Shown: one piece after another, positions 1 through 64,000 of the stretch
Layout of the letters: each line of letters starts with the position of its first letter
Position numbering within the stretch: position 1 is the stretch's first letter
Assembly: GCA_027488755.1 (NCBI GenBank)
Contig: JAIYAZ010000075.1
Coordinates: 64,492-128,491 of the forward strand
DNA: 64,000 bases
Direction of reading: 5' to 3'
From: Verrucomicrobiaceae bacterium
GTDB lineage: Bacteria; Verrucomicrobiota; Verrucomicrobiia; Chthoniobacterales; JAATET01
Translations under genes and position numbers: made by a program
The notes under the pieces: generated by a model
Seen by the model: the letters and a program-made list of their open reading frames with translations, nothing else
Told to the model about the DNA's origin: nothing
Databases searched by the model: none

Positions 1-514
1 CGCCGATTTCGCCCTCGAGTTCGGACTTCGTCACGAGCGCGGCGACCGAGTCGAGCACGATGACATCGAGGGCGTTCGACCGCACGAGCGTCTCGCAAAT
101 GCGCAGCGCCTCCTCGCCGGAGTTCGGCTGGGAAACGAGCAGATCGTCGAGCTTCACGCCGAGCTTCTTCGCGTAGCCGGGGTCGAGGGCGTGCTCGACG
201 TCGATGAAGCCGGCGAGGCCGCCGCGTTTCTGCGCCTGCGCGATGACGGTGAGCGTGAGGGTCGTTTTACCCGAGGACTCCGGGCCGTAGATTTCGATGA
301 TGCGGCCGCGGGGGAATCCGCCCACGCCCAGCGCGCGGTCGATGAGGATGTTGCCGGTCGGGATGACCTCCACCTGCGAATGCGTGGCATCGCCAAGGCG
401 ACGGATGGCCTCGTCGCCGTAGTCTTTGGCGATCTGCTGGATGGCGAGGTCGAGGTTGCGGGCGCGGGCGGCTTGCGCCTTGTCTTCGGTCGGTGCGAGG
501 TCGGTTTTTGCCAT
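1..514 (-). CDS. recA: Recombinase RecA, N-terminal ~171 aa (C-terminus lies beyond window start)
   Basis: Reverse translation from ATG at 512-514 reads [14 protein letters not shown]...[41 protein letters not shown]...[21 protein letters not shown] (Walker A and RecA core). The frame stays open to position 1. It is absent from the ORF track because it is truncated. Confidence 0.95.
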
Positions 515-642
515 GGTCGGTGCAGGTATGCGGGGAGCGTAGGGCGTCGCCCCGGCGCGCGAAACCAAAAAACACCCCCGCTTTTCGCGGAAACGCTCTT
601 GCCTAGCGGGGCCGGCATTTTCCACCTTGTCGGCTCGTCTCC

Positions 643-1524
643 ATGTCCTCCCGCCGCCTTACCTTTTTCCTGCGCCTGAGCAGCACGGTGGGATTGTGGG
701 CCATCATCCTCGCGGCGGTCTTCTCCGGGAACGAGGTCGCCTTTTTCGGCGTGATCGCGGTGATGGCCCTGGTGGCGCTCGGGGAGTATTTCCGGATGCT
801 CGACAATGACGGCATCCCGAACTTCAAGCTCACCGCGCTGATCACGGCGGCGGTCTTCCTGGGAGGGAGTTTCCTGTATTTCCGCTCGAACGGCGCGGCG
901 CGCGGGCTGGATTTCGAACTCGCGATTCTCGTGCTGTTTCTGGTCGTGATGTTTGCGCGGCAGATGTTTGCCGGCATCCAGGACCGCAAGCCGCTCCAGA
1001 CGATGGCCTACTCGATCTTCGGCCTGCTCTGGATTCCGTGGATGTTCAACTTCACGACGAAGATTCTGTTCCTCGCGCCGCGCGGACCGGAGGGCGATCC
1101 CACCGGGCAGTTCTACGTGCTCTTCCTCGTGGCGGTGACGAAGTTCAGCGACATGGGGGCCTATGTTTTTGGCAGCGTGCTGGGACGGCACCCGTTTGTG
1201 CCCCACATCAGCCCGAAGAAAACGTGGGAGGGTTTTGCCGGAGCCCTGTTCTCGTCGGTGGCCGCCGCCTGGGGGCTCTACGCGCTCATCCCCGAGAAGC
1301 TCTCGGCCTTCCGGCTGGTCGACGTGATTGTGCTGGGGCTGCTTCTCGGCTTTGCCGCGGTGATTGGCGACCTGGCCGAGTCCATCGTCAAACGCAGCGC
1401 CCACAGCAAGGACTCCGGCGCCATCCTGCCCGGCATCGGCGGCACGCTCGACCTCATCGACAGCCTGCTCTTCACCGCGCCGATCCTGTATTTCTACATG
1501 CGGCTCGTTCTCGGCATCACATGA
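643..1524 (+). CDS. cdsA: Phosphatidate cytidylyltransferase (CDP-diglyceride synthase)
   Basis: 293-aa polytopic membrane ORF with the CdsA C-terminal signature [14 protein letters not shown]...[33 protein letters not shown]. Its stop overlaps the dxr start (ATGA). Confidence 0.85.
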
Positions 1525-2627
1525 GCCCGCGCCGCGTTGTCGTCCTAGGAGCCACGGGCTCAATCGGCCAGAGCGCCCGCCGCGTGGCGCGCAGCATTCC
1601 CGGGCGCATGGAGATCGTCGGTCTCTCCGCCCACGCGAACTCCGCCGGCCTCGCCGAGGCCAGCCGCGAATTCCCGCGGGCCCGGGCCTGGCAGTCGAAT
1701 GGACCGGACGGCGCCGACCGCCTGATCGAACTCGCGACCCTGCCCGAGGCCGATCTCGTGCTTGTCTCGATCGTCGGCACGGCGGGCCTGGCCCCGGCCC
1801 TGGCCGCGATTGAAGCGGGCAAGGACATCGCCGTGGCGAGCAAGGAAATCCTCGTCCTGGCCGGGGAAATCGTCATGTCCGCCGCCCGGCGCAAGGGCGT
1901 GCGCGTCCTGCCCATCGACAGCGAGCACAACGCGATCTTTCAATGCCTAGAGGGGCGCGACCCCGCGCATGTGCGCCGGCTCATTCTCACGTGCTCGGGC
2001 GGGCCGTTCCGCCGCACGCCGGCCGGGGAGCTTGCCGCGGTGACGCCCGAGATGGCCCTGCGCCACCCGACGTGGAGCATGGGCCGGAAGATCACGATCG
2101 ACTCGGCCACGCTCTTCAACAAGGCGCTGGAAATGATCGAAGCCCGCTGGTTGTTCGACGTCGGCATGGACCGGGTGGAGGTCATCATCCACCCGCAGAG
2201 CATCATTCACTCGATCGTGGAATTCGTGGACGGCTCCCAGCTCGCGCAGCTCAGCCGTTCGGACATGGGCTTCCCGATTCAATACGCGGTCACCTACCCC
2301 GACCGCGTCGCCGGCTCGCTCCAACCGCTCGATCTCGCCGCGCTGGGGCGGCTGGAATTCGAGGCCCCGCGCGAAGACGTCTTCCCCGCGCTGCGCCTGG
2401 CGCGGGAGGCCGGCACCATTGGCGGCACGCTGCCCGCCGTGCTCAATGCCGCGAACGAAATCGCCGTCGAGGCCTTCCTCGCCGGACGCATCCCCTTCCC
2501 GCGCATCTGGGAAACCGTCGGAGCCGTAATGCAGGCCCACGCCGTCACGGCGCATCCCGACCTCGAATCCCTGCTCGCGGCGGACGCCTGGGCCCGCCGG
2601 CACGCGGCGGACGCGATCACGCGCTGA
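1521..2627 (+). CDS. dxr: 1-deoxy-D-xylulose 5-phosphate reductoisomerase
   Basis: The internal ATG (aa 162 of ORF 1038..2627) gives [18 protein letters not shown] (NADPH-binding), then PIDSEHNAIFQCL and LTCSGGPFR motifs. The upstream part of the track ORF overlaps cdsA in another frame. Confidence 0.95.
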   Translation: MSPRRVVVLGATGSIGQSARRVARSIPGRMEIVGLSAHANSAGLAEASREFPRARAWQSNGPDGADRLIELATLPEADLVLVSIVGTAGLAPALAAIEAGKDIAVASKEILVLAGEIVMSAARRKGVRVLPIDSEHNAIFQCLEGRDPAHVRRLILTCSGGPFRRTPAGELAAVTPEMALRHPTWSMGRKITIDSATLFNKALEMIEARWLFDVGMDRVEVIIHPQSIIHSIVEFVDGSQLAQLSRSDMGFPIQYAVTYPDRVAGSLQPLDLAALGRLEFEAPREDVFPALRLAREAGTIGGTLPAVLNAANEIAVEAFLAGRIPFPRIWETVGAVMQAHAVTAHPDLESLLAADAWARRHAADAITR

Positions 2628-2640
2628 GCCCGGCGCGGGA

Positions 2641-3828
2641 TCAGGCGCGGTAAAACTCCGCGATCGCGGCCACGACCTCGTCCTGCTCGGCGGTCGTGAG
2701 CTCCGGGAAAATCGGCAGCGCGATCGTCTCGGCCGACGCCCGCTCGGACTCGGGCAGATCCCCCGCGCGGTAGCCGAGGTAGGCAAAGCAATCCTGCAGG
2801 TGCAGGGGCACGGGGTAATAGATGCCGTGACCGATGCTGCGGGCCGCGAGGTGGCGGACGAGGTCGTCGCGACGCGCGGCGCGCAGGACGTATTGGTGGA
2901 AGATGTGGTGCTCGGCCACGCGCCCCGCAAACGGGGTGGCCGGCGGCGTCAGAAATTCCAGGAGCCCCTCCGCGGCGAACGCGGCGGCATACCGCTCGGC
3001 GTTCGCGCGGCGCGCGGCGTTCCACCCGCCGATGTGCGGAAGTTTCGCGTGAAGAATGGCCGCCTGGAGCGCGTCGATGCGGAAGTTGCCGCCCACCTTG
3101 TGGTGGTAGTAACGCTGCTCCATGCCGTGGTTGCGCATGAGCTTGAGCTCGGTGGCAAAGGCCTCGTCGCGGCAGGTCGACAGGCCCGCGTCGCCGTAGG
3201 CGCCGAGGTTTTTCGCCGGGAAGAAACTGAAGTAGGCGGAGTGCGCGATGGCGCCCGCCTGCACGGTGCCGTGCCGGGAGGGATACTCGGCGCCGATGGC
3301 CTGGGCGGCATCCTCCATCACGGGCACGCCGAATTCCGCGGCGAGGTCGCCGATTTCGTCCATCTCGGCGCAGAGGCCGAAGAGGTGCACGGGCACGATG
3401 AGCCGCACGCGGTTGCCGGCCGGCGTGCGCCAGGCTCCGGCGGCGTCCTGCGTGCAGCGCCCGCGCAGAAACTCGGCTAGCCGGGCGGGCGAGAGGTTGT
3501 AGGTGACGGGGTCGATGTCGACGAAGACCGTCTCCGCGCCGACGCGATGGATGCAGCCGGCGGTGGCAAAAAACGTGTAGGGAGTCGTGATGACGGCGTC
3601 CCCCGGTCCAATGCCCAGCGCCATGAGGATGGCGAGCTGGGCGTCCGTGCCAGAGGACATGCCGACCGCGTGCCCGCAGCCGATTCGCCGCGCGATCTCG
3701 GCCTCAAAGGCATCGACCCGCGCGCCGAGAATGAACTGCTGGCTGGTGACAACCGCGTCGATTTCGCGCTGAACGTCGTCGCGGATTTGCGCGTATTGCC
3801 GGGTGAGGTCGAGGAGCGGAACGGGCAT
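2641..3828 (-). CDS. DegT/DnrJ/EryC1/StrS-family PLP-dependent sugar aminotransferase
   Basis: 395 aa. The N-terminus MPVPLLDLTRQYAQIRDDVQREIDAVVTSQQFILGARVDAFEAEIA and the FFPAKNLGAYGDAG region (PLP-lysine context) are typical of this family. Confidence 0.85.
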   Translation of the reverse strand: MPVPLLDLTRQYAQIRDDVQREIDAVVTSQQFILGARVDAFEAEIARRIGCGHAVGMSSGTDAQLAILMALGIGPGDAVITTPYTFFATAGCIHRVGAETVFVDIDPVTYNLSPARLAEFLRGRCTQDAAGAWRTPAGNRVRLIVPVHLFGLCAEMDEIGDLAAEFGVPVMEDAAQAIGAEYPSRHGTVQAGAIAHSAYFSFFPAKNLGAYGDAGLSTCRDEAFATELKLMRNHGMEQRYYHHKVGGNFRIDALQAAILHAKLPHIGGWNAARRANAERYAAAFAAEGLLEFLTPPATPFAGRVAEHHIFHQYVLRAARRDDLVRHLAARSIGHGIYYPVPLHLQDCFAYLGYRAGDLPESERASAETIALPIFPELTTAEQDEVVAAIAEFYRA

Positions 3829-3919
3829 GGGGAAAAGCAGAAAACGAAACTCCGAAGCGCGGAAATCGTTCAGCCTTTCAGCATTCCGGGATTTCCGCCC
3901 TGGGCGGGCAGAGCCCGCC

Positions 3920-4426
3920 TTACTTGACGACGCCGAATTCGGCGCGGCGGTTCTTGGCGTAGGCGGCCTCGCCGGAGCCCGGATCGGCGGGCATTTCCTC
4001 GCCGAAGCTCACGGTCTGGAGCCGCGCGGCCGGCACGCCCATGCTGATGAGGGATTCGCGCACGGCCTGCGCGCGGCGCTCGCCGAGGCCGCGGTTGTAT
4101 TCCTCGGTGCCGCGGTCGTCGGTGAAGCCGGCGATGATCACGTCCTTCTTCAGGCCCTTGATGCCGGAGGCGGCGGCCTCGAGCTTGAGCAACTCGGAAT
4201 CGGACACGCTGAAGCTGTCGTAGCCGAAGTAGACGGGCTCGAACTGGCCGCGGTTCACATTGCCGCCGAAGAAGCCGGCGCCTTCCACGCGCTCGGGCAG
4301 CGGGGTGCCGGTGACGTAGTCGCCGTCAATGCCGCCTTCCTCCGCGGATTTTTTCTTGAAGAGGGCGCAGGACGAAAGCGAGAGCGCGGCACAAATGGCC
4401 AGGGCGGGAAGATACGGGAGCTTCAT
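3920..4426 (-). CDS. pal: Peptidoglycan-associated lipoprotein (OmpA-like domain)
   Basis: The internal ATG (aa 22 of the track ORF) gives the lipoprotein signal MKLPYLPALAICAALSLSSC. The OmpA-like core reads VYFGYDSFSV...IIAGFTDDRGTEEYNRGLGERRAQAV...NRRAEFGVV. It lies directly downstream of tolB. Confidence 0.8.
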   Translation of the reverse strand: MKLPYLPALAICAALSLSSCALFKKKSAEEGGIDGDYVTGTPLPERVEGAGFFGGNVNRGQFEPVYFGYDSFSVSDSELLKLEAAASGIKGLKKDVIIAGFTDDRGTEEYNRGLGERRAQAVRESLISMGVPAARLQTVSFGEEMPADPGSGEAAYAKNRRAEFGVVK

Positions 4427-4476
4427 GCGCGGGATACAACCGCAACTGTCGCGAAGTATCAACCCCCAACCGAGCG

Positions 4477-5634
4477 TTACCTTGACCAACTGGGCTCGGT
4501 GACCTTGCCGAGACCGCTCACGATCGGCACGGAGCGGCCGTTCTGGGTGTCGAGCAGCATAAGGGCGGAGCCGGTGCTGTAGATGAGGTGGCGGGAGTTC
4601 GCGCCCCAGGCGGGATCCTCCCCGGCGGCCAGCACCCGCGCGGTGCCGCTGCCGAGATCGGTGACGGCGATGGAGAAGCCGCCCTGGCGCACGGTGAAGG
4701 CAATTTTCCGGCCGTCCGGCGACCAGCTCGGCTCGGTGCAGAATCCCATGCCGGTGCTGACCGGCTGCGGGGTGCCGCCCCCGGAGCCAATGCGGAAGAG
4801 CCGCGGGCTGCCGTTTTCGTCGGAGGAAAAGACGATCTCGCCGCCGTCGGGCGACCAGCTCGGTGAGGACTCGACGCCGCGGGTGCGGGTGAGGCGGCGG
4901 GCGCCGGAGCCGTTTGCGCCGACGACGTAGAGCTCCGGATTGCCGTCCTTGCTGATCGAGCAGGCGATGCGGCCGCCATCGGGGGAGAAGGCCGCGCCGG
5001 AGTTCGTGCCGGGGAATTTGACGATGCGGGAGCGCGCCCCGCTGGCGAGGTCGATGAGGTAGATATCCGCGTAACCGCTCTGGTAGCCGGTGTAGGCGAG
5101 CTTCGAGCCGTCGGCGCTGATCGCCGGGGCGACGCTGATGACGCCGTCGTTCGTGAGCTGGCGGACGTTGGCACCGTCGTAGTCGGCGGTGTAGATTTCC
5201 TTGCGACCCGAGCGGGTGGACACGAAGGCGATCTTCGAGGTGGCGATGCCGGGACGACCGGTGAGCGTCTCGACGATGTCGTCGGCGAATTGATGCGCCA
5301 CGGCGCGGGGCGCGCCCGAGTAGGTTTTCGCCAGCACGGTGCCGCCGCTGCGATCCTTCACCTGGCCCTGGAGGCTGCCGCCCGAAGCGGTGCCGCTGAT
5401 GACGTAGGAGGCGGTCGCCGCCGGCCCGAGCACAAAGGCTCCGGCGAGCGTGAGGTCATTCTGGAGCACGGAGCCGACCGTGCCGCCCTCCGCCCCGCCG
5501 AGGCCGGCGAGCGAGACGTTGATCGCGTCGCTCTTGCGGATCGTGATGGTGGGTGCGTCCTGCGCCCGGGTGCCCGGCAGGAAGGCGCCGAGTCCGAGCA
5601 GGGTGAGAACAACGAGGGTGGGAAGGGATTTCAT
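4477..5634 (-). CDS. tolB: Tol-Pal system beta-propeller protein TolB
   Basis: The internal ATG (aa 81 of the track ORF) gives the signal peptide MKSLPTLVVLTLLGLGAFLPGTRAQD. Repeated propeller blades follow (SPAISADGSKLAY, AAFSPDGGRIA, PSWSPDGGEIVF, PSWSPDGRKIAF). It is adjacent to pal. Confidence 0.85.
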   Translation of the reverse strand: MKSLPTLVVLTLLGLGAFLPGTRAQDAPTITIRKSDAINVSLAGLGGAEGGTVGSVLQNDLTLAGAFVLGPAATASYVISGTASGGSLQGQVKDRSGGTVLAKTYSGAPRAVAHQFADDIVETLTGRPGIATSKIAFVSTRSGRKEIYTADYDGANVRQLTNDGVISVAPAISADGSKLAYTGYQSGYADIYLIDLASGARSRIVKFPGTNSGAAFSPDGGRIACSISKDGNPELYVVGANGSGARRLTRTRGVESSPSWSPDGGEIVFSSDENGSPRLFRIGSGGGTPQPVSTGMGFCTEPSWSPDGRKIAFTVRQGGFSIAVTDLGSGTARVLAAGEDPAWGANSRHLIYSTGSALMLLDTQNGRSVPIVSGLGKVTEPSWSR

Positions 5635-8600
5635 GGCAACGCAGCGGGCAGGGCGATACCATGCCGGGCGTTTTGTGAGTTTTTCAACCCAGAAGAAGCC
5701 GACCGTGAAAGTCGTCCCCGCCCCTCCGGATGTCGTGCGCCCGTGGCGGGACGGTCTGCTGGCCGGACTGGCGGTCGCGGCCGCCATCAGTTTCGGCGCT
5801 TGGATCGTGTATGCGCGGGCCTGCGACCAGAAGCTGCAGGACGTCCGCCAGCAGCTGGGGGAAATCGCCGCCACGCTGCGCGGGGCCGACCTGAGCGGCC
5901 ATCACGCCCTGGCCGCTCTGCCGCCGGAGCAGCGGGCCCCGTATTTCAACCGCTTCAGCCAGAACCTCGTCGCGCTCAAGCGCGGCGCCGATGAGGTCGG
6001 GCGGGTCTACAGCTTTTCCCTGGATCCCGCGGCGACGGAAACCCTGCTCGACACGGGCGAACAGCCCGCCCATCCCGCCCCCGGCAAGCTCCCGCCGCTG
6101 GCCGGGCGGGTGCGGGCGATGCTTTCCGCCGGGCAAGTCGCGCCGCTTGTTCTCGGCGATGGCGTCGCCCTTACGGCATTCGGGACGATTCGCGACCCCA
6201 ACGGAAACGTCGTGGGCGGATACGGCGTCGAGGCGGACCGGGAACGCGTCGGCGTCAAGCTGGGGCGCATCCGGGACTCGTTCGTCTTCGCCTGCATCCT
6301 CGGACTGTTGGCGGGCGCGGTCGCGGGTGCGGTCGTCGGCCAACTGCGCGCCCGCACGGCCCGCTTCCGGCGGGAGCTCGCAGCCAACCGCCGCGTGGAG
6401 GAGGCGATCATCTCGTCGCTCGGCGAGGTGGTTTACATCTACAACCCGGCCCGGCGGCGGTTTCGGTGGCGCGGAAACGTCGGCGCCCTGCTGGACCCCC
6501 CACCCTCGGCCGACGGGGAGCCGGTGGAGTTTTGGATGCGGCACATTCATCCCGACGACCTCGCGAGGTATACCATCGCGTTCCAGGAGGCCACCGCCAC
6601 CGGGACCGCGATGGACGTCGAGTATCGCATCCGGCGCGCGGATGGCAGCGTGGCCTGGCTCTCGGATCGCGCGCAGCCCATTGTCGATGAAGCCGTCACC
6701 GCACTGACGTTCGCCGGGTCGCTCACGGACATCTCGGCGCGGCAAATGGCCGAGGAGTCACTACGACTCTTCTTTGAGGAAACCTCCACGGCGCACCTCG
6801 CGCTCGACGGCGACGCCATCGTGGACGCCAACCCCGCGGCGATCGCGCTCTTTGGGGCCCCGAACGCCGCCAAACTTCAGCAACACCCGATCTGGATGCT
6901 CTGGCCGAAGCGCCAGCCGAATCACGAAATCTCCGCCCACACCTGGTCGGACAAGGTGATGCAAACCCTCGAGGAAAGCTCGGCGCGGTTCGAGTGGCAG
7001 TTCCTGCGCATCGATGGCCGGCCCGTGGACTGCGATATCTTCATGCGCCACGCCGTGTTTCAGGAGCGCGATGTCCTCATGCTCGGCTGCCTCGACCTTT
7101 CCCCGGCCAAGCGGGCGCAGGCCCAGCTCATCGAGAGCGAGCAGCGTTTCCGCGACGTCAGCCAGGCCATTGGCGAATTCATCTGGGAGGTCGATGCCGA
7201 GGGACGCTTCACGTATGCCTCGCCGCGGGTGGTGGACGTCCTCGGAGTCACGCCGGAGGAGGTCATCGGCCGGCATCCCTTCGATTTCGTGCCCGAGGAG
7301 GACCGGCCCAAGGTGCTCGCGAGATCGCGGAAAATCTCGGAGGCCGGCGAGGCGTTTCGCAACTTCGAGCACCGCGTGCGACAGCCGGGCGGCCGCATCC
7401 TCTGGATCAGCGCGAGCGGAGTTCCCAGCTACGACGCAGGCGGGCAGATCAAGGGCTTTCGCGGGGCCTCGCTGGACATCACGCAGCGCCGCGCCTATGA
7501 GCAGGAACTCGTGCTCCAGAAAAACGCCGCCGAGGCGGCCGGCCGCGCCAAGGGAAGCTTCCTGGCCATGATGAGCCACGAAATCCGCACCCCGCTCAAC
7601 AGCGTGCTGGGATTCGCCGACCTTCTTCTCGCCACCCCGCTTGACCCCTCCCAGCGCGAACACCTCCACACCATCCGCAGCAGCGGCGACGCGCTGCTCG
7701 TGCTGCTGAACGACATTCTGGATTTTTCCAAGATCGAGTCGGGCCACATGCAGGTCGACCTGCGGCCAACGGATCTCGCGCGCTGCCTCCAGGAGGCGGT
7801 CGACCTGCACCGGCCAAACGCCTTCGCGAAAAAGCTCGGCCTCACCCTAGCGGTGGACGAAGACGTCCCGCGCCACATCCTCACCGACAGCTCGCGCCTC
7901 CGGCAGATTCTGCTCAACCTCATCGGCAACGCGGTGAAGTTCACCGCCGAGGGCGAGGTCCGCGTCACCGCCGAACTCACCCCCGCGCCGGCCGCGGAGA
8001 AACTGGGCCGCCTCCGCATTCTCGTCGCCGACACCGGCATCGGCATCAGCCGCGAGCAGCAGGAACGCCTGTTCACGCCCTTCACGCAGGCCGACTCCTC
8101 CACCACCCGGCGCTTCGGCGGCACGGGGCTCGGCCTGGCCATCAGCAAGCGCCTCGCCGTGCTGCTGGGCGGCGAGCTGAGTCTCGTGGAGCACCCGGGC
8201 GCCGGCGCGACCTTTGCGTTGGAATTGCCCGCCGTCCTTCCCGGCCCGGAGCAAATGACCGGACCCGCCGGCCCGCCGGACCTGGAGTTGCCGGCCTTCG
8301 ATGCCGTCCCCGGCCACCACCTGCCCCGGGTGCTCGTCGTCGACGATAACACGCTCAACCGCCGCCTCACCTCGCAGCTCCTCCGCCAGCTGGGCGCGGA
8401 AAACGAAACCGTCGCCAGCGCCGAGGAATGCTTCGCCCGCCTCGAGGAGAGCAGCTTCGAGCTCATCCTCATGGACGTCCAGATGCCCGGCATGGACGGA
8501 CTGGAGGCCACCCGCCGCATCCGCCGGCGCGAAGAGGCCGACGGCATCGTGCGCACGCCCATCGTCGCCCTCACCGCCGACGCCATGGTTGGCGACCGCG

Positions 8601-8695
8601 AGCGCTGCCTCGCCGCGGGAATGAACGATTACCTCACGAAACCCATCCGCCGCGAGGCCCTCGCGCGCGTCCTCCAAGCTCATCGCCGCGCCTGA
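5633..8695 (+). CDS. Hybrid sensor histidine kinase: two TM segments, periplasmic domain, PAS repeats, HisKA, HATPase and receiver
   Basis: H-box FLAMMSHEIRTPLNSVLGF, G-box RFGGTGLGLAISKRL, receiver RVLVVDDNTLN...LILMDVQMPGMDG...LTKP, and three PAS-like segments. The start is uncertain: the ATG at 5633 overlaps the tolB start codon within the palindrome CATG. Confidence 0.85.
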   Translation: MATQRAGRYHAGRFVSFSTQKKPTVKVVPAPPDVVRPWRDGLLAGLAVAAAISFGAWIVYARACDQKLQDVRQQLGEIAATLRGADLSGHHALAALPPEQRAPYFNRFSQNLVALKRGADEVGRVYSFSLDPAATETLLDTGEQPAHPAPGKLPPLAGRVRAMLSAGQVAPLVLGDGVALTAFGTIRDPNGNVVGGYGVEADRERVGVKLGRIRDSFVFACILGLLAGAVAGAVVGQLRARTARFRRELAANRRVEEAIISSLGEVVYIYNPARRRFRWRGNVGALLDPPPSADGEPVEFWMRHIHPDDLARYTIAFQEATATGTAMDVEYRIRRADGSVAWLSDRAQPIVDEAVTALTFAGSLTDISARQMAEESLRLFFEETSTAHLALDGDAIVDANPAAIALFGAPNAAKLQQHPIWMLWPKRQPNHEISAHTWSDKVMQTLEESSARFEWQFLRIDGRPVDCDIFMRHAVFQERDVLMLGCLDLSPAKRAQAQLIESEQRFRDVSQAIGEFIWEVDAEGRFTYASPRVVDVLGVTPEEVIGRHPFDFVPEEDRPKVLARSRKISEAGEAFRNFEHRVRQPGGRILWISASGVPSYDAGGQIKGFRGASLDITQRRAYEQELVLQKNAAEAAGRAKGSFLAMMSHEIRTPLNSVLGFADLLLATPLDPSQREHLHTIRSSGDALLVLLNDILDFSKIESGHMQVDLRPTDLARCLQEAVDLHRPNAFAKKLGLTLAVDEDVPRHILTDSSRLRQILLNLIGNAVKFTAEGEVRVTAELTPAPAAEKLGRLRILVADTGIGISREQQERLFTPFTQADSSTTRRFGGTGLGLAISKRLAVLLGGELSLVEHPGAGATFALELPAVLPGPEQMTGPAGPPDLELPAFDAVPGHHLPRVLVVDDNTLNRRLTSQLLRQLGAENETVASAEECFARLEESSFELILMDVQMPGMDGLEATRRIRRREEADGIVRTPIVALTADAMVGDRERCLAAGMNDYLTKPIRREALARVLQAHRRA

Positions 8696-8715
8696 TTCCC
8701 GCCTCGAAAGCTCCC

Positions 8716-8744
8716 TTGTCACCTCCCCGGGGCGCGTGCATATT
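8716..8744 (+). promoter_or_regulatory. Candidate sigma70-like promoter for the ilvE-mcsA-mcsB-clpC unit
   Basis: TTGTCA-N17-CATATT, located 30 nt upstream of the ilvE ATG in the 78-nt intergenic gap. Confidence 0.25.
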
Positions 8745-8773
8745 CACCCTCCGCCCGTGGCGGCGGTTTCTTC

Positions 8774-9643
8774 ATGAAGGTTTATATCGACGGTGAGTTT
8801 TACGAAAAGGAACACGCGAAAGTCTCCGTGTTCGACCACGGCCTGCTTTACGGCGACGGCGTCTTCGAGGGCATCCGCTTTTACAACGGCCGCGTCTTCC
8901 GCCTTGAGGAGCACATCGACCGCCTCTACGACTCCGCCCGCGCCATCTGCCTCACCATTCCCCTCTCGAAGGAGGAACTCACCGCGGCCACCGTCGAAAC
9001 CATCCGCCGCAACGAGCTGCGCGACGGCTACGTGCGCCTCGTGGTCACCCGCGGAGACGGCGACCTCGGGCTGAATCCCGCCCTCTGCCCGAAGGCCACC
9101 ATCATCATCATCGCGGCGAAGATCACCCTCTACCCGCAGACCGCCTACGAAAACGGCCTCATGGTCGTCACCTGCGCCACCCGCCGCATTCCCCACGGCG
9201 CCCTCAGCCCGATGGTGAAATCGCTGAACTACCTCAATAACGTGCTCGCGAAAATCGAGGCGCAGAACGCCGGCGCCGGCGAAGGCCTCATGCTCAACGA
9301 ACAGGGCTACGTCTCGGAATGCACCGGCGACAACGTCTTCATCGTCAAACGCGGCAAAATCTTCACCCCGCCGATCGCCTCCGGCGCCCTCGCCGGAGTC
9401 ACCCGCGGCGTCGTGTTCGAACTCGCCGCCGCCGCCGGTCTTACGCTCAGCGAGCCGGACATGACGCGCTACGACCTCTTCACCGCCGACGAGTGCTTCC
9501 TCACCGGCACCGCCGCGGAAATCATCCCGGTCGTCACCCTCGATCGCCGTCCCATCGGCGATGGCAAGCCCGGACCCGTCACCCGGGACCTTATGACACG
9601 CTTCCATGAGTTGACACAGAACACCGGCACGGTGATCTATTAG
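8774..9643 (+). CDS. ilvE: Branched-chain amino acid aminotransferase (fold-type IV PLP enzyme)
   Basis: 289 aa. Motifs: VSVFDHGLLYGDGVFEGIRFYNGRVFRLEEHIDRLYDSA, VKSLNYLNNVLAKIEA, ECTGDNVF. Confidence 0.9.
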   Translation: MKVYIDGEFYEKEHAKVSVFDHGLLYGDGVFEGIRFYNGRVFRLEEHIDRLYDSARAICLTIPLSKEELTAATVETIRRNELRDGYVRLVVTRGDGDLGLNPALCPKATIIIIAAKITLYPQTAYENGLMVVTCATRRIPHGALSPMVKSLNYLNNVLAKIEAQNAGAGEGLMLNEQGYVSECTGDNVFIVKRGKIFTPPIASGALAGVTRGVVFELAAAAGLTLSEPDMTRYDLFTADECFLTGTAAEIIPVVTLDRRPIGDGKPGPVTRDLMTRFHELTQNTGTVIY

Positions 9644-9645
9644 GC

Positions 9646-10137
9646 ATGAATTGCGACGTTTGCGGAGAGAAGGAAGCCAGTGTCTTCCTCACGCAAATCG
9701 TCGAGGGCAAGATGCAGAAGGTGAACCTCTGCGAAGCCTGTTCCAAAGCCAAGGGCGTCAACGACCCCACCGGCTTCGCCCTCGCCGATTTGCTGCTGGG
9801 CCTCGGGGCCGCCCAACAGCTGGAAAAAGGCCCCGCCGCAGCCAAGTGCCCGGTCTGCGGCTTCACCCAAGGCGACTTCAAAAAAACCGGCCGCCTCGGC
9901 TGCAGCGAATGTTACGTGACCTTCGCCGACGGGCTCACCGGCATGCTCGCCAACATGCACAAAGGCACCCTGCACGTCGGCAAATCCCCCGGCAACCGCG
10001 CCCGCAAACGCGAGCTCAACGCCCGCATGCAGACGCTCCGCGAAACCCTCGATCAAGCCGTCGCCACCGAAAACTACGAGGAAGCCGCCGCCCTCCGCGA
10101 CGAGATCCGCCAGCTCGAAGCCGAACTCATCCCATGA
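9646..10137 (+). CDS. mcsA: McsA-like activator of protein-arginine kinase (two zinc-finger pairs plus UVR motif)
   Basis: CDVCGEKEA...CEAC and CPVCGF...CSECY Cys pairs, with a C-terminal UVR-like ENYEEAAALRDEIRQLE. It lies immediately upstream of mcsB with a 4-nt overlap. Confidence 0.75.
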   Translation: MNCDVCGEKEASVFLTQIVEGKMQKVNLCEACSKAKGVNDPTGFALADLLLGLGAAQQLEKGPAAAKCPVCGFTQGDFKKTGRLGCSECYVTFADGLTGMLANMHKGTLHVGKSPGNRARKRELNARMQTLRETLDQAVATENYEEAAALRDEIRQLEAELIP

Positions 10138-11250
10138 AACTCAACCGCATCATCGCCAACGCGGGAGAGTGGCTTTCCGGGGACGGCCCGCATCGTCAGG
10201 TCGTGGTCAGCAGCCGCATCCGCCTCGCCCGGAACCTAGCCCGCACCCCCTTTCCCGGCTGGGCCAAGCGCGCCGAACGCCTCCACACCCTCGAACTCCT
10301 CCGTCCCGCCGTCGAGTCCCTGCCCGAAATGCGTGAATCCTACGCACAAAATCTCACGGAACTCACCGCGTTGGAACGCCAGGTGCTGGTGGAAAGGCAT
10401 CTGATCAGCCGCGAACATGCCGCCAAAGGCGCGGGAAGCGCCGTCGTGATGAACGTCGAACAGACGCTCAGTTTCATGATCAATGAGGAGGACCACCTCC
10501 GCATGCAGGGCATTCGTTGCGGCCTCCAGCTTCACGAGACCTACGCCATGGTCGACCAATGCGACACCGAGCTCGCCGAATGCCTCGAGTTTGCCTACCA
10601 CGACGACCTCGGCTACCTCACCGCCTGCCCCACGAATGTCGGCACCGGCATGCGCGCCTCCGCCATGCTCCATCTGCCCGGCCTTGTCATGAGCGAGCAG
10701 ATCAACAAGATCATCAACTCGGTGAACAAGATCGGCCTCGCCGTCCGCGGCCTCCACGGGGAAGGCACCGAGGCCATGGGCAACCTCTTTCAGGTCTCCA
10801 ACCAGACCACCCTCGGCGAAAGCGAGCCGCAGATCATCGAACGGCTCAACGAGGTCATCCTCCACATCATCGAGCACGAGGAAAACTCCCGACAGCAACT
10901 CCTCGAGAAACGCCCCGCGATGGTGCTCGACCAGATCGGCCGCGCCTTCGGCATCCTCTGCCACGCCCACAGCATGACCTCCAAGGAGGCGCTCAACCTT
11001 CTCTCCATCCTCAAGCTCGGCGTCGACCTCGAAATCTTCCCGAACAGCGACGCCGCCCCGTCCCGCGCCACCATTGACGAACTCTTTATCGAAACCCAGC
11101 CCGCCCACCTGCAAAAGGGCGCCCAGGGCCAGAAAATGACCGCCGAGGCGCGCGACGCCTTGCGGGCCACCCTTATCCGGGCGAAGCTGAATTCGCTCCC
11201 ACCACCCGACACCGCCAAGGTGCCGCTGCCCGAAGTCTCCAAGCAAACCG

Positions 11251-11261
<11 letters not shown>
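10134..11261 (+). CDS. mcsB: Protein-arginine kinase McsB (ATP:guanido phosphotransferase)
   Basis: Internal ATG at aa 162 of ORF 9651..11261. Guanidino-kinase active-site signature LTACPTNVGTGMRASAMLHLPGL, and N-terminal VVSSRIRLARNLARTPFP. Confidence 0.85.
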
Positions 11262-13749
<2,488 letters not shown>

Positions 13750-13774
13750 ACCGGCCCACGAACCTTAAACGCCC

Positions 13775-13820
13775 GAACGGCTGCCGCGGATTCACCCCCC
13801 GGCAGCCGTTCCGCTTTTGG
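13775..13820. terminator. Bidirectional intrinsic terminator between convergent clpC and the membrane-protein gene
   Basis: Perfect 12-bp inverted repeat GAACGGCTGCCG (13775-13786) / CGGCAGCCGTTC (13800-13811). It is followed by CGCTTTTGG on the plus strand and by a T-run on the minus strand. Confidence 0.6.
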
Positions 13821-13830
13821 GCCGCGGTCG

Positions 13831-15228
13831 CTACCGCCCCTTGCCGAGGGTTTGGATCAATTGCTCGCGGTAACTCTCGGGAATTCCGGTCTGATACATC
13901 ACGAGCCGGGCCGTGGAGATCCCCGTCGTGGCCACCGAGAGAACGCCGATCGCCAGCACCGCGCCCTGCACCAACCGCCGGCTTCGGAACCACGGATCCT
14001 CAAGCGCCGCCAGCGTGAGCACCACAATGAGCGGCAGAAACTCCGCCGTGTAGCGGTAGGTGATGAAATACCACGCGCAGATCACGGCCACCTGCCCGAG
14101 GAAAAGCAGCGCCGCGTAGGTGAGCGCCGGCGGACGACGCCGGATCAGCGCCACCAACCCAAGCCCCGCAAACACGAGCAGAACCGGACTCGCCATCGGG
14201 ATCGTGATCATCGCCTCGGCGGAATCCGAGAAATACAGGTTCACGCGGTTCGGCCGCGCCGGCGTCCACGGCGAGAGGTAGGGAAAGGACGGCGTCACGT
14301 ATTGCCCGTGAACCCCGAGATATTCCCCGAGCGAGAACGGAACCCGGCGCGCGTTGAAGGTCCCCAGTTCCGCCCGCGTCTTCGCGACCTGCGCACTTTC
14401 GAGTTCATATCCCTGCCACGTCAGAAACGTGAGCGGCGACCCAAAGCGGGCGTGGTTATACCAAAGGCAAAACGACCCCGCGAGCACCAGTGGCAGCGCC
14501 GCCAGCGCGAGGCCGCGCCAGGGCACCCGCGGCGAATCATCCCCGCGCCGCCGCCAGCAGGCCAGAAACACGGCGCCAAGCAGCAGGCCGAAAAGCGGCA
14601 GGGAAAAGGTCAGCCGCGACAGCAGCGCGCCGGCCGTGCAGGTCGCCATCAGCACGAGCGCAGCGGTGCTCCAGCCCCGATGCAGCGCGCGGTAGCCAAT
14701 CGCGATGGTCCAGAGCGAGAATCCCAGCGCCCACAGGATCGACTCCTGGTAAATCGTCGGCACCGCGACGAGGTAAAGGATCGGGCTGGCGAGCGCAAAG
14801 ATGAGCGCGAGCAGCAGCGCGGTTCCGCGGGAGAAGCCGGCCCCCGCTTGGCGGCACGCCTCCCAAAACAGGACAAAGAGCGCCGTCGCGGCAAACAATC
14901 CCCCAAGCCAGCAAAGCAGCGGAGCCAGTTTGCCAAACGTGTCCGGCACAAACACCAGCCACGGAATCCGCAGCAGGGCCGGAAACGGTCCGAAATAGAT
15001 CACGTTCTTTCCGGCCGAGCGGATGGCCTCGTAGACCACGGCCCCGTCGGGAATATCCACCTCCCCCCGCAGCAGGCTCAGCCCGAGCGAATCAAACGGC
15101 GTGCCCAGCGTGCGCTGGAAAAAATTACCCGTGCCAAAGGTCACAAACCACCCGAACGCCAAGCCCACGAGCGCGAGGAAGCCCAGCGCGTAAATCGCCC
15201 GGGTTCGCTTGCGAAAGTCTGGTTGCAT
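13831..15228 (-). CDS. Polytopic membrane protein, GT-C-like (ArnT/PMT-type) glycosyltransferase candidate
   Basis: 465 aa from the internal ATG (MQPDFRKRTRAIYALGFLAL...). About 10 or more hydrophobic segments. The first loop carries the acidic motif RGEVDIPDG. The upstream 264 aa of the track ORF are Arg/Pro-rich and overlap the next gene, so they were rejected. Confidence 0.45.
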   Translation of the reverse strand: MQPDFRKRTRAIYALGFLALVGLAFGWFVTFGTGNFFQRTLGTPFDSLGLSLLRGEVDIPDGAVVYEAIRSAGKNVIYFGPFPALLRIPWLVFVPDTFGKLAPLLCWLGGLFAATALFVLFWEACRQAGAGFSRGTALLLALIFALASPILYLVAVPTIYQESILWALGFSLWTIAIGYRALHRGWSTAALVLMATCTAGALLSRLTFSLPLFGLLLGAVFLACWRRRGDDSPRVPWRGLALAALPLVLAGSFCLWYNHARFGSPLTFLTWQGYELESAQVAKTRAELGTFNARRVPFSLGEYLGVHGQYVTPSFPYLSPWTPARPNRVNLYFSDSAEAMITIPMASPVLLVFAGLGLVALIRRRPPALTYAALLFLGQVAVICAWYFITYRYTAEFLPLIVVLTLAALEDPWFRSRRLVQGAVLAIGVLSVATTGISTARLVMYQTGIPESYREQLIQTLGKGR

Positions 15229-15337
15229 GGGTGGTGCTGGCCGGGCGGCGGCTTCCGACCAGACCGGACCCGAGCCAGCTTTCTGCGCGGTTGCTCCGCG
15301 CAGGGCAACCAAAAATCTTCGCCCCGACCGGTCGGAC

Positions 15338-16804
15338 TTAATCGTCCGATTTGTCCTTCTTCGCCGGACGCGCCTTCGCCGGGGCGGAGTTATTCCGCGG
15401 CGGCGCGGGCCGTTGGGCCTGCACCGGAGCCGGGCGGGCGGGCGCGGCCTGCGGCGGGCGCGGGCGCACCTGCTCCGGGCGAGCGGACGCCGGCGGCCGG
15501 ACGATGACCCTCTCCATCGAGCGGCGGGCGGCCTCGGAATCCTGCCGCGGGGCCGCCTGCGCGGGGCGGGGGCGCGGGGCCGCGGGCACCTGGCTGGTGG
15601 GCAGGGGCCGCGGACGGGTGACCTGGGCGGGCGCCGCCGTTGCCGGCCGCGGGACGCGATTGACGTTCGTTCCCGGGCGCGCTTCCGCCCGATCCGGCAG
15701 CGGGCGGGGACGCGCGGCGACGGTATCGCGATTCGGGCGCGAGGCTTGCCCGGGGAGCGGGCGCGGCGCCGGCACGCTGGCGGGGCGCGACGCGCGGTCC
15801 GCCGCCGGCAGCGGCTTCGGGCGGACGGCGGTCGGGGCCGTCGGGCGGTTCCCCGGGAGGTCGCGGCGGGCCGTGGCACCCGCGGCGGCGGGGCGGGGTT
15901 TCCGCGTTTCGGCCACCATCTGGTTGCGGACGTTCTGGCGCTGGGCGGGCGTGAGATCCGTCCAACCCCGGTCGCTCTGGCGCGGGCCGACCTTGGCGGC
16001 GACGCGCGGCGGGCGGGCATCCGGGTCTTTCGTCACGCGGGGCGCGACGACGCGCAGGCGGTCGCCGTCGAGAACGTTGCGGCTGCTGTTGGGGCCGCGC
16101 CCGGTTCGCGGGTTCACGGTTTCCACGCGATCAATGCGGGCACGGCGGACGTTGCCGGCGCGGCTGAGTTCCTGGTAGTCCGGCCCGCCGTTGTAGATCA
16201 CGTTCTGGTTGTTGTTCACCACGTTGGTGATGTTCGTGATGTTCGTCGTGTTTTGAATGATCGTCACATTGTTCTGCGGCGGCACGCAGAAGTTACCCAC
16301 GTTGCCGTAGCCGAAGTAGCGGTCGGGGCAGAAGCGGTAGAAGGAAGGGCCCACGCCGAAGCTGATGCCGATGCCAACGGAGATGCCCACGCTGGGCTGC
16401 CAGACGACCTCGGGCGGCAGGGGAGCCCAGCCGACGTAACCGCCGCCGGAGCGCCACGACACCCAGGCGGGAGCCCATTCGTAACCCGGCACCCAGCACC
16501 AGCCGCGGCCGCGGAGGTTCGTCCAGCGACCGTAGTGATACGTGGCCCAGCCCCAGGATTCCTGCGACACCCACGCCCAGCCGTCGTCGGTGTAGACCCA
16601 CTGCCCGACCGTGTAGGGTTGCCAGCCCACGCCGACCCCGACGGGCTGCCACACGTAGCCGTAGTCGGCCGTCTGCACCCAGTCGCCGTAGGGGGCGAGT
16701 TCGTTGTAGAAAACGTTGAAGTTAATGTCGGCCCGGGCTCGTTCGGGCAGGAGAACGAGCATCAGGGACGCGAGGGACGCGCAAAACGCACGAGGGAGTT
16801 TCAT
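15338..16804 (-). CDS. Secreted DUF6600-like (W/Y/G-rich) protein with a long basic Pro/Arg/Ala-rich tail
   Basis: Signal peptide MKLPRAFCASLASLMLVLLPERARA. N-domain FYNELAPYGDWVQTADYGYVWQP...WGWATYHYGRWTNLRGRGWCWVPGYEWAPAWVSW. The C-terminal ~250 aa are low-complexity RP/AP repeats ending in KKDKSDD. Confidence 0.6.
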   Translation of the reverse strand: MKLPRAFCASLASLMLVLLPERARADINFNVFYNELAPYGDWVQTADYGYVWQPVGVGVGWQPYTVGQWVYTDDGWAWVSQESWGWATYHYGRWTNLRGRGWCWVPGYEWAPAWVSWRSGGGYVGWAPLPPEVVWQPSVGISVGIGISFGVGPSFYRFCPDRYFGYGNVGNFCVPPQNNVTIIQNTTNITNITNVVNNNQNVIYNGGPDYQELSRAGNVRRARIDRVETVNPRTGRGPNSSRNVLDGDRLRVVAPRVTKDPDARPPRVAAKVGPRQSDRGWTDLTPAQRQNVRNQMVAETRKPRPAAAGATARRDLPGNRPTAPTAVRPKPLPAADRASRPASVPAPRPLPGQASRPNRDTVAARPRPLPDRAEARPGTNVNRVPRPATAAPAQVTRPRPLPTSQVPAAPRPRPAQAAPRQDSEAARRSMERVIVRPPASARPEQVRPRPPQAAPARPAPVQAQRPAPPRNNSAPAKARPAKKDKSDD

Positions 16805-16880
16805 AGGTTTCTGTTTCGAATAACTGCGCAGCCCGAAGGTTTATTCATTCGTTTTCCAGCGCAAGGGCCCGCCGGGGCAG

Positions 16881-16908
16881 AAAAAAACCCGGGAGGGTCT
16901 CCCGGGTT
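16881..16908 (-). terminator. Strong intrinsic terminator closing the glycan locus
   Basis: The minus strand reads AACCCGGGAG-ACC-CTCCCGGGTTTTTTT: a 9-bp GC stem, 3-nt loop and U7 tail, 26 nt after the stop of the last GT4 gene. Confidence 0.75.
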
Positions 16909-16933
16909 CATCTGGGCAGGATGGAGGGTTGGT

Positions 16934-18013
16934 TCAGGCAAGCCCGGCCAGGAAGGCGTCCACGTTTCGAGCGTTGTCGTGCAGCTCCGCGACGAAGCGT
17001 TCGCAGCCCCGCTGGCAGACGGCGAGTTCCTCCGCGTCCCCCAGCAACCGCCGGGCCGCGGCTTCGAACGCCGCAAAATCCCCCGCCGCGAAGGTCCCCG
17101 GCTCGAAGCGCCCGAAGAGGTCATCGGGATTCACGTCGAGCGAAAGGAGGGCGGCGGAGCCGAGGCCAGCCTGGATGAAGCTGTTCGGCCAACCCTCGAA
17201 GGTCGAGGTGTTCACAAAAAGCTTCGCGGCGTCGTATTCCGCCTGCACGTCGCGGTAGGGAACGCGTTCGACGAAGGTGAGGTTCGGCAGCGTGCCCGCG
17301 CGGGCGGCGACCGATTCCCAGAGCGTCACATCCTCACGCGGACAGACCATGCGGCAACGCGCGTCCGGCATACGCTCCACGAGGTCGAGGAAAAGGTGCG
17401 GGCGTTTGATCGGCTGGCAGCGCGCGATCCAGAGCAGGTCAACCGTCTTCGCCGCCGTGCGGGGCAGGGCGCGGGGCAGAATGAGGTTGCGATACATTCC
17501 GCCGGAAAGTCCCTGCCGCGCAAACTGCGTCGCCTGGTAATCGCTCATGGCCAGGCGGTGATCGGCCGCGCGCACGCCGGCCTCAAACAGCGCGCCGCGC
17601 AGGGGATTCTCGCGGCGAAACTCGCCGTTCACCTCGGTATCCAGCCCGCAGATGAAGACGATCCGCTCGGACCCGGCTCGCAGATAACGCAGGAGATACA
17701 GCCAGCTCGTCCAACCGAGCACGAGCAGATAGTCCGCTCTCTCCTCGCGGAGGATGCGTCGCACGCGCGGAATCGCGCGCGCCGTGTCGGCAAGGCCACC
17801 GGTTTGGAACGGTCCGCCGTTGCGGGTGCGCACGCCCTCAAAGACGGCGCCGTCCGCCTGCCCGATATCGCCACCGATGATCACCACCTCGTGCCCGCGA
17901 GCAACCAGCTCCCGCGCGAGCAGGGCAACCTGCAGCTCCGCGCCGCCGGAGACGCGATTGGCCGCGGGATCGAGCGCGAGGTGCGCGTAGCTGGAGAGAA
18001 AGCAGAACTTCAT
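16934..18013 (-). CDS. Glycosyltransferase, GT-B fold (GT4-like)
   Basis: Internal ATG (aa 45 of the track ORF): MKFCFLSSYAHLALDPAANRVSGGAELQVALLARELVARGHEV. C-terminal FVNTSTFEGWPNSFIQAGLGSAALL. Confidence 0.75.
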   Translation of the reverse strand: MKFCFLSSYAHLALDPAANRVSGGAELQVALLARELVARGHEVVIIGGDIGQADGAVFEGVRTRNGGPFQTGGLADTARAIPRVRRILREERADYLLVLGWTSWLYLLRYLRAGSERIVFICGLDTEVNGEFRRENPLRGALFEAGVRAADHRLAMSDYQATQFARQGLSGGMYRNLILPRALPRTAAKTVDLLWIARCQPIKRPHLFLDLVERMPDARCRMVCPREDVTLWESVAARAGTLPNLTFVERVPYRDVQAEYDAAKLFVNTSTFEGWPNSFIQAGLGSAALLSLDVNPDDLFGRFEPGTFAAGDFAAFEAAARRLLGDAEELAVCQRGCERFVAELHDNARNVDAFLAGLA

Positions 18014-19005
18014 CGCCGCACGGTGGCCGCCAGCATGCGCAGCCAGGGAATTCGCGGAAGCAGGCCCGGACGAAACGCCACGAGCGCGGCCAGAAAAGCG
18101 CCGCCCGCCCCGGCCCGGACGGCCCGGCCGTAAAGCGCGTAGCATTGCTCGGCGACCATGCGGGCAAAACCGGGCGCGGGCCGCCGGCCGCGCAGGAAGG
18201 CCGGCTCAAGCCCGGCCAGCGCCTCGAAGTATTCCCACCAGTCCCCCGGCAACGCCTCCGCCCAGGCCGAGGCAATCACGGGGCTCGCGTCAAATCCCGG
18301 GGCGACGGTTTCCATGTGCCGTTCGAGCACGGCCCGCACCGCGGACCGGCGGCGCACGGCGTCATCCGTGCGCGCCATGATCGACGCGGCGTGCAGCCGG
18401 TATTTCACGAGCGGTTCGCGCAACGTGACGACCGGAAACTCCTCCGCCACGCGGCCCCAGAGGTCGAGATCCTCGCAGGCCGGCTGATCGCGGTAACCAC
18501 CAAAGCGGTTCACAATGATGCTGCGCCGGAACACCGCGGCGGAGTGCGCAAAGGGTGCCCGGAAGCAGAGATCCCACGAGACCAGATCCGCGTGACCGCC
18601 CGTGCGCCAGCGTCCGCGGGGAGCCCCGCGGTCATCCACGAGCCACGCATCGCAACCGAGCAGCGGCACCGCGGGATTTCCCCGCAAGAAGGCGAGTTGC
18701 GCTGCGAGCCGGCCGGGGGCGCTGAGATCATCGGCATCCTGCCGCGCCACCCATTCCCCGCGAGCTTCGGCCAGCCCGCGGTTAAGCGCGGTAACCAGGC
18801 CGAGGTTGCGGTCGTGCCGGATCACGCGCAGGCGCGGATCGGCGAACTCCGCAAGCAGGCGCGGCGAGTCGTCCGTCGATCCATCATCGATCACGAGCAG
18901 TTCAAAATCGGTGAACGTCTGCCGCGCCACGCTCGCGAGGGTTTCCGGCAGATGCCGCGCCCCGTTGTAGAGCGGCATGAGAATGGTAACGGCGGGACGG
19001 CTCAT
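18010..19005 (-). CDS. Glycosyltransferase family 2 (GT-A)
   Basis: MSRPAVTILMPLYNGARHLPETLASVARQTFTDFELLVIDDGSTDDS, plus QDADDLS (DXD). There are 4-nt ATGA overlaps at both ends. Confidence 0.85.
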   Translation of the reverse strand: MSRPAVTILMPLYNGARHLPETLASVARQTFTDFELLVIDDGSTDDSPRLLAEFADPRLRVIRHDRNLGLVTALNRGLAEARGEWVARQDADDLSAPGRLAAQLAFLRGNPAVPLLGCDAWLVDDRGAPRGRWRTGGHADLVSWDLCFRAPFAHSAAVFRRSIIVNRFGGYRDQPACEDLDLWGRVAEEFPVVTLREPLVKYRLHAASIMARTDDAVRRRSAVRAVLERHMETVAPGFDASPVIASAWAEALPGDWWEYFEALAGLEPAFLRGRRPAPGFARMVAEQCYALYGRAVRAGAGGAFLAALVAFRPGLLPRIPWLRMLAATVRR

Positions 19006-20156
19006 CGGCAGAGGGCCTGGAAGATTTCCGCGTGGCGGTCGAGCCAGCGTTCGCGGTCGAACGAGCGCTCCGCCCACGAGCGGGCCGAGGCGGCGAAGTT
19101 TCCCTGCGCGCTCAGAATTTCCTCGACGGCGTCGGCCATTTCCGCGGCGCCGGGGGCGTGGTCCTGCGTCCAGTCATCCGGCACGGGAACCAGCCGGCCG
19201 CAATCGGCCGGGACGAGCTCCGGCATCCCGCCGCTGTGCGAGGCGACGACGGGCAGACCGCAGGCGAGCGCCTCGATGGGCACGGTGGGGCAGGGATCCT
19301 TGTATTTCGGGTGAAGGAGCACGTGCGCGGCACGGTAGAGCGCGGGAGCCTCGGCCTGAGTGAAACGCGGGCGCAGACGCACGTGATCGCGCAGGCCGCG
19401 CGACGCGATGTAATCCGCCACCTCGCGGTCACCGCCCGGCCAGCGGAATTCGCCCGCGATGGTCAGACGCACGGAACGTCCCCGCGCGATCAGCTCCGCG
19501 AGGGCGTCGAGCGAGGCGCGCACGCGGTAGAACGAGTGATTCGTGCCCATGGCAAGGAGTTCCCAGACGTTCAGCGGCGGGCGCACTGGCGCGGGCGAGA
19601 AGTGCACGAGATCGACCGGGTTCCACAGAACCTCCGCCGGTGCCGACGCGGGGCCGAGATAACGGTCCGCCGCCCCGCGGCAAAACTCGCTCTGGTAGAT
19701 CACGTGATCCGCCTGCGCGAGCAGGGCGCGCATCGGCTCATTGAACCACGGATAATGCCCGCCGCACCACGCGGGGTAAGCCACGCCGTTCTGATTCCAG
19801 ATGAGGGGAATCCCCTCCCCGCGCGCCCAGGCGACAAGTTCCTCCACGTGCGGCACGAGGTGCAGCGTGCTGCTCACGAGATAAATGACGTTGAATCGCC
19901 TCCGCTCCTCCCCAAAGCGCGCGCGGAGATGCGCGAACTTCACGGCTCCGCCAATGGCGGCCTCCTCGGGGCGGAGCGGATCCTCGATCCAGCCAAAGTT
20001 CAGCGCGGGGCCGCCCGACGGTGGCGGCGGCAGGGCCTGCAGGCGACGGCGGAACGCGCGGCGCCCGCGGACATGATACATCCGCCGCGCGAGCGCCACG
20101 GCGGATTCGCGCGCCCGGATGACCGGGGACACGGGCTCGACCATTCTTACGCCCAT
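19002..20156 (-). CDS. Glycosyltransferase, GT-B fold (GT4-like)
   Basis: C-terminal LLHPKYKDPCPTVPIEALACGLPVVASHSGGMPELV. The start is ambiguous (ATG at 20156 or 20144). Confidence 0.75.
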   Translation of the reverse strand: MGVRMVEPVSPVIRARESAVALARRMYHVRGRRAFRRRLQALPPPPSGGPALNFGWIEDPLRPEEAAIGGAVKFAHLRARFGEERRRFNVIYLVSSTLHLVPHVEELVAWARGEGIPLIWNQNGVAYPAWCGGHYPWFNEPMRALLAQADHVIYQSEFCRGAADRYLGPASAPAEVLWNPVDLVHFSPAPVRPPLNVWELLAMGTNHSFYRVRASLDALAELIARGRSVRLTIAGEFRWPGGDREVADYIASRGLRDHVRLRPRFTQAEAPALYRAAHVLLHPKYKDPCPTVPIEALACGLPVVASHSGGMPELVPADCGRLVPVPDDWTQDHAPGAAEMADAVEEILSAQGNFAASARSWAERSFDRERWLDRHAEIFQALCR

Positions 20157-20962
20157 GGCAAATCCCGCCCCAGCAGGGCGGCCAGCTGCGCGTTGCGCGG
20201 GCGGTAGAAGGCGCGCAGGGCCTGCTCGGTTTCCGCCGGCATCCATTCCTGATACCCGCCGTCGCGCGCGGGCGGGCGGGGCTCAAGATCCACGGCGGGA
20301 AGCCCCGCATGCGCCAACGCCCGCTGGGCCATGCCCACGGGATCGGCAAAAAATTCTTCGCTGATGAGAAACAAACACTGTTCGCGCGGAAACACCTCGA
20401 GCCAGCGCTCGACCGCCCGGGCATACCAGCCGCAGAGCACGTAGCGCGCGGGGCTCCAGGCATGACGCGCGGCCGCATCGACCAGCGGCAGCACCGACGG
20501 CTCGTCCAGCCAGCGCATGGCGCTGCTTACGTTCGCGGAGAAGTCCCCGCGGTCGGAGCCAAAGCGACGGAACATCTGGTAGTCCGACCAGGCGCGGCGC
20601 ACCGGATCGCGGAACAGGAAAATCACCCGCGCCTCGGGCAGGATCGCGCGGACGTTGCGGGGGGCGTCGGGATTAACGAAATACTCGACGCTGCCGTCGC
20701 CGACGACAAACCGGCTTCCCGGCAGGCGCAGCGGGTAATTCATCGCCGCGCGCAGGCGGCTGCCGGGGTAATGCACAAAGTTCGTCGGCTCCTTGCGGGC
20801 GCCCCGCCGCACGCCGGGATGCTCGCTCATGATGTCGTAGAGAGTGGAGGTGCCGCACTTCGGCGCGCCCGCAATGACAAAGCCGGGCAGGGCGCGACAC
20901 GGAGCCGTGAGCAGACGCCAGGCCTTGTCGATTTCAAAGCGAAGGTCGGGGGGGCGAATCAT
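20147..20962 (-). CDS. PAPS-dependent sulfotransferase (compact, ~271 aa)
   Basis: 5'-PSB loop FVIAGAPKCGTSTLYD and 3'-PB motif FLFRDPVRRAWSDY. Start at the internal ATG (aa 19), which overlaps the upstream stop. Confidence 0.8.
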   Translation of the reverse strand: MIRPPDLRFEIDKAWRLLTAPCRALPGFVIAGAPKCGTSTLYDIMSEHPGVRRGARKEPTNFVHYPGSRLRAAMNYPLRLPGSRFVVGDGSVEYFVNPDAPRNVRAILPEARVIFLFRDPVRRAWSDYQMFRRFGSDRGDFSANVSSAMRWLDEPSVLPLVDAAARHAWSPARYVLCGWYARAVERWLEVFPREQCLFLISEEFFADPVGMAQRALAHAGLPAVDLEPRPPARDGGYQEWMPAETEQALRAFYRPRNAQLAALLGRDLPWA

Positions 20963-22062
20963 GCGGAGAGTTCGGCGCGAATGCGGTCGGCCATCCTGCG
21001 GCAGACGGCGTCCCAAGTGAAGCGCGCGCTGGCGAATTCCCGGGCGGCCGCTCCCATTTGCTCGCGGCGCGTTCCGTCCGCCAGCAGCTCCAAGAGCGCG
21101 GGAGCGAGGCTCTCCGGCGCACGCAGGAAACCCGTCTCGCCGTCGCGCACGCGTTCGGCGTTCCCACCCACCGGCGTGGCGACCACGGGCAGACCGTGCA
21201 ACGCCGCCTCACCGATCACCGAGGCCGATGGATCCATGCGGCTCGGCAGGCAAAACACCGCCGCCTCGCGGTAGAAGTCCGCGACCCGTTCCGGTGCCAC
21301 CCGCCCGACAACTCGCACCCCCGGCTCGTGGATCGCGGGGGAACACCCGACGATCCACAGCTCCGCCTCCGGCCGCGCGGCCCGCACCGCGCGAAAGGCC
21401 GCGAGCAGTTCCGGCCCGCCCTTGCGCTCCCAGTCCACGCCCACAAAAAGAATCGCGGCGGGATTTCGCGAAGCGGAGGACGCCGAGAGCGGAACGTTTT
21501 GGCCGGAGAATACGCACTCCACGCGCTCCGCCGGCACCGCGTAATCCTCGCGCACCGAGGCCGCGGCAAACTCGCTGGAAACAAAGTTCACCGTCGCCCG
21601 GCGGTAGAGCGTGCGCTCCATTTCGAGCCACCCGCGCGGCACGGGCAGAAGCGGACGCGGCTGGGCGTAGCGGCGGTTCGCGAGATACGTGTGGTCGGAG
21701 TAGAGAAAGTGCGGCACGCCCTCACGCCGGGCATCAAAAAGCGACTGGGTTTGGAAAACTAACGCCGTGCGGGCCGGGTCGACCTCGCGTTCCACCCATT
21801 GGTGGATGGCCCGACCAACCACGTTCAGACGCGGAAAGAAATCCCGCGGCGGCTGTCGTTGCGCCACGATGCGCGGGCCGTAGCGAAACGCGGCCTCGAC
21901 GTGCGCGCGGAGTAAGAGCCCGGCGGAACCGCGCACGATGTCGCGCTCCACGTCCACGACGCGCCACGCGAGGTCCGGAAACTCGGCTCGCAGACCGCGC
22001 TCCACGGCGTCGTTGATCAACGAAAACGCGCCGATGCGGAAAAAATACGCCCCGCGTTTCAT
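20959..22062 (-). CDS. Glycosyltransferase, GT-B fold (GT4-like)
   Basis: Internal ATG (aa 53): MKRGAYFFRIGAFS... C-terminal FCLPSRMDPSASVIGEAALHGLPVVATPVGGNAERVRDGETGFL. Confidence 0.8.
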   Translation of the reverse strand: MKRGAYFFRIGAFSLINDAVERGLRAEFPDLAWRVVDVERDIVRGSAGLLLRAHVEAAFRYGPRIVAQRQPPRDFFPRLNVVGRAIHQWVEREVDPARTALVFQTQSLFDARREGVPHFLYSDHTYLANRRYAQPRPLLPVPRGWLEMERTLYRRATVNFVSSEFAAASVREDYAVPAERVECVFSGQNVPLSASSASRNPAAILFVGVDWERKGGPELLAAFRAVRAARPEAELWIVGCSPAIHEPGVRVVGRVAPERVADFYREAAVFCLPSRMDPSASVIGEAALHGLPVVATPVGGNAERVRDGETGFLRAPESLAPALLELLADGTRREQMGAAAREFASARFTWDAVCRRMADRIRAELSA

Positions 22063-23174
22063 GTCCCGGATTCGTTCAGAATGCGTTGGACGAAACCCGC
22101 GTGTTCCCGCGCCACCACCGACGTGGCGTAGCGGGCCGCGACGACCGCGCGCGCGGCCTCGCCGGCTTCCCGGCGACGCTCGGGATATTCCAGAAGATCG
22201 GTCAGCGCGACGTGCCACGCGGCGGATGAGTCGGCGAGCACCACCGCGCCCGGATCAGCCACATCCGCGACATCTCGATAGCTGGGCACCGGACTCGCCA
22301 CGGCCGGGAGGCCGACCGCCATACCGAGCGTGATCTTCCACTCCGTGTGCGAAAGATTGTAGGGCACGTCGAGAAAGCGGGGGGAAACAATCACTCCGCC
22401 GGCCGCGTAAAGATCGAGCAGCGCACGAACGCCCGTGAACCGGTGGCAGGTGTGCGGCACGCGGCGCAGGAACGCATCGACCCGGTCGCGAACTGCCTCG
22501 GGCCAGCGTTGGCGGGCGGCGTCGAGGTCATCCGTCACGAGGTGGAGATGAATGTGATCGGCCAGCGCCAGGAACGCCTCCTCGGCGGCGAGGAATTCAA
22601 ACACCTTGGCCGCCATGCCGCTCCACCACACCTGGAGCCGGCCATCGCGGAGTCCAGAGCCGGTTGGTTGCTTGGGGGCGAGCTGGAGGTTCACGTTATC
22701 GGGCACCCACGCGGCGTTGGGATTCACCTGGGCGCAGACCCGCGTAAGGTGGCGCGAGGAGGCGATCACCCCGTCGGCGAAATCCGTGATGCCAAGCGCC
22801 GCGGCTCGCTGGGCCGGCGTGGGGGCCATCACGTCCAGACTCACCTCGCCGGCGACGTGCGTGTAATAATCGACGTTGGCCTCGAAGATTACCTTCGTTC
22901 CCTGCGCGCGGAGGCGGCGGGCCAGGTCGAGGCACTGCGAGCCCATCGACTTCAGGAAAACCACCGCCGCATAGCGCCGCCCGGGCCGGTAGAGTTCGTA
23001 GCGCAATTCGGAAGACCCGGCCGCGAGCGCCTCGGCAATCCACCGGAAGCGCATGAAGCTCATTGGCGAAGCCGCATCATCCCAGCCGAACAGGAGCGCG
23101 GGCGGGCGCATGCCCCGCGCGAGCGAACTCCAAGCGGGCACGCGGCTGTTGATGATGAAGCCGATGCGTTTCAC
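22059..23174 (-). CDS. GT-B-fold glycosyltransferase-like protein (divergent)
   Basis: 371 aa. MKRIGFIINS..., C-terminal SPRFLDVPYNLSHTEWKITLGMAVGLPAVASPVPSY. GTG start in a GTGA overlap with the upstream stop. Confidence 0.55.
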   Translation of the reverse strand: MKRIGFIINSRVPAWSSLARGMRPPALLFGWDDAASPMSFMRFRWIAEALAAGSSELRYELYRPGRRYAAVVFLKSMGSQCLDLARRLRAQGTKVIFEANVDYYTHVAGEVSLDVMAPTPAQRAAALGITDFADGVIASSRHLTRVCAQVNPNAAWVPDNVNLQLAPKQPTGSGLRDGRLQVWWSGMAAKVFEFLAAEEAFLALADHIHLHLVTDDLDAARQRWPEAVRDRVDAFLRRVPHTCHRFTGVRALLDLYAAGGVIVSPRFLDVPYNLSHTEWKITLGMAVGLPAVASPVPSYRDVADVADPGAVVLADSSAAWHVALTDLLEYPERRREAGEAARAVVAARYATSVVAREHAGFVQRILNESGT

Positions 23175-23968
23175 GGACGCGTCGTCAAAAATGCCGCGAT
23201 GTCTTCACTTACGAGCGGACCGCGGGCGTATTTCTGCTCCTTCCAGTCGGGGGCTGTGGGGCCACCCAGCAAGGCCCGGAGCCGGGCAAGAAGCTTGGCA
23301 GGGGTGAGGGCGTGGCGGTCCATGATGTTGGCGCGCGGCGCGGAGGCGTCCGCGTCCCGGCTGGAGCGCGGCAGGAAGCAGAGGTGGAGGCAGCGGAAGT
23401 CCGCCTCGGCCCACGCGGTATTGTCTTGGAGGTTGTGGCGTTGCGAGGCGTCGTAGCCGGGGCGAAAGCGGATCTCCCCGCCGTGCAGGCGTTCCACAAT
23501 GCGACCGCTCCAGTTTTCGATGGCGGCGAAGTTGTAGAGCTTCGTCATGCTGCGACAGGGCGGGGCGAGATGGCCCTCGGCGAGCGTGGTGCCGGGCACG
23601 AAGCGGCGGACGTTCAGCACGTTGCCAAAGAGCACCCACCACGCGCGGAACTCGCCCGCCTCCAGTCGTCGGCGCAGCCGGACGAGGCCGGCCGCGTCGT
23701 AGATTTCGTCGCCATCGACGCCAAACACCCACGTGTCGGTGCCGGCGTAGCCCGCGATCATGCGATGCGACTCCCCCGAGTCGCGGCAGCGCCGCACCCG
23801 CAGGCGGGGGCCGAACTCCTGCGTCAGCCGACCGAGGATCGCGGTGGTCTCGTCGCTGGATTCGTGATCACAGACGAGAAACTCGTCGCAGACCCCGATG
23901 GCACTGCGAATCGCCCACTCCACGAAACGGTCTTCGTTTCGCACGAGCATTATGCCGACGATTTTCAC
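23171..23968 (-). CDS. Glycosyltransferase family 2-like (GT-A)
   Basis: VKIVGIMLVRNEDRFVEWAIRSAIGVCDEFLVCDHESSDETTAILGRL and FGVDGDEIYD. I prefer the GTG at 23968 (GTGA overlap with the upstream stop) over the track start at 24001. Confidence 0.7.
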   Translation of the reverse strand: MKIVGIMLVRNEDRFVEWAIRSAIGVCDEFLVCDHESSDETTAILGRLTQEFGPRLRVRRCRDSGESHRMIAGYAGTDTWVFGVDGDEIYDAAGLVRLRRRLEAGEFRAWWVLFGNVLNVRRFVPGTTLAEGHLAPPCRSMTKLYNFAAIENWSGRIVERLHGGEIRFRPGYDASQRHNLQDNTAWAEADFRCLHLCFLPRSSRDADASAPRANIMDRHALTPAKLLARLRALLGGPTAPDWKEQKYARGPLVSEDIAAFLTTRP

Positions 23969-24840
23969 GCGAACCGCATTTCCCGGAGCGCCGCGCTCCA
24001 TTCCGGGCGCTTGAGGAGGGAGAAGAGAAACAGGGCGTTCGGGTTGATCTCGCCCTTGCGCATGAGGCCGCTCCAGATGAGCGGGTAGGGCCCGTGGTAG
24101 TAATGGTGGGCGCCGAGGAGACGGTCGTCCACGGCCGCGCGGGCGGTCTCGCCGGCAAACTTTCGGACCGCGTAACGATAGAGATCCGTCGCGCTCTTGA
24201 ACGCATCGAGCCCGGCGGGAACAGGCGTGGCGGCGTGCGAACGCCCCTCGATACGGTAGCTGTGCGCGGTGAGCGTTTCGGGCAGGCCCGCTTCGGCCGA
24301 ACCGCCGCGGCGCTCAAAGGCCCAGGGATTCTGCTCGCTTTCGGGGAGCCAGGCGATGAGGCGGTCGAGCAGTTCGCGCAGGGCGTCGAGCCGCCAGAGC
24401 GCGGGGTGCAAGGGATATTTCCAGAGGGTGTCCGGCCGGCAGCGGTCGAGTTCCCAGCCCCGGGATTTCACGATGGCGCCGTGGATTTTTCGGCCCTGGC
24501 CGTAGCCGGAGAGCGCGATGCTTACGGCGCCGAGTTCGCGCATGAGGGCGGGGAGGGCGGCGTTGAGATTCTCGGCGTGGCAGGGCCCGAGTGGCGGATG
24601 GTCCTCGAGCAGCAGGTAGGCCTGCCCGAATCCCTCGGCGAGCAGGTCGTCGCAGGCGGAGCGCGTCACGCGCATCCAGTTGCAGGGATCGTCGCGCAGC
24701 GGTAGGGCGAGCGGGTCTCCGCCGATGCCGGCGAGGCGCAGGGGCAGGGCGTCGGGCCAGAATTCCCGCAGGCGGGCCCGCGTGAAGTCCGTGAGGGGCC
24801 GGTAGCGTTCGCAGGTGGAGAGGAGGATGCAGGTGTTCAC
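23965..24840 (-). CDS. Hypothetical protein (291 aa), no motif recognised
   Basis: Complete ORF that is translationally coupled at both ends. Begins MNTCILLSTCERYRPLTDF and contains YLLLEDHPPLGP. It sits between GT genes. Confidence 0.55.
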   Translation of the reverse strand: MNTCILLSTCERYRPLTDFTRARLREFWPDALPLRLAGIGGDPLALPLRDDPCNWMRVTRSACDDLLAEGFGQAYLLLEDHPPLGPCHAENLNAALPALMRELGAVSIALSGYGQGRKIHGAIVKSRGWELDRCRPDTLWKYPLHPALWRLDALRELLDRLIAWLPESEQNPWAFERRGGSAEAGLPETLTAHSYRIEGRSHAATPVPAGLDAFKSATDLYRYAVRKFAGETARAAVDDRLLGAHHYYHGPYPLIWSGLMRKGEINPNALFLFSLLKRPEWSAALREMRFA

Positions 24841-25817
24841 AGGCGACCGGATTCGACGGCGAGACGCTGAATGGTATCGGCGAAATCAAGCACCATGCGC
24901 TCGCCGGAGGGTAGGCGGTCCAGCAGGCGGTGACGGAGGTCGCCGAGCCGATCGGCGGCTTTGCGGATGGCCCCCGCGACGTCGTCGCGAAAGCCGATGC
25001 CGTAGCGCTGGCCGGCCTCGACGATGCCGCCGCCGTCCTCGTGATAAACGAGCGGCAGCCCGCACTGGGCACCCTCGACGTGGTGCATGCCGCAGGGCTC
25101 CCAGCGGGAGGCGGTGAGGTAGAGGTGGCACTCGCGGAGCTTTGCGGCGAGCGGCCCACCGGTCATGGGGCCGAAGGTTTCGGTGGCTTTCCAGCGGATC
25201 TCTTTCGGCCAGCGACCGATCACGCGCAGGCTGATACCGGGCAATTCGCCGGCCGCAATAAGCTCATCGACCTGCTGGTAAATATCGTAGCCCTTGAGCC
25301 AGTTGTCGGACCAATGGTGCGTGACGAGGCGCACGGTCTCCCCCGGGCCGGGCAGGTGATTACCGAGGGGGTGAAACACGCGGGGATCCGCGCCGTTGTA
25401 GATCACCTGATGCGGCAGGCTGGCGTCGAACCAACGGGCGGCAAAGTAGTCGCGCAGCCACTCGGAGATGAACACGGTGTGATCGGCAAGGGCGTTCGTC
25501 CTGCTCAGCAGGTCGTCGATGTCGTTGGTGCCCTTGCGTTGATCGCATTCGTTGACACGGTGGAGGATGGGCACCTGCGGATGCCGTTCGCGAAATCGCT
25601 CCAAGTCGGCGAGGCCGAATTTTTTCGCGGGGTGATCGCGGCGCGGGTCGATCACGAGAATGACGTCGGGATCGTGCTTGAGGTCGAAGGTCACGCGCCA
25701 CCCGCGCCGCCACATGCAGTCGGCGAGCTGGGAGACAAAGTGCCCCGCCCCGCCCCACGAGGAGCGGGGCGGCAGGAGGCTGATGGCGAGCGTGGGTTTG
25801 CGGCGGAAAAGAGACAT
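24837..25817 (-). CDS. Glycosyltransferase, GT-B fold (GT4-like)
   Basis: Internal ATG (aa 32): MSLFRRKPTLAISLLPPRSSWGGAGHF. C-terminal YLTASRWEPCGMHHVEGAQCGLPLVYHEDGGGIVE. Confidence 0.75.
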   Translation of the reverse strand: MSLFRRKPTLAISLLPPRSSWGGAGHFVSQLADCMWRRGWRVTFDLKHDPDVILVIDPRRDHPAKKFGLADLERFRERHPQVPILHRVNECDQRKGTNDIDDLLSRTNALADHTVFISEWLRDYFAARWFDASLPHQVIYNGADPRVFHPLGNHLPGPGETVRLVTHHWSDNWLKGYDIYQQVDELIAAGELPGISLRVIGRWPKEIRWKATETFGPMTGGPLAAKLRECHLYLTASRWEPCGMHHVEGAQCGLPLVYHEDGGGIVEAGQRYGIGFRDDVAGAIRKAADRLGDLRHRLLDRLPSGERMVLDFADTIQRLAVESGRL

Positions 25818-25824
25818 GAAAAAA

Positions 25825-26907
25825 TCAGGATTCGGGGAGGGCGCAGACGGCCGTGAGGCGGCGGGCAAAATCGGCAATATTCCCGTGGCGCATCGCGGCC
25901 TCGCGGGCACAGCGACCGATGGACTCGCGGCGGGCGGGGTCGGCGAGGAGACCGTCCAAGGCGCGGCGCAGATCGCCGGGTGAACCGGGCTCGACGAGCA
26001 GAAGGTCGCGCCCGTCGACGATGCCGTCGCCGGTCCACAGGCCGCGCGTGCGGGAAAGGATCACGGGCCGCCCGCAGGCCATCGCCTGGAGCGCGACGCT
26101 TTGACCGGAGGGCTGCAGGGAGTCCTCCAGCGGGACGATCACCGCGAGGGCGCCGCGGTAGAGGTCGCGGAGTTCCTCGTCGGTGACGACCGGGGCATGC
26201 CACGAACCGCGGAGATTTTCGACGTGGGCGGGCAACTCGGGCAGCGGCCGCCGGGTGAGGATGCGGGTGCGGACCGGGGGCGAGGTGACCGCGCGGACGA
26301 GCGTGGCGTAGTCGCGGCGTCCATCGTTACCGACGCTGAGCACATAGTCCCCGGGCGGGGTGGAGCCGGGGGTCCAGAAGTCGACGTCCACGCCGTAGGC
26401 ATTCGCGTGGACGCGCGGGGCGGGAACCCCGCAGGTCTGCACGGTGGCCTCGCGCTCCGATTCGGCGAAGAGCACGACTTGCTGCCGCGCCATCGCGGCG
26501 GCGGTGGCCTGTTGGCGCGCGCCGGCGAGCGGAAAGTTCACGTGTCCACAATGAATGCCGACGAGGCGGGCGCGCACGCGGCCGAGGGATTTCCACCACG
26601 CGAGGGCGTTGGCGTGCGAGGTGGATGCGGCTACGACGACGTCGCGATCCCGAAGGCGGGCGAGCACGCGCCGGGTGGCGGCGATGTGCTCGCCGCGGGT
26701 GCGCACGGGCGTTTGCCGGTCGCGCAGGAGGTTGTAGAGCGCGGCGAGTGGGGAGCGGCGGGGATCCGGCGCGTCGAGGCAGATCACGTCGTGGCCGGCG
26801 CGAGCCATTTCCACGGCGCCGTAGAAAAAGTCCGAAGGACCCTTTCCTTCGCGGGCCTCCTTCCAGCGGGCTTCGCGGCCGCCGGCAAAAACAAACGCGA
26901 CCTTCAC
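25825..26907 (-). CDS. Glycosyltransferase, GT-B fold (GT4-like)
   Basis: 360 aa. MKVAFVFAGGREARW..., C-terminal VIVPLEDSLQPSGQSVALQAMACGRPVILSRTRGLW. Confidence 0.75.
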   Translation of the reverse strand: MKVAFVFAGGREARWKEAREGKGPSDFFYGAVEMARAGHDVICLDAPDPRRSPLAALYNLLRDRQTPVRTRGEHIAATRRVLARLRDRDVVVAASTSHANALAWWKSLGRVRARLVGIHCGHVNFPLAGARQQATAAAMARQQVVLFAESEREATVQTCGVPAPRVHANAYGVDVDFWTPGSTPPGDYVLSVGNDGRRDYATLVRAVTSPPVRTRILTRRPLPELPAHVENLRGSWHAPVVTDEELRDLYRGALAVIVPLEDSLQPSGQSVALQAMACGRPVILSRTRGLWTGDGIVDGRDLLLVEPGSPGDLRRALDGLLADPARRESIGRCAREAAMRHGNIADFARRLTAVCALPES

Positions 26908-27752
26908 GCGCCAAAGATCCGGCGTTTCCAGGGCCGGAGCACGCGCTCAGCCCAGATCACGGGGGCCAGCAGGGCGGTGAAGAGCCCCCCGACCCAGCGG
27001 CCCGGGCGCGAGAGGATCGCAAAATGCGCGGACGAAAACTGCAGCACGCTGGGCAGAAACAGGCGGATGCGGTGGCTGGCATTCACCCAGCGGGCGAGTT
27101 CCTCCATGTCGGGACCGCGGCCGTGAATGATGCGCACCTGGCAGCGCCCGACGGCGGCCGGCATGACGGTGCGGAGATTGTATTCCGGCGGGAGCACGTA
27201 GACCGGGAGCGCGGAGCGGTAGAGGGCCTCGCGGAAGGCGGGCTGGTCGCTGTCCATGCGGCCGGTGGCGGCGACCTCCTCCTCGTAAAGCCGGAGCCAG
27301 TCCTGGAAGAGCGCGATCATTGCGGGGCTGCGGCGATAGGCGAGCACGCCAGTGTTGAGCTCGGCGAAGCAGTTGGGCGTGACGAACGGCCGGTCGTGCC
27401 GGTAGGGCGCGTGCGCGGCGGCGAGCTCAAAGCGGTCGAGCAGGGTGAAGAGATCGTCGAAGGGGGCGCAGGCGAGGGTGTCGGTATCGAGAAAGATCGT
27501 GCGCTCGAACGGCGTCTCGCAGAGCGGAGCGATCTTGTCGATGAAGCTGTGGCGCGGGTTTTCGATGCGCCGGACTTCGTCGAAGACTCCGGCGGGGAGG
27601 TCGGTCTGGTCGGTGTAAAGGACGATGGGCACGCCCGGCAGGTGGCGGCGCACCGAACGGGCGGAGATGAGCATTTCGCCGAGATGGCGACGCCCGGTCG
27701 CGATGTAAAGGATGCCGCGGGAGCGGTCAGCCGCTGGGAGGGCGGAACTCAA
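26904..27752 (-). CDS. Nucleotide-diphospho-sugar transferase-like protein (GT-A, GT8-like)
   Basis: GILYIATGRRHLGEMLISARSVRRHLPGVPIVLYTD and the DXD context RTIFLDTDTLACAPFDDLF. Confidence 0.55.
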   Translation of the reverse strand: MSSALPAADRSRGILYIATGRRHLGEMLISARSVRRHLPGVPIVLYTDQTDLPAGVFDEVRRIENPRHSFIDKIAPLCETPFERTIFLDTDTLACAPFDDLFTLLDRFELAAAHAPYRHDRPFVTPNCFAELNTGVLAYRRSPAMIALFQDWLRLYEEEVAATGRMDSDQPAFREALYRSALPVYVLPPEYNLRTVMPAAVGRCQVRIIHGRGPDMEELARWVNASHRIRLFLPSVLQFSSAHFAILSRPGRWVGGLFTALLAPVIWAERVLRPWKRRIFGA

Positions 27753-28432
27753 GTCGAGCGCACGATCGAGGCCAGCTCACGGCGGGAACGGGCCGCCTCG
27801 AGGATGGCGTCGAGCAGGGTGCTGGTTTTGACGCCGTGGAAGGCGTAGGCGCCACCGGCGGCGAGGGAGACCGCGCGGATGCATTCCCACCAAGAGCGGA
27901 TGGTGTTGCGGGAGTAGCCTTCGTTGGCGCCCTGGAGGTCGAACACGGGGAGTTCGAGGCGACTGGACTGCGCGCTGAGCCAGCGGTCGACATAGCCTTC
28001 CTCGAAAGGATCGAGGGTCGCCTCCTCGGCGAAGCGGCGGAGCGTTTCGGCGTCCATGATCCACGGGAAGTGGTAGAACCAACGGGACGCGAAGCCGCTG
28101 GGGGCCTGGTCGGCAAAGGCGCAGACCTGGAGGCCCGGGCGTGGACGAGGGCGGGAGATGAGGAAGGAATCGTATTCCAGAAACACGTAGTAGTCCGCAT
28201 CGACCTGCAGGCTTTGCTGCATGCCGAAGAGCTGGCGACGGAGCGTGGGTTCGCCCGCCTTGCCGGAGGCTCCGAGGTGCAGGGAGCGGACGCCCTCAAG
28301 GGTCATCGGGCTGTCGCTCGGCGAGACGAGCAGAAGCTCATCGGTGTGGGCGCGCCAGATGGGCAGGTGGCGACGCGCGATGCCGGTGCCCCCGGCGTAT
28401 CCGAATACTGTCGTGCAGACTTTCATGATCAA
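27749..28432 (-). CDS. Hypothetical protein (227 aa), possible GT-A-like
   Basis: Complete coupled ORF. Its only recognisable element is the acidic motif DADYYVFLEYDSFL. Confidence 0.45.
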   Translation of the reverse strand: MIMKVCTTVFGYAGGTGIARRHLPIWRAHTDELLLVSPSDSPMTLEGVRSLHLGASGKAGEPTLRRQLFGMQQSLQVDADYYVFLEYDSFLISRPRPRPGLQVCAFADQAPSGFASRWFYHFPWIMDAETLRRFAEEATLDPFEEGYVDRWLSAQSSRLELPVFDLQGANEGYSRNTIRSWWECIRAVSLAAGGAYAFHGVKTSTLLDAILEAARSRRELASIVRST

Positions 28433-28497
28433 TCGTTCCCGTAGCGGGTAGCGGATTTCCGGGCGGCGTTCAACGCCGCGTTTCCCGGAGGGCGGCC

Positions 28498-29139
28498 TCA
28501 GGCGGCGGCGGGAGGGGTGGCGGTGAGCGGGCGGAGGCGTTCGATGTGCTGGTGGCGCGGCATGAGGTCGATGGGTTTCATGACGCGGTTGCAGTAGTGG
28601 ACGGTCGGGGCGGTTTCCCAGCCGGGCACGAGATACTCCACGCAGGCGCTGAGCTGCTGAAACTCAGATTCATGCTCCTTGAGGATGAGCATGTCGGAGG
28701 TGTGGGCGCGCGGGAAGAAGCGTTCGAGCCAGCCGACCTTTTGCTCGGCGAACCAGCGGACGGCCCGCATGAACTCGGTCTGCGTGCCGCTGACGAGGCA
28801 GGGCACATAGCGGTCGTAGGTGGTAAGCGGGCCGGGCTCGTGCGGCTGGAAGGAGTAGTTGATCACGTCGTAGTCGGACATGAAGCCGCCGCCCTGCTGG
28901 GCCACGGCGACCCAGCGCAGGTAGCACCAGTAGTCGAGGTTGAGGCGGTTGATGCTGGGAAGTTTTTTGAACTTCTCGACCATGGCATTGATCTCGTCGT
29001 CGAAGGTGAGCGACTCGTAGCCGAGCACAACGGGCTCCCAACCCTGGGCCTCCCAGGAACGCTGCCAGAGGGCAATCAGCTCCCGCTCCTCGCGTTCGCG
29101 TTTACCTTCAACGGGGGAATAGAATGTAAAGACCTTCAT
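28498..29139 (-). CDS. Hypothetical protein (213 aa), GT32/Och1-like DXD motif
   Basis: LDYWCYLRWVAVAQQGGGFMSDYDVINY resembles the YxxL..GG.Y.DxD motif of GT32-type transferases. GC content looks slightly lower than its neighbours by eye. Confidence 0.45.
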   Translation of the reverse strand: MKVFTFYSPVEGKREREERELIALWQRSWEAQGWEPVVLGYESLTFDDEINAMVEKFKKLPSINRLNLDYWCYLRWVAVAQQGGGFMSDYDVINYSFQPHEPGPLTTYDRYVPCLVSGTQTEFMRAVRWFAEQKVGWLERFFPRAHTSDMLILKEHESEFQQLSACVEYLVPGWETAPTVHYCNRVMKPIDLMPRHQHIERLRPLTATPPAAA

Positions 29140-29354
29140 GCCTGAGTGGACTGGATGGATTCTTGGCGGCGCGGCGGCGTCGGGGAGGATTTCGCACGGT
29201 GCCAGGCACCGATTGAGTGAACCAAAAGGCCAATTTTTGGGTCACGGATGATTCCCTCCCGGGTGACGGATGCCGGCCAGGGGATCGGGGTTTCGTCGGG
29301 GGAAATTATGCATGCCGCGCGGGGCGAGGCAACGGGCGAATTCACCGGCTTCAT
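29136..29354 (-). CDS. Possible small coupled ORF (72 aa) filling the 210-nt gap
   Basis: Its ATG overlaps the upstream GT2 stop (ATGA) and its TGA overlaps the downstream ATG (ATGA). The sequence is Pro-rich and not hydrophobic. Third-position GC is lower than in neighbouring genes, so coding status is uncertain. Confidence 0.3.
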   Translation of the reverse strand: MKPVNSPVASPRAACIISPDETPIPWPASVTREGIIRDPKIGLLVHSIGAWHRAKSSPTPPRRQESIQSTQA

Positions 29355-30190
29355 CCGCGGGAGGACTCCCCGGGCCAGCCGACGACCATGATGGTGCCGG
29401 CGGGAAAAATCCGGAACAGAACGCCGTCCACCAACCGCCGCACCAGGGGGCCGCCCCGGCGGGTGGCGCGGCGGATTTGGTAGGCGAGGTGATTCGCGTC
29501 GAACCAGCCGTGGCGCGCCCGGCCGATCCGCGCGATTTCAGCAAAACGCTCCCAGCCGCCCGTCTCGGACTTGGTCTGGGGATAGCAGCGAAGGGCCGCG
29601 AGGTCGTGGGGAACCATGACGACGGGTCCACGTTCAGCGAGGCGGAGGACCAGTTCCCAGTCCATGGCGTAGGCGAGATTTTCATCGAGCGCGCCGGCGG
29701 CGAGCGCCGTCTCGCGATGAAAAAACATGGCGGGCTGCAAAATGTAAAAGGCGCCGCGCAACCGGCGAACGTCGAAGGGCCGGGGGGCGACCCGCTTGAG
29801 GAGCGTGCCGTCGACGTCGATCTTGCGGCCGCCGCCGTAGACGAGAACGGCGTCGGGATTGTCCTGCAGGGCGGCGGTGACCCGCAGGAGCGCGTCGGGG
29901 AGCAGCTCGTCGTCGGAGTTCAGCCAGCCGGTGTAATCGCCGCGGGCGAGACGCAGCCCCTTGTTGATGGCGTCGCTCTGGCCGCGGTCGGGCTCGCGGA
30001 TGACGCGCAGCCAGGGCAGATGGGCGTAACGGGCGAGGATGTCGGGCGTTGCGTCGGTGGACATCGCGTCGAACACGATCCACTCGAAGGGCGGCGGGTC
30101 CTGCGCGCAGACGCTCGCGATGGTGCGCTCGATGAAGGCGGCCTGGTTCCGCGTGGGCGTGATCAGGCTGATGGTCGGCGCGCCGCTCAA
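29351..30190 (-). CDS. Glycosyltransferase family 2 (paralogue 1 of 3)
   Basis: ISLITPTRNQAAFIERTIASVCAQ...WIVFDAMSTDAT...DRGQSDAINKGLRLARGDYTGWLNSDDELLP. I prefer the TTG at 30190 (TTGA overlap). The track start at 30319 would overlap the upstream gene by 130 nt. Confidence 0.75.
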   Translation of the reverse strand: MSGAPTISLITPTRNQAAFIERTIASVCAQDPPPFEWIVFDAMSTDATPDILARYAHLPWLRVIREPDRGQSDAINKGLRLARGDYTGWLNSDDELLPDALLRVTAALQDNPDAVLVYGGGRKIDVDGTLLKRVAPRPFDVRRLRGAFYILQPAMFFHRETALAAGALDENLAYAMDWELVLRLAERGPVVMVPHDLAALRCYPQTKSETGGWERFAEIARIGRARHGWFDANHLAYQIRRATRRGGPLVRRLVDGVLFRIFPAGTIMVVGWPGESSRG

Positions 30191-31122
30191 AACCGGGTGG
30201 ATCGAATGCCCAACTGCAGGAGCAGACTGCTGACCTGCGACTTGATTTGCTCGCTGGAGTAGATGCGGGCCATGCGCTGGCGGAGCTTGGGATCGGCGTC
30301 CATGTTCGGCCGCAGCCAACCCATTTCCTTGCGCCCGAGGTCGGCGGCTTTCGCGGAGGTTTTCTGGTCCTGGTGAACGCGGAAGCAGCCGAGGAAGGTG
30401 GGCACGCGCACGATGGAGGCACCGGCGTCCTGGAAGCGCTGGAGGAGATCCCAGTCCAGGGCGAAGTGGAAATCGACATTGAGGGAGGCACCGACTTTTT
30501 CCCAGATGCGCCGCCGCCAGAAGAGAGTCTCCTGCGGGACAAAGTCGAAGAACTTGAGCGCTTCGCGGTCGTAGGGCGGGGTGATCCAGCGGCCGATCTC
30601 GCGGTCATCCTCGTTGATGAGGATGCGATGGCCGTAGATGGCATCAACGTCCGGGTGGGTGGCGAAATAGCTGCCGACAAAAAGCAGGGTGCGCGGGAGC
30701 AGGATGTCGTCGGAGTTCAGCCAGGCCATAATGTCTCCGTCGACCATGCCGAACCCCTTGTTGATGGCGTCGCTCTGGCCGCGGTCCTTTTCGGAAATCC
30801 AGCGCAGATCGTATTCGCGGCTGAGGTCGCGCAGCGTGTCGGGCGTGCCGTCGGTCGAGCCGCCATCCACGACCACGTAACGAAGCGCGGGATAGGCCTG
30901 GTCGAGCACGCTCTGAATCGTGCGGCGGATGAACCGGGACTGGTTGAAGCTCGGCGTGACGATGGCGATGGACGGATAGCGCCCGCTGAAGTGCTGCGGG
31001 TCGAGCGTGTCGACGCGGAGCTCGCGTGGCGGGTATTGGCGCAGGTTGCCAATGCGGGTGGGAATCGCGTTGAGGGCATTCTGAAACGAATGACCGAGGA
31101 GATCGCGCAGGGATCGAGACAT
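30187..31122 (-). CDS. Glycosyltransferase family 2 (paralogue 2 of 3)
   Basis: Internal ATG gives 311 aa: SIAIVTPSFNQSRFIRRTIQSVLDQAYPALRYVVVDGGSTDGT...DRGQSDAINKGFGMVDGDIMAWLNSDD...FFDFVPQETLFWRR...FALDWDLL. Confidence 0.85.
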   Translation of the reverse strand: MSRSLRDLLGHSFQNALNAIPTRIGNLRQYPPRELRVDTLDPQHFSGRYPSIAIVTPSFNQSRFIRRTIQSVLDQAYPALRYVVVDGGSTDGTPDTLRDLSREYDLRWISEKDRGQSDAINKGFGMVDGDIMAWLNSDDILLPRTLLFVGSYFATHPDVDAIYGHRILINEDDREIGRWITPPYDREALKFFDFVPQETLFWRRRIWEKVGASLNVDFHFALDWDLLQRFQDAGASIVRVPTFLGCFRVHQDQKTSAKAADLGRKEMGWLRPNMDADPKLRQRMARIYSSEQIKSQVSSLLLQLGIRSTRF

Positions 31123-31148
31123 GGTTTTGGTGGCGGGTTCGGCGCGGT

Positions 31149-32984
31149 TCAGGCTCCGTGGCGGGCCCGCGAGCGTGCGAGCCATTTCTCGTAAAGGCGG
31201 TATTCGAGCGGGTTCTCGCGCTGGAGGCGGGCCCGCAGATCGTCGGTGAGGGAAATCAGCTTTTTGAAGCGATCGCCGCCGCCGACATTCTTGCGTTCGC
31301 TGATTTCGGGCAGCCCCAGTTCGCGCATGAGGAGGGACATGTCCTGGTCGAAGGTTTTGAGGGTCGAGACCATCCAGAATTCCTCCAGCACGCCGTCGAC
31401 GATGTCGTGGAGCGTCTCCGGCGAGTAAAGCCAGTAGTCGATCCCGAGGTAGTTGTGGGCGATCCAGAAGACCTGGTAGTCGCGCGGCTCGTTGGCATAC
31501 CACTCGTCGAAGCTGATGACCGGGAGTCCGCGCCGCTCGTGGACGTGCATCCAGAAGTTGTAGTGCGAGACCATGCGTTCGGCGGGTTCGCGCAGGGTGA
31601 TGATCTCGCGGGCCGTTTTGCCGGGAATCGCGCCGCAAAAGGCGCGCTGCACGGCGTGACCAAAGACGACGCGCGCCCGCGAGCGGAGGCGGGCGTCGCG
31701 CCACTGGAAGGGCAGGCTGTGGTCGCGCAGGATGCCCGCTTCATCGGCGAGGTGACGCACGTGGACGTATTCGCCGTAGCCGGCGAGATGTTCCCGGAAG
31801 TGGTGGGCCACGGAGGAGCCGGCGGTCTTCGGAATGTGCGGAAAAACGTAGACGATGTCCGCCCGGCTGGGCGGCGGGGAGGACCACTTTTGCCGCCATT
31901 CGGCGCGTTCCGACTCCGGCAACACGGGTCCGGTGCAGCGGGCCGCCACGCGGTCGAGCAGGTCGGCATCAAGGCACAGGTCGCGCAGTCCCGCCCAACC
32001 GGCCGGAATGGCGGGCGGCGGTGTGAGCCACCCCGGCAGTTCGGGCGCGGCATGCTCGCGTTTGAGGTGGAGCGCCAGCAGATGCAGGCTTTCCAGGCGG
32101 GCGGCAAAGAAGCGGACCGGCCCGTGGCTCCATTCCGAAAAGCCCTTCGCCCCGATCTCGACGGCGGGCGGATTCTCCAGGCCAAAGAAGCGCGAAACTT
32201 CCGCGAGGAACGTCGCGCCATCCGCGGCCCGCGCCAGGGCGGGGCCGAGCGGGGTCGCCGCCGGATTCGCCACCGCGGCCCGCAATCCCTCCTCGAAGGG
32301 TGCGACGGTCGCCGCCTCGCCGTTCACGCGGACAAATTCCTCGGCGCAAACCTCGATCGGGTCGCGCAGGACCACAGCGACGGTGAGCGGAGGCAGGTTC
32401 ATCCCGGCCCCGGCCAGCGAGGCCCGCACCTGCACCAGCGCCGCAAGCGCGCGGGCGCGTCCTTCGGGCAGAGGGAAGGCAACGGGCACCAGCGCGGCCC
32501 CGGCTCCGGTGACCTTCAGAATGTCCGCGGCCTGCTGCGCCGACGAATCGGCCCCGGACACGGCCAGCGTGAGCGGCCCGAAGAGCACCCGTTCCAGAAA
32601 CGCCCCGTCGCTGCCGGCGAGGAGGTCATCCATGCCGGGAATGGCGGCCTTTTGCGCGGCGTCGGCCAGCGCCGCCCGCGCGACGGTGCCGAGGGGCGCG
32701 GAAACTTCGTCGGTCGTGGGCTGGGGCACTCCGGGCACGAAGGCCCGCAGAAAGGCGAGGCCGGCGAGAAAGTCATCAAACGTGTAGCCGGAGCGCGCAA
32801 AGGTGCGGAGCACGTCGGCCTCCGCGGCCGAGCCGGTGTAACCCACCGAGGTGAGGAAGCGATGCGCGCGCGTCGCGTTCTCGGCGGACATGCGGTTGCG
32901 CAGCAGATCCGCCGCGAGGGCGACGAGCCGGCGCGCGCGGTCCGCGCGGCGGGAGAGACGAAGAGAGAAGGAGGAATTCATCAC
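31149..32984 (-). CDS. Large sulfotransferase: ~375-aa unknown N-domain plus ~235-aa sulfotransferase domain
   Basis: C-terminal domain has IVYVFPHIPKTAGSSVAHHF (5'-PSB) and ITLREPAERMVSHYNFW (3'-PB). I recognised no motif in the N-terminal 375 aa. Confidence 0.75.
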   Translation of the reverse strand: MMNSSFSLRLSRRADRARRLVALAADLLRNRMSAENATRAHRFLTSVGYTGSAAEADVLRTFARSGYTFDDFLAGLAFLRAFVPGVPQPTTDEVSAPLGTVARAALADAAQKAAIPGMDDLLAGSDGAFLERVLFGPLTLAVSGADSSAQQAADILKVTGAGAALVPVAFPLPEGRARALAALVQVRASLAGAGMNLPPLTVAVVLRDPIEVCAEEFVRVNGEAATVAPFEEGLRAAVANPAATPLGPALARAADGATFLAEVSRFFGLENPPAVEIGAKGFSEWSHGPVRFFAARLESLHLLALHLKREHAAPELPGWLTPPPAIPAGWAGLRDLCLDADLLDRVAARCTGPVLPESERAEWRQKWSSPPPSRADIVYVFPHIPKTAGSSVAHHFREHLAGYGEYVHVRHLADEAGILRDHSLPFQWRDARLRSRARVVFGHAVQRAFCGAIPGKTAREIITLREPAERMVSHYNFWMHVHERRGLPVISFDEWYANEPRDYQVFWIAHNYLGIDYWLYSPETLHDIVDGVLEEFWMVSTLKTFDQDMSLLMRELGLPEISERKNVGGGDRFKKLISLTDDLRARLQRENPLEYRLYEKWLARSRARHGA

Positions 32985-34984
32985 GCAGGTCCTCCGGCCG
33001 GGGCGGCAGCCGCATGGCGGCTTTGCGCCCGCTCCAGCCAGTGGCGGTAGAGTTTGAAATCGAGCGCGTTGTCGGCCTCAAGCCGTTCGCGCAGGGCGGC
33101 GTCGGCCTCGAAGCGCACAGCGTGGGTGACGCCGCCGACATTCTGTCGACCCTTCATCGGCGGAAGCTGGAGGGCGTCGAAGAGCCGCTGAATGTCGGCT
33201 TCGAACGTGGGGATCGTGCAGACGAGCCAGAAGCCCTCCAGCATCGCGGCGACGCGCTCATACAGCGCGGCCGGCTCGGAGGCGGCGGGATCGAGTTCGA
33301 GGTAGTTCCGCGCGAGCCAGTGGAGGTGGTAGTTGCGCGGCTCGCCGGCATACCACACGTCGAACGGCACGGGTTTTTGCCCGCGTTTTTCGAGCACGTT
33401 CATCCAGAAGTTGTAGTGCGAGACGGTGCGATCCACCGGGTCCCGCAGCGTGGTGATCTCCCGCGCGATTTTTCCGGGCACGAGCGCGGCGTGGCGGCGA
33501 ATGATGCCATGCCCGAAGAGCACGCGGGCGTGCGCCCGTTCGCGGCGGTCCCGAAGCGGGAAGGGCGTGCGTTCGCGGAGTTCCTGCCGGCTCGTGTAAT
33601 CGATGGGGATGTGAACGTAGGCGCGGTCGTATTCGAGGTTGGTCTTGAGGTGGTAGTGCACCGAGGAGCCGGCGGTTTTCGGAATGTGCGGGAAGACGAA
33701 GACCTCCCCCTCCTCGGCGGCGCCGGGCGTGGACCACTTGTGCAGGATCGCCGCGGATTCCTCCGCCGAAAAGAGCCGCTGCGGCAGCGGCTGCGCGCCC
33801 GCGGCGGCCAGGGTTTCCGCCGGGAGAGTCCGCGCGGGCGGCAGGCAGAATTCCGGCGCGAACAGCGTTACGGTTTGCACTAGCCGGGCGCGATCCATGA
33901 CCTCGGCCTCGGGATCGATCACGCCGGCATTTTCGAGCAATCGGCGGGCGACCTGGTGGAGGTTTTCGACGCGGGCGAGCGTGCAGCGAACGCCGTCGTT
34001 CTCGGTCGAGCGCACGGGTTGCGGGGCGGGATCGGCGAACACGGCCGGGGCGTCGCCGGTGAGTTTTTCCACCAACCGCTGCGCCGCCGCGGGATCGGTC
34101 GCGGCGCGGTAAAGGGGGGCGAGGGTTGCACCGGCATCCTCCGCCGCCTGCCAGGCGGGGGCAAAGTCCCGCGCGTCGTGGCCCAGATGCGCCCAGTGCG
34201 CGAGCGCGACGGACACCGGGTCGCCTCCGAGCACGAGAATCTCGATGCGACCGACCGGCCAGCCGCTCCGGGCCGCCGTGCGGCGCAGCGCGATCAGGTG
34301 GCGCGCGAATTCTTCGACTTCGGGCGGATTTTCCGCGGCCGATTCCAAAAGCAGGGCCCCGGCGTAGGCCATGCGGGGCAACGCGGCCCCCTGGCGCACG
34401 GCGGCGGGCACGTGCGCCGGCGGCGGGCAGAGTTGTTCGAGAATGGTCGCCGCGCGCAGCAGGAGCCCGGCGGAGGGAGCGATCACAATCACGATGGGCT
34501 GGAAGAGCAGCGCCGGGCCGTCCTCGAACACAAAGTCCTGCCGCCAGCCCGAGGGACGCCAGCGCCACTGGCGCTCGGGAGCCGCAAACACCGAGGCGAA
34601 ACGAGGCGCCCAGTCCGAGCGGTGGGCCTGGAGGAGCATGGCCTGCGCGAGGGCGCGCCGCCGCAGGGGCATGCCGTCATTGCCAAACCGACGGGCGCGT
34701 TGCGCGGCGGTTTCCGGCGGACCGCCATCGAGGGCGGCCCCCTCCCAATCCTCAATCGTCTTCTGCAGTTGGAGGATGGAGGCGAACTCGGAGAAGGGGC
34801 AAAAGATGCCCGCGCGCCGGTCCAGCGCCGGATCGGACGCGAACGGCCGTTCGCCGCGATCCAGGAGCGTGCGGGCATGGTCCAGCGCGGCGTAGTCGTG
34901 GTTCGCGTCGATTAACCGGTTGAGCAGGCGGTAAAACGCGCGGGCCCGGCCAAGCAGCGAGGGGGAGGATTCAGAGTGGCTCAT
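32981..34984 (-). CDS. Large sulfotransferase paralogue: ~425-aa unknown N-domain plus ~240-aa sulfotransferase domain
   Basis: Internal ATG (aa 43): MSHSESSPSLLGRARAF. C-terminal VFVFPHIPKTAGSSVHYHL and TTLRDPVDRTVSHYNFW. The sulfotransferase domain aligns with the downstream neighbour along its whole length. Confidence 0.75.
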   Translation of the reverse strand: MSHSESSPSLLGRARAFYRLLNRLIDANHDYAALDHARTLLDRGERPFASDPALDRRAGIFCPFSEFASILQLQKTIEDWEGAALDGGPPETAAQRARRFGNDGMPLRRRALAQAMLLQAHRSDWAPRFASVFAAPERQWRWRPSGWRQDFVFEDGPALLFQPIVIVIAPSAGLLLRAATILEQLCPPPAHVPAAVRQGAALPRMAYAGALLLESAAENPPEVEEFARHLIALRRTAARSGWPVGRIEILVLGGDPVSVALAHWAHLGHDARDFAPAWQAAEDAGATLAPLYRAATDPAAAQRLVEKLTGDAPAVFADPAPQPVRSTENDGVRCTLARVENLHQVARRLLENAGVIDPEAEVMDRARLVQTVTLFAPEFCLPPARTLPAETLAAAGAQPLPQRLFSAEESAAILHKWSTPGAAEEGEVFVFPHIPKTAGSSVHYHLKTNLEYDRAYVHIPIDYTSRQELRERTPFPLRDRRERAHARVLFGHGIIRRHAALVPGKIAREITTLRDPVDRTVSHYNFWMNVLEKRGQKPVPFDVWYAGEPRNYHLHWLARNYLELDPAASEPAALYERVAAMLEGFWLVCTIPTFEADIQRLFDALQLPPMKGRQNVGGVTHAVRFEADAALRERLEADNALDFKLYRHWLERAQSRHAAAAPAGGPA

Positions 34985-34997
34985 CGCAGGGAAAGCA

Positions 34998-36170
34998 TCA
35001 GATCGAACGGCTGCGAATGCCGGCGCGCATCGCGAGCGCGCAGAGGCGGGAGCGGGCCATTTCGCGGAGCGCGGCGCGGGCGGCCTCGTCGCCCTGGCAT
35101 TGGTCGGCACCCGTCATCGCCCGCACGCGTTTCATCTCCGCATCGCCCACGGTGTTGATGATGCTGGAGGTTTTCTGGCTCGTGTGGACGCGGAAGAGGC
35201 CAAGAAAATAGGGCAGGCGGACGATGCGGCAGCCGGCGTCCCGGAAGCGGACGAGGAGATCCCAGTCGAGCGCGAATTGAAACGAGGTATCGAGACCTCC
35301 GACCTGCTCCCACGCGGAGCGGCGCCAGAACAAGGTCTCCTGCGGCACAAAGTCAAAGAACGTGAGCGCGCGCGGCTCGTAGGCCGGGAGAATCCAACGG
35401 CCGATCTCGCGGTCCTCCTCGTCGATGATCACCCGGTGGCCGTAAACGACGTCCACGTCGGGGTTCGCGCGGAAGAAATCCACGATGTGGGGCAGCGCCC
35501 CGGGCATGAGCATGTCGTCGGAGTTCAACCAGGCCATGATGTCGCCGGTGGTGCGGCGAAAGCCCTTCACCACGGCGTCGGACTGGCCCTTGTCGGGCTC
35601 GGAGACCCAGGACATCGCCGGGCAGGCCGCGGCTTTTTCGGCGAGGACCTCGGTGGTGCGGTCGGGCGAGGCGCCATCCATCACGATGTATTCGAGCGCG
35701 GGATAGCCCTGCCCGATCACGGAATCAATCGTGCGCCCGATGAACTGGGCCTGCTTGAAGCTGGGGGTCACGATGCTGACCAGCGGCAGATCGCCGCTCA
35801 GCGCGGGGCGGGCGGGAAAACGCTCGGGCCGGAGCGGCACGGGGTCGTGCTGGCGAAGGTTGCCAAGCCGTTGACCGCTGCGGGCGAAGGCGGAGTAGCA
35901 GTTCCAAACCCACCGCTGCGGGCGGCGGATGAGGTGGTAGTGCAGACCGCGCCAGCACTCCGGCCAGGCGATGCCGGGGTTGGTGACGTAGAACAACGGG
36001 CTGCGCATCTGCCAGTGGCGCGTGGCGCGCATGAGTTCGCGGAGCGCACGCTCGCGTTGATCGAGGGATTGGCGGAGTTCCTCGTTTTCGCGTCGGAGTT
36101 CCTCGACGGACATCTCCTCGACGGGCGGGCGCGGCGGGGTTTCGGCCCGCTTGGCGGAGCCGGTGCTCAT
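34998..36170 (-). CDS. Glycosyltransferase family 2 (paralogue 3 of 3) with N-terminal coiled-coil extension
   Basis: N-terminal EEMSVEELRRENEELRQSLDQRERALRELMRA. Then VSIVTPSFKQAQFIGRTIDSVIGQGYPALEYIVMDGASPD...GDIMAWLNSDD...FFDFVPQETLFWRR...FALDWDLL. Confidence 0.85.
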   Translation of the reverse strand: MSTGSAKRAETPPRPPVEEMSVEELRRENEELRQSLDQRERALRELMRATRHWQMRSPLFYVTNPGIAWPECWRGLHYHLIRRPQRWVWNCYSAFARSGQRLGNLRQHDPVPLRPERFPARPALSGDLPLVSIVTPSFKQAQFIGRTIDSVIGQGYPALEYIVMDGASPDRTTEVLAEKAAACPAMSWVSEPDKGQSDAVVKGFRRTTGDIMAWLNSDDMLMPGALPHIVDFFRANPDVDVVYGHRVIIDEEDREIGRWILPAYEPRALTFFDFVPQETLFWRRSAWEQVGGLDTSFQFALDWDLLVRFRDAGCRIVRLPYFLGLFRVHTSQKTSSIINTVGDAEMKRVRAMTGADQCQGDEAARAALREMARSRLCALAMRAGIRSRSI

Positions 36171-37558
36171 TCGGCAGCCTCCCCGGTCGCGGGCGGTTTG
36201 ACTTCCACGGCCTGGTCGTTGAGCTGCCAGACGCGGGGTTGAAAGAAGGGGCCACCGACGCCGTCCCGAATATACGTCACGTCGAATTTCGGCCCCTGGA
36301 AAGCCGCGAGGAGTTCGCGCCGCGAGTGCAGGTGCGCGGTGACCTTGTAGCGGGCCGGCGGGAGGGCAAGCATCGGCAGGGCGATTTGGAGCCGGTGTTC
36401 ACCGGGGGTCAACGGCCCGAGGACCACCCCGTCGCGCCCCGAATTGAGCGTGAGCACGACGACTTCCTGCTGCGTGGCGGCCACGCTGTCCACGCTGGGC
36501 AGGCGGTAGATCGTCACGCGGGCCAGCATTTGCTCAATCGGCTTGGCGACGTCGCAGGTGATTTCAATCGTGCAGACCGAGCCGCACTCCACGCGCGAAA
36601 CCACGGTGCCGCTCGCATCGAGGAGCTCCATGTTCCGGACCTCCAGGATCTGTTCCTCGCTTTCGAGGAGTTCCTCCTCCGCCGGCTCGTTGGCACGCGA
36701 GCGGTTCCGCGGCGCGCGCCGGGTGAGGTAGAGCTCGCGCTCGTATTGTTCGATGACGGCGGGCGCGCCGCCGGTCGCCCGCACCTCGCCCTTGACCATG
36801 TAGATGGCCTGGTCGCAGACGGTGAGCAGGAGATCCGGCGAGTGGTGGACCATGATCATCGCCGTGCCTTGCGAGCGGAGGTTTTCGATCGCCTCCACGC
36901 ATTTTTCCCGGAACTTCAAATCACCGACGGCCAGGACCTCATCGATGAGCATCACGTCGGGCTGGGTGCAGATGGCGCAGGCAAAGCCGAGTCGGGCCAC
37001 CATGCCCGAGCTGTAACTCTGCACGGGGGCATCAAGCGCGTAGCCGATCTCCGCGAAGTCGACGACCTGGTCGAAACGGTCCTTGATCTCCCGCTCGGTC
37101 AGGCCGAGCACGCTCATGTTGATGTGAATGTTCTCGCGGCCGGTGAGCACCGGAATGAAGCCCGCGCCGAGGGCGAGGAGCGGGGCCATGCGGCCGCGGA
37201 CGACGACGCGGCCGGTCGTTGGTTTCACGAGCCCGGAGAGCACGCGCATGAGCGTGGTTTTCCCGCAGCCGTTGAGGCCGACGAGGCCGAGCGTTTGTCC
37301 GGCGTGGAGGGAAAGGTCGACGCCCTGGAGCGCCCAGAATTCCTTGGCCCGCAGCCGGGAGAGGTCCTGCTTGCGGCCAAAGACTTCGCGGCCGATGTCG
37401 GTGACGCCGTAGAGCAGCGAGCGCTTCAGGTCACGGCAGAAGCGCTTCGACACGTCGGTGGCTTCGATCACCGGTGGACGGGCCTGGGTCGGGCCGGCGG
37501 GTGCCGCATCGGGAGGGCCGGCCGGCGTTCCGGGGGGCATGATTTGCGTGGATTCCAT
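36167..37558 (-). CDS. wzt: Polysaccharide ABC exporter ATP-binding protein (Wzt/TagH type) with extended C-terminal domain
   Basis: Walker A GLNGCGKTT, signature YSSGMVARLGFA, Walker B VMLIDEVLAVGD. About 160 extra C-terminal residues (nt ~36170-36661) are rich in beta-strand-like segments, as in Wzt carbohydrate-binding domains. Confidence 0.85.
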   Translation of the reverse strand: MESTQIMPPGTPAGPPDAAPAGPTQARPPVIEATDVSKRFCRDLKRSLLYGVTDIGREVFGRKQDLSRLRAKEFWALQGVDLSLHAGQTLGLVGLNGCGKTTLMRVLSGLVKPTTGRVVVRGRMAPLLALGAGFIPVLTGRENIHINMSVLGLTEREIKDRFDQVVDFAEIGYALDAPVQSYSSGMVARLGFACAICTQPDVMLIDEVLAVGDLKFREKCVEAIENLRSQGTAMIMVHHSPDLLLTVCDQAIYMVKGEVRATGGAPAVIEQYERELYLTRRAPRNRSRANEPAEEELLESEEQILEVRNMELLDASGTVVSRVECGSVCTIEITCDVAKPIEQMLARVTIYRLPSVDSVAATQQEVVVLTLNSGRDGVVLGPLTPGEHRLQIALPMLALPPARYKVTAHLHSRRELLAAFQGPKFDVTYIRDGVGGPFFQPRVWQLNDQAVEVKPPATGEAAE

Positions 37559-37574
37559 CTTGATCAGGTCTCGC

Positions 37575-39026
37575 TCAATTCGCGTTTCGTTTGGTCCGGG
37601 CCGCCCAGGTGCTTTGCACGGCCTCGATCACGTGCTGGCGGAGCGGCTTGGCCCGCTCCTGGTGGTAGCGGCGATTCCATTTTTCGGCGTTGAGCCGGCA
37701 TTCGTTCGCGACGTCGTTCGCGTGTTTGAGCCCGGAGTCGAGGGCGGCGATGTGTTCGCGGAGGGAGGCTTCCACGCCCTCCATGCGGCGCACCTGGCTC
37801 TCGAGATACTCAGCGTAGCCGTAGATGTTCTCGGCCTTGAGGGTCTCGGGCCGGAACTCGCCGGGCACCGCCGGCTTCCCTTCGCGGCCGGCGGCGACGA
37901 CCTCGCGGCAGAATCGGATGAGCCCTTCGCCCCAGAGTCGGCCGCGTTCGCGCTCGGCCGCGAGGGCCGCTTCCTCGGCTTCGGCTCCGGCCCAGCCGGA
38001 TCGGCTCCAGTCCCATTTGGCGAGGATGTCCGCCAGTTTCTCCGGGGCATGGACGCCGAAAAAGGCGGCCGCGGGAGCCTGTTCGCGATGCACGGCGAGG
38101 TCCGAGCAGGCCAGAGGTTTGCCGAGGGCCAGGGCATCCTGCACGGTGGTGCTCCAGCCCTCGAACTCGGAGGGTTGAATGACCAGTGTGGCACCGCGCA
38201 GGAGGGCGAGCAGGTCGTCGTCGGGCACCTCGCCGAGGATGCTCAGGTTGGCATACAGCCGTTCCGTGGAAAGCCGGCGGACGATTTCGGAGATGTGGCT
38301 GTTCGTGGCGTCGCGGGAATCGGACAGCATGCCGACCATCACGACGTGGACGGCGGGGTTGCGGGCGCGGGCGGCGGCGACGGCCTCGACGACGGTGCGG
38401 TGGTTTTTGTGGCGCCAGAATTGATTCACCACGAGGGCAAAGCCGGCCGGCAGGCCGTAGCGGGCGCCGGTTTCGGCGGGGTCGACGGACGGCAGATCAC
38501 TCCGGTAGGCCAGCGAGGAGGGGAAATGCACGCAGGCGCTGAGACCGGGGAATTCCGGATAGAGCTCCCGAAAGTCGGCCCGCACGGCTTCGCTGGAGAA
38601 CATCATGCCGCCGCACTCGTCGATGAGCTTTTGGAAGTGGTGGTCGCGCTGCTGGCGCTGCAGTTCGCGGTAGTAGTGGGGCAGGCGGCGGTGCTGGAAG
38701 TCGGGGATCCAGCCGATGCGGGCGCAGGCGGTGTCGCGGGTGAGGAGTTCGGTGACGGGAAGGACGACGTCGATCCCGCGCTCGCGCACCATGGTCTCGA
38801 TTTCCTTCGGCCCCAGCCGCTCGGCTTCGCTGCGCACGGCCCCGACGCCCGGTGCCAGATCCCGCACGCCGGAGCAGCCGGAAAGGACGCACAGTTCGTC
38901 CCCGGGGGAAAGGGCGCTGGCGAGCGCGCTGGTCACGCTGCGGGTGTAACTGGCCCCGGCGGTCCACGTCGCCTCGCTGCGGTCAATGAATCCGATTTTC
39001 ACGCGTGGAAATGTCAACCAAGGCAC
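37575..39026 (-). CDS. GT4-like glycosyltransferase with C-terminal coiled coil
   Basis: VKIGFIDRS..., VNQFWRHKNH, LVIQPSEFEGWSTTVQDALALGKPLACSD. C-terminal YAEYLESQVRRMEGVEASLREHIAALDSGLKHANDVANECRLNAEKW. GTG start (39026 or 39002). Confidence 0.75.
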   Translation of the reverse strand: MPWLTFPRVKIGFIDRSEATWTAGASYTRSVTSALASALSPGDELCVLSGCSGVRDLAPGVGAVRSEAERLGPKEIETMVRERGIDVVLPVTELLTRDTACARIGWIPDFQHRRLPHYYRELQRQQRDHHFQKLIDECGGMMFSSEAVRADFRELYPEFPGLSACVHFPSSLAYRSDLPSVDPAETGARYGLPAGFALVVNQFWRHKNHRTVVEAVAAARARNPAVHVVMVGMLSDSRDATNSHISEIVRRLSTERLYANLSILGEVPDDDLLALLRGATLVIQPSEFEGWSTTVQDALALGKPLACSDLAVHREQAPAAAFFGVHAPEKLADILAKWDWSRSGWAGAEAEEAALAAERERGRLWGEGLIRFCREVVAAGREGKPAVPGEFRPETLKAENIYGYAEYLESQVRRMEGVEASLREHIAALDSGLKHANDVANECRLNAEKWNRRYHQERAKPLRQHVIEAVQSTWAARTKRNAN

Positions 39027-39170
39027 CGGGCGGCTGCGACGGTGAGCAGGGAGACAACAGGCAAACTTCCGAGGGCCTCAGGGGGCGAAAACAACGGGGT
39101 AATCACGGGGAGTTAATGAGCGCAGAAACCGCCACGGATTGCCAGAAACGAAACGCAAGTCGCCACCGCT

Positions 39171-40337
39171 CTATCGCCGTTTGATTAGCCGGCGCGCGAA
39201 ACGGCCGATGCGCGTTGTCAGAGACACATTTGCCGCATCGATCTCAGCCTGCCGAAGACGTCGGATCTCCTCCTCCAGGCCGCCGGCATGCTGCTGCCAG
39301 GCGTCCCGCCCCTTGGTGAGTCGATCGACCAGATCCCGCAACCGTTCGAGCTCGGCGGATTGTCCGGACCAGCCAAGGCGCTCCGCCCAGGTGGAAAACG
39401 GCAGTTCGGGAGAGTCCTCGGCCCCCCAGCCGAGGAGACGGGCGACCGTCACGGGGTCCTTTTGGCTTGCCCCTCCGAGTTGCTCCCACGCCCAGGCGGG
39501 GTCGCCGACGCCGGCGTCCGGCGGGGCGAAAAACTGCGGAAACGTCTCGCGCACGTAGCCGCGGTGGAGGAGATCGAGATCCCGCTCAAGGATCTGCGGA
39601 TGCTGCTTGTAAAAGGGCTGGTTCTCGTAGTCCTCCCGCCGAAAAACCGGCGGCGGGCCGAAGATCGAAACGCGGCAGCCGAGAAGGGCCGCGTAGGGCA
39701 CGTGGGATCCGATCCAGTTGCTTGTGACGTGGGTGAAGCGGGAGAGCAGGGAGCGGACGCGGCGGAGGGCATTGCGATCGCGAACCTCCGCGCCGTTCAC
39801 CCACGGGATGCCGCGGGCGGCGAGGCCGCCGATCCAAAGGTTCTTTTTTACGCAGCTCGGGTGGATGCAGGCGGCCACGTGGGCAAATCGGGCGAGGTGG
39901 GGATCGATGGCCTCGAAGTAGGCCTGCTCGTCCGGGATGTGCCGGGTCTCGTCGAGCGAGTGGAACGGCATGATGAGAAGACTGTCGGGCAGACGGGGCC
40001 CATCGAATGCGGCCGGCACATAGAGAAACGGGGCGCCGACCGCGACGGACAGCGGCGCCTGATTCGCCCGGAGGAAGGCGGCATCATTCTCCCGGTGGGT
40101 GAGCACGGCCCGGCCGGGACCAGGACCCTGCCAGAGGAACGTTTCGACAAACTGCGGGGGATTGTAGTGCCAGCCATGGGTCCAGACCGCCTGGGGCGTG
40201 GGCGCCGCGGACAGCCCGAGCGCGGCAGCAATGAGGTCGGTTGCGCCGTAGAAGTCCGCCTCGTTGCGCGGCTCCTGGGGCGATACCGGCGGCAGCGAGC
40301 GGAGGATTTCCGCGAACCATGCCGGCGGCTGACTCAT
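39171..40337 (-). CDS. Hypothetical protein (388 aa) with C-terminal coiled coil and basic amphipathic tail
   Basis: Internal ATG (aa 51) overlapping the upstream stop. No motif recognised in the core. C-terminal SAELERLRDLVDRLTKGRDAWQQHAGGLEEEIRRLRQAEIDAA...RIGRFARRLIKRR. Confidence 0.55.
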   Translation of the reverse strand: MSQPPAWFAEILRSLPPVSPQEPRNEADFYGATDLIAAALGLSAAPTPQAVWTHGWHYNPPQFVETFLWQGPGPGRAVLTHRENDAAFLRANQAPLSVAVGAPFLYVPAAFDGPRLPDSLLIMPFHSLDETRHIPDEQAYFEAIDPHLARFAHVAACIHPSCVKKNLWIGGLAARGIPWVNGAEVRDRNALRRVRSLLSRFTHVTSNWIGSHVPYAALLGCRVSIFGPPPVFRREDYENQPFYKQHPQILERDLDLLHRGYVRETFPQFFAPPDAGVGDPAWAWEQLGGASQKDPVTVARLLGWGAEDSPELPFSTWAERLGWSGQSAELERLRDLVDRLTKGRDAWQQHAGGLEEEIRRLRQAEIDAANVSLTTRIGRFARRLIKRR

Positions 40338-41491
40338 GCCCGCCGACCCCACACCTGCAAGGCATCCCGCGCCTGGTCCCGCTCCCCGTAGAAGGAGCGG
40401 GAGCTGCCGATGACGCGCTCGATTGAGAATCCGGCGGCCGCCACGCGGTCGATGAAGTCCTGCGCCTCGTATTCGCGGAGGTGCCACGGATTGATCGGCA
40501 CCCCGAGGGGGCGACGGGCCTGGAGCGGAATCTCGGCGACGAGGAGACCGCCGGGGGCGAGGTTCCGATGGAGGTTGGCGAGCATCGCGCGGTCGTCGGG
40601 CACGTGCTCGAGGGTGTGAAGGGAGACGGCGAGGTCGAAATAGCCCTCCTCAAGGAGGAAGGCCGCACCGTCCCCCTGAAGGAAACGGAGGCGTTCGGTC
40701 TCGGGGTAGCGGGCGCGGGCGGCGGCGAGGTATTTCTCGAGGTAATCCACCCCCACGACCGAGTCGGAGCAGGCAAGGAGAAGCTCGGAGCCGAAGCCGG
40801 AGCCGCAGGCGATGTCGAGCGTGCGGCGGAAGCGACCGGGAAGCTGCTCGACGAGGCGGTGGTAGCGGGAGCCGGAGTAGTCGCGGCCGAAGAACTCGTT
40901 CTCGGGGTGGTTGCGGGCGTCGGCGAGGATGGCGGCAACCTGATCCGGCGGATAGGCGGGGGCGGGTTCGACGTGGCGGATGCGGAACTCGGCCTCCTCG
41001 CCGGCGACCTCCATGTAGCCCCAGGGATTGAAGCGGGCCCGTTCCTCGAGCTGGGTGCGGCCGGGCAGCGAGGCGACGCGCGCGAGTGCGGCGTGGGTGG
41101 CGACGTCGGCGGCCAGCGTGATGTCGTAGTCCCGCGGCGGCGCGGCGACATCGAGCCCCTCCTCGAGGAGGGTGGCGACGAGGAGATCGACGTAGGCGAA
41201 ATCGACGTGTTTCCAGATCGCGAGCACGCGGACGCTGAACGTCTGCTGCGGCCGGGAGGCCGACGCATCGAGGATGCGCTGGGCGACATTGTAGGGATCG
41301 CCCACGAAGGCATCGAACCCCCATTCGCGGCAGCGGGCGGCGGCGGCGGCGGCATCCTCAAGGTCGGGCAGGACGACGGTGATGCCGTCGACCGAAGGCC
41401 AGCGACGGGCGAGATCGAAGATGAGGTCTCCGGGGGCGTCGACCTGGAGGATTTCCTCCGGGCCGGCCTGGACGATGAGCGCGTATTTCAT
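40334..41491 (-). CDS. Fusion: degenerate SpsF-like cytidylyltransferase-fold domain plus class I SAM methyltransferase
   Basis: C-terminal TLDIACGSGFGSELL...FDLAVSLHTLEHVPD...LAPGGLLV (SAM motifs I-III). The N-domain parallels the CT domain of the 750-aa neighbour (ALIVQAG, FVGDPYNVAQRILD) but lacks the GSSRLPGK loop. Confidence 0.65.
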   Translation of the reverse strand: MKYALIVQAGPEEILQVDAPGDLIFDLARRWPSVDGITVVLPDLEDAAAAAARCREWGFDAFVGDPYNVAQRILDASASRPQQTFSVRVLAIWKHVDFAYVDLLVATLLEEGLDVAAPPRDYDITLAADVATHAALARVASLPGRTQLEERARFNPWGYMEVAGEEAEFRIRHVEPAPAYPPDQVAAILADARNHPENEFFGRDYSGSRYHRLVEQLPGRFRRTLDIACGSGFGSELLLACSDSVVGVDYLEKYLAAARARYPETERLRFLQGDGAAFLLEEGYFDLAVSLHTLEHVPDDRAMLANLHRNLAPGGLLVAEIPLQARRPLGVPINPWHLREYEAQDFIDRVAAAGFSIERVIGSSRSFYGERDQARDALQVWGRRA

Positions 41492-41495
41492 GGGA

Positions 41496-42755
41496 TTAAA
41501 CGGAGGCCGGCGGCGGCGTGGTCTCGATGTGGAGTTTGGCGGCGGCGGCGGTCGCGCGGCCGATGGCTTCGTCGACGGTGGCGCCGTCCACGATGAGAAA
41601 GGCCACGCGGTCGGTGGAATTGCGGTAGGGCTTGATCTCGGCCCCGACCTCGGTGTGAAGAATCACCTCGCGCACCCCCGGGCTGTTGCGAACCTCCTCC
41701 AGGCCACGAATCGCGCGGACAAGACCGGGCTCGGGAAAGACGGCCTCCACGACGGCGGCACGCTCCCACTGGTGACGAAGGTCATCGGCCACAAAGTCAC
41801 CGCCGGTGACGAGGCGCAGGGCAGCGCGAATTTCGCGGGTGCCGTAGGCGAGCGGGGAGGCGAACTGGCAGTGAAAGCCGCCGGACATGCGGGCGGTGAG
41901 TTCGATGAGCGTGAGGGTGCCGTCGGCGGCAAGGTTCACGTCGACCTTGTGTCCGCCGACCTCGATGCCGACCTGGCGGGCCACCTCGGTGGCGAATTGG
42001 AAGAGACGCTCCTGTTCGGCCGGGGGCAGGAGGCAGACCGTCAGGCGGGACTCGCAGGGCCAGCGCGGCGAAAGGTAGTGGGTGTCGGCAACCGAGGCGA
42101 GGTGCCAGCGGCCGTCCTCGACGATCATTTCCACCGTGTGCTTGGTGCCGAGCACGCATTGTTCGATGAGCACCCGGGCTTCGTCGCCCAGGTTGAACCC
42201 GGCGGCGTAGGTGAACGCGGTCGCGACGTCCTCAATGGCATCGATGCGCTGGACCCCGCGTGAGCCGCAGTTGTTGACCGGTTTGATGACGACGGGAAGA
42301 CCAATCGCGCGGGCAGCCGCGCCGGCATCGTCGGCGCTGGTGACCACGCGGTATCGGGGCTTCGCGGTAAAGCCGCACGCATCGAGGTGCTCGTGCATGC
42401 GAATCTTGTCGTTGCAGATCTCGGCGACGTCGGGACGGTTTCCCGGCAGTCCGAGAGCTTCCGCGACCCGGGCCACCGTGATCTCAACGTCGGCGCCGCA
42501 GGTGTAAACGCCGACGGGTTTGACGTGGGCCGGCAGCGCCTTCACCGCGGCGACCACGCCGTCGGCGTCCTTGGTGCTGACGGCAAGCGCCTGGTCGGCA
42601 ACGCGCATGCCGGGGGCATCGGCATTCCAGTCGACCGCGATGGTCCGGAGACCGAGCTCCTCGCGGGCGATATGGTAGGCGGGCAGCACGAGCGAGCTGG
42701 CCCCGATGATGATGACGTGGGGTTGGGGAGATTCGGACATGGCAGGGTGGGTCAT
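41496..42755 (-). CDS. ATP-grasp family ligase
   Basis: 419 aa. NDKIRMHEHLDACGF...LPVVIKPVNNCGSRGV...LIEQCVLGTKHTVE...LIELTARMSGG, the typical ATP-grasp layout. Confidence 0.75.
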   Translation of the reverse strand: MTHPAMSESPQPHVIIIGASSLVLPAYHIAREELGLRTIAVDWNADAPGMRVADQALAVSTKDADGVVAAVKALPAHVKPVGVYTCGADVEITVARVAEALGLPGNRPDVAEICNDKIRMHEHLDACGFTAKPRYRVVTSADDAGAAARAIGLPVVIKPVNNCGSRGVQRIDAIEDVATAFTYAAGFNLGDEARVLIEQCVLGTKHTVEMIVEDGRWHLASVADTHYLSPRWPCESRLTVCLLPPAEQERLFQFATEVARQVGIEVGGHKVDVNLAADGTLTLIELTARMSGGFHCQFASPLAYGTREIRAALRLVTGGDFVADDLRHQWERAAVVEAVFPEPGLVRAIRGLEEVRNSPGVREVILHTEVGAEIKPYRNSTDRVAFLIVDGATVDEAIGRATAAAAKLHIETTPPPASV

Positions 42756-45004
42756 CGCGCGGTGGCGGCATCATTCACCAGATCGCGATAAATGCCGAAG
42801 ATTTTCCCGGCGCGGGGCGGGGTTTCGAGGCGGGCGAGGAGGGCGGCCTCACTGGCCAGCGAGGAAACCACGAGCACATCCCAGCGGCCCTGCGCGAGCT
42901 CGGCGCCGGGGGCAATCGGAACCCCCGCAAGACGCTCGCCCTGCTTGGCGGGGTCGTCGTCCACGATGAAGGCCACTCCCTCCGGGCCGACGACATCGAG
43001 CAACGAGGCGGTGTGCACCCCGCCGCCATATACGGCGATCCGCAAACCCCGCGCGCGCCAGCCGGTAAAGGCGGAACGAATGCGCTCCAGGGCGGCCTCG
43101 AGCCGGGCAAAGGTGCGCCGCGCGGCCGGAGCGACCTCCGCCGCGGACGGCGCAGCGACGGGGGCGGAGGCTTCCGTCGGGGCCGGGCGGACCGCGACGG
43201 CGAGCACGCTGCTTTTCAACGCGGCGGTGGGGGGCTCCGCCTCGAGCGATTGCACGACGAGCCCGGCCCGCTCCAGCACGGAGCGGAGGCTGGCCGCATG
43301 AAAGCTGTGAAGGTGAAAACCCTGATTGAGATAATGGGCCTCGATGAGGTCCGCCCCGAGGGTTTCCAACTCGGGCACGGCCAGGGCCAGCCGCCCGGCC
43401 GGAGCCAGGTGGCGCGCGCAGAAGCGGACAAATTCCGCCGGATCGGCAACGTGCTCGAGCGCGTGGAAGGAGGTGATGAGATCGAAGCCGCCCGCGGGCC
43501 AGGACGGTGAGCCGTCCGCGACGGCCTCGTAGCCGCAGGCCCAGACTTCGTCGGCCCAGCCGTGCCGGCGGAGAAACGCCGCCTGGACCGCGGAGGGTTC
43601 CAGCCCCACCCGCCGACCGCCGACCGGGAGTTCGCGCAGAAAGTGGCCGTAACCGCATCCGACGTCGAGAACCGCAGCGGGCGGCCGGGCGGGATCGATC
43701 AACCGCCGGACGCGCGCCCGGGCCACCGCGACGAAGGGAGAGTTTTCCGCCACGAGCATGGCCTCGGGATGCGTCTGCGCGTAGGCCCGGTAGCTCGCCG
43801 CGAGGCGGGCCGGCGTGGGGCGGCGGCTTAAGAACACGTGCCCGCAGTTCGCGCAGATCCCCTCCTCCGCTCCCGAGGGGGCGACCCAGAGTTTTCCGAT
43901 GTCCGCGCCGCGGCAGAGCGGGCAGGGCACGGTCTCAAGTTCCGGGCCCGACCCGGCAGCTTCGAAGTAGCCGGAGCGCAGTCGTTCGACGCCGAGGGCG
44001 GCCGCCAGCAGCGGGGCCAACCGGGCGGCGCCGGCGGCATCGGGCGCGGTGAGGGTAAGGCGGAGTCCGTCCGGTCCGGAGGCGTGTCGCAGGCCGGGCT
44101 CCCCCGGCGTGACCGCCACTTCGGCGAGGGCGTCGCCGCCGGGCTCCTGCCGGCAGGCGAGTCCGTATTCCTCGGCCAGGGTGCGCGCGAGGAGGGAGGT
44201 GATCGCGGAATCGCCGCCAAGCCGGACGAATCCATTCGGCGAAGCGATGGTTTTCTGGCCCACGTGGGCGTTGATGGCCCGGACGTCGGGGTTTTGGGCG
44301 AGGAATTCCACGACGTCCGGCAGGGAGATGATTTCCCCTTCGCGGTAGTGCGTTTCGTAGACGCGGCGAAGGAATTCGAGATCGGCGGGAGTGTCGAGCC
44401 AGAGCCGGTGCTTGAAGCGGGCAAGCTCCGGGAAGCAGGGCACCTCGACGATGGTGAACAGCTCGGGCCGCTCCATGATGCACAGCGTGGCGTGCTCGCG
44501 GTAGGGCCCCTGGCGGTCGGGCGGCATTTCCGGCAGGAGGCGGCGGATTTTGCGGTAGGCCGCCAGCCGGAGAACGGCGACCCCTCCCTCGATCGTGCGG
44601 GACTCGAGCCGGGCGTATTCGGCGGCGGGCTGGTCCTGCAGCGCGCGGATCATACGGGAAACTGTGGGCGGATGCAGGAGGGGGCAGTCCCCGTCCACCA
44701 TCACGATGATGTCGGCATCGAAATGTTCGCCGCAGGTGATGTAGCGGTCGAGCAGGTCATTGACGTCGCCCGCGTAGGCGAAGGCTTCGCCCCCCCAGCC
44801 GGTGACGGCCTCCACGACCGGGCGATCACCCTCCGCGGCCGTGGTCGCGACCACGAGGCGGTCGAGTTCCGGGACCTGGCGCAGACGCTCGCGGACGTGC
44901 CAGAGCGCGGGCCGGCCGGCGAGGTCGAGAAGGACCTTGCCGGGGAGGCGGCTGGAGCCGAAGCGGGCCTGCACGATGGCGACCACATGGGAGGAGGCGG
45001 GCAT
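42752..45004 (-). CDS. Tri-domain protein: cytidylyltransferase (SpsF/PseF-like), Zn-ribbon plus SAM methyltransferase, and a C-methyltransferase-type C-terminal domain
   Basis: N-terminal VVAIVQARFGSSRLPGKVLLDLAGRP...VMVDGDCPLL. Zn ribbon CPLCRG...CANCGH. Methyltransferase VLDVGCGYGHFL...FDLITSFHALEHVADP. C-terminal RIAVYGGGVHTASLLD...AFIVDDDPAKQGERLAGVPI. Confidence 0.7.
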   Translation of the reverse strand: MPASSHVVAIVQARFGSSRLPGKVLLDLAGRPALWHVRERLRQVPELDRLVVATTAAEGDRPVVEAVTGWGGEAFAYAGDVNDLLDRYITCGEHFDADIIVMVDGDCPLLHPPTVSRMIRALQDQPAAEYARLESRTIEGGVAVLRLAAYRKIRRLLPEMPPDRQGPYREHATLCIMERPELFTIVEVPCFPELARFKHRLWLDTPADLEFLRRVYETHYREGEIISLPDVVEFLAQNPDVRAINAHVGQKTIASPNGFVRLGGDSAITSLLARTLAEEYGLACRQEPGGDALAEVAVTPGEPGLRHASGPDGLRLTLTAPDAAGAARLAPLLAAALGVERLRSGYFEAAGSGPELETVPCPLCRGADIGKLWVAPSGAEEGICANCGHVFLSRRPTPARLAASYRAYAQTHPEAMLVAENSPFVAVARARVRRLIDPARPPAAVLDVGCGYGHFLRELPVGGRRVGLEPSAVQAAFLRRHGWADEVWACGYEAVADGSPSWPAGGFDLITSFHALEHVADPAEFVRFCARHLAPAGRLALAVPELETLGADLIEAHYLNQGFHLHSFHAASLRSVLERAGLVVQSLEAEPPTAALKSSVLAVAVRPAPTEASAPVAAPSAAEVAPAARRTFARLEAALERIRSAFTGWRARGLRIAVYGGGVHTASLLDVVGPEGVAFIVDDDPAKQGERLAGVPIAPGAELAQGRWDVLVVSSLASEAALLARLETPPRAGKIFGIYRDLVNDAATAR

Positions 45005-45011
45005 GGAAACG

Positions 45012-45980
45012 TCAGCGGAGGAGAAGGTCGGTCACCCGCTCCCCGCCTCCGGCGGGAACGAAGCGGGCGGCACGCGCGGTTGCGGCGGCAAGTTCGGCGG
45101 GCCGGGTCGCGAGATCGCGAAGCCGCTGCGCGGCGTGGGGAAGGCTTTCCGGGGTGGCGAGACCGTGGTTCCAGGCCGGCCAGTCCGGGTAGGAGTCGGC
45201 GAGTTCCCGGGCGAGCTGCTCGTGGGCGGGCGTGGGCTCGAGGAGGAGGCAGGGCACGCCAAGCCGGAAGGATTCGAACGTGGTAAGGCCGAGCTTGGTG
45301 ACGACGAGGCGGGCCGTTCGCAGGATGGCGGGAAGATCGGGCGCGTAGTCCAGACAACGTCCGCCCAGGGCTTCGACCTGGTTGCGGAGGCGGGGCAGGT
45401 CGGGGTGTTCGAGGCCGGCGACGACGGTCAGCGGACCGGGCAGCGGCCCGGGCCCGAGGGCGTCGAAGAGGCGGACGGCGAGGTTCTCGGCGTCCGATCC
45501 CCCGAAGGCAACCACCACCCCGGCGCGATCCGCCGCCGGCGCGGGCCGCAGCCGGGCTTCGTCGAGGAGGAGATAGGCGAGGCCGTAGTGGTAGCGCGTG
45601 TCCGGGCTTTCCTCGGAGCGCGCGGCCCGCGCCGGCGTCATCAGCGCGTCCACCACGACATCCACCGCAAGGCGGGCGGTTCCGAGTTCATCGAGGGAGA
45701 GGATTCGTCGGGCAAAGGGGCGGAGTTGCGCCGCCGCGGCGGCGGATTGGGGGTCACGCACATCCCAGACCAGCCAGTCGACAAGGCCGGTCGCGGCGGG
45801 CCGCCGGGGCACCTTTTCACCGACCCACCCGGGGAGCAGGTCGTCGCCGAGCGGCCCAGCCCCCCAGAATTCGATCTCGGCCCCGCGGGCCTGGCAGGCG
45901 CGGGCGAGCACCGCGCAGCGACGCAGGTGCCCGAGCCCGGCCGAGGCCGAGGCTTCGCAGAGAAACGCAACGCGGGGCAT
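45012..45980 (-). CDS. pseG: UDP-2,4-diacetamido-2,4,6-trideoxy-beta-L-altropyranose hydrolase-like (PseG family)
   Basis: Internal ATG gives 322 aa. MPRVAFLCEASASAGLGHLRRCAVLARA matches the PseG N-terminal R.DA...G.GH..RC..LA signature. GT28-C-like C-terminal half. There is no fused GNAT domain. Confidence 0.7.
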   Translation of the reverse strand: MPRVAFLCEASASAGLGHLRRCAVLARACQARGAEIEFWGAGPLGDDLLPGWVGEKVPRRPAATGLVDWLVWDVRDPQSAAAAAQLRPFARRILSLDELGTARLAVDVVVDALMTPARAARSEESPDTRYHYGLAYLLLDEARLRPAPAADRAGVVVAFGGSDAENLAVRLFDALGPGPLPGPLTVVAGLEHPDLPRLRNQVEALGGRCLDYAPDLPAILRTARLVVTKLGLTTFESFRLGVPCLLLEPTPAHEQLARELADSYPDWPAWNHGLATPESLPHAAQRLRDLATRPAELAAATARAARFVPAGGGERVTDLLLR

Positions 45981-45997
45981 CGGGTCGGGACGACGGA

Positions 45998-47026
45998 CTA
46001 ATCGACCGCGGCCCGCGTGATCGGGTGATGCGCGGGAACGGCGGTCCGAAGGGTGCGGCCAAGCAGGCCGGAAAGGTCGGCGGCGGCGAACTCGCCGCGG
46101 CAGGGACGCACGATTTTGAGGACGTCGCGGGTGAGGGTTTCCCCGGGCGCGAGGTCGCGCCGGGCGTAAATGCCGCGGCGGCCGAAGATCAGGCCGTTCG
46201 CCTCGCTGGGCGCGCAGCGTTTGATCCCGTCGCCCAGCCCCACGCGCACCCGCTCCATGCGTTCGACGAGGGAGCGCAGTTCCGCGGGGGTGGTGGCGAA
46301 GGGGGAATCCGGGTCGGCTCCGGCGCGATCGAGGGTGACATGCTTCTCGATGACGACCGCGCCGAGCGCGACGGCGGCGAGGGCCTGGGCGTCCTCGGTG
46401 AAGTGGTCGGACCATCCGACCGGCAGCCCGAATCCGGCGGCGAGCGCCGGCAGGGCGCGGAGATTGGCGTCCTCCGGGGCGGGAGGGTAGCCGGCAACGC
46501 AGTGCAGAAGCACGAGGGGGACGCGGCCGGCGACAAGGTCGACCGCCCGGCGCACCTCTGCGAGATCGCCCATCCCGGTGGAGAGCAGGATCGGGCAACC
46601 GGCCTGGACCGCCGCCTCGAGAAGCTCGGGGTAGACAAGATCGCTCGAGGAAATCTTCATCGCGGGGACGCCCAGCCGGACGAGAAAGCCGACGCGCTCG
46701 ACGTCAAACGGGGTGGAAAGAAAGTCCACGCCCCGTTCGCGACAGCGCTCAAGAAGCGGGGCGTGCCAGGCATCCGGCAGCTCGTAGCGCTCGAGCACGG
46801 GATACGCTCCGGAAGGGGCGGTCCAGGAGCCGGCGGCGGCAAGGTCGACCGGGTTTTGGAATTCGGCGACCTTCCACGACTGGAACTTCACGGCGTCCGC
46901 GCCCGCTTCCGCGCAGGCGTCGACGAGGCGCAGGGCCTGCTCGAGGCTGGCGCCGTGGTTGGTGCCGATCTCGGCGATGGTGTAAATGGCTTCGCCCTTC
47001 AGGGCTCGGTGGAGGCGGTCACTCAT
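45998..47026 (-). CDS. pseI: Nonulosonic acid synthase (NeuB/PseI family)
   Basis: IYTIAEIGTNHGASLEQALRLVDACAEAGADAVKFQSW, DFLSTPFD, and a C-terminal SAF-like domain. The context with pseB/C/G favours pseudaminate synthase. Confidence 0.8.
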   Translation of the reverse strand: MSDRLHRALKGEAIYTIAEIGTNHGASLEQALRLVDACAEAGADAVKFQSWKVAEFQNPVDLAAAGSWTAPSGAYPVLERYELPDAWHAPLLERCRERGVDFLSTPFDVERVGFLVRLGVPAMKISSSDLVYPELLEAAVQAGCPILLSTGMGDLAEVRRAVDLVAGRVPLVLLHCVAGYPPAPEDANLRALPALAAGFGLPVGWSDHFTEDAQALAAVALGAVVIEKHVTLDRAGADPDSPFATTPAELRSLVERMERVRVGLGDGIKRCAPSEANGLIFGRRGIYARRDLAPGETLTRDVLKIVRPCRGEFAAADLSGLLGRTLRTAVPAHHPITRAAVD

Positions 47027-48903
47027 GGGATGGGGTCAAGGATTTGAAGGCGGATGGCGGCCTCGATGACAACGGGTTCATCGGCCGGAACAAAGGTTTC
47101 GTCGATCTCCTGCGCGGAATACTCCAGGCGGAGAACGTGTTCGCCGTTCGCGAATTCGCGGTGCGCGACCTTGGGGAGAATCCACGCGCCCGCGGGGTCA
47201 ACCTCGAGGCGAACGGTCCGATGGCGGTCGCCGATCGCGAAGATGCCCTCGGTCATTCCGAGGCAAAACTCCGATGACGTGAGCCAGGAAACGGCGCTGA
47301 CGTGGTCGACGTCACGGCCGGCGAGCGGGAAACGCTCGAGGCGCCCGCCGCCATTGTGGGTGGCGTAGAAAAGGGTCGCGGGGTCCCAGGCTGAGGGCGG
47401 AAACGAAAAATGGAAGAAGCGGATGATCTCGCGGGCGCGGCGGGGCAATTCGAGCCGGCGCGCCAGCAGGACGGCACCGTCCCGAAGCGCCACGGTGGTG
47501 TCGATGGTGGCCCAGTCATACCGCTGGACGGCGCGGACAAAATCCTCTCCCGCGGTGACGGCGGTGGTTCCCCCGTGGCGGTCCAGGGAGGATTTCAGGC
47601 GCTCGCCGGGGCGGTGGATGACGACATTGCCCGAAAAGAAGTCCGCCCCGAACTCGATGATGGAGAGCGTTCCGTGCGGCACGGAGCCGAGCACGGCGGG
47701 TTCGCCGGAGCGGCCGAACCCGCGGAGGGTGAGCCCGGTGGCCGGGTCCAGTTCGACCCAGGCCGAGGCATCCTCGAGGCGGAAGCCGCGCGCGGAGGGG
47801 CGGGGCACCGCGGTGCCGCGGCGGGCAAACGGCCCGGGCGCGGGGATCGGAACCGCATCGAGCCGGCGGCGAAAGGCCTCCCAGCGCGCCGGGGTGATGT
47901 GAGTGCGAAAATCGCTCGACCAGAGCGCGCACAACTCGGCGTCGGAAAATCCGGGCGTGCGGGCCAGGCGATGGCAGCGCGAGTTGACGGCGAGATTGTC
48001 GCGTCCGCTGAGGGCCCAGCGGTTCGCGTTATACTTGCGCTGTTTTTTGACGACGATGGGTTGTTCGGGCGACTCCAGTTGGACGGGTTCGCGCGGTCCG
48101 GCGGAGGCAAGAACCTCGGACGGGAAGAGAAACCGGTGCCCCTCGGCGCGCAGCCGTCCGACCTGGGCCGCGAGGGTGTCCCATTCGGCGGGGCCGACGG
48201 CCTCCTCGGTGTCGAAGCGGCCGGGGCGGAAGCCGAAGGCCTCGGCGTCGTTGCAGTAGAAGGCGGCGTAGTCGCCGGGGCGGCGGCCGGCGTGACGGGC
48301 GACGAAGTCATGGTAGTCGTCCTCGGTGATGGCGCCATGCACGACCCGCTGAAGCTGCTGGAAGAACATGGTATCGGCCCAGAGCAGGGGCAGGGCGCGA
48401 CCGTCGGCGGCGGACACCTCGCAGGCGCGGAACTGGCGGTCGGCCGGCCAATCGTGGAAGCGGGCGGCGTTGTTCCACTCCATGATGAGGGCGTCGAATC
48501 CGGCCTCCAGGTAGAGGTCGACGAGACCGCCGGAGTAGGTCATCTCGTTGACCAGGGCGATGCGCGGGCGCACGCCGAGGAGGGATTGGTAGCGGTCCTG
48601 GCCGAGGGCGAGATTGGCGCGATTGACGCGGGCGGGAACGAGCGGGCCGATGATCTGGGCGTATCCGCTCCCGACGAGCTCAACCGCCCCGGCGGCGAGA
48701 AGGTCGCGGAGTTTGGCGATCCAGGCCGGATCGAGGTCGGCGATGATTTCGGCGGTGAGGCCGGTGAGTTCGACGCCGACGGGCACGCCGCTTTCCGCCA
48801 GCCGCAGGAGCGGCCAGTAACAGCGGGTGATCACCTCCATGCGGCTTTCCTCGGGAATCGAGGAAAACATGAGGTTGAGGTGGAAGACGGCGTAGAAGTT
48901 CAT
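47023..48903 (-). CDS. GH57-like / (beta/alpha)7-barrel carbohydrate-active protein (626 aa)
   Basis: The internal ATG (aa 16) gives MNFYAVFHLNLMFSSIPEE...VELVGSGYAQIIGPLVP...LVNEMTYSG, resembling the GH57 N-terminal catalytic region. The C-terminal ~300 aa are unassigned. Confidence 0.45.
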   Translation of the reverse strand: MNFYAVFHLNLMFSSIPEESRMEVITRCYWPLLRLAESGVPVGVELTGLTAEIIADLDPAWIAKLRDLLAAGAVELVGSGYAQIIGPLVPARVNRANLALGQDRYQSLLGVRPRIALVNEMTYSGGLVDLYLEAGFDALIMEWNNAARFHDWPADRQFRACEVSAADGRALPLLWADTMFFQQLQRVVHGAITEDDYHDFVARHAGRRPGDYAAFYCNDAEAFGFRPGRFDTEEAVGPAEWDTLAAQVGRLRAEGHRFLFPSEVLASAGPREPVQLESPEQPIVVKKQRKYNANRWALSGRDNLAVNSRCHRLARTPGFSDAELCALWSSDFRTHITPARWEAFRRRLDAVPIPAPGPFARRGTAVPRPSARGFRLEDASAWVELDPATGLTLRGFGRSGEPAVLGSVPHGTLSIIEFGADFFSGNVVIHRPGERLKSSLDRHGGTTAVTAGEDFVRAVQRYDWATIDTTVALRDGAVLLARRLELPRRAREIIRFFHFSFPPSAWDPATLFYATHNGGGRLERFPLAGRDVDHVSAVSWLTSSEFCLGMTEGIFAIGDRHRTVRLEVDPAGAWILPKVAHREFANGEHVLRLEYSAQEIDETFVPADEPVVIEAAIRLQILDPIP

Positions 48904-48916
48904 GACCGGGGCGACC

Positions 48917-50104
48917 CTACGCCGGACCGAGGGCACGCACGGCGGCAATCACGCGGTCGGTATCGGCGTCGGTGAGCGCGGGATAGAGCGGGAGCGAAAG
49001 GGCTTCGGCGTAGAACGCCTCGGCGCGGGGGCATTTGCCGACGGCATAGCCATACGTGCGGCGATACCAGGGCTGAAGGTGGACGGGGATGTAGAGCACC
49101 TGGGAGCCGACGCCGGCGGCGCGCAGTTCCGCCATGACGTCGGCGCGGGAGCGGCCGAGGGCGCCAAAGTCGAGGCGAACGGTGTAAAGGTGCCAGGAAA
49201 TGTGCGGGCGGTCCGCCTCGCTCCGGAGGCCGGGACGTTGGAGCCAGGGGAGGTCGGCGAAGGCGTCGTCGTAGCGGGCGACGATTTCGCGGCGGCGGGC
49301 GACGAACGCGGGAAGCCGCCGAAGCTGGCTGCGGCCGAGGGCGCACTGAAGGTCGGTGATGCGGTAGTTCCACCCGAGTTCCTGCATCTCGTAGACCCAC
49401 GGGCCGGTCTCGGCGCCGCCTAGTCCGACCAATCGGGCGGGGTCGCGCTCCATGCCGTGACTGCGCAGGAGGCGGGCCCGGCGGGCGTATTCGGGATCGT
49501 CGGTGACGAGCATGCCGCCCTCGCCGGTTGTCATGGTCTTGACGGGATGGAAGGAGAACGTCGTGAGATCGGCCCAGGGGTGGCCGCCGAGTTTCCAGGG
49601 ACGTTCGTCGTGGACGAAGGCGCCGCCCACTCCGTGGCAGGCATCCTCAATGACCACGGCGCCGCGCGCACGGGCGACGGCGGCGAGGGCGGGAAGGTCC
49701 GCGCTCTGGCCGGCGTAGTCGACGGCGACAACGGCCCGGGTGTCGGGGCGCCATGTCGCGGCAAGGGCCGCGGGGTCGAGCGTGGCGGAGACGGGATCGA
49801 TGTCCGCAAAATCGGGGGTGGCGCCGACGAAGGCGGCCGCGTTCGCGGAGGCAAGGAAGGTGATCGGCGAAGTGACGACGCGCGAGCCGGGACCCACGCC
49901 CGCAACCACCATGGCGAGGTGGAGCGCGGCCGTCGCGCTGTTCACCGCCACGGCGTGGGTGGCGCCGACGGCGGCGGCGAACTCGCGTTCAAACGCCTCG
50001 ACCTCGGGCCCGCAGGTGAGCCAGTCGGAGCGCAGCACCGCGGCCGTGGCCTCGACGTCGGCGTCGTCCACGGCCTGCCGGCCATACGGGAGAAAGGGGG
50101 GCAT
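48917..50104 (-). CDS. pseC: UDP-4-amino-4,6-dideoxy-N-acetyl-beta-L-altrosamine transaminase-like (PseC / DegT family)
   Basis: Internal ATG (aa 51): MPPFLPYGRQAVDDADVEATAAVLRSDWLTCGPEVEAFEREFA...FSFHPVKTMTTGEGGM (PLP-Lys). Confidence 0.8.
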   Translation of the reverse strand: MPPFLPYGRQAVDDADVEATAAVLRSDWLTCGPEVEAFEREFAAAVGATHAVAVNSATAALHLAMVVAGVGPGSRVVTSPITFLASANAAAFVGATPDFADIDPVSATLDPAALAATWRPDTRAVVAVDYAGQSADLPALAAVARARGAVVIEDACHGVGGAFVHDERPWKLGGHPWADLTTFSFHPVKTMTTGEGGMLVTDDPEYARRARLLRSHGMERDPARLVGLGGAETGPWVYEMQELGWNYRITDLQCALGRSQLRRLPAFVARRREIVARYDDAFADLPWLQRPGLRSEADRPHISWHLYTVRLDFGALGRSRADVMAELRAAGVGSQVLYIPVHLQPWYRRTYGYAVGKCPRAEAFYAEALSLPLYPALTDADTDRVIAAVRALGPA

Positions 50105-51105
50105 CAAACGGAGAACGCCGGATCGACGTGCGCGCGAATGAGGGTGCGGAGTTCCTCGACGGTGAGCCACTCGGTGTTCGCCCCGCTGTTGTAGCTGAAG
50201 TCGGGGGCGCAGCGGCGGCCGCCGAAGCGGGTGAGGTATTCGCCGGCGTCCCAAAGCGGAATGGCGGGGGTGATGACGAAGTGGCGGTCAAACTCGAGGG
50301 CGCTGAGTCCGTCGGTGGCGGTGATCATTTCCTCGTGGAGTTTTTCGCCGGGACGGATGCCGACGTATTCGAACCGGGCGTCCGGGGCGACGGCGCGGGC
50401 GACGTCGCCGATGCGGTAGCTGGGAATCTTCGGCACGAAGATCTCCCCGCCCCACATCGAGAGCAGGGCATGGAGAACGAGGCTGACCCCGTCCTCGAGC
50501 GTGATGTTGAAGCGGGTCATGCGCTCGTCGGTGATGGGCAGGACGCCATCGCGCCGGCGTTCGAGGAAAAAGGGAATGACGCTGCCACGGCTGCCCATGA
50601 CGTTCCCGTAGCGGACGACGGAGAAGCGGATGTCGTGGCGGCCGCGGAAGTTGTTGGCCGCGACGAAGAGCTTGTCCGAGCAAAGCTTGGTGGCGCCGTA
50701 GAGGTTGATGGGGGCGGCGGCCTTGTCGGTGCTGAGGGCGACGACCTGGCGGACGCCGCTGGCGATGGCGGCATCAATGACGTTCTGCGCGCCGAGGACG
50801 TTGGTCTTGATCGCCTCGAAGGGATTGTATTCGCAGGCGGGCACCTGTTTGAGGGCCGCGGCGTGGATGACGATGTCCACGCCTTCCATGGCCCGGCGGA
50901 GGCGGTCGGCGTCGCGCACGTCGCCGATGAAGTAGCGCATGGACGGGCCGTCGAAGCGCTGGCGCATTTCAAACTGCTTGAGCTCGTCGCGGCTGAAGAT
51001 GATGAGCTTGGCGGGGTTGAGTTCCCGCAGGGCGATCTCGGTGAATTTCTGGCCGAAGGAGCCGGTGCCGCCGGTGATGAGAATAACGGGCTGATCGATG
51101 TTCAT
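50104..51105 (-). CDS. pseB: UDP-N-acetylglucosamine 4,6-dehydratase (inverting), PseB/FlaA1 family
   Basis: Internal ATG gives 333 aa: ILITGGTGSFGQKF, FIGDVRD, STDKAAAPINLYGATKL, VVRYGNVMGSRGSVIPFF. Confidence 0.88.
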   Translation of the reverse strand: MNIDQPVILITGGTGSFGQKFTEIALRELNPAKLIIFSRDELKQFEMRQRFDGPSMRYFIGDVRDADRLRRAMEGVDIVIHAAALKQVPACEYNPFEAIKTNVLGAQNVIDAAIASGVRQVVALSTDKAAAPINLYGATKLCSDKLFVAANNFRGRHDIRFSVVRYGNVMGSRGSVIPFFLERRRDGVLPITDERMTRFNITLEDGVSLVLHALLSMWGGEIFVPKIPSYRIGDVARAVAPDARFEYVGIRPGEKLHEEMITATDGLSALEFDRHFVITPAIPLWDAGEYLTRFGGRRCAPDFSYNSGANTEWLTVEELRTLIRAHVDPAFSV

Positions 51106-51989
51106 GAAATACGGGGAGAGGCGGCGAGCCACTCGTGAATGCAGGATTCGAGGGCGATGCGCAAGTTTGATGGCTCCCAGTCGGGGAGCAGGGAGCGAAG
51201 GGTGGTGATGTCCGCCAACCAGCGCGAGGGATTCCCCGCGTGCGACTGACCGGCAAAGTGAAGGGTGGCGTCGGGGCGCAGTAGATCGCGCAGGGTGACG
51301 GCTAGGGTGTGAACGGAAATGGCCCGGCCGGCCGCGACGTTCACCGCCTGAAAGCCCGGGGCCTGCGGCGCGAGCCGGGCGATGAGCCGAACGGTTACCG
51401 CGGCGGCGTCCCGCTCTTCGATGTAGTCCCGCTCCTCGTGGCCGGTGCCGCGGAGGCTGACGCCGCCCGCGCGAAGCTGCTCGAAGATTTCCCAGACGAG
51501 GAGGCGGCGTTGGTGGGGGCCGAAGATGGAAAAGTAGCGGAGGGCGAGCACAGGGAGGCCGAAGCAGGCGGCGTATTCGCGGCCGAGGGTCTCGGCGAGG
51601 ACCTTGTGGAAGCCGTAGGGGGATTCGGGGCGGAGGTCGGCCGTCTCCGCGACGGGCAGCGCCGCGGGCGAGCCGTAGACGGCGGCGCTGGAGGCGAGGA
51701 CGACGGCGGGGCGGAGGCCGGATGACCGCACGCCTTCGAGCACGCGCTGGGTGAGGGCGGTGGAGGCGGCGAAGTCCGCGTCGGGGTTCGTGAGCGAGTC
51801 GCCGACCGAGGCGGAGCCGGCGAAGTGGAGCACGACGTCGGGCGCGGCGGCGCGGACGCAGGCGGCCCATGTGGCGGGGTCGCGCAACTCGGCGCGGCCG
51901 GCGGGGAGGACAGTCCAATCGGCCGCGGTGGCGGCGCGGGCGACCGCGCCGCCGAGGAAGCCGGTGGTGCCGGTGACGAGGACTCTCAT
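51102..51989 (-). CDS. NAD-dependent epimerase/dehydratase-family SDR
   Basis: Internal ATG gives 295 aa: MRVLVTGTTGFLGGAV, SSAAVYG, PESPYGFHKVLAE (YxxxK). Confidence 0.8.
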   Translation of the reverse strand: MRVLVTGTTGFLGGAVARAATAADWTVLPAGRAELRDPATWAACVRAAAPDVVLHFAGSASVGDSLTNPDADFAASTALTQRVLEGVRSSGLRPAVVLASSAAVYGSPAALPVAETADLRPESPYGFHKVLAETLGREYAACFGLPVLALRYFSIFGPHQRRLLVWEIFEQLRAGGVSLRGTGHEERDYIEERDAAAVTVRLIARLAPQAPGFQAVNVAAGRAISVHTLAVTLRDLLRPDATLHFAGQSHAGNPSRWLADITTLRSLLPDWEPSNLRIALESCIHEWLAASPRIS

Positions 51990-52852
51990 GCGCTCCAGCG
52001 CTCGACGAGGAGGGGGATGGACACGCGGAGCACGACGAGCCCGAGGATGAGCAGCGGGATCGTGATCGCGACGACGAGGAGGAAGTTCGGCAGGAGCGTG
52101 AGGGGCTGTCCGGCGATCATTTCCCGGATGGTGACGATAAGGGGCGAGACGGGGTTGAGCCGGACGGTGGTGGCGAAGAGCCCGGCGTAGTGGGGATAGG
52201 GGTAGGCGATGGGCGTGATGGTGAGCCAGACCATGGTGGCGATGGGCAGGGAGTTGCTCACGTCGCGGTAGAGCATGCCGATGGGGGCGAGGAAGAGCCC
52301 GAGCATGGTGCCGAGGGCGACCAGCGCGGCGACGCCGAACGGCACGAGCAGGAGGGAGGCGGTGACGGGAACTTGGAACCAGATGAAGGTCGCGGCGATG
52401 AGCACGGTCTGCACCGTAATGGTGACGGTGAGCTTGCAGAGGTCGGCGATGAGGATGGATTCGCGGGGGAAGCGGACCTTGGTGAGCAGGCCCTTGTTCG
52501 ACTGGAGCGCGCTCATTGGGCCGCTGAGCGAGGCGGTGAAGATCTGCCAGAGCGAGACGCTGATCAGGACGAAGGCGGGATAGGGCAGATGGGTTTCGCC
52601 GGGGTTTACGAGGTTGTTTGACCGGGCGACGGTGAGCATGACGGCGAGGAAGATCGGGGGACCGACCAGCCACACGAGGCCGAGAAGGGACTGGCGGTAT
52701 TGGGCCTTGATGTCGCGGATGGCGAGGGCGACGCCGAGTTTGCGGCTCTGGACGATGTCGGTGAAGAGCTCGCGGAGGAGGCGGCCCGGGCTGCGGATCG
52801 CGCTTTCGGCGGAGTAGATGCTGACCTGGTGGTGACCACTTTCGAGACTCAT
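51986..52852 (-). CDS. wzm: Polysaccharide ABC exporter permease (ABC-2 / Wzm type)
   Basis: 288 aa. AIRDIKAQYRQSLLGLVWLVGPPIF is the ABC-2 N-terminal signature. Six hydrophobic segments. Confidence 0.85.
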   Translation of the reverse strand: MSLESGHHQVSIYSAESAIRSPGRLLRELFTDIVQSRKLGVALAIRDIKAQYRQSLLGLVWLVGPPIFLAVMLTVARSNNLVNPGETHLPYPAFVLISVSLWQIFTASLSGPMSALQSNKGLLTKVRFPRESILIADLCKLTVTITVQTVLIAATFIWFQVPVTASLLLVPFGVAALVALGTMLGLFLAPIGMLYRDVSNSLPIATMVWLTITPIAYPYPHYAGLFATTVRLNPVSPLIVTIREMIAGQPLTLLPNFLLVVAITIPLLILGLVVLRVSIPLLVERWSA

Positions 52853-52864
52853 GGAAGGATGCGG

Positions 52865-54790
52865 TTAGAGGGTTTCGAGTTCGGCGAGCCAGGCCTGGGC
52901 GGAGGCGTCGCTGGGCATGCGCCAGTCGCCGCGGGGGGAGAGGGCGACGGTGCCGATCTTGGGGCCGTCGGGCATGGCGGAGCGTTTGAATTGATGGGCG
53001 AAGAAGCGGGTGACGAAGACGCGGAGCCAGCGGAGGAGGGTGGCGCGGTCGTGGCGGCCGGCGAAGGCGAGTTCGGCGAGGGCGAGAATTTTGGCCGGGC
53101 CGCAGGCGTGGCGGACCATGTGAAAGAGGAAAAAGTCGTGGAGCTCGTAGGGGCCGACGGCGTCCTCGGTGTTCTGCCCGGCGGGGAGCAACTCGGGGGT
53201 GATCGGGGTGGCGACGATGTCGAGGAGCAGGCTGCGGACGGGGTCGGCGAATTCATCTTCGGCGCACCACGTGACGAGGTGGCGGACGAGGGTTTTCGGG
53301 ACGCCGGCGTTCACGTGATACATGGACATGTGGTCGCCATTGAAGGTGCACCAGCCGAGCGCGGCCTCGGAGAGGTCGCCGGTGCCGACGAGGAGGCCGC
53401 CGGTCTGGTTGGCGACGTCCATGAGGATCTGCGTGCGTTCGCGGGCCTGGGCGTTTTCGTAGGTCGCGTCGTGGAGGCCTTCGGGGTGGGCGATGTCCGC
53501 GAGGTGCGCGGCGACGGCGGGTCCGATGGGAATGGTGCGGAGGGTGGCGCCGAGGGCGGCGGCGAGGGCGGCGGCGTTGCCCTGGGTGCGGTCGGTGCTG
53601 CCGGGGCCGGGCATGACCACGGCGAGCAGGTCGGCGGCGGGGCGGCCGAGCTTCGCGAGGGCGTGGACGGCCACGAGGGCGGCCAGCGTGGAGTCGAGCC
53701 CGCCGGAGAGGCCGAGCACGAGGGTGCGGCTGTTCGTGTGCCGCACGCGGCGCGCGAGGGCGGTGGCCTGGAGGGCGAAGATTTCCCGGCAGTTTGCGCG
53801 GCGGGCGGCGGGGTCGGACGGGACGAAGGGATGCGCGGCGATGGTCCGGCGGAGGCCGGTGGCGGCGGGCTCGCCGAGCGGGACGCGCACGCGGCGAAAG
53901 CCGCCGGCGGTGGCGGCGGAGAAGCTGCTGTTGCGGAGGCGTTCGTGGGTGAGGCGTTGCAGGTCGACGTCGGCGATGACGACGTCGGTGGAGAACTGGA
54001 ACGCGCGGGATTCGGCGAGGAGCTGGCCGGCTTCGGCGATGAGCTGATGCCCGGAGAAGACGAGGTCGGTGCTGGATTCCCCGGGGCCGGCGCCGGCGTA
54101 GACGTAGGCGGCGAGGAGGCGGGCGGACTGCTGGACGACGAGGTCGCGGCGGTAGGCGGCCTTGCCGAGGAGTTCGTTGCCGGCGGAGAGGTTCGCGAGG
54201 ATGGTCGCGCCGGCGAGCGCAAGGGCGCCGCTGGGGGGCTCGACGGCCCAGAGGTCCTCGCAGATTTCGAGGCCGAGGCAGGCATGCGGGCGGCCCGCGA
54301 GATCAAAGAGCAGGTCGGTGCCGACGGGGACGGGGGTTCCGGCGATTTCGATTTCGTCGCGGGTGAGGGCTTCGGCGCGGGCGAACCAGCGTTCCTCGTA
54401 GAATTCCTGGGTGGTGGGCAGGAAGGATTTCGGCACGAGCCCCTGGATTTCACCGGCGGCGGCGACGGCGGCGACGTTGAAGAGGCGGCCGTCGATTTCC
54501 AGCGGGAGGCCGACCAGGGCGACGATCGGGCGGGTGCGGGTGGCCTCGACGACCCGGGCGAGGGCGCGGAGGGCGGCGGCGCGGAGAGCGGCGGAGGCAA
54601 AGAGATCCGCGCAGGAGTAGCCGGTGAGGCCGAGTTCGGGGAAGACGGCGAGTTCGACGCCCTCGGTCCCGAGCTGGTCGAGGGCCTCGATGGTGCGGTC
54701 GGCATTAAAGGCGGGGTCGCCCAGGCGCAGCTCGGGGGCGACGGTAGCCACGCGCAGGAAGCCGAACTGGCGGTGTTCGAGCGGGGTCAT
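52865..54790 (-). CDS. nadE: Glutamine-dependent NAD+ synthetase (nitrilase-like domain plus synthetase domain)
   Basis: 641 aa. [25 protein letters not shown] (CN-hydrolase Cys) and [15 protein letters not shown] (PP-loop SGGxDS). Confidence 0.9.
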
Positions 54791-54889
54791 GGGATGCGGG
54801 CATGCTGCCGCCCTTGGTCAGGGGCCGGAGCCGGCGACCGGAGCGAGGGGGTTGGGGGCCGAGGGTTCGGCAAAAGGGGTTGGGGCCGG

Positions 54890-55405
54890 CTAGGCCAGCA
54901 GTTTGAGGGCGACGGGCAGCATGGAGCGCCCGCGGTCGAGCCAGCGGCGGAGTTCGTTGATGCGGGCGCGGGTGACCTGGCGCTCGGCGTCGGGCAGGCT
55001 GGCGAGGGCGGCTTCCATGCGTTCGGCTCGCTGGCCGGCCTGTTCGATGCGGGGGAGGATTTGCTCCTTGAGGAAGGTCGAGGCGAAGCGGCTGAGTTCG
55101 AGGTCGGCGACAAAGTGGTCGCGGCGTTCGCCGGGGCTGTAGACGGCCTTGACAGCGCCGAAGGAGCGGAGGGTTTTCAGCCCCTGGCTGGCGGCGCCGA
55201 GGCTGATGTTCAGCCGGTGCATGAGGTCGTCCATGGTGAGGGGCCGGGGGGAGACGAACAGCAGGCCATAGATTTCGCCAATGGACTTTGGCAGGCCAAG
55301 GAGGCGGAAGAAATTAATGAACATTTCGATCGCCTCCATCTCGATGGGGCCAAGTTTCGAGCCCTTGGCCGGGAGAGGTTGCGAGGTCTGAGAATCCGAC
55401 AACAT
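54890..55405 (-). CDS. GbsR/MarR-type winged-helix transcriptional regulator
   Basis: IEMFINFFRLLGLPKSIGEIYGLLFVSPRPLTMDDLMHRLNISLGAASQGLKTLRSFGAV. The start is uncertain (ATG at 55405 or TTG at 55444). Confidence 0.6.
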   Translation of the reverse strand: MLSDSQTSQPLPAKGSKLGPIEMEAIEMFINFFRLLGLPKSIGEIYGLLFVSPRPLTMDDLMHRLNISLGAASQGLKTLRSFGAVKAVYSPGERRDHFVADLELSRFASTFLKEQILPRIEQAGQRAERMEAALASLPDAERQVTRARINELRRWLDRGRSMLPVALKLLA

Positions 55406-55468
55406 CAGAGGGGCGATGGTGCCCCCGGGCTTCACACAGTTCAATAAGAAATGAAATCCCGGGCCGGG

Positions 55469-55837
55469 CTAGACGCCGGCGACGCGGAAGCCCTCGGCTT
55501 CGAAGAAGCGGCGGATGCGGGCGGGGTCGTCGCCCTGGAGTTCGATCTCGCGGCCGGCGAGGGTGCCGCCGCAGCCGCAGGCCTGCTTGGCGCGGCGGGA
55601 GAGATCCTCAAGGGCGGCGGGAGTGAAGTGCGGGGCGAAGTCGCCGACGACGATCACGGTTTTGCCGCCGCGCTGGGATTTTTCGCGGCGGAGGACGACG
55701 CGGCCCGGGGCGGGTCGACCGGCCGCGGGGGCGGCGTCACCCGACGGGCCCGCTGGGAGCGGGCCAAGGTCGAGTGCCGCGAACGGATTGACCGCAAGCG
55801 GCTGGGCGGAGTCGGAGACAGGGATTTTTTTCGCCAC
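55469..55837 (-). CDS. yciH: SUI1/YciH-family translation initiation factor-like protein
   Basis: C-terminal GKTVIVVGDFAPHFTPAALEDLSRRAKQACGCGGTLAGREIELQGDDPARIRRFFEAEGF. I chose the GTG at 55837 because the track start at 55990 would overlap typA. Confidence 0.75.
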   Translation of the reverse strand: MAKKIPVSDSAQPLAVNPFAALDLGPLPAGPSGDAAPAAGRPAPGRVVLRREKSQRGGKTVIVVGDFAPHFTPAALEDLSRRAKQACGCGGTLAGREIELQGDDPARIRRFFEAEGFRVAGV

Positions 55838-55862
55838 GCCCGGCCTCCCAGCACGCCACGGA

Positions 55863-57677
55863 CTACGCTTCGACCTTTTGCGAGGCGCGTTTGCGCATGT
55901 TCGCGTCGAGGATCTTCTTGCGGAGGCGCAGGCTCTTTGGGGTCGCCTCGACGTATTCGTCGGGGGCGATGTATTCGAGCGCACGCTCAAGGCTCATGAC
56001 GAGCGGGGGGGCGAGGGAGATGCCCTTGCCGTCGCCCTGGGAGCGCATGTTCGTGAGTTTTTTCGCCTTGCAGGGATTGACGGGCATGTCGTCCACGCGG
56101 GCATTTTCGCCCACGATCATGCCTTCGTAGATTTCCTCCTGCGGTCCGATGAAGAGACGGCCGCGCTCCTGAATGGTGTCGAGGGCGTAGGCCATGCTGG
56201 TGCCGCCCTCCATGGAGACGAGCACGCCGCGGCTGCGGCTGGGAATATCACCCTTGTGGGGGCCATATTCCTTGAAGAGGTGGGAGGCGATGCCGTGGCC
56301 CTTGGTGGCGTTGACGAGGTCGGTCTCGAAGCCGATGAGGCCGCGGGTGGGAATAGTGGCCTCGACGAGCACGCTGTGGGGATTGTGCTCCATGCTGGTG
56401 ATGTCGGCCTTGCGGCTGGCGAGCGACTGGAGGATGTCGCCGAGGTTATCGGGCGGCACGTCCACGTAGAGGGTCTCGATGGGCTCGAGGAGATTGCCGG
56501 CCTCGTCGCGCTGGAAGATGACCTCCGGGCGGGAGACAAGAATCTCAAAGCCTTCGCGGCGCATCTGCTCGACGAGCACGGCGATCTGCATTTCGCCGCG
56601 GGCCTTCACGTCGAACTGGGCGGCGTTATCGGTCTCGGCGACGACGATGGAAACGTTCGTGCGGGTCTCGCGGATGAGGCGGTCCTTGATCTGGCGCGCG
56701 GTGAGGAGTTTGCCCTCGCGGCCGGCGAGCGGGCCGTCGTTCACGCAGATCTTCATCGCGATGGTGGGCGGGTCGATGTCCACGAACGGCAGGGCCTCGC
56801 GGTCCTCGCTGTCGACGAGGGTTTCGCCGATGAAGACGTCCTCAAAGCCGGTGATGCCCACGATGTCGCCGGCGCCGGCACTCTCGATCTGGATCTTTTC
56901 GAGGCCTTCGTGGCTGAAAAGCGCGGTGACGTTCTTGCGCTCCTTCTGGCCGTCCTTGTGCACGCAGACGATGCTCTGGCCGACCTTCACGGAACCGCTG
57001 ATGATGCGGCCGTAGGCGATCCGGCCGAGGTAGTCGCTGTAATCGAGGTTCGAGACGAGGAACTGGAAGAAGTCCTGGTCGGCCTTCGGCGGCGGCGGGA
57101 TGTGCTTCACGATGGCCTCGTAGAGGGGCTCCATCGTTTCGCTGGGCTGGTCGATTTCGTTCTTCGCGAAGCCCTGCTTGGCGCTGGCGTAGATGTGCGC
57201 GAAATCGAGCTGCTCGTCGGTCGCGTTGAGCTCCATGAAGAGCTCGAACACCATGTCGAGGACCTTGTGGGGGCGGGCGTTGTCGCGGTCGATCTTGTTG
57301 ATGACGACGATGGGCTTGAGGCCGTTTTCCATCGCCTTGCGGAGCACGAACTTCGTCTGCGCCTGCGGGCCGTCGTGGGAGTCCACGATGAGGAGCACGC
57401 CATCGACCATCTTCATGATGCGCTCGACCTCGCCGCCGAAGTCGGCGTGGCCGGGGGTGTCGACGACGTTGATGTGGTAATCCTTCCAGCGGAACGCGGC
57501 GTTCTTGGCGCGAATGGTGATGCCCTTTTCACGCTCAAGGTCCATCGAGTCCATCATGCGCTCGTCGGTCTTTTGATTGGCGCGGAAGGTGCCAGCTTGT
57601 TTGAGAAGCTGGTCAACGAGAGTGGTTTTGCCGTGATCGACGTGTGCGATGATGGCGATGTTGCGAATATTTTCCAT
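55863..57677 (-). CDS. typA: Translational GTPase TypA/BipA
   Basis: 604 aa. IRNIAIIAHVDHGKTTLVD, DTPGHADFGGEVER, NKIDR, and EF-G-like domains. Confidence 0.95.
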   Translation of the reverse strand: MENIRNIAIIAHVDHGKTTLVDQLLKQAGTFRANQKTDERMMDSMDLEREKGITIRAKNAAFRWKDYHINVVDTPGHADFGGEVERIMKMVDGVLLIVDSHDGPQAQTKFVLRKAMENGLKPIVVINKIDRDNARPHKVLDMVFELFMELNATDEQLDFAHIYASAKQGFAKNEIDQPSETMEPLYEAIVKHIPPPPKADQDFFQFLVSNLDYSDYLGRIAYGRIISGSVKVGQSIVCVHKDGQKERKNVTALFSHEGLEKIQIESAGAGDIVGITGFEDVFIGETLVDSEDREALPFVDIDPPTIAMKICVNDGPLAGREGKLLTARQIKDRLIRETRTNVSIVVAETDNAAQFDVKARGEMQIAVLVEQMRREGFEILVSRPEVIFQRDEAGNLLEPIETLYVDVPPDNLGDILQSLASRKADITSMEHNPHSVLVEATIPTRGLIGFETDLVNATKGHGIASHLFKEYGPHKGDIPSRSRGVLVSMEGGTSMAYALDTIQERGRLFIGPQEEIYEGMIVGENARVDDMPVNPCKAKKLTNMRSQGDGKGISLAPPLVMSLERALEYIAPDEYVEATPKSLRLRKKILDANMRKRASQKVEA

Positions 57678-57703
57678 AGTCCCCGCCCGAAAAGCGGACG
57701 CGC

Positions 57704-57732
57704 ACTATGTCGAGGGGGCGGGGGCGTGTCAA
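57704..57732 (-). promoter_or_regulatory. Candidate sigma70-like promoter for typA
   Basis: The minus strand reads TTGACA-N17-CATAGT, with the -10 element ending 26 nt upstream of the typA ATG. Confidence 0.35.
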
Positions 57733-57830
57733 TGGGCTCTCGCAGCCCCCCCGGGAACCGGCCCTATTCCATGCAGCAGCAGCCGGCGAGCGCGAGGGCG
57801 AGAAACAGAAGGACGAGGGCGGGCATGGAA

Positions 57831-58481
57831 TTATTCCACGGTTTTGGCGGCGAGGCGTTCGCGGCGGGCGACCCAGAGTTCCCAGACGATGGGGAGCACG
57901 GAGACGATGATGATGCCGAGAATGACGATCTTGATGTTGCTGCGGACGAACGGGAGGTTGCCGAAGAGGCAGCCGGCGCCGACAAAAATGGCAACCCAGA
58001 GGAAGGCCCCGATGACGTTGTAGGCAAAAAATTTCGGGTAGCTCATGCGGCCAATGCCGGCGACGAACGGCGCGAACGTGCGGACAATGGGCACAAAGCG
58101 GGCGAGGATGATGGCGCGCCCGCCGTATTTCTCGTAGAAGGCCTGGGCCTTGAGGAGGTGGTTGCGGTTGAGGAAGCGGTTGGTTTCGCTGTGGAAGACC
58201 TTGGGGCCGCACCATTTGCCGATGGCGTAATTCACGGCGTCGCCGAGGACGGCGGCGACAAAGATGACGACGGCGAGGATCCAGGGGTTCATAAGCCCCT
58301 GGGCGGCGATGGCTCCGGCGGCGAAGAGCAGCGAGTCGCCGGGGAGGAAAGGCGTCACGACGAGGCCGGTCTCGCAGAAGATGATGAGGAAAAGCAGCAC
58401 GTAGATGAGCGTGCCGTAGTGCTCGATGAAGGTGAGCAGGTGGCGTTCGGCGTGGAGAAGAAACTCGAGGAATTCAGCCAT
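57831..58481 (-). CDS. dedA: DedA-family inner-membrane protein
   Basis: 216 aa. FLIIFCETGLVVTPFLPGDSLLFAAGA and RFVPIVRTFAPFVAG motifs. Confidence 0.85.
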   Translation of the reverse strand: MAEFLEFLLHAERHLLTFIEHYGTLIYVLLFLIIFCETGLVVTPFLPGDSLLFAAGAIAAQGLMNPWILAVVIFVAAVLGDAVNYAIGKWCGPKVFHSETNRFLNRNHLLKAQAFYEKYGGRAIILARFVPIVRTFAPFVAGIGRMSYPKFFAYNVIGAFLWVAIFVGAGCLFGNLPFVRSNIKIVILGIIIVSVLPIVWELWVARRERLAAKTVE

Positions 58482-58556
58482 GGAAAGGAGGGCGTGGTTC
58501 GCGCCCCGGCCTGCGTGTAGAGGCTCGCGCGGCCGGTGCCAAGAAAAACGCGCGGG

Positions 58557-60470
58557 TCAGCACTCGACCTGCATGCCGAGTTCGACGACGCGGCCGGGCG
58601 GCAGGCAGAAGAAATCCGCCGGGGAATTGGCGTTGCGGGAGAGGAAGGCAAACACGGCGCGGCGGACGCGGCCCAGCGAGGAGTCGCGCGCGGGCACGAT
58701 GCGTTCGCGGCTGAGGAAGTAGGTGATGTCGGCGGGGTTCAGCGGGACGCCGAAGTCGGGCAGGAGGCTGATGACGACGGGGACGTTCGGCGTCTCCATG
58801 TAGCCGTAGCGGGCGACGACGGAGTAGAAGCCCTGGCCGTTGTCCTTCACCTCGATGGTGTCCTCGTTGTCGTCGAGGTAGGCGCGCATTTCGGTGTTCA
58901 CCGAAAAGAGGATGATGGTCTCATGGAGCACCTTGTTGTGCCGGAGGTTGTGGAGCAGCGAGAGGGGGACGGGGCCGGCGGTGCTGGAGAGGAAGATCGC
59001 GCTGCCCTTCACGCGGGGCGGCGGGTTGCCGGCGATTTCGCGGAGGAAATCGGGAAGCGGGACGAGCGAGGATTGAATGCGCTGGAAGAGCGCCTTGCGA
59101 CCGGCCTTCCAGGTCGTCATGAGCAGGAAGATGATGGCGGCGGCGGCGAGCGCAAACCACCCGCCGTGGATGATTTTGAAGGAGTTCGCGACGAAGAACG
59201 CGATCTCGATGATCCCGAAAAAGATGCCGAACGAGAGGGAGGCCCAGAGCGGCCAGCGCCAGACCTGGTAGGTGACCGCCGCGAACAGCGTGGTGGTGAG
59301 CAGCATCGTGAGGGTGACCGCGATGCCGTAGGCGGAGGCCAGGGCGCCGGAGGATTGGAAGGTCACCACCAGCGCGATGCACGCAATCATCAAGCCCCAG
59401 TTCACGTCGGGAATGTAGATCTGCCCCCGCTGGCTGTGGGAGGTGTGGCGCACGGCGAGACGCGGGCAATAGCCGAGGTAGATGGCCTGGAGCGTCAGCG
59501 AAAACGCTCCGGAGATGAGCGCCTGGGAGGCGATCACCGTGGCGGCGGTCGCCAGGGCAATGGCCGGATAAAGCGCCCAGCCCGGGACGGCGGCATAGAA
59601 CGGATTTTCGGCCGCCGCGGGATTGACCATAACGGCCGCGCCCTGCCCGAGGTAGTTGAGCGCGAGGGCGGGCAGGACCAGAGCCTGCCAGCCGAGCCGG
59701 ATCGGCCCCCGGCCAAAGTGCCCGAGGTCGGCGTAGAGCGCCTCCGCACCGGTGACCGCAAGGAAAACCGACCCGAGGACGAGGAAGCCGTGGAATCCAT
59801 GGTCGCGAAGGTGCGCGAGTCCATGCAGGGGATTAAACGCCGCCAGCACGCCCGGGGCCTGGACGAGGTTCCACAATCCCACGACCGCCAGAAACCCGAA
59901 CCAAACGAGCATGACCGGCCCGAACACGTTGCCCACGCGACCGGTGCCGAAGCGCTGGCACACGAAGAGCGCAAACAGGATCACCACGGAGATGGGCACG
60001 ACCCACGAACTGAGCTGCGGCGCGGCGTAGCCGATACCCTCCACGGCGCTGAGCACGGAAATGGCCGGGGTGATCATTCCATCGCCGTAAAGCAGGGCGG
60101 CCCCGAAGATACCGACCACGGTGAAGGTGATGGTCGCGCGCTGACCGAGGAGCTTGCGCCGGCAGCAATCGGGATCGAAGAGCAGGCCGACCAACGCAAG
60201 GATGCCGCCCTCCCCGCGGTGATCCGCCCGCAGAATGAACATGATGTATTTGAGCGAGACGATGAGGATGAGCGCCCAGAGGATGAGCGAAAGAATCCCC
60301 AGGATCGGCATGGGACCGCCGCCCTCGTGCGCGGCGTGCAGCGATTCCTTGAAGGCGTAGAGCGGGCTGGTGCCGATGTCGCCGTAGACCACCCCCAGTG
60401 CGGCCAGGGCCATGCCGGCAAGTTTCTTTCGGTCGACGGGGGCGTTGGGCTCGCGGTGGCGATCGGTCAT
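58557..60470 (-). CDS. kup: KUP-family potassium uptake transporter
   Basis: 637 aa. ALAALGVVYGDIGTSPLYAF signature, about 12 TM segments, and a cytoplasmic C-terminal domain. Confidence 0.9.
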   Translation of the reverse strand: MTDRHREPNAPVDRKKLAGMALAALGVVYGDIGTSPLYAFKESLHAAHEGGGPMPILGILSLILWALILIVSLKYIMFILRADHRGEGGILALVGLLFDPDCCRRKLLGQRATITFTVVGIFGAALLYGDGMITPAISVLSAVEGIGYAAPQLSSWVVPISVVILFALFVCQRFGTGRVGNVFGPVMLVWFGFLAVVGLWNLVQAPGVLAAFNPLHGLAHLRDHGFHGFLVLGSVFLAVTGAEALYADLGHFGRGPIRLGWQALVLPALALNYLGQGAAVMVNPAAAENPFYAAVPGWALYPAIALATAATVIASQALISGAFSLTLQAIYLGYCPRLAVRHTSHSQRGQIYIPDVNWGLMIACIALVVTFQSSGALASAYGIAVTLTMLLTTTLFAAVTYQVWRWPLWASLSFGIFFGIIEIAFFVANSFKIIHGGWFALAAAAIIFLLMTTWKAGRKALFQRIQSSLVPLPDFLREIAGNPPPRVKGSAIFLSSTAGPVPLSLLHNLRHNKVLHETIILFSVNTEMRAYLDDNEDTIEVKDNGQGFYSVVARYGYMETPNVPVVISLLPDFGVPLNPADITYFLSRERIVPARDSSLGRVRRAVFAFLSRNANSPADFFCLPPGRVVELGMQVEC

Positions 60471-60537
60471 GAATCAGGGTTCGCTGTCGGTCGGAGCAGA
60501 CGCGAAAATCGGACGTTTGGCCAGCGCAAGCCTTGGG

Positions 60538-61581
60538 TTACTTCAACTCGCGGAAGCGGCCGCCGCCGCCCTGCGTGGAGATGATGCGGCGGATTTCGCG
60601 TTCGTTCTCGGGGCGGGCTCCGACGGCGATGAAGTGGATTTTCACCGGCTCGGGCATGGTTTTCTGGAGGTCGCGGAGGGAGTCGGCGAGTTCCGGCCAG
60701 GGGATGCGGGCGTTCTCGGCCCCGGTGCCGCGCTCGAAGGCCGCGTCGCTGATGACGAAGATGACGTCGGGCTGCATGCGGAAGGCGGCGCGCAGGACCT
60801 CGATGAATCCGGGGCTGCCGGTGACCATGTTGGGCGTGTTGCGCTTCATGGTGCCGGCGTCGCCGGCGAACCAGGTGTCGAGCCACTCGGAGGCCTTGGC
60901 GCGATTGGGGTCTGAGGCGGGGAGGAGTTCGTTTTGGAAATACGCGTAGTTGCGGGCGAACTGGCCGAGGCCGAAGCGGGTGTTCACGCCGACGCCGGCG
61001 AGGAGTTTTTTGGTTTCCTCGCGGATGCGGTCCATCGGGTAGCCGGCGCGGGCGGCGGAGCTGACGACGGAGGAGGCGATGTCGTAGAGGATGAGCACGC
61101 GTTTGGCGTTTGTCTGCACGCCGAGGAAGCTCATGCTGGTGCCGGTGCCGCCCATGCCGGCGCCGCCGCCCTGCCCGCCGCCGCCCATGCCGGCGGTGCC
61201 GATCATGCTGGAGACCTGGTCGGAGACGATGGCGCTGGGGTCGAGGGGGAGCATCTGGTCCATCGGCACCTTGGGCAGGTCGGGCAGCGCCATGGCGGTG
61301 GGGCGGAGGGACTGGATCTTGTCGCTGAAGCTGGGCTTGGGCGCCATGCTGTCGAGCGCGGCCATGTTCATGGAGTGCTCGCGCTGCTGGGCTGGGATGC
61401 GCAGGTCCTTCACGACCTTGAATTCCGCGGGCGGCGAGGTGAGGTAGCGCGCGATGATGAGGACGCCGGCCACGATGCCGGCGAGGACATGCAGGCCGAC
61501 ACTGATGATGACGATGGTGATGATGAGCCGCCGGATGCGGTTTTTCTCCGGGGCCGGGGCGACGGTGGCGGGCGCGCTCAC
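60538..61581 (-). CDS. TonB-like membrane-anchored protein with Gly-rich linker and vWA-like C-terminal domain (no TonB_C domain)
   Basis: The N-terminal TM segment LIITIVIISVGLHVLAGIVAG carries an SxxxH motif (S27/H31). Linker GMGGGGQGGGAGMGGTG. C-terminal beta-alpha-beta pattern RVLILYDIASSV / DVIFVISDAAF / VKIHFIAVG. Coupled to the upstream exbD by a 4-nt overlap. Confidence 0.5.
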   Translation of the reverse strand: MSAPATVAPAPEKNRIRRLIITIVIISVGLHVLAGIVAGVLIIARYLTSPPAEFKVVKDLRIPAQQREHSMNMAALDSMAPKPSFSDKIQSLRPTAMALPDLPKVPMDQMLPLDPSAIVSDQVSSMIGTAGMGGGGQGGGAGMGGTGTSMSFLGVQTNAKRVLILYDIASSVVSSAARAGYPMDRIREETKKLLAGVGVNTRFGLGQFARNYAYFQNELLPASDPNRAKASEWLDTWFAGDAGTMKRNTPNMVTGSPGFIEVLRAAFRMQPDVIFVISDAAFERGTGAENARIPWPELADSLRDLQKTMPEPVKIHFIAVGARPENEREIRRIISTQGGGGRFRELK

Positions 61582-62021
61582 GGTTCGCCCTCCTCGGTGG
61601 CGTCGGCAAAGGTCACGCCGCTGATGCCGGCTTCGGCGCAGGCGTTGAGCACGTCGACGAGCCGCTGGTGTTTCGCCGCGTCGGTGGCGTCGAGGGTGAC
61701 AAGGGCGGTGGATTTATTCGCGTCGGCGGCCTCGCGGAAACGCTCAAGGGTTTTGACGAGCTTGGGGAGTTTGATGTCGCCGGGTTCGCCGACGACGAGG
61801 TCGTTGAGGACGATCTGGCCGGCGTCGGTGATGGCGATGCGCTGCTCGTCGGGGATATCTACGCTTTCCTCCTGCGCGACGGTGCCGGGCAGGCTCATGC
61901 TGATGTCGGCCTCGGGTTTCACCGGCTTCGAGGTGAGGATGTAGAAAAAGAGCAGCAGGAAGCAGACGTCGATCATCGGCGCGATCTGCAGCTCGATCTG
62001 GGGATGCTCGATTTTCCTCAT
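61578..62021 (-). CDS. exbD: Biopolymer transport protein ExbD/TolR
   Basis: 147 aa. IAPMIDVCFLLLFFYIL N-terminal TM with conserved Asp, and a periplasmic domain. Confidence 0.85.
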   Translation of the reverse strand: MRKIEHPQIELQIAPMIDVCFLLLFFYILTSKPVKPEADISMSLPGTVAQEESVDIPDEQRIAITDAGQIVLNDLVVGEPGDIKLPKLVKTLERFREAADANKSTALVTLDATDAAKHQRLVDVLNACAEAGISGVTFADATEEGEP

Positions 62022-62458
62022 GAGCGGCCTCCCTGGAGAACGCCGAAGACCACCTCGACGGCGCCGGATTCGGCGGCGAGGCGCATGACGAGCTTGATGC
62101 GTTTGGCGGGCGTGGTGGAGTCGGCGCGGACGTAGAGTTTGAGCGGCGGGTAGTTTTTGAACCGCTCGCGGAGGTAGGCGCCGAGCTGCTTCTCGGAGAC
62201 GGGGAGGTCGCCGTTGAAGAGGTTGCCCTGCTGGTCGATGTTGACGATGACGCGGTCGCCCATGTTTTCGGGCACCCGCACGGCGGAGGCGGTGGGCAGG
62301 GCGATGTCCTTGAGCTTGGCGCTGGTGGTGAGCTTGCCGCTGAGCATGAAGAAAAAGAGCAGCAGCAGAACGACGTCGATCATCGGCGCGATCTGCAAGC
62401 CCACTTCCTCGTGGGCGATCCGGCGGGGGCGCCGGCGCGGCTGACTTTTGGCGGCCAA
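62018..62458 (-). CDS. exbD: Biopolymer transport protein ExbD/TolR (second copy)
   Basis: 146 aa. IAPMIDVVLLLLFFFML TM with conserved Asp. Confidence 0.85.
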   Translation of the reverse strand: MAAKSQPRRRPRRIAHEEVGLQIAPMIDVVLLLLFFFMLSGKLTTSAKLKDIALPTASAVRVPENMGDRVIVNIDQQGNLFNGDLPVSEKQLGAYLRERFKNYPPLKLYVRADSTTPAKRIKLVMRLAAESGAVEVVFGVLQGGRS

Positions 62459-62466
62459 GGGAGGGA

Positions 62467-63288
62467 TCAGGCTTGTTCGGGTTCGGCGGCGGCTTCTCCG
62501 GCGACGGCGTAGACGTCCTGCGCGGTGACCTGGCTGGAGAAGAGCAGGTCGAGCATTTCGGAGAGTTTCTGGTGCACGTCGGTCATGAGGACGGACGCCT
62601 TCCCGCGGAAGAAGAAGTATAGGAACATGGCGGGGATGGCGAGGAGGAGGCCGCCGCCGGTGGCGATGAGGGCCTCACCGATGCCCTTGGCGAGGTCGCT
62701 GGCCTCGGCCTTGCCGGCGGTGAGGGCGCTGAAGCTGGTGATCATGCCCGAGACGGTGCCGAGCAGGCCGATCATGGGCGCGAGCACGGCGAAGGTGTTG
62801 AGGTAGTTCACGGTGGCCATGATGCGGGTTTCCTCGCGGAAGCAACCGTCGGCGATGGCGTTTTCCATGGCGTTTTTGTCGAGGCTGTCGCGTTCGAGGG
62901 TGGCCTTGATGAGGGCGGCGCCGAGCGAGCGGGTGAGCGGGCCGGGGTTGGCGTTGCAGGTCTCGTAGGCGGCATTGAGGTCGCGCTGGGCGAGCTGGTT
63001 GCTGAGCTGGAGGACGAGGGCGTCGGGCATGACCTTCTGTTTGCGCAGGGAGATGCCGCAGTAGATGCCGAGGGCGACCGTGGCGATCGAGCAGAGCGCG
63101 ATGAAGTGCATGACGGGCCCGCCCTCGTGGTAGAGGTCGAGGAGGCTCTTGTCGGTGGGCACGCCGGCGGCAAACGCGGAGCTTGGCCCGAAGAGGAGGG
63201 CGGCAAGCGCGAGCGCGGCGAGCGCGGCCAGGGGGTTATTTCGCCGCATCGCCAGTGGCGCGGGCTTCATCTCGGGCGTCTTTTTCAT
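62467..63288 (-). CDS. exbB: MotA/TolQ/ExbB proton-channel protein
   Basis: Signal-like N-terminus (MRRNNPLAALAALALAALLF). C-terminal LAPMIGLLGTVSGMITSF...IGEALIATGGGLLLAIPAMF. The start is ambiguous (63288, 63270 or 63249), and all candidates overlap the upstream gene's stop. Confidence 0.85.
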   Translation of the reverse strand: MKKTPEMKPAPLAMRRNNPLAALAALALAALLFGPSSAFAAGVPTDKSLLDLYHEGGPVMHFIALCSIATVALGIYCGISLRKQKVMPDALVLQLSNQLAQRDLNAAYETCNANPGPLTRSLGAALIKATLERDSLDKNAMENAIADGCFREETRIMATVNYLNTFAVLAPMIGLLGTVSGMITSFSALTAGKAEASDLAKGIGEALIATGGGLLLAIPAMFLYFFFRGKASVLMTDVHQKLSEMLDLLFSSQVTAQDVYAVAGEAAAEPEQA

Positions 63289-64000
63289 AGTCTTGTTTCT
63301 GTTGTTCCGGAGTGAGGGTGGCGAGGTAGGTGGTGGCGGACTTCGCAGCCGGCGTGCCGGGATAGAAGGTGAGAATGTCGCGGGTGGTTTCGAGGGCGAG
63401 CGGGGTGTCGCCGACAAAGCGGTAGATGTCGGCGGCGGCGGCGAGTCCGCGCGAGGCAGCGGCGTTGTCCGAGCCGAAGAAGAGGGCGGGGTAGAGGTAA
63501 TTATCGAGGGCTTCGTTGAGGAGGCGGGCGTGCTCGGGGATGACGATGGGGTCGTCCTGCCAGCGGGGGTTGTCGGCGACGAGCTTGCGGAGTGATTCGT
63601 CGGCGGCGCGGGCGAGGATGAACTTTGCCTCGATGAGGATGGAGGGATCCTCGGCGGTGCGGGCGAGTTCGATGGCCTCGGTGACGGCGGATTTTGCGTC
63701 GCCGGTGGCGATCATGGCGCGGAGGCGGCCGCGGCCGGCGGCGGCTTTATCCTCGGGGCTCCACGCGGCGGCCTCGATTTCGCGGCAGAGCGCGAGGGCG
63801 GTGGCGGCGTCGGCGGGTTTGCCGCTCTGGAGGAGGAGGTCGGCATAGGTGATGCCGATGCGGGCGGCGGGGGAGCGGGGCACGCTCGCGAGGGGGCGCT
63901 GGCGGTTCCAGAGCGCGGCGACGCGGTCGATCTGCGCCGAGGTGGCGGCCTTGAGGAATTGGTCGCGGGCGGGGTCGGGCGCGAATTCGATATGTTCGAC
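63236..64000 (-). CDS. TPR-like helical-repeat protein, C-terminal part (N-terminus beyond window end)
   Basis: The frame is open from position 64000 with no stop upstream of the listed GTG. Ala-rich helical repeats (GKPADAATALALCREIEAAAW, GDAKSAVTEAIELARTAEDP). First gene of the exbB cluster. Confidence 0.55.
   Translation of the reverse strand, partial: VEHIEFAPDPARDQFLKAATSAQIDRVAALWNRQRPLASVPRSPAARIGITYADLLLQSGKPADAATALALCREIEAAAWSPEDKAAAGRGRLRAMIATGDAKSAVTEAIELARTAEDPSILIEAKFILARAADESLRKLVADNPRWQDDPIVIPEHARLLNEALDNYLYPALFFGSDNAAASRGLAAAADIYRFVGDTPLALETTRDILTFYPGTPAAKSATTYLATLTPEQQKQDYEKDARDEARATGDAAK

Follow-up and report, generated by a model that had tools for sequence, protein, structure and literature searches.

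A 36-kb block in the window (the whole analysed stretch of 64,000 nucleotides) probably constitutes a single locus for the biosynthesis and export of a surface glycan, predicted from protein sequences and structural models to be a sulfated polymer with a Pse-type nonulosonate, exported by a Wzm/Wzt transporter. The order of the genes around this system recurs in related metagenomic loci, in which the position of the nonulosonate genes is taken by other cassettes.

Organization of the locus

The GC3 frame-plot chain reveals minus-strand coding that is unbroken from position 52852 to position 16934, with GC3 values of 0.80–0.91 in all genes and 99% of the span covered by genes. Our recount gives 31 genes in the block (g1–g31), all on the minus strand, instead of the 35–36 consecutive coding sequences of the preliminary description; the calls for g19–g31 match, apart from a few start codons, independent gene calls in a Logan contig from this organism. 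The earlier statement that most genes are joined by 4-nt overlaps was generous, as such overlaps occur at 15 of the 30 junctions and overlaps of any length at 22. Nor does the run start at wzm, since same-strand genes extend upstream: the stop codon of nadE is separated from the start of wzm by 12 nt, and nadE is itself preceded on this strand by genes for a CudC-like regulator and BipA. The possible start of the transcription unit is nadE.

52865..54790, minus strand: nadE, glutamine-dependent NAD synthetase (Pfam CN_hydrolase and NAD_synthase)
29305..29332, minus strand: sigma-70-like site (TTGCCT-16-CATAAT, 9 of 12 matches)
16885..16909, minus strand: intrinsic terminator ending the run (stem-loop with T7 tail, folding energy)

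The single strong terminator described earlier at the end of the run is borne out by its 11-bp stem (7 G-C pairs, 3-nt loop), its T7 tail and its free energy of -22.7 kcal/mol (z = -4.2), equally good folds being found in 0 of 200 shuffled sequences. We allow for a division of the 31-gene run into more than one transcription unit, in view of the three gaps between genes (144 nt between g11 and g12, 211 nt between g18 and g19, 65 nt between g19 and g20) and of the promoter-like sequence at 29332–29305. No further sigma-70-like site occurs in the region; this one sits in the 211-nt gap and is a possible internal promoter, and one site found against 1.1 expected is not significant by itself.

Export genes

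51986..52852, minus strand: g1, Wzm, ABC-2 permease (Pfam ABC2_membrane, E = 1e-8)
36167..37558, minus strand: g13, Wzt ATPase with a Wzt_C-like C-terminal domain (Pfam ABC_tran)

With its six hydrophobic segments, g1 is the sole protein of the locus that has multiple TM-like segments; its match to the NCBIfam Wzm/RfbD-like model (E = 4e-16) stays below the cut-off. The nucleotide-binding domain of g13 finds the O-antigen Wzt of Aquifex aeolicus as the best PDB match (6AMX/7K2T, E = 2e-51), and its C-terminal domain, searched alone, comes close to the Wzt_C threshold (29.7 bits, cut-off 30.4, E = 7.5e-7). The Wzm/Wzt assignment made earlier is thereby supported; the two genes do not adjoin, wzt being placed 14.4 kb downstream of wzm. 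None of the 31 genes encodes a Wzx, a Wzy, a synthase or an outer-membrane export protein. Because no other exporter is present and TM segments are restricted to Wzm, we consider it likely that the locus is of the ABC-transporter-dependent, O-polysaccharide-type kind. We count against this explanation the absence from the window of genes for a priming transferase, a ligase or an oligosaccharyltransferase.

The nonulosonate cassette

Nine genes between wzm and wzt (g3–g11), beginning with PseB and PseC, form the nonulosonate cassette. Their GC content (0.695) is like that of the rest of the window (0.67–0.68), which argues against a recent import. The preceding gene, g2, probably lies outside the cassette, since a counterpart with 52% identity is present in the related metagenomic locus L004, which lacks the Pse cassette.

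51102..51989, minus strand: g2, SDR epimerase/dehydratase-like, 295 aa (Pfam Epimerase, E = 7e-37)
50104..51132, minus strand: g3, PseB, UDP-GlcNAc 4,6-dehydratase (inverting) (TIGR03589)
48917..50107, minus strand: g4, PseC aminotransferase (TIGR03588)
47023..48948, minus strand: g5, GH57-like, 641 aa (Pfam Glyco_hydro_57, residues 54–164, E = 2e-10)
45998..47026, minus strand: g6, NeuB-family nonulosonate synthase with SAF domain (Pfam NeuB, E = 4e-70)
45012..45980, minus strand: g7, weakly PseG-like, candidate UDP-sugar hydrolase (NCBIfam PseG)
42752..45004, minus strand: g8, 750-aa cytidylyltransferase-methyltransferase fusion (Pfam)
41496..42755, minus strand: g9, L-amino-acid-ligase-type ATP-grasp ligase (Pfam ATP-grasp_4; LAL_C2, E = 1.5e-20)
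40334..41491, minus strand: g10, methyltransferase domain at residues 211–357 (Pfam Methyltransf_11/25)
39171..40352, minus strand: g11, GT-B fold with a C-terminal helix of 60 residues (AF2 model)

Of the PseB, PseC, PseG and PseI homologs proposed earlier, the former two pass the NCBIfam equivalog cut-offs (g3: 515 bits, cut-off 408; g4: 446 bits, cut-off 423.5), while the latter two fall below theirs: g7 reaches 75 bits with the PseG model (cut-off 154, E = 9e-21) and has no Pfam match, and g6 scores 265 bits against 400 for NeuB and 242 against 340 for PseI. The fusion protein g8 combines a CMP-sugar cytidylyltransferase (CTP_transf_3, residues 8–220), a class I methyltransferase (Methyltransf_23, 429–586) and a sugar C-methyltransferase C-terminal domain (Methyltransf_14, 632–714); its cytidylyltransferase part is KdsB-like and does not match the PseF model. 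Of the fusions of this type proposed earlier, it is the only one verified; the N-terminal ~200 aa of g10 match no family at E ≤ 10. Pfam recovers PseB-, PseC- and NeuB-like proteins as well as the proposed ATP-grasp ligase (g9), and PseH is absent from the locus. Because the synthase, hydrolase and cytidylyltransferase remain below every equivalog cut-off, the identity of the sugar is uncertain; the weak PseG and PseI scores, the lack of a PseF-model match and the absence of PseH therefore point to a derivative of the Pse type whose synthesis follows a non-canonical route. This route appears closer to the sfm flagellin-glycan module of Shewanella (PMC3765264) than to the textbook pathway: in Shewanella oneidensis, a pair of an ATP-grasp protein and a methyltransferase of ~390 aa (sfmD/sfmE) is required for the flagellin glycan, which contains a nonulosonate, and g10 resembles SfmD (395 aa) in size and order (PMC3765264).

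Homologs of g5 number more than 2,700, and in all four contexts examined (L012–L015) they adjoin genes for LAL-type ATP-grasp, NeuB-family and cytidylyltransferase proteins, with PseB and PseC genes nearby in three (L012, L013 and L015). The unrelated metagenomic locus L012 contains orthologs of all nine genes at 43–74% identity (g3 74%, g9 72%), in the same order save for g11, which is shifted to the front; the presence of the whole set there suggests that g3–g11 form a self-contained unit.

The last member, g11, represents a rare type that travels with Pse genes. It has no sequence match in Pfam, NCBIfam or PDB; Foldseek matches of its AF2 model (pLDDT 81) are GT-B proteins, namely UDP-GlcNAc 2-epimerases (3e-5), followed by GtfA and the Kdo transferase WaaA. 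Its homologs adjoin Pse genes in L012 and in L009, where the Pse cluster is canonical and independent of this one; a remoter homolog is located in a cluster of glycosyltransferase genes that also includes a gene for a SIS (KpsF-like) isomerase. A role other than that of a transferase is possible, as the closest fold matches are the epimerases and TM-scores are only ~0.3. We propose g11 as a candidate nonulosonate transferase or capping enzyme.

Sulfotransferases

32981..34984, minus strand: g15, 667 aa, two domains (motifs, profile, AF2 model)
31149..32984, minus strand: g16, 611 aa, paralog of g15 sharing its two-domain architecture (sequence, motifs)
20147..20962, minus strand: g28, stand-alone sulfotransferase, Sulfotransfer_1/3, HS 3-OST/NDST-like (Pfam)

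The locus encodes three PAPS-type sulfotransferase domains. All three motif pairs reported earlier are present, and a motif search found a single exact occurrence of each of the six quoted peptides: PKCGTS (position 34) and RDPVRRAWS (118) in g28; PKTAGSS (435) with LRDPVDRTVSHY in g15, where RDPVDRTVS is at 514; and PKTAGSS (385) with LREPAERMVSHY in g16, where REPAERMVS is at 465. As to the three sulfotransferases themselves, g28 is a clear stand-alone one (Sulfotransfer_3 1.4e-14, Sulfotransfer_1 1.1e-13; PDB matches 3RNL 2.6e-17 and HS 3-OST-3A 3.6e-17), while in g15 and g16 they are C-terminal domains of ~245 aa within single ORFs. In g15, an unassigned alpha/beta domain (~1–420) is followed by an HS2ST/HS6ST-like domain (~425–660); g16 shares 34% identity with g15 across 495 aa.

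A profile of the C-terminal domain shared by g15 and g16 matches HS 2-O-sulfotransferase (E = 2e-5) with the PKTAxxS, GH and RDPxERxVS motifs aligned. Pfam Sulfotransfer_2 is matched by 25 of the 60 family members, across which G491, H492, R514, P516 and S522 (g15 numbering) are invariant, and the AF2 model of g15 (pLDDT 82.6) has HS6ST and HS2ST as its best Foldseek matches. Thus, profiles and the g15 fold support the prediction of sulfotransferases, and the C-terminal domains of g15 and g16, as judged from sequence and model, match the heparan-sulfate 2-O/6-O-sulfotransferases. Genes for PAPS synthesis (cysDN, cysC, cysQ) are absent from the window, which we count against the proposed function.

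Glycosyltransferases

37575..39026, minus strand: g12, GT4 glycosyltransferase (Pfam Glycos_transf_1)
34998..36170, minus strand: g14, GT2 glycosyltransferase, conserved core (Pfam Glycos_transf_2)
16934..31185, minus strand: g17–g31, downstream glycosyltransferase block (Pfam)
30187–31185, minus strand: g17, GT2 (Pfam)
29351–30190, minus strand: g18, GT2 (Pfam)
28498–29139, minus strand: g19
27749–28432, minus strand: g20
26904–27752, minus strand: g21
25825–26907, minus strand: g22, GT4 (Pfam)
24837–25868, minus strand: g23, GT4 (Pfam)
23965–24840, minus strand: g24
23171–24001, minus strand: g25, GT2 (Pfam)
22059–23174, minus strand: g26, GT4 (Pfam)
20959–22062, minus strand: g27, GT4 (Pfam)
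19002–20156, minus strand: g29, GT4 (Pfam)
18010–19005, minus strand: g30, GT2 (Pfam)
16934–18013, minus strand: g31, GT4 (Pfam)

Pfam reproduces both earlier counts, with GT4-type domains in seven genes (g12, g22, g23, g26, g27, g29, g31) and GT2-type domains in five (g14, g17, g18, g25, g30), so that the locus has 12 recognizable glycosyltransferases and ~5 unassigned candidates. The paralogs g14 and g17 share 52% identity. In the downstream block, no family in Pfam or NCBIfam is significantly matched by g19, g20, g21 or g24, and for the glycosyltransferases NCBIfam indicates generic GT2/GT4 similarity without assigning sugar specificity. At least 12 glycosyltransferases are unusually many for a Wzm/Wzt polymer, which also counts against the proposed explanation.

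A conserved core with a replaceable slot

The core arrangement (nadE-wzm…GT4-wzt-GT2-g15-g16…) is common to at least five related metagenomic loci with other cassettes in the slot. The order GT4-wzt-GT2-g15 is kept in L004, L007, L010, L016 and the JGI 3300056388 contig, and nadE adjoins wzm in L004, L007, L010 and probably L016, the four loci that reach that far. A g12-type GT4 gene is directly upstream of wzt in every related locus compared: L004 has a gene 60% identical to g12 in the equivalent position, and the gene before wzt is likewise of the GT4 type in L016 and the JGI contig. Identity to g14 is 62–69% in L004, L007 and L010; g16 is kept in these three loci and in L011, and synteny at 55–85% identity extends over g17–g21 in L004 and over g17, g18 and g20 in L010. 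The core is thus composed of wzm, GT4, wzt, GT2, g15, g16 and g17–g21, adjoining nadE. Between wzm and the GT4-wzt pair lies a slot with replaceable content: in the five loci it is empty or contains methyltransferases, a hexapeptide acyltransferase, or DegT with CTP_transf_3, and in this genome it carries the nonulosonate cassette.

Proposed pathway and precedents

We propose that the chain would be started at the cytoplasmic face, with undecaprenyl phosphate as the carrier, by a priming enzyme encoded elsewhere, extended by the GT2 and GT4 enzymes, and O-sulfated by g15, g16 and g28 within the cytoplasm, which provides PAPS; sulfation at this stage fits a pathway that completes the glycan before export. 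The cassette would yield a Pse-type nonulosonate activated with CMP: g3 and g4 would produce UDP-4-amino-4,6-dideoxy-L-AltNAc, which the LAL-type ligase g9 could N-acylate in place of the missing PseH, followed by removal of UDP by g7, condensation with PEP by g6 and addition of CMP by g8, with tailoring by the methyltransferase domains of g8 and g10 and by GH57-like g5. The sugar could then be transferred by g11, probably to a terminal or side-chain position, and the finished lipid-linked glycan exported by Wzm/Wzt.

Structurally proven sulfated capsules with ABC exporters and cluster-encoded sulfotransferases are known from Cobetia and Vibrio (PMC11766843, PMC11641403), and sulfotransferases have also been noted in ABC-type clusters of cyanobacteria (PMC8205485). 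PAPS-synthesis genes were described as a hallmark of sulfated-polysaccharide clusters in the study of the Vibrio sp. KMM 8419 capsule (PMC11641403); the clusters of this strain and of Cobetia (PMC11766843) carry cysDN/cysC/cysQ, unlike the window analysed here. In Legionella pneumophila, wzm/wzt, nonulosonate synthesis and methylation come together in the LPS locus of 31–36 kb (PMC3766260). The preliminary description knew of no characterized Wzm/Wzt locus that joins sulfation with nonulosonate synthesis; this triple combination recurs in L012, where the cassette is accompanied by a Wzt-like ATPase and by three genes for sulfotransferases, the glycosyltransferases being otherwise different. 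As every ingredient of the locus is already known in bacteria, we regard the locus not as a novel type of system but as a new combination.

Gene content and limits of the locus

From wzm through to the final GT4 gene, the region is a real glycan locus with clear limits. The G+C content of the window is 68%, and raw ORF lists are therefore crowded with spurious frames; the gene set was taken from a third-position-GC frame plot combined with chained ORF selection, which yields an unbroken minus-strand series. It comprises 31 genes (g1 to g31), instead of the 35-36 CDSs counted in the preliminary description, and covers 99% of the span bounded by wzm (51986-52852) and the final GT4 gene (16934-18013). 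The calls for g19-g31 match independent calls on the Logan assembly of the same organism. Overlaps of 4 nt are present at 15 of the 30 junctions, and an overlap of any length at 22.

Genes of the run and the signal that ends it (all on the minus strand)
g1: Wzm, ABC exporter permease
g2: SDR protein (Pfam, NCBIfam)
g3-g11: nonulosonate cassette
g12: GT4 glycosyltransferase
g13: Wzt, ABC exporter ATPase
g14: GT2 glycosyltransferase
g15 and g16: large proteins
g17-g31: four further GT2 and six further GT4 glycosyltransferases, the unassigned small proteins g19, g20, g21 and g24, and the stand-alone sulfotransferase g28
16909-16885: intrinsic terminator (11-bp stem, T7 tail, -22.7 kcal/mol, z = -4.2)

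The otherwise tight packing is interrupted by three gaps, which precede g12 (144 nt), g19 (211 nt) and g20 (65 nt). The sole sigma-70-like site in 40 kb falls within the 211-nt gap, a count of one being the chance expectation. Terminator-like hairpins between positions 15000 and 34999 of the window are twice as numerous as in shuffled sequence (27 vs 13.7 +/- 3.7), and all of them save 16909-16885 lie within coding sequence. Rfam and tRNA scans of the window gave no matches. At the other end, the same-strand run starts before wzm, since the stop codon of nadE is found 12 nt upstream of the wzm start (window 52853-52864); a CudC-like HTH gene and bipA lie upstream of nadE on the same strand. 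Given this 12-nt spacing and an adjacency that recurs in related loci, it is possible that the housekeeping gene nadE shares a transcript with the glycan genes or serves as their anchor.

Just past the terminator, on the same strand, are genes for a DUF6600 protein of 488 aa (15338-16804) and for a 493-aa protein without a family (13831-15312). The plus strand carries, at 9636-13749, a gene for a McsB-type arginine kinase followed by a ClpC-like gene (Clp_N, UVR, double AAA), a protein-quality-control pair better known from Gram-positive bacteria. A further sugar aminotransferase of the DegT/DnrJ family (455 aa, 2641-4008, minus strand) is encoded 13 kb outside the locus. The GC skew is -0.16 to -0.18 over the plus-strand genes (8-14 kb) and +0.1 to +0.3 over the minus-strand genes; it tracks gene orientation and therefore reflects a coding strand that is C-rich throughout, not a replication signal.

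A conserved core and a swappable slot

Full-length homologues of g15 are few, and a metagenome scan yielded just two extra loci (L010 and L011). Five related metagenomic loci were compared (L004, L007, L010, L016 and a contig from JGI 3300056388). The order wzt-GT2-g15 is kept in all five, and a g16-like gene comes next in those that reach far enough. Three of them (L004, L016 and JGI 3300056388) have a GT4 gene immediately ahead of wzt, while L007 and L010 have a longer GT4 gene downstream of g15 rather than upstream of wzt. The adjacency of nadE and wzm is found in all four loci that reach far enough upstream (L004, L007, L010 and L016), together with the CudC-like HTH gene in L007 and L010 and with bipA in L007. 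On the other side, g17-g21 are kept in L004, and g17, g18 and g20 in L010, at 55-85% identity. Genes g3-g11 are absent from all five related loci, in which the interval from wzm to the wzt-proximal genes is occupied as follows.

Content of the slot in the related loci
L004: two methyltransferases, a hexapeptide acyltransferase and one gene without an assignment
L016: three methyltransferases
JGI 3300056388: a DegT protein, a CTP_transf_3 protein, a hexapeptide protein and a methyltransferase
L007 and L010: empty

Searches with g5 led to L012, an otherwise unrelated 207-kb contig with orthologues of all nine genes g3-g11 (43-74% identity). On this contig the neighbours of the cassette are a Wzt-like ATPase, other large glycosyltransferases and three sulfotransferase genes (5553-6500, 19696-20325 and 21235-21932). 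The three differ in Pfam type, and one of them adjoins the g11 orthologue. Since five loci with the core lack g3-g11 and the whole cassette recurs in L012, the locus is, judged by gene content, a conserved core with a swappable slot, filled here by a portable cassette for a nonulosonate. That ABC export, sulfotransferases and the cassette occur together is no isolated case. Recent horizontal acquisition of the cassette was considered and is ruled out by its composition (GC 0.695, vs 0.67-0.68 elsewhere in the window).

The nonulosonate cassette

The first two genes of the cassette pass the NCBIfam equivalog cut-offs, g3 for PseB (TIGR03589, 515 bits, cut-off 408) and g4 for PseC (TIGR03588, 446 bits, cut-off 423.5), which by profile assignment fixes the first two steps of the pathway. 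The following six products are less orthodox.

Products of g5-g10 (bit scores against model cut-offs)
g5: GH57-like protein, 641 aa
g6: NeuB-family synthase; PseI model 242 vs 340, NeuB model higher, 265 vs 400
g7: weakly PseG-like protein, 75 vs 154
g8: 750-aa fusion of a cytidylyltransferase (CTP_transf_3 domain), a methyltransferase and a C-methyltransferase-like domain
g9: LAL-type ATP-grasp ligase, 419 aa
g10: methyltransferase, 385 aa, with an N-terminal half without a family match

The NCBIfam model of PseF is unmatched, though the CTP_transf_3 domain is present, and none of the 31 proteins matches an acetyltransferase family in Pfam or NCBIfam that could represent PseH. We infer that g9 would N-acylate the PseC product, substituting for PseH, and that g8 and g10 would methylate the sugar product. 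The likeness of g5 to a GH57/NodB-like barrel invites the speculation that it is a deacylase. Set against the canonical PseB-C-H-G-I-F pathway of Campylobacter and Helicobacter (NCBIfam TIGR03584-03590), the cassette opens with proteins that pass the PseB and PseC models (g3 and g4), followed by a synthase of the NeuB family, a protein resembling PseG and a CMP-transferase domain; however, PseH is missing, the synthase, hydrolase and cytidylyltransferase score under their cut-offs, and there are extra genes, for the GH57-like protein, for an ATP-grasp ligase, and for two methyltransferase domains plus one of the C-methyltransferase-like kind.

More than 2,700 proteins belong to the g5 family. 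In all four contexts studied (L012-L015) a g5 homologue adjoins a gene for a LAL-type ATP-grasp protein, together with NeuB-family and long cytidylyltransferase genes, and in three of the four PseB and PseC genes are also nearby. L014 is a deltaproteobacterial MAG carrying the g5-type module. L015 is plasmid pDCAR1 of Solidesulfovibrio carbinolicus (NZ_CP026539.1, 87-99 kb), whose module bears the generic annotations methyltransferase, ATP-grasp, "glycoside hydrolase" (39% identical to g5), pseB and pseC; the plasmid additionally has pseF, fabG, a split transketolase and a NeuB-family gene. In L013, a Rhizomicrobium MAG (GCA_035549495.1), the module adjoins flagellin genes. The modules of L013 and L015 include an SDR and a split transketolase, and in this they mirror sfmABCDE of Shewanella oneidensis (PMC3765264), where a NeuB-domain protein, a SAM methyltransferase of ~395 aa and an ATP-grasp ligase of ~412 aa are required for a nonulosonate-based glycan; as in the present locus, clear PseH/G/I/F are lacking in Shewanella. 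The likeness of these proteins to g10 and g9 is one of domain and size only. The sfm operon differs in its role, flagellin O-glycosylation, and in a TPP enzyme and an SDR that are missing here.

A Sulfotransfer_3 gene (2141-2938) lies inside the sfm-like nonulosonate module of L013, beside two flagellin genes, flaF and flbT, a layout that hints at a sulfated flagellin glycan. We know of no description of such a glycan in bacteria.

The last gene of the cassette, g11, encodes a protein of 393 aa that gave no Pfam or NCBIfam match even at E <= 10 and no PDB sequence match (a PDB search with the g5 sequence gave no useful match either). Only eight homologues were found among 5.8 billion proteins. 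One (in L009) comes after a complete canonical Pse cluster, another belongs to the L012 cassette, and a more distant one lies amid glycosyltransferases and a gene for a KpsF-like SIS isomerase. The AlphaFold2 model (pLDDT 81) has a GT-B fold followed by a 60-residue helix; all 28 Foldseek matches in the PDB at E <= 1e-3 are to the GT-B superfamily, with TM-scores of ~0.3, and include UDP-GlcNAc 2-epimerases, GtfA, SdgB and the Kdo transferase WaaA. The best reading, on the grounds of gene neighbourhood, is that g11 is a predicted transferase for a CMP-activated sugar; an epimerase- or hydrolase-like function is a possible alternative.

Predicted Wzm/Wzt-type export

Wzm (g1) matches Pfam ABC2_membrane (35 bits vs the 26.9-bit cut-off), contains six hydrophobic segments and is the only one of the 31 proteins with multiple hydrophobic or TM segments. 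Its likeness to the NCBIfam Wzm/RfbD model (E = 4e-16) is under the equivalog cut-off, as is that of g13 to Wzt/RfbE (E = 7e-50). The best relatives of g13 in the PDB are A. aeolicus Wzt (E = 2e-51), TagH/TarH and mycobacterial RfbE, and its C-terminal domain alone scores 29.7 bits against Wzt_C (PF14524, cut-off 30.4, E = 7.5e-7), the carbohydrate-binding domain of those Wzt proteins that export capped chains. Among the related loci this domain is 47-49% identical, vs 72-84% for the nucleotide-binding domain. Its divergence is uninformative as a test of cap reading: identity is ~48% to all relatives, whatever cassette they carry.

No Wzx flippase, Wzy polymerase or synthase was matched in Pfam or NCBIfam by any of the 31 proteins, and the PCP/OPX, priming-transferase, ligase and acetyltransferase families are likewise unmatched. 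KpsE, KpsD and KpsS/KpsC are absent from the genes of the locus and window, and the likeness of g1 to KpsM is only E = 2e-5 (NCBIfam). With their defining genes absent from the locus, Kps-type capsule and Wzx/Wzy pathways are ruled out. Neither a WecA-type Und-P priming enzyme nor a lipid A-core ligase is encoded in the 64-kb window; such genes often sit elsewhere in the genome, and their absence is compatible with a Wzm/Wzt pathway. By analogy to established Wzm/Wzt systems, the glycan chain would be fully built on its lipid carrier in the cytoplasm and then exported, an arrangement with which PAPS-dependent sulfation should be compatible.

Export of capped O-polysaccharides is known from E. 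coli O9a (WbdD, Wzt-C) and from Klebsiella O12/Raoultella (WbbB, beta-Kdo cap), where Wzt has an extra C-terminal domain and genes for methyltransferases or ulosonic-acid transferases adjoin wzm/wzt. In the locus neither WbdD nor WbbB was matched by sequence or by fold; the GT-B fold and long helix of g11 are loosely like the terminating Kdo transferase and coiled coil of WbbB. That the product of the cassette forms a terminal cap, recognised by the C-terminal domain of Wzt, is speculative.

Sulfotransferase candidates

The preliminary description had quoted six sulfotransferase motifs, all of which are exactly present, in g15, g16 and g28, and profile searches and, for g15, a structure search, which it had named as the way to refute the assignment, bear it out. 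The motifs follow the PKxGT/S-S/T (5'-PSB loop) and RxPxxRxxS (3'-PB) patterns of PAPS-dependent sulfotransferases. g28 scores above the Pfam cut-offs for Sulfotransfer_1 and Sulfotransfer_3 and matches heparan-sulfate 3-O-sulfotransferases and NDST in the PDB, down to 4e-17. The other two motif pairs fall in the last ~245 residues of two paralogues with 34% identity, g15 (667 aa) and g16 (611 aa). As single sequences these fall under the Pfam cut-off (20.5 vs 22 bits), while a profile built from six domains of the g15/g16 type matches HS 2-O-sulfotransferase at E = 2e-5, with an alignment that spans PKTAxxS, the GH dipeptide and RDPxERxVS. A library-wide HMM search found 1,453 relatives of the domain, mostly stand-alone proteins of ~240 aa; Pfam Sulfotransfer_2 (PF03567) is matched by 25 of 60 sampled. 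In 60 family sequences G491, H492, R514, P516 and S522 are invariant, and K436, T437 and G439 nearly so.

The AF2 model of g15 (pLDDT 82.6, pTM 0.81) has HS6ST (1e-5) and HS2ST (2e-4) as its top Foldseek matches in the PDB, followed by many SULT/3-OST structures. Ahead of the sulfotransferase domain, the first ~420 residues of g15 and g16 make up an alpha/beta domain that was modelled with confidence and has no detectable relative. The complete two-domain architecture of g15 and g16 is rare, with ~6 clusters at 50% identity among 1.84 billion representatives; in GTDB-representative genomes the g15/g16 profile found a lone distant match, in an alphaproteobacterial MAG (L008, 33% over 99 aa), and searches of plasmids with g15 and g11 gave zero matches. 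The locus provides three sulfotransferase candidates, two of them with a rare two-domain architecture and with heparan-sulfate 2-O/6-O enzymes as relatives. Bacterial polysaccharide sulfotransferases are barely characterised, and sulfated glycans are biotechnologically valuable.

Glycosyltransferases and proteins without a family

Pfam searches returned the seven GT4 and five GT2 genes of the preliminary description. With NCBIfam, ten glycosyltransferases searched for clues to their sugars showed generic GT2/GT4 likeness only. Weak-hit Pfam scans gave for g21 only matches to GT-A families at E ~0.25, and for g19, g20, g24 and the N-terminal half of g10 nothing relevant (for g20, one unrelated family at E = 0.1); the label "DXD glycosyltransferase" for the orphan proteins, drawn from motifs, is a guess. 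Among the GT2 genes, g14 (34998-36170) and g17 (30187-31185) are paralogues with 52% identity, and g18 (29351-30190) is 37-38% identical to both. This similarity suggests tandem-duplicated transferases, perhaps for a repeating backbone.

Comparison with known systems and alternative explanations

Among the closest counterparts is the LPS locus of Legionella pneumophila serogroup 1 (PMC3766260), a region of 31-36 kb with at least 28 ORFs, wzm/wzt export of a legionaminic-acid O-antigen, nonulosonate synthesis (aminotransferase, NeuB, NeuA, NeuC), methyltransferase tailoring and a hypervariable sub-region beside wzm/wzt. It differs by its Leg route (NeuC/NeuB/NeuA), a homopolymeric product, few glycosyltransferases and no sulfotransferases, whereas the locus described here has a PseB/PseC start, at least 12 glycosyltransferases and three sulfotransferase domains. 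The capsule clusters of Cobetia marina KMM 1449 (PMC11766843) and Vibrio sp. KMM 8419 (PMC11641403) share ABC export, cluster-encoded sulfotransferases and many glycosyltransferases, and sulfation of their products was chemically proven. They have Kps-type machinery (KpsMTED, KpsS/C), in-cluster cysDN, cysC and cysQ and no nonulosonate pathway, in contrast to the Wzm/Wzt system with a Wzt_C-like tail of the window, which contains no Kps and no PAPS genes. In the xss cluster for synechan of Synechocystis PCC 6803, two sulfotransferases are clustered with eight glycosyltransferases and a sulfated polymer was genetically proven, but the pathway is Wzx/Wzy-dependent, has a dedicated regulator (XssQRS) and is without nonulosonate (PMC8205485). 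The study also notes EPS clusters of cyanobacteria that contain sulfotransferases, ABC-type ones among them. Pontiella has a sulfotransferase gene in a GT2/GT4-rich cluster. Each pair of the three features, ABC export, sulfation and nonulosonate synthesis, is precedented; that no characterised locus has all three, as proposed earlier, agrees with our literature search, which found no paper combining them.

The predicted sulfation and nonulosonate content of one exported glycan is reasonable but unproven, and three other explanations were weighed against it. The locus could be composite, with two or more adjacent pathways or transcription units (e.g. g1-g18 and g19-g31) that make different products, just one of them exported by Wzm/Wzt. 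The 211-nt gap between g18 and g19 with its sole sigma-70-like site, the further gaps of 144 and 65 nt, and a glycosyltransferase number that is very high for an ABC-dependent polymer would fit such a division, and conservation in relatives was seen up to g21, the flanking sequences of these loci ending before g22-g31 with g28. Yet g19-g31 include no second exporter, flippase, polymerase, synthase or multi-TM protein, g19-g21 are linked to g17-g18 in L004 (g20 likewise in L010), no strong terminator lies ahead of 16909 and genes overlap at 22 of the 30 junctions; we consider a composite locus unlikely.

It is quite improbable that the cassette serves glycosylation of a protein (flagellin, pilin or S-layer protein) and that its position between wzm and wzt is incidental. 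A module of GH57-like, ATP-grasp, methyltransferase, PseB/C, NeuB and long cytidylyltransferase genes does adjoin flagellin genes in the Rhizomicrobium MAG, and an ATP-grasp and methyltransferase pair is needed for flagellin modification in Shewanella (PMC3765264). Against this, flagellin, Maf and oligosaccharyltransferase genes are absent from the 64-kb window, the cassette sits here and in L012 in ABC-exporter loci rich in glycosyltransferases and sulfotransferases, and its slot is filled by other glycan-tailoring genes in relatives. The sulfotransferase-like domains might also be inactive scaffolds or act on another substrate (a lipid, a small molecule or a nonulosonate precursor). Genes for PAPS supply are absent from the window, g15 and g16 as single sequences fall under the Pfam cut-offs, and Aeromonas salmonicida has a wzt-adjacent sulfotransferase-domain gene with no matching sulfate in its known O-antigen structure (PMC4483657). 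However, 60 family members show little or no variation at the PAPS-binding residues K436, T437, G439, R514 and S522 and at the catalytic-position GH491-492, three independent sulfotransferase genes occur in one glycan locus and three more in L012, and the Cobetia and Vibrio capsules are ABC-exported glycans proven to be sulfated; that these domains do not sulfate the glycan is very improbable.

Implications

Of greatest interest in the locus are the architecture of g15 and g16, a core that swaps its cassettes, and the portable cassette itself together with the candidate transferase that it encodes. Genes for nonulosonate tailoring (a GH57-like protein, an ATP-grasp ligase of the LAL type, a methyltransferase and a long CMP-transferase) form a widespread, uncharacterised module with more than 2,700 homologues, which occurs in polysaccharide loci, on a plasmid and next to genes for flagellin; g11 in turn defines a candidate family of transferases for sugars of the nonulosonate type. 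These findings extend known pathway logic to a new combination and do not overturn current understanding.

A broader reading, which we offer tentatively and regard as doubtful, is that the core represents a new way to finish and gate an ABC-exported glycan. In this case g15 and g16, always beside wzt, would be chain-modifying or terminating enzymes, and the cassette in the wzm-wzt slot would set the cap at the non-reducing end, here a methylated, aminoacylated Pse-type sugar put on by g11, which would open an as yet undescribed family of nonulosonate/ulosonate transferases; the C-terminal domain of Wzt would then read the cap prior to export. If this is true, surface variation in the related bacteria of soil and rhizosphere would come from exchanging cap cassettes on a constant sulfated backbone. 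The core-plus-cassette layout is a testable model of surface-antigen diversification in uncultured bacteria.

Follow-up and report, generated by a model that had tools for sequence, protein, structure and literature searches.

Paralogous predicted sulfotransferases fused to degenerate NKWYS-like domains in a bacterial surface-glycan cluster

The two adjacent genes STA and STB (genes A and B) probably encode a pair of paralogous glycan O-sulfotransferases that use PAPS in the cytoplasm and belong to a Wzm/Wzt surface-glycan pathway, each with an N-terminal extension, a pseudoenzyme domain and a catalytic C-terminal domain; we give this assignment a probability of about 0.65. As read from sequence, each gene joins a putative sulfotransferase to a disabled copy of another, unrelated sulfotransferase, which is a rare design. 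The C-terminal domain resembles HS2ST and Sulfotransfer_2, has an intact 5'-PSB, 3'-PB and catalytic histidine, and is predicted to carry out the sulfation chemistry. The middle domain appears to descend from a stand-alone NKWYS-type sulfotransferase-like enzyme and is predicted to be a pseudoenzyme, because the PAPS-binding P-loop, the invariant histidine and the 3'-phosphate serine have been lost. The presence of this rare fusion in a cell-surface sugar-polymer cluster suggests a sulfated surface glycan in this bacterial group. We found no such architecture among characterised bacterial sulfotransferases, in agreement with the original prediction made from the DNA alone. The features are listed in Table 1, with positions in the window (the whole 64,000-nucleotide stretch that was analysed).

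Table 1. Positions of STA, STB, their domains and neighbouring glycan genes
Feature	Position	Strand	Remarks
STB (gene B)	32981..34984	(-)	667 aa, ATG start; N-extension, dead NKWYS-like domain and active Sulfotransfer_2-like domain (putative)
STB N-terminal helical extension	34508..34984	(-)	aa 1-~159; conserved within B family
STB degenerate NKWYS-like domain	33713..34507	(-)	aa ~160-424; reverse HMM, AF2
STB C-terminal catalytic domain (predicted)	32981..33712	(-)	aa ~425-667; Pfam Sulfotransfer_2 E 0.0058, residues 427-525
STA (gene A)	31149..32984	(-)	611 aa from GTG; three-part architecture as STB (putative)
STA N-terminal helical extension	32583..32984	(-)	aa 1-~134; family-specific
STA degenerate NKWYS-like (PF10364) domain	31866..32582	(-)	aa ~135-373; hhalign, reverse HMM, pLDDT 75-93
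STA C-terminal catalytic domain (predicted), HS2ST / Sulfotransfer_2-like	31149..31865	(-)	aa ~374-611; profile, Foldseek, pLDDT 80-95
Downstream GT2 glycosyltransferase	30187..31121	(-)	same operon, 27-nt spacer
GT2 glycosyltransferase	34998..36170	(-)	390 aa; Pfam Glycos_transf_2 2.9e-24; always between wzt and STB
Wzt-type ABC ATPase	36167..37558	(-)	~190-aa C-terminal extension; Pfam ABC_tran 2.8e-21
Wzm ABC-2 permease	51986..52852	(-)	Pfam ABC2_membrane; upstream end of ~36-kb glycan cluster

The genes are adjacent tandem paralogs, as had been proposed, and both the ORFs and the junction (GCG TGA TGA ATT) read on the minus strand, with the genes overlapping at GTGATG. The predicted 4-nt overlap holds when STA starts at the GTG; from the ATG, the TGA of STB overlaps STA by 1 nt. 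The database copy of STA (P0001) starts at this ATG (32981, one codon after the GTG), giving 610 residues of an identical protein, and the database copy of STB (P0026) is likewise identical. BLASTP aligns residues 147–609 of STA with 194–657 of STB (34% identity, E 1e-67), with about 50% identity over the C-terminal ~240 residues, which bears out the alignment of paralogous C-terminal domains. The shared blocks FPHIPKTAGSS, ARVVFGH/ARVLFGH, VSHYNFWM and the pair PGKTAREIITLREP/PGKIAREITTLRDP (STA/STB) are present as quoted originally, but STA contains EEFWMV, not EGFWMV. Orthologs of STA (P0002–P0007) show 46–77% identity across 93–98% of its length; those of STB (P0027–P0031) show 39–47% across 97–99%. 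The database gene call of P0002 is 35 codons too short.

The C-terminal domain is, by profile and predicted fold, a putative divergent branch of Sulfotransfer_2 (HS2ST-like), detectable by profiles only and with invariant PAPS-binding and catalytic motifs. The gathering threshold of Pfam PF03567 is not reached (17.2 bits for STB against 22, and 13.5–17.1 bits for the orthologs); weak Sulfotransfer_2 matches occur in eight of nine family members, the Pfam scan gives no such match for STA, and NCBIfam gives no match. The domain profile aligns with HS2ST (4ndz/3f5f) at E 7e-4, with PKTAGSS, the histidine of FGH and RDPxxRxVSHY in register. All 13 family members have the 5'-PSB sequence FPHIPKTAGSS unchanged, and it lines up with VPKTAST of HS2ST; the 3'-PB, TLR(E/D)PxxRxVSHY with invariant R, P, R and S, aligns with IRDPIERLVSYY. 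The invariant histidine of F-G-H (H442 in STA) is aligned with the second histidine of the HGH motif of HS2ST, which we take to be the catalytic base His142. The AF2 model of STA has the sulfotransferase α/β fold in this domain, and Foldseek matches the model to HS2ST (4ndz, E 9e-5) and 5t03 (E 1.7e-3), then to dozens of SULTs, with HS2ST, HS6ST and many SULTs heading the list for the C-terminal domain. The profile pulls in over 100 proteins of PF03567 ('sulfotransferase family 2'), and its neighbours comprise PF03567 and PF06990 proteins. Some other P-loop-type transferase or kinase, with sulfotransferase-like motifs by coincidence, would fit the sub-threshold Pfam score, the missing match in STA and the empty NCBIfam result, but three independent motifs in register with HS2ST, a Foldseek list made up almost wholly of sulfotransferases and the profile neighbours make this highly improbable. 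The sulfotransferase label, although sub-threshold in Pfam, is thus backed by profile and fold evidence. The domains share with HS2ST (3f5f, 4ndz) and PF03567 the 5'-PSB loop (PKTxxS), the 3'-PB (RDPxERxVS-Y), the catalytic histidine of GH in register and the fold, but are only ~15% identical and lie under the Pfam gathering score. Unlike HS2ST, the proteins are bacterial, predicted to be cytoplasmic, have no Golgi stem and carry ~375–425 additional N-terminal residues.

These large N-terminal regions upstream of each sulfotransferase domain are conserved and coding. They are rich in alanine and leucine, as noted originally (19% Ala and 13% Leu in STA, 19% and 12% in STB). GC3 is 0.80–0.88 and GC2 ~0.55 along their entire length, a coding signal throughout; the 42-codon GTG extension 5' of the ATG of STB shows a non-coding GC pattern. 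Compared with a 75%-identical ortholog, dN/dS is 0.30 for the N-terminal extension, 0.12 for the middle domain and 0.026 (~0.03) for the C-terminal domain, and all three parts are under purifying selection. The concern raised beforehand, that translation really starts close to the catalytic domain and the regions are misannotated, has next to no probability, because the codon-position GC signal continues through the whole region, the orthologs align from residue 1 and dN/dS is far under 1; the tight junctions with neighbouring genes also oppose it, and no evidence in its support was found.

Most of each N-terminal region, where nothing recognisable had been reported, is homologous to NKWYS (PF10364), and the two regions, described as only weakly similar, are homologous to each other at the profile level. 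The NKWYS homology of the fused domains emerges with a custom profile only; the Pfam PF10364 model gives no match at E ≤ 1 in STA, STB or eight orthologs. An exhaustive profile search with the domain finds ~60 stand-alone proteins of 250–310 residues (E 1e-8 to 1e-3, the lowest value being 9e-9), and PF10364 is the family of all 44 stand-alone relatives scanned. The hhalign comparison of the STA middle domain (A3) with the NKWYS alignment gives a probability of 99.2% (E 6e-20) over 235 columns, including the P-loop strand. In the reverse direction, the NKWYS HMM matches the fused domains with E values from 1.4e-21 (P0027) to 9.5e-6 (STA, 14.8 bits), STB scoring 19.2 bits (E 4.5e-7); the maximum in 2,600 shuffles was 5.8 bits. 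AF2 prediction of STB from a 52-sequence alignment gives pLDDT 80–97 for residues 110–420. PF10364 members are stand-alone proteins of ~250–310 residues, which Pfam labels 'putative capsular polysaccharide synthesis protein'. Judging from motifs and weak profile matches, they are probably sulfotransferases: they contain GKVGS and VRDPxxRxxS (the sulfotransferase PAPS motifs), their sole recurrent secondary Pfam matches are Sulfotransfer_1 to _4, and their best PDB matches are HS3ST (E 0.016) and HS2ST. The hhalign probability between NKWYS and the C-terminal domain is 53%.

The homology spans essentially the entire NKWYS protein. Core residues D93-P94, G169, R184 (in 7 of 10), E186, L188, E252 and W260 are kept in the fused domains, as is the C-terminal FYxxxERxxxxxWS motif. 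In contrast, K18, G20, S21, H41, S100, W146, N210 and Y221, 84–100% conserved in NKWYS, are absent in all ten fused domains examined, and R92, the 3'-phosphate arginine, is kept in two (STA and its closest ortholog, P0002). Thus, unlike NKWYS proteins, the fused copies are without GKxGS, H41, S100, W146, N210, Y221 and, in most, R92, and they never stand alone. The MAFFT alignment suggested an alternative P-loop remnant farther upstream ('AIGYRGQARG' / 'RRFGTFG'), which leaves some doubt about where the domain begins. Since the family-conserved residues are replaced, we read the middle domain as a putative pseudo-sulfotransferase, a degenerate derivative of NKWYS rather than a functional member. 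A bifunctional double sulfotransferase, whose middle domain would use non-canonical residues, is very unlikely: the RDP arginine survives in STA and P0002, the domain has invariant residues of its own (R186, G193 and H300) and a tandem protein (P0091) contains two motif-intact NKWYS domains, but the P-loop Lys/Gly/Ser, H41 and the 3'-PB serine are missing in 10 of 10, the arginine in 8 of 10, and the domain evolves ~5 times faster than the C-terminal domain. As nucleotide-binding and catalytic residues are lost, a non-catalytic role in substrate recognition or as a scaffold is the most plausible for the presumed dead domain. Its fold may have been preserved because the domain binds the acceptor glycan, or because it supports the active domain as a scaffold or an in-built pseudo-dimer partner.

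The N-terminal extensions are predicted with low confidence (AF2 pLDDT <50 for residues 1–112 of STA and <55 for 1–105 of STB). The exhaustive profile search finds no relatives of the STA extension beyond the family, and this extension resembles none of the glycan cluster's other proteins.

Wherever the order is visible (5 of 5 loci), wzt is followed by the GT2 gene and STB. The GT2 is syntenic in L003, L004, L005 and L015 with 62–69% identity, and the order NadE-Wzm-Wzt is common to the window and L005. The best PDB match of Wzt is that of A. aeolicus (E 2e-51, nucleotide-binding domain only). No locus of sufficient length lacks either STA or STB; since both paralogs are retained, they may serve two different sulfation positions. 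Neither protein has a signal peptide or a segment confirmed as transmembrane (the most hydrophobic 19-residue stretch forms a strand and helix of the core, modelled with high confidence). As PAPS is cytoplasmic, the undecaprenyl-linked glycan would be sulfated in the cytoplasm, before export. No PAPS-synthesis genes are located within the 64-kb window.

A different reading is that sulfate is a chain-terminating, export-licensing cap, in which STA and/or STB would sulfate the non-reducing end of the completed polymer, the C-terminal extension of Wzt would recognise the cap, and the dead domain or N-terminal extension would sense or measure the chain. ABC-transporter O-antigens have such terminators, WbdD in E. 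coli O9a and the β-Kdo transferase WbbB in K. pneumoniae O12, and in both clusters these sit directly after wzt. Like STA and STB, they are multidomain cytoplasmic modifying enzymes encoded beside a wzt whose product has an extra C-terminal domain; unlike them, they use methyl/phosphate or Kdo rather than sulfate chemistry, and there is no homology. The ~190-residue extension of Wzt with its weak Wzt_C match, and the position of GT2, STB and STA directly after wzt in every locus, are in keeping with a cap, as is the A. salmonicida ORF with a sulfotransferase domain that also adjoins wzt, directly after it (PMC4483657). However, no sulfate is reported for the A. salmonicida O-antigen, the Wzt_C match (26 bits) is under the Pfam cut-off of 30.4, and the extension has no PDB sequence match. 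The methyltransferases and the nonulosonic-acid module of the cluster are equally good candidates for a cap, and a single cap needs fewer than two sulfotransferases. We consider the cap unlikely. Less likely again is the fuller proposal, in which the ABC-transporter-dependent surface glycan of this Verrucomicrobiota lineage would bear sulfate as a terminal 'finished' mark, the fused dead domain reading or positioning the chain end and the extended Wzt reading the mark. If true, chain termination and export licensing would here use a chemistry not described before, and a pseudo-sulfotransferase would for the first time have a defined role in bacteria.

Returning to the preferred assignment as glycan O-sulfotransferases, a close likeness at the cluster level is the synechan (xss) cluster of Synechocystis 6803, where two non-identical sulfotransferase genes (xssA and xssE) also lie amid many glycosyltransferases and the eight-sugar repeat carries two sulfates (PMC8205485). 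The synechan pathway is Wzx/Wzy, in contrast to Wzm/Wzt here. The same paper states sulfated polysaccharides to be known only from cyanobacteria. The STA/STB family is very rare, with 13 clusters at 90% identity and one named source, Verrucomicrobiae. In the same phylum, Pontiella (Kiritimatiellae) produces sulfated glycosaminoglycan-like exopolymers and has a cluster rich in GT2 and GT4 genes that includes putative glycan sulfotransferases (PMC7356697); these are PF13469 (Sulfotransfer_3) proteins, unlike STA and STB, and differ in lineage and cluster organisation.

The tandem paralogs STB and STA (geneB and geneA; Table) are flanked by two GT2 genes. The stop of STB overlaps the start of STA (junction GCG-TGA-TGA-ATT), 13 nt separate the upstream GT2 stop codon from the ATG of STB, and 27 nt lie between the stop of STA and the start of the downstream GT2 gene; the four genes form one tight operon. 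The proteins share 34% identity (A147-609 with B194-657, E 1e-67, BLASTP), rising to about 50% over the last ~240 residues. The original prediction of tandem paralogous sulfotransferases with large, Ala/Leu-rich N-terminal regions is confirmed, the composition included; the sequence blocks it quoted are present, except that STA reads EEFWMV instead of EGFWMV. A true start near the sulfotransferase domain, raised as an alternative, is rejected because of the codon-position GC, the ortholog alignment (which begins at residue 1) and dN/dS. Throughout both N-regions, GC is 0.80-0.88 at the third position and about 0.55 at the second, and the 42 codons upstream of the STB ATG have a non-coding GC pattern. 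With a 75%-identical ortholog in locus L013 as reference, dN/dS of STA (Nei-Gojobori) falls from 0.30 (residues 1-130) through 0.12 (131-372) to 0.026 (373-610); the ranking alone is reliable, as dS is near saturation. The N-regions are translated and constrained. The public call of this STA ortholog, P0002 (575 aa), is too short at the N-terminus; starting 35 codons earlier, at an in-frame ATG ('MASRSARS...'), it has 610 aa and is colinear with STA.

Each paralog carries, besides its motif-complete HS2ST-like domain, a helical extension and an NKWYS-type domain that has been inactivated, and is encoded beside wzt and a GT2 gene in a conserved Wzm/Wzt cluster. The C-terminal domain of STB reaches 17.2 bits with Pfam Sulfotransfer_2 (cut-off 22), that of STA has no Pfam match, and NCBIfam has no match for the domain; weak Sulfotransfer_2 matches occur in eight of nine family members. 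A profile of nine family C-domains matches heparan sulfate 2-O-sulfotransferase (HS2ST; 3f5f, 4ndz) with E 7e-4. In this alignment, PKTAGSS falls on the 5'-phosphosulfate loop, the invariant His of FGH on the second His of HGH, and TLR(E/D)PxxRxVSHY on the 3'-phosphate motif. With the AF2 model of full-length STA (pLDDT 74 overall, 80-95 in the C-domain) as query, Foldseek lists HS2ST (E 9e-5) and HS6ST as well as numerous cytosolic SULTs. Among the matches to the C-domain profile are more than 100 stand-alone proteins (220-330 aa) that carry the annotation PF03567 or PF06990, 'sulfotransferase family 2'. On the basis of the motif alignment to HS2ST, the Foldseek matches and the PF03567/PF06990 neighbours, we accept the C-domain as a divergent, motif-complete predicted PAPS-dependent sulfotransferase. 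It has the motifs and predicted fold of HS2ST and Sulfotransfer_2 enzymes, although not a Pfam score above threshold, and would be predicted to work as they do.

The N-regions were thought to hold nothing recognisable, and Pfam, NCBIfam and PDB sequence searches indeed gave no match; a custom profile overturns this. An HMM of ten N-regions, searched exhaustively against 1.84 billion representative proteins, reaches about 60 stand-alone proteins outside the family (250-310 aa; E 9e-9 to 1e-3); the best alignments span almost the entire protein, and most span the C-terminal two-thirds. All 44 of those scanned belong to Pfam PF10364 ('NKWYS, putative capsular polysaccharide synthesis protein'). 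Profile-profile comparison of the N-domain with NKWYS gives 99.2% probability (E 6e-20, 235 columns; A 135-373 with NKWYS 24-281 of 294), and the alignment takes in the first strand and the P-loop position. In the reverse direction, an HMM made exclusively from stand-alone NKWYS proteins gives the fused domains up to 66.8 bits (STB ortholog P0027), with 19.2 for window STB and 14.8 for window STA; three of 13 (P0003, P0006, P0007) score no better than shuffles. A compositional artefact of the Ala/Arg-rich sequence is rejected by 2,600 composition-preserving shuffles (maximum 5.8 bits). The N-domain as a degenerate duplicate of its own C-domain is likewise rejected, since hhalign gives the two profiles a probability of 0.1%; the two domains derive from distinct sulfotransferase families.

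Ten fused domains were compared with the 44 NKWYS proteins at positions with 84-100% conservation in the latter. K18, G20 and S21 of the P-loop, H41, S100, W146, N210 and Y221 are absent from all ten, and R92 is present only in window STA and its closest ortholog. The fold-core residues D93-P94, G169, E186, L188, E252 and W260 are retained, as is R184 in seven of ten. The protein-level rate of the middle domain is roughly five-fold that of the C-domain, and purifying selection persists. Residue loss with a faster rate under purifying selection is the pattern expected of a pseudoenzyme domain, and the fused NKWYS-like domain would accordingly be classed as a degenerate pseudoenzyme. Homologous to PF10364 yet lacking its conserved residues, it reads as a derivative of that family, not a functional member.

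PF10364 itself may be mis-described, its current label being merely that of a putative capsular polysaccharide synthesis protein. NKWYS proteins carry the motifs (Y/F)QMGK(V/T)GS and V(R)DPxxRxxS, their recurrent secondary Pfam matches are Sulfotransfer_1 to _4 only, and HS3ST3A1 (E 0.016) and HS2ST come out best in PDB sequence searches with them. Alignment with the C-domain of the STA/STB family is weak and covers the two PAPS motifs (hhalign 53%, E 1.4e-4). Judged by these motifs and matches, PF10364 very probably represents a sulfotransferase family that has gone unrecognised; our literature search found no mention of NKWYS or PF10364. The Pfam model spans only the C-terminal half of the stand-alone proteins (P0036-P0098). 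One other locus (L012) has the gene order NKWYS-GT2-NKWYS-Sulfotransfer_3. P0091 (580 aa) has two tandem NKWYS domains with GKVGS and R(D/E)P motifs intact in both, an 'all-active' counterpart of the active-plus-dead fusion.

The first ~130 residues of STA and ~160 of STB are helical with low model confidence. These extensions are conserved within the family, and the exhaustive HMM search found no relatives outside it. Comparison with the remaining cluster proteins revealed no similarity that would indicate a common docking module, and no further sulfotransferase-like genes were found in the cluster. MAFFT points to a possible alternative P-loop remnant within the extension, so that the N-terminal boundary of the NKWYS-like domain is provisional. 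Residues ~158-176 of STB were considered as a transmembrane segment and rejected, as they form a high-confidence core strand and helix.

The family is rare. Word-index searches gave seven clusters for STA and eight for STB, the exhaustive search five full-length representatives at 50% identity, and a metagenome scan two further loci; the scan of GTDB species representatives found no member, and its matches were limited to distant stand-alone relatives of the C-domain in Alphaproteobacteria. Just one member carries an organism name, that of a Verrucomicrobiae MAG.

STA and STB belong to a minus-strand glycan cluster of ~36 kb, which starts with Wzm, a nonulosonic-acid module (PseB-like, DegT, GH57-like, NeuB, CMP-sugar synthetase-methyltransferase fusion, ATP-grasp), a methyltransferase, a protein without annotation and a GT4, and continues with Wzt, GT2, STB, STA, two GT2s, three unannotated proteins and several GT4s. 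The nucleotide-binding domain of Wzt is nearest to A. aeolicus Wzt (E 2e-51), and its ~190-aa C-terminal extension matches Wzt_C below threshold. The order Wzt-GT2-STB is invariant in all five loci with a visible upstream side (window, L003, L004, L005, L015). STA directly follows STB in the window (L001 is its own sequence), L003, L004, L013 and L014, and a methyltransferase and a GT4 are inserted before STA in L005 and L015; both genes occur in every locus whose contig is long enough to show both. The window and L005 have a BipA-NadE-Wzm flank in common. No PAPS-synthesis genes were found within the 64-kb window.

Table. Coordinates of the features discussed (positions in the window unless a locus is named)
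Feature	Position	Strand	Remarks
STB (geneB)	32981-34984	-	667 aa, ATG start
STA (geneA)	31149-32984	-	611 aa from GTG; database copy starts at ATG 32981, one codon later
GT2 between wzt and STB	34998-36170	-	~125-aa N-terminal region
Unannotated protein	26904-27752	-	282 aa, no Pfam match
Unannotated protein	27749-28432	-	227 aa, no Pfam match
Unannotated protein	28498-29139	-	213 aa, no Pfam match; DxD-like 'FMSDYDVIN'
ORF between GT4 and methyltransferase	39171-40487	-	438 aa, no Pfam match
ATP-grasp/LAL_C2	41496-42755		nonulosonic-acid module
Fusion protein	42752-45004	-	750 aa; CTP_transf_3 cytidylyltransferase, Methyltransf_23, C-methyltransferase C-terminal domain
NeuB	45998-47026		nonulosonic-acid module
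GH57-like	47023-48948	-	641 aa; partial GH57 match alone (E 1.6e-10, residues 54-164)
DegT	48917-50254		nonulosonic-acid module
PseB-like	50104-51918		nonulosonic-acid module
Hybrid PAS histidine kinase-response regulator	5450-8695	+	ordinary flank
ClpB	11251-13749	+	ordinary flank
DUF6600 protein	15338-16804	-	ordinary flank
BipA	55863-57677	-	ordinary flank
Kup potassium transporter	58557-60470	-	ordinary flank
STA ortholog P0002	L013:1146-2981
Polytopic membrane protein after STA	L003:12013-13647; L004:8242-9873; L005:16355-17983
NKWYS-GT2-NKWYS-Sulfotransfer_3	L012:2176-6005

Because PAPS is found in the cytoplasm and STA and STB lack signal peptides and transmembrane segments, the two would be expected to act there, sulfating a lipid-linked glycan prior to its export; each may serve a different sulfation position. 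The dead domain could be an acceptor binder, or a built-in pseudo-dimer or scaffold. The earlier interpretation is partly supported: the fused architecture and the constrained N-regions hold, but the N-region is recognisable as an NKWYS homolog. A non-catalytic part in substrate recognition or scaffolding would be the likeliest role for it. Sulfate might possibly act as a chain-terminating cap read by the extended Wzt, an idea with which the location of the genes downstream of wzt and a comparable gene order in A. salmonicida (PMC4483657) would agree, although methyl or nonulosonic-acid caps are equally possible. The nearest system-level analogue, the synechan xss cluster, also has two sulfotransferases but belongs to a Wzx/Wzy system (PMC8205485), whereas the window cluster is Wzm/Wzt.

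Sulfated glycans are rare in bacteria and have been stated to be known only from cyanobacteria (PMC8205485); PMC7356697 describes prokaryotic glycosaminoglycan sulfotransferases as unknown and reports sulfated exopolymers for Pontiella, of the same phylum. With two dedicated sulfotransferases in a conserved Wzm/Wzt cluster, a Verrucomicrobiota lineage is predicted to make a surface glycan that is sulfated. The architecture of STA and STB looks like a fused active-plus-dead enzyme pair, and an active enzyme joined to an inactivated one of a different sulfotransferase family would be a naturally occurring case in which a pseudoenzyme has come to serve as an accessory domain. Our literature search brought up neither a bacterial sulfotransferase described as carrying a fused pseudo-sulfotransferase domain nor any work on bacterial pseudo-sulfotransferases.

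Several other cluster proteins merit mention. The three consecutive unannotated proteins recur with the cluster in L003 and L015, where their identity is 53-81%, well above the 39-48% of the sulfotransferases; they are probably unrecognised glycosyltransferases or modifying enzymes. The GH57-like protein occupies an odd site for a glycoside-hydrolase-like protein, between NeuB and the aminotransferase. The genes after STA in L003, L004 and L005 encode a ~543-aa polytopic membrane protein (no Pfam match) and a ~245-aa GT2, a combination that is absent after STA in the window and looks like a GT-C/ArnT-like and polyprenyl-phosphate glycosyltransferase pair. Residues ~18-52 of the GT2 preceding STB form a charged heptad-like stretch (EELRRENEELRQSLDQRERALRELMRA) with a weak SIKE match; this stretch may form a coiled coil of the kind present in proteins for O-antigen polymerisation and termination.
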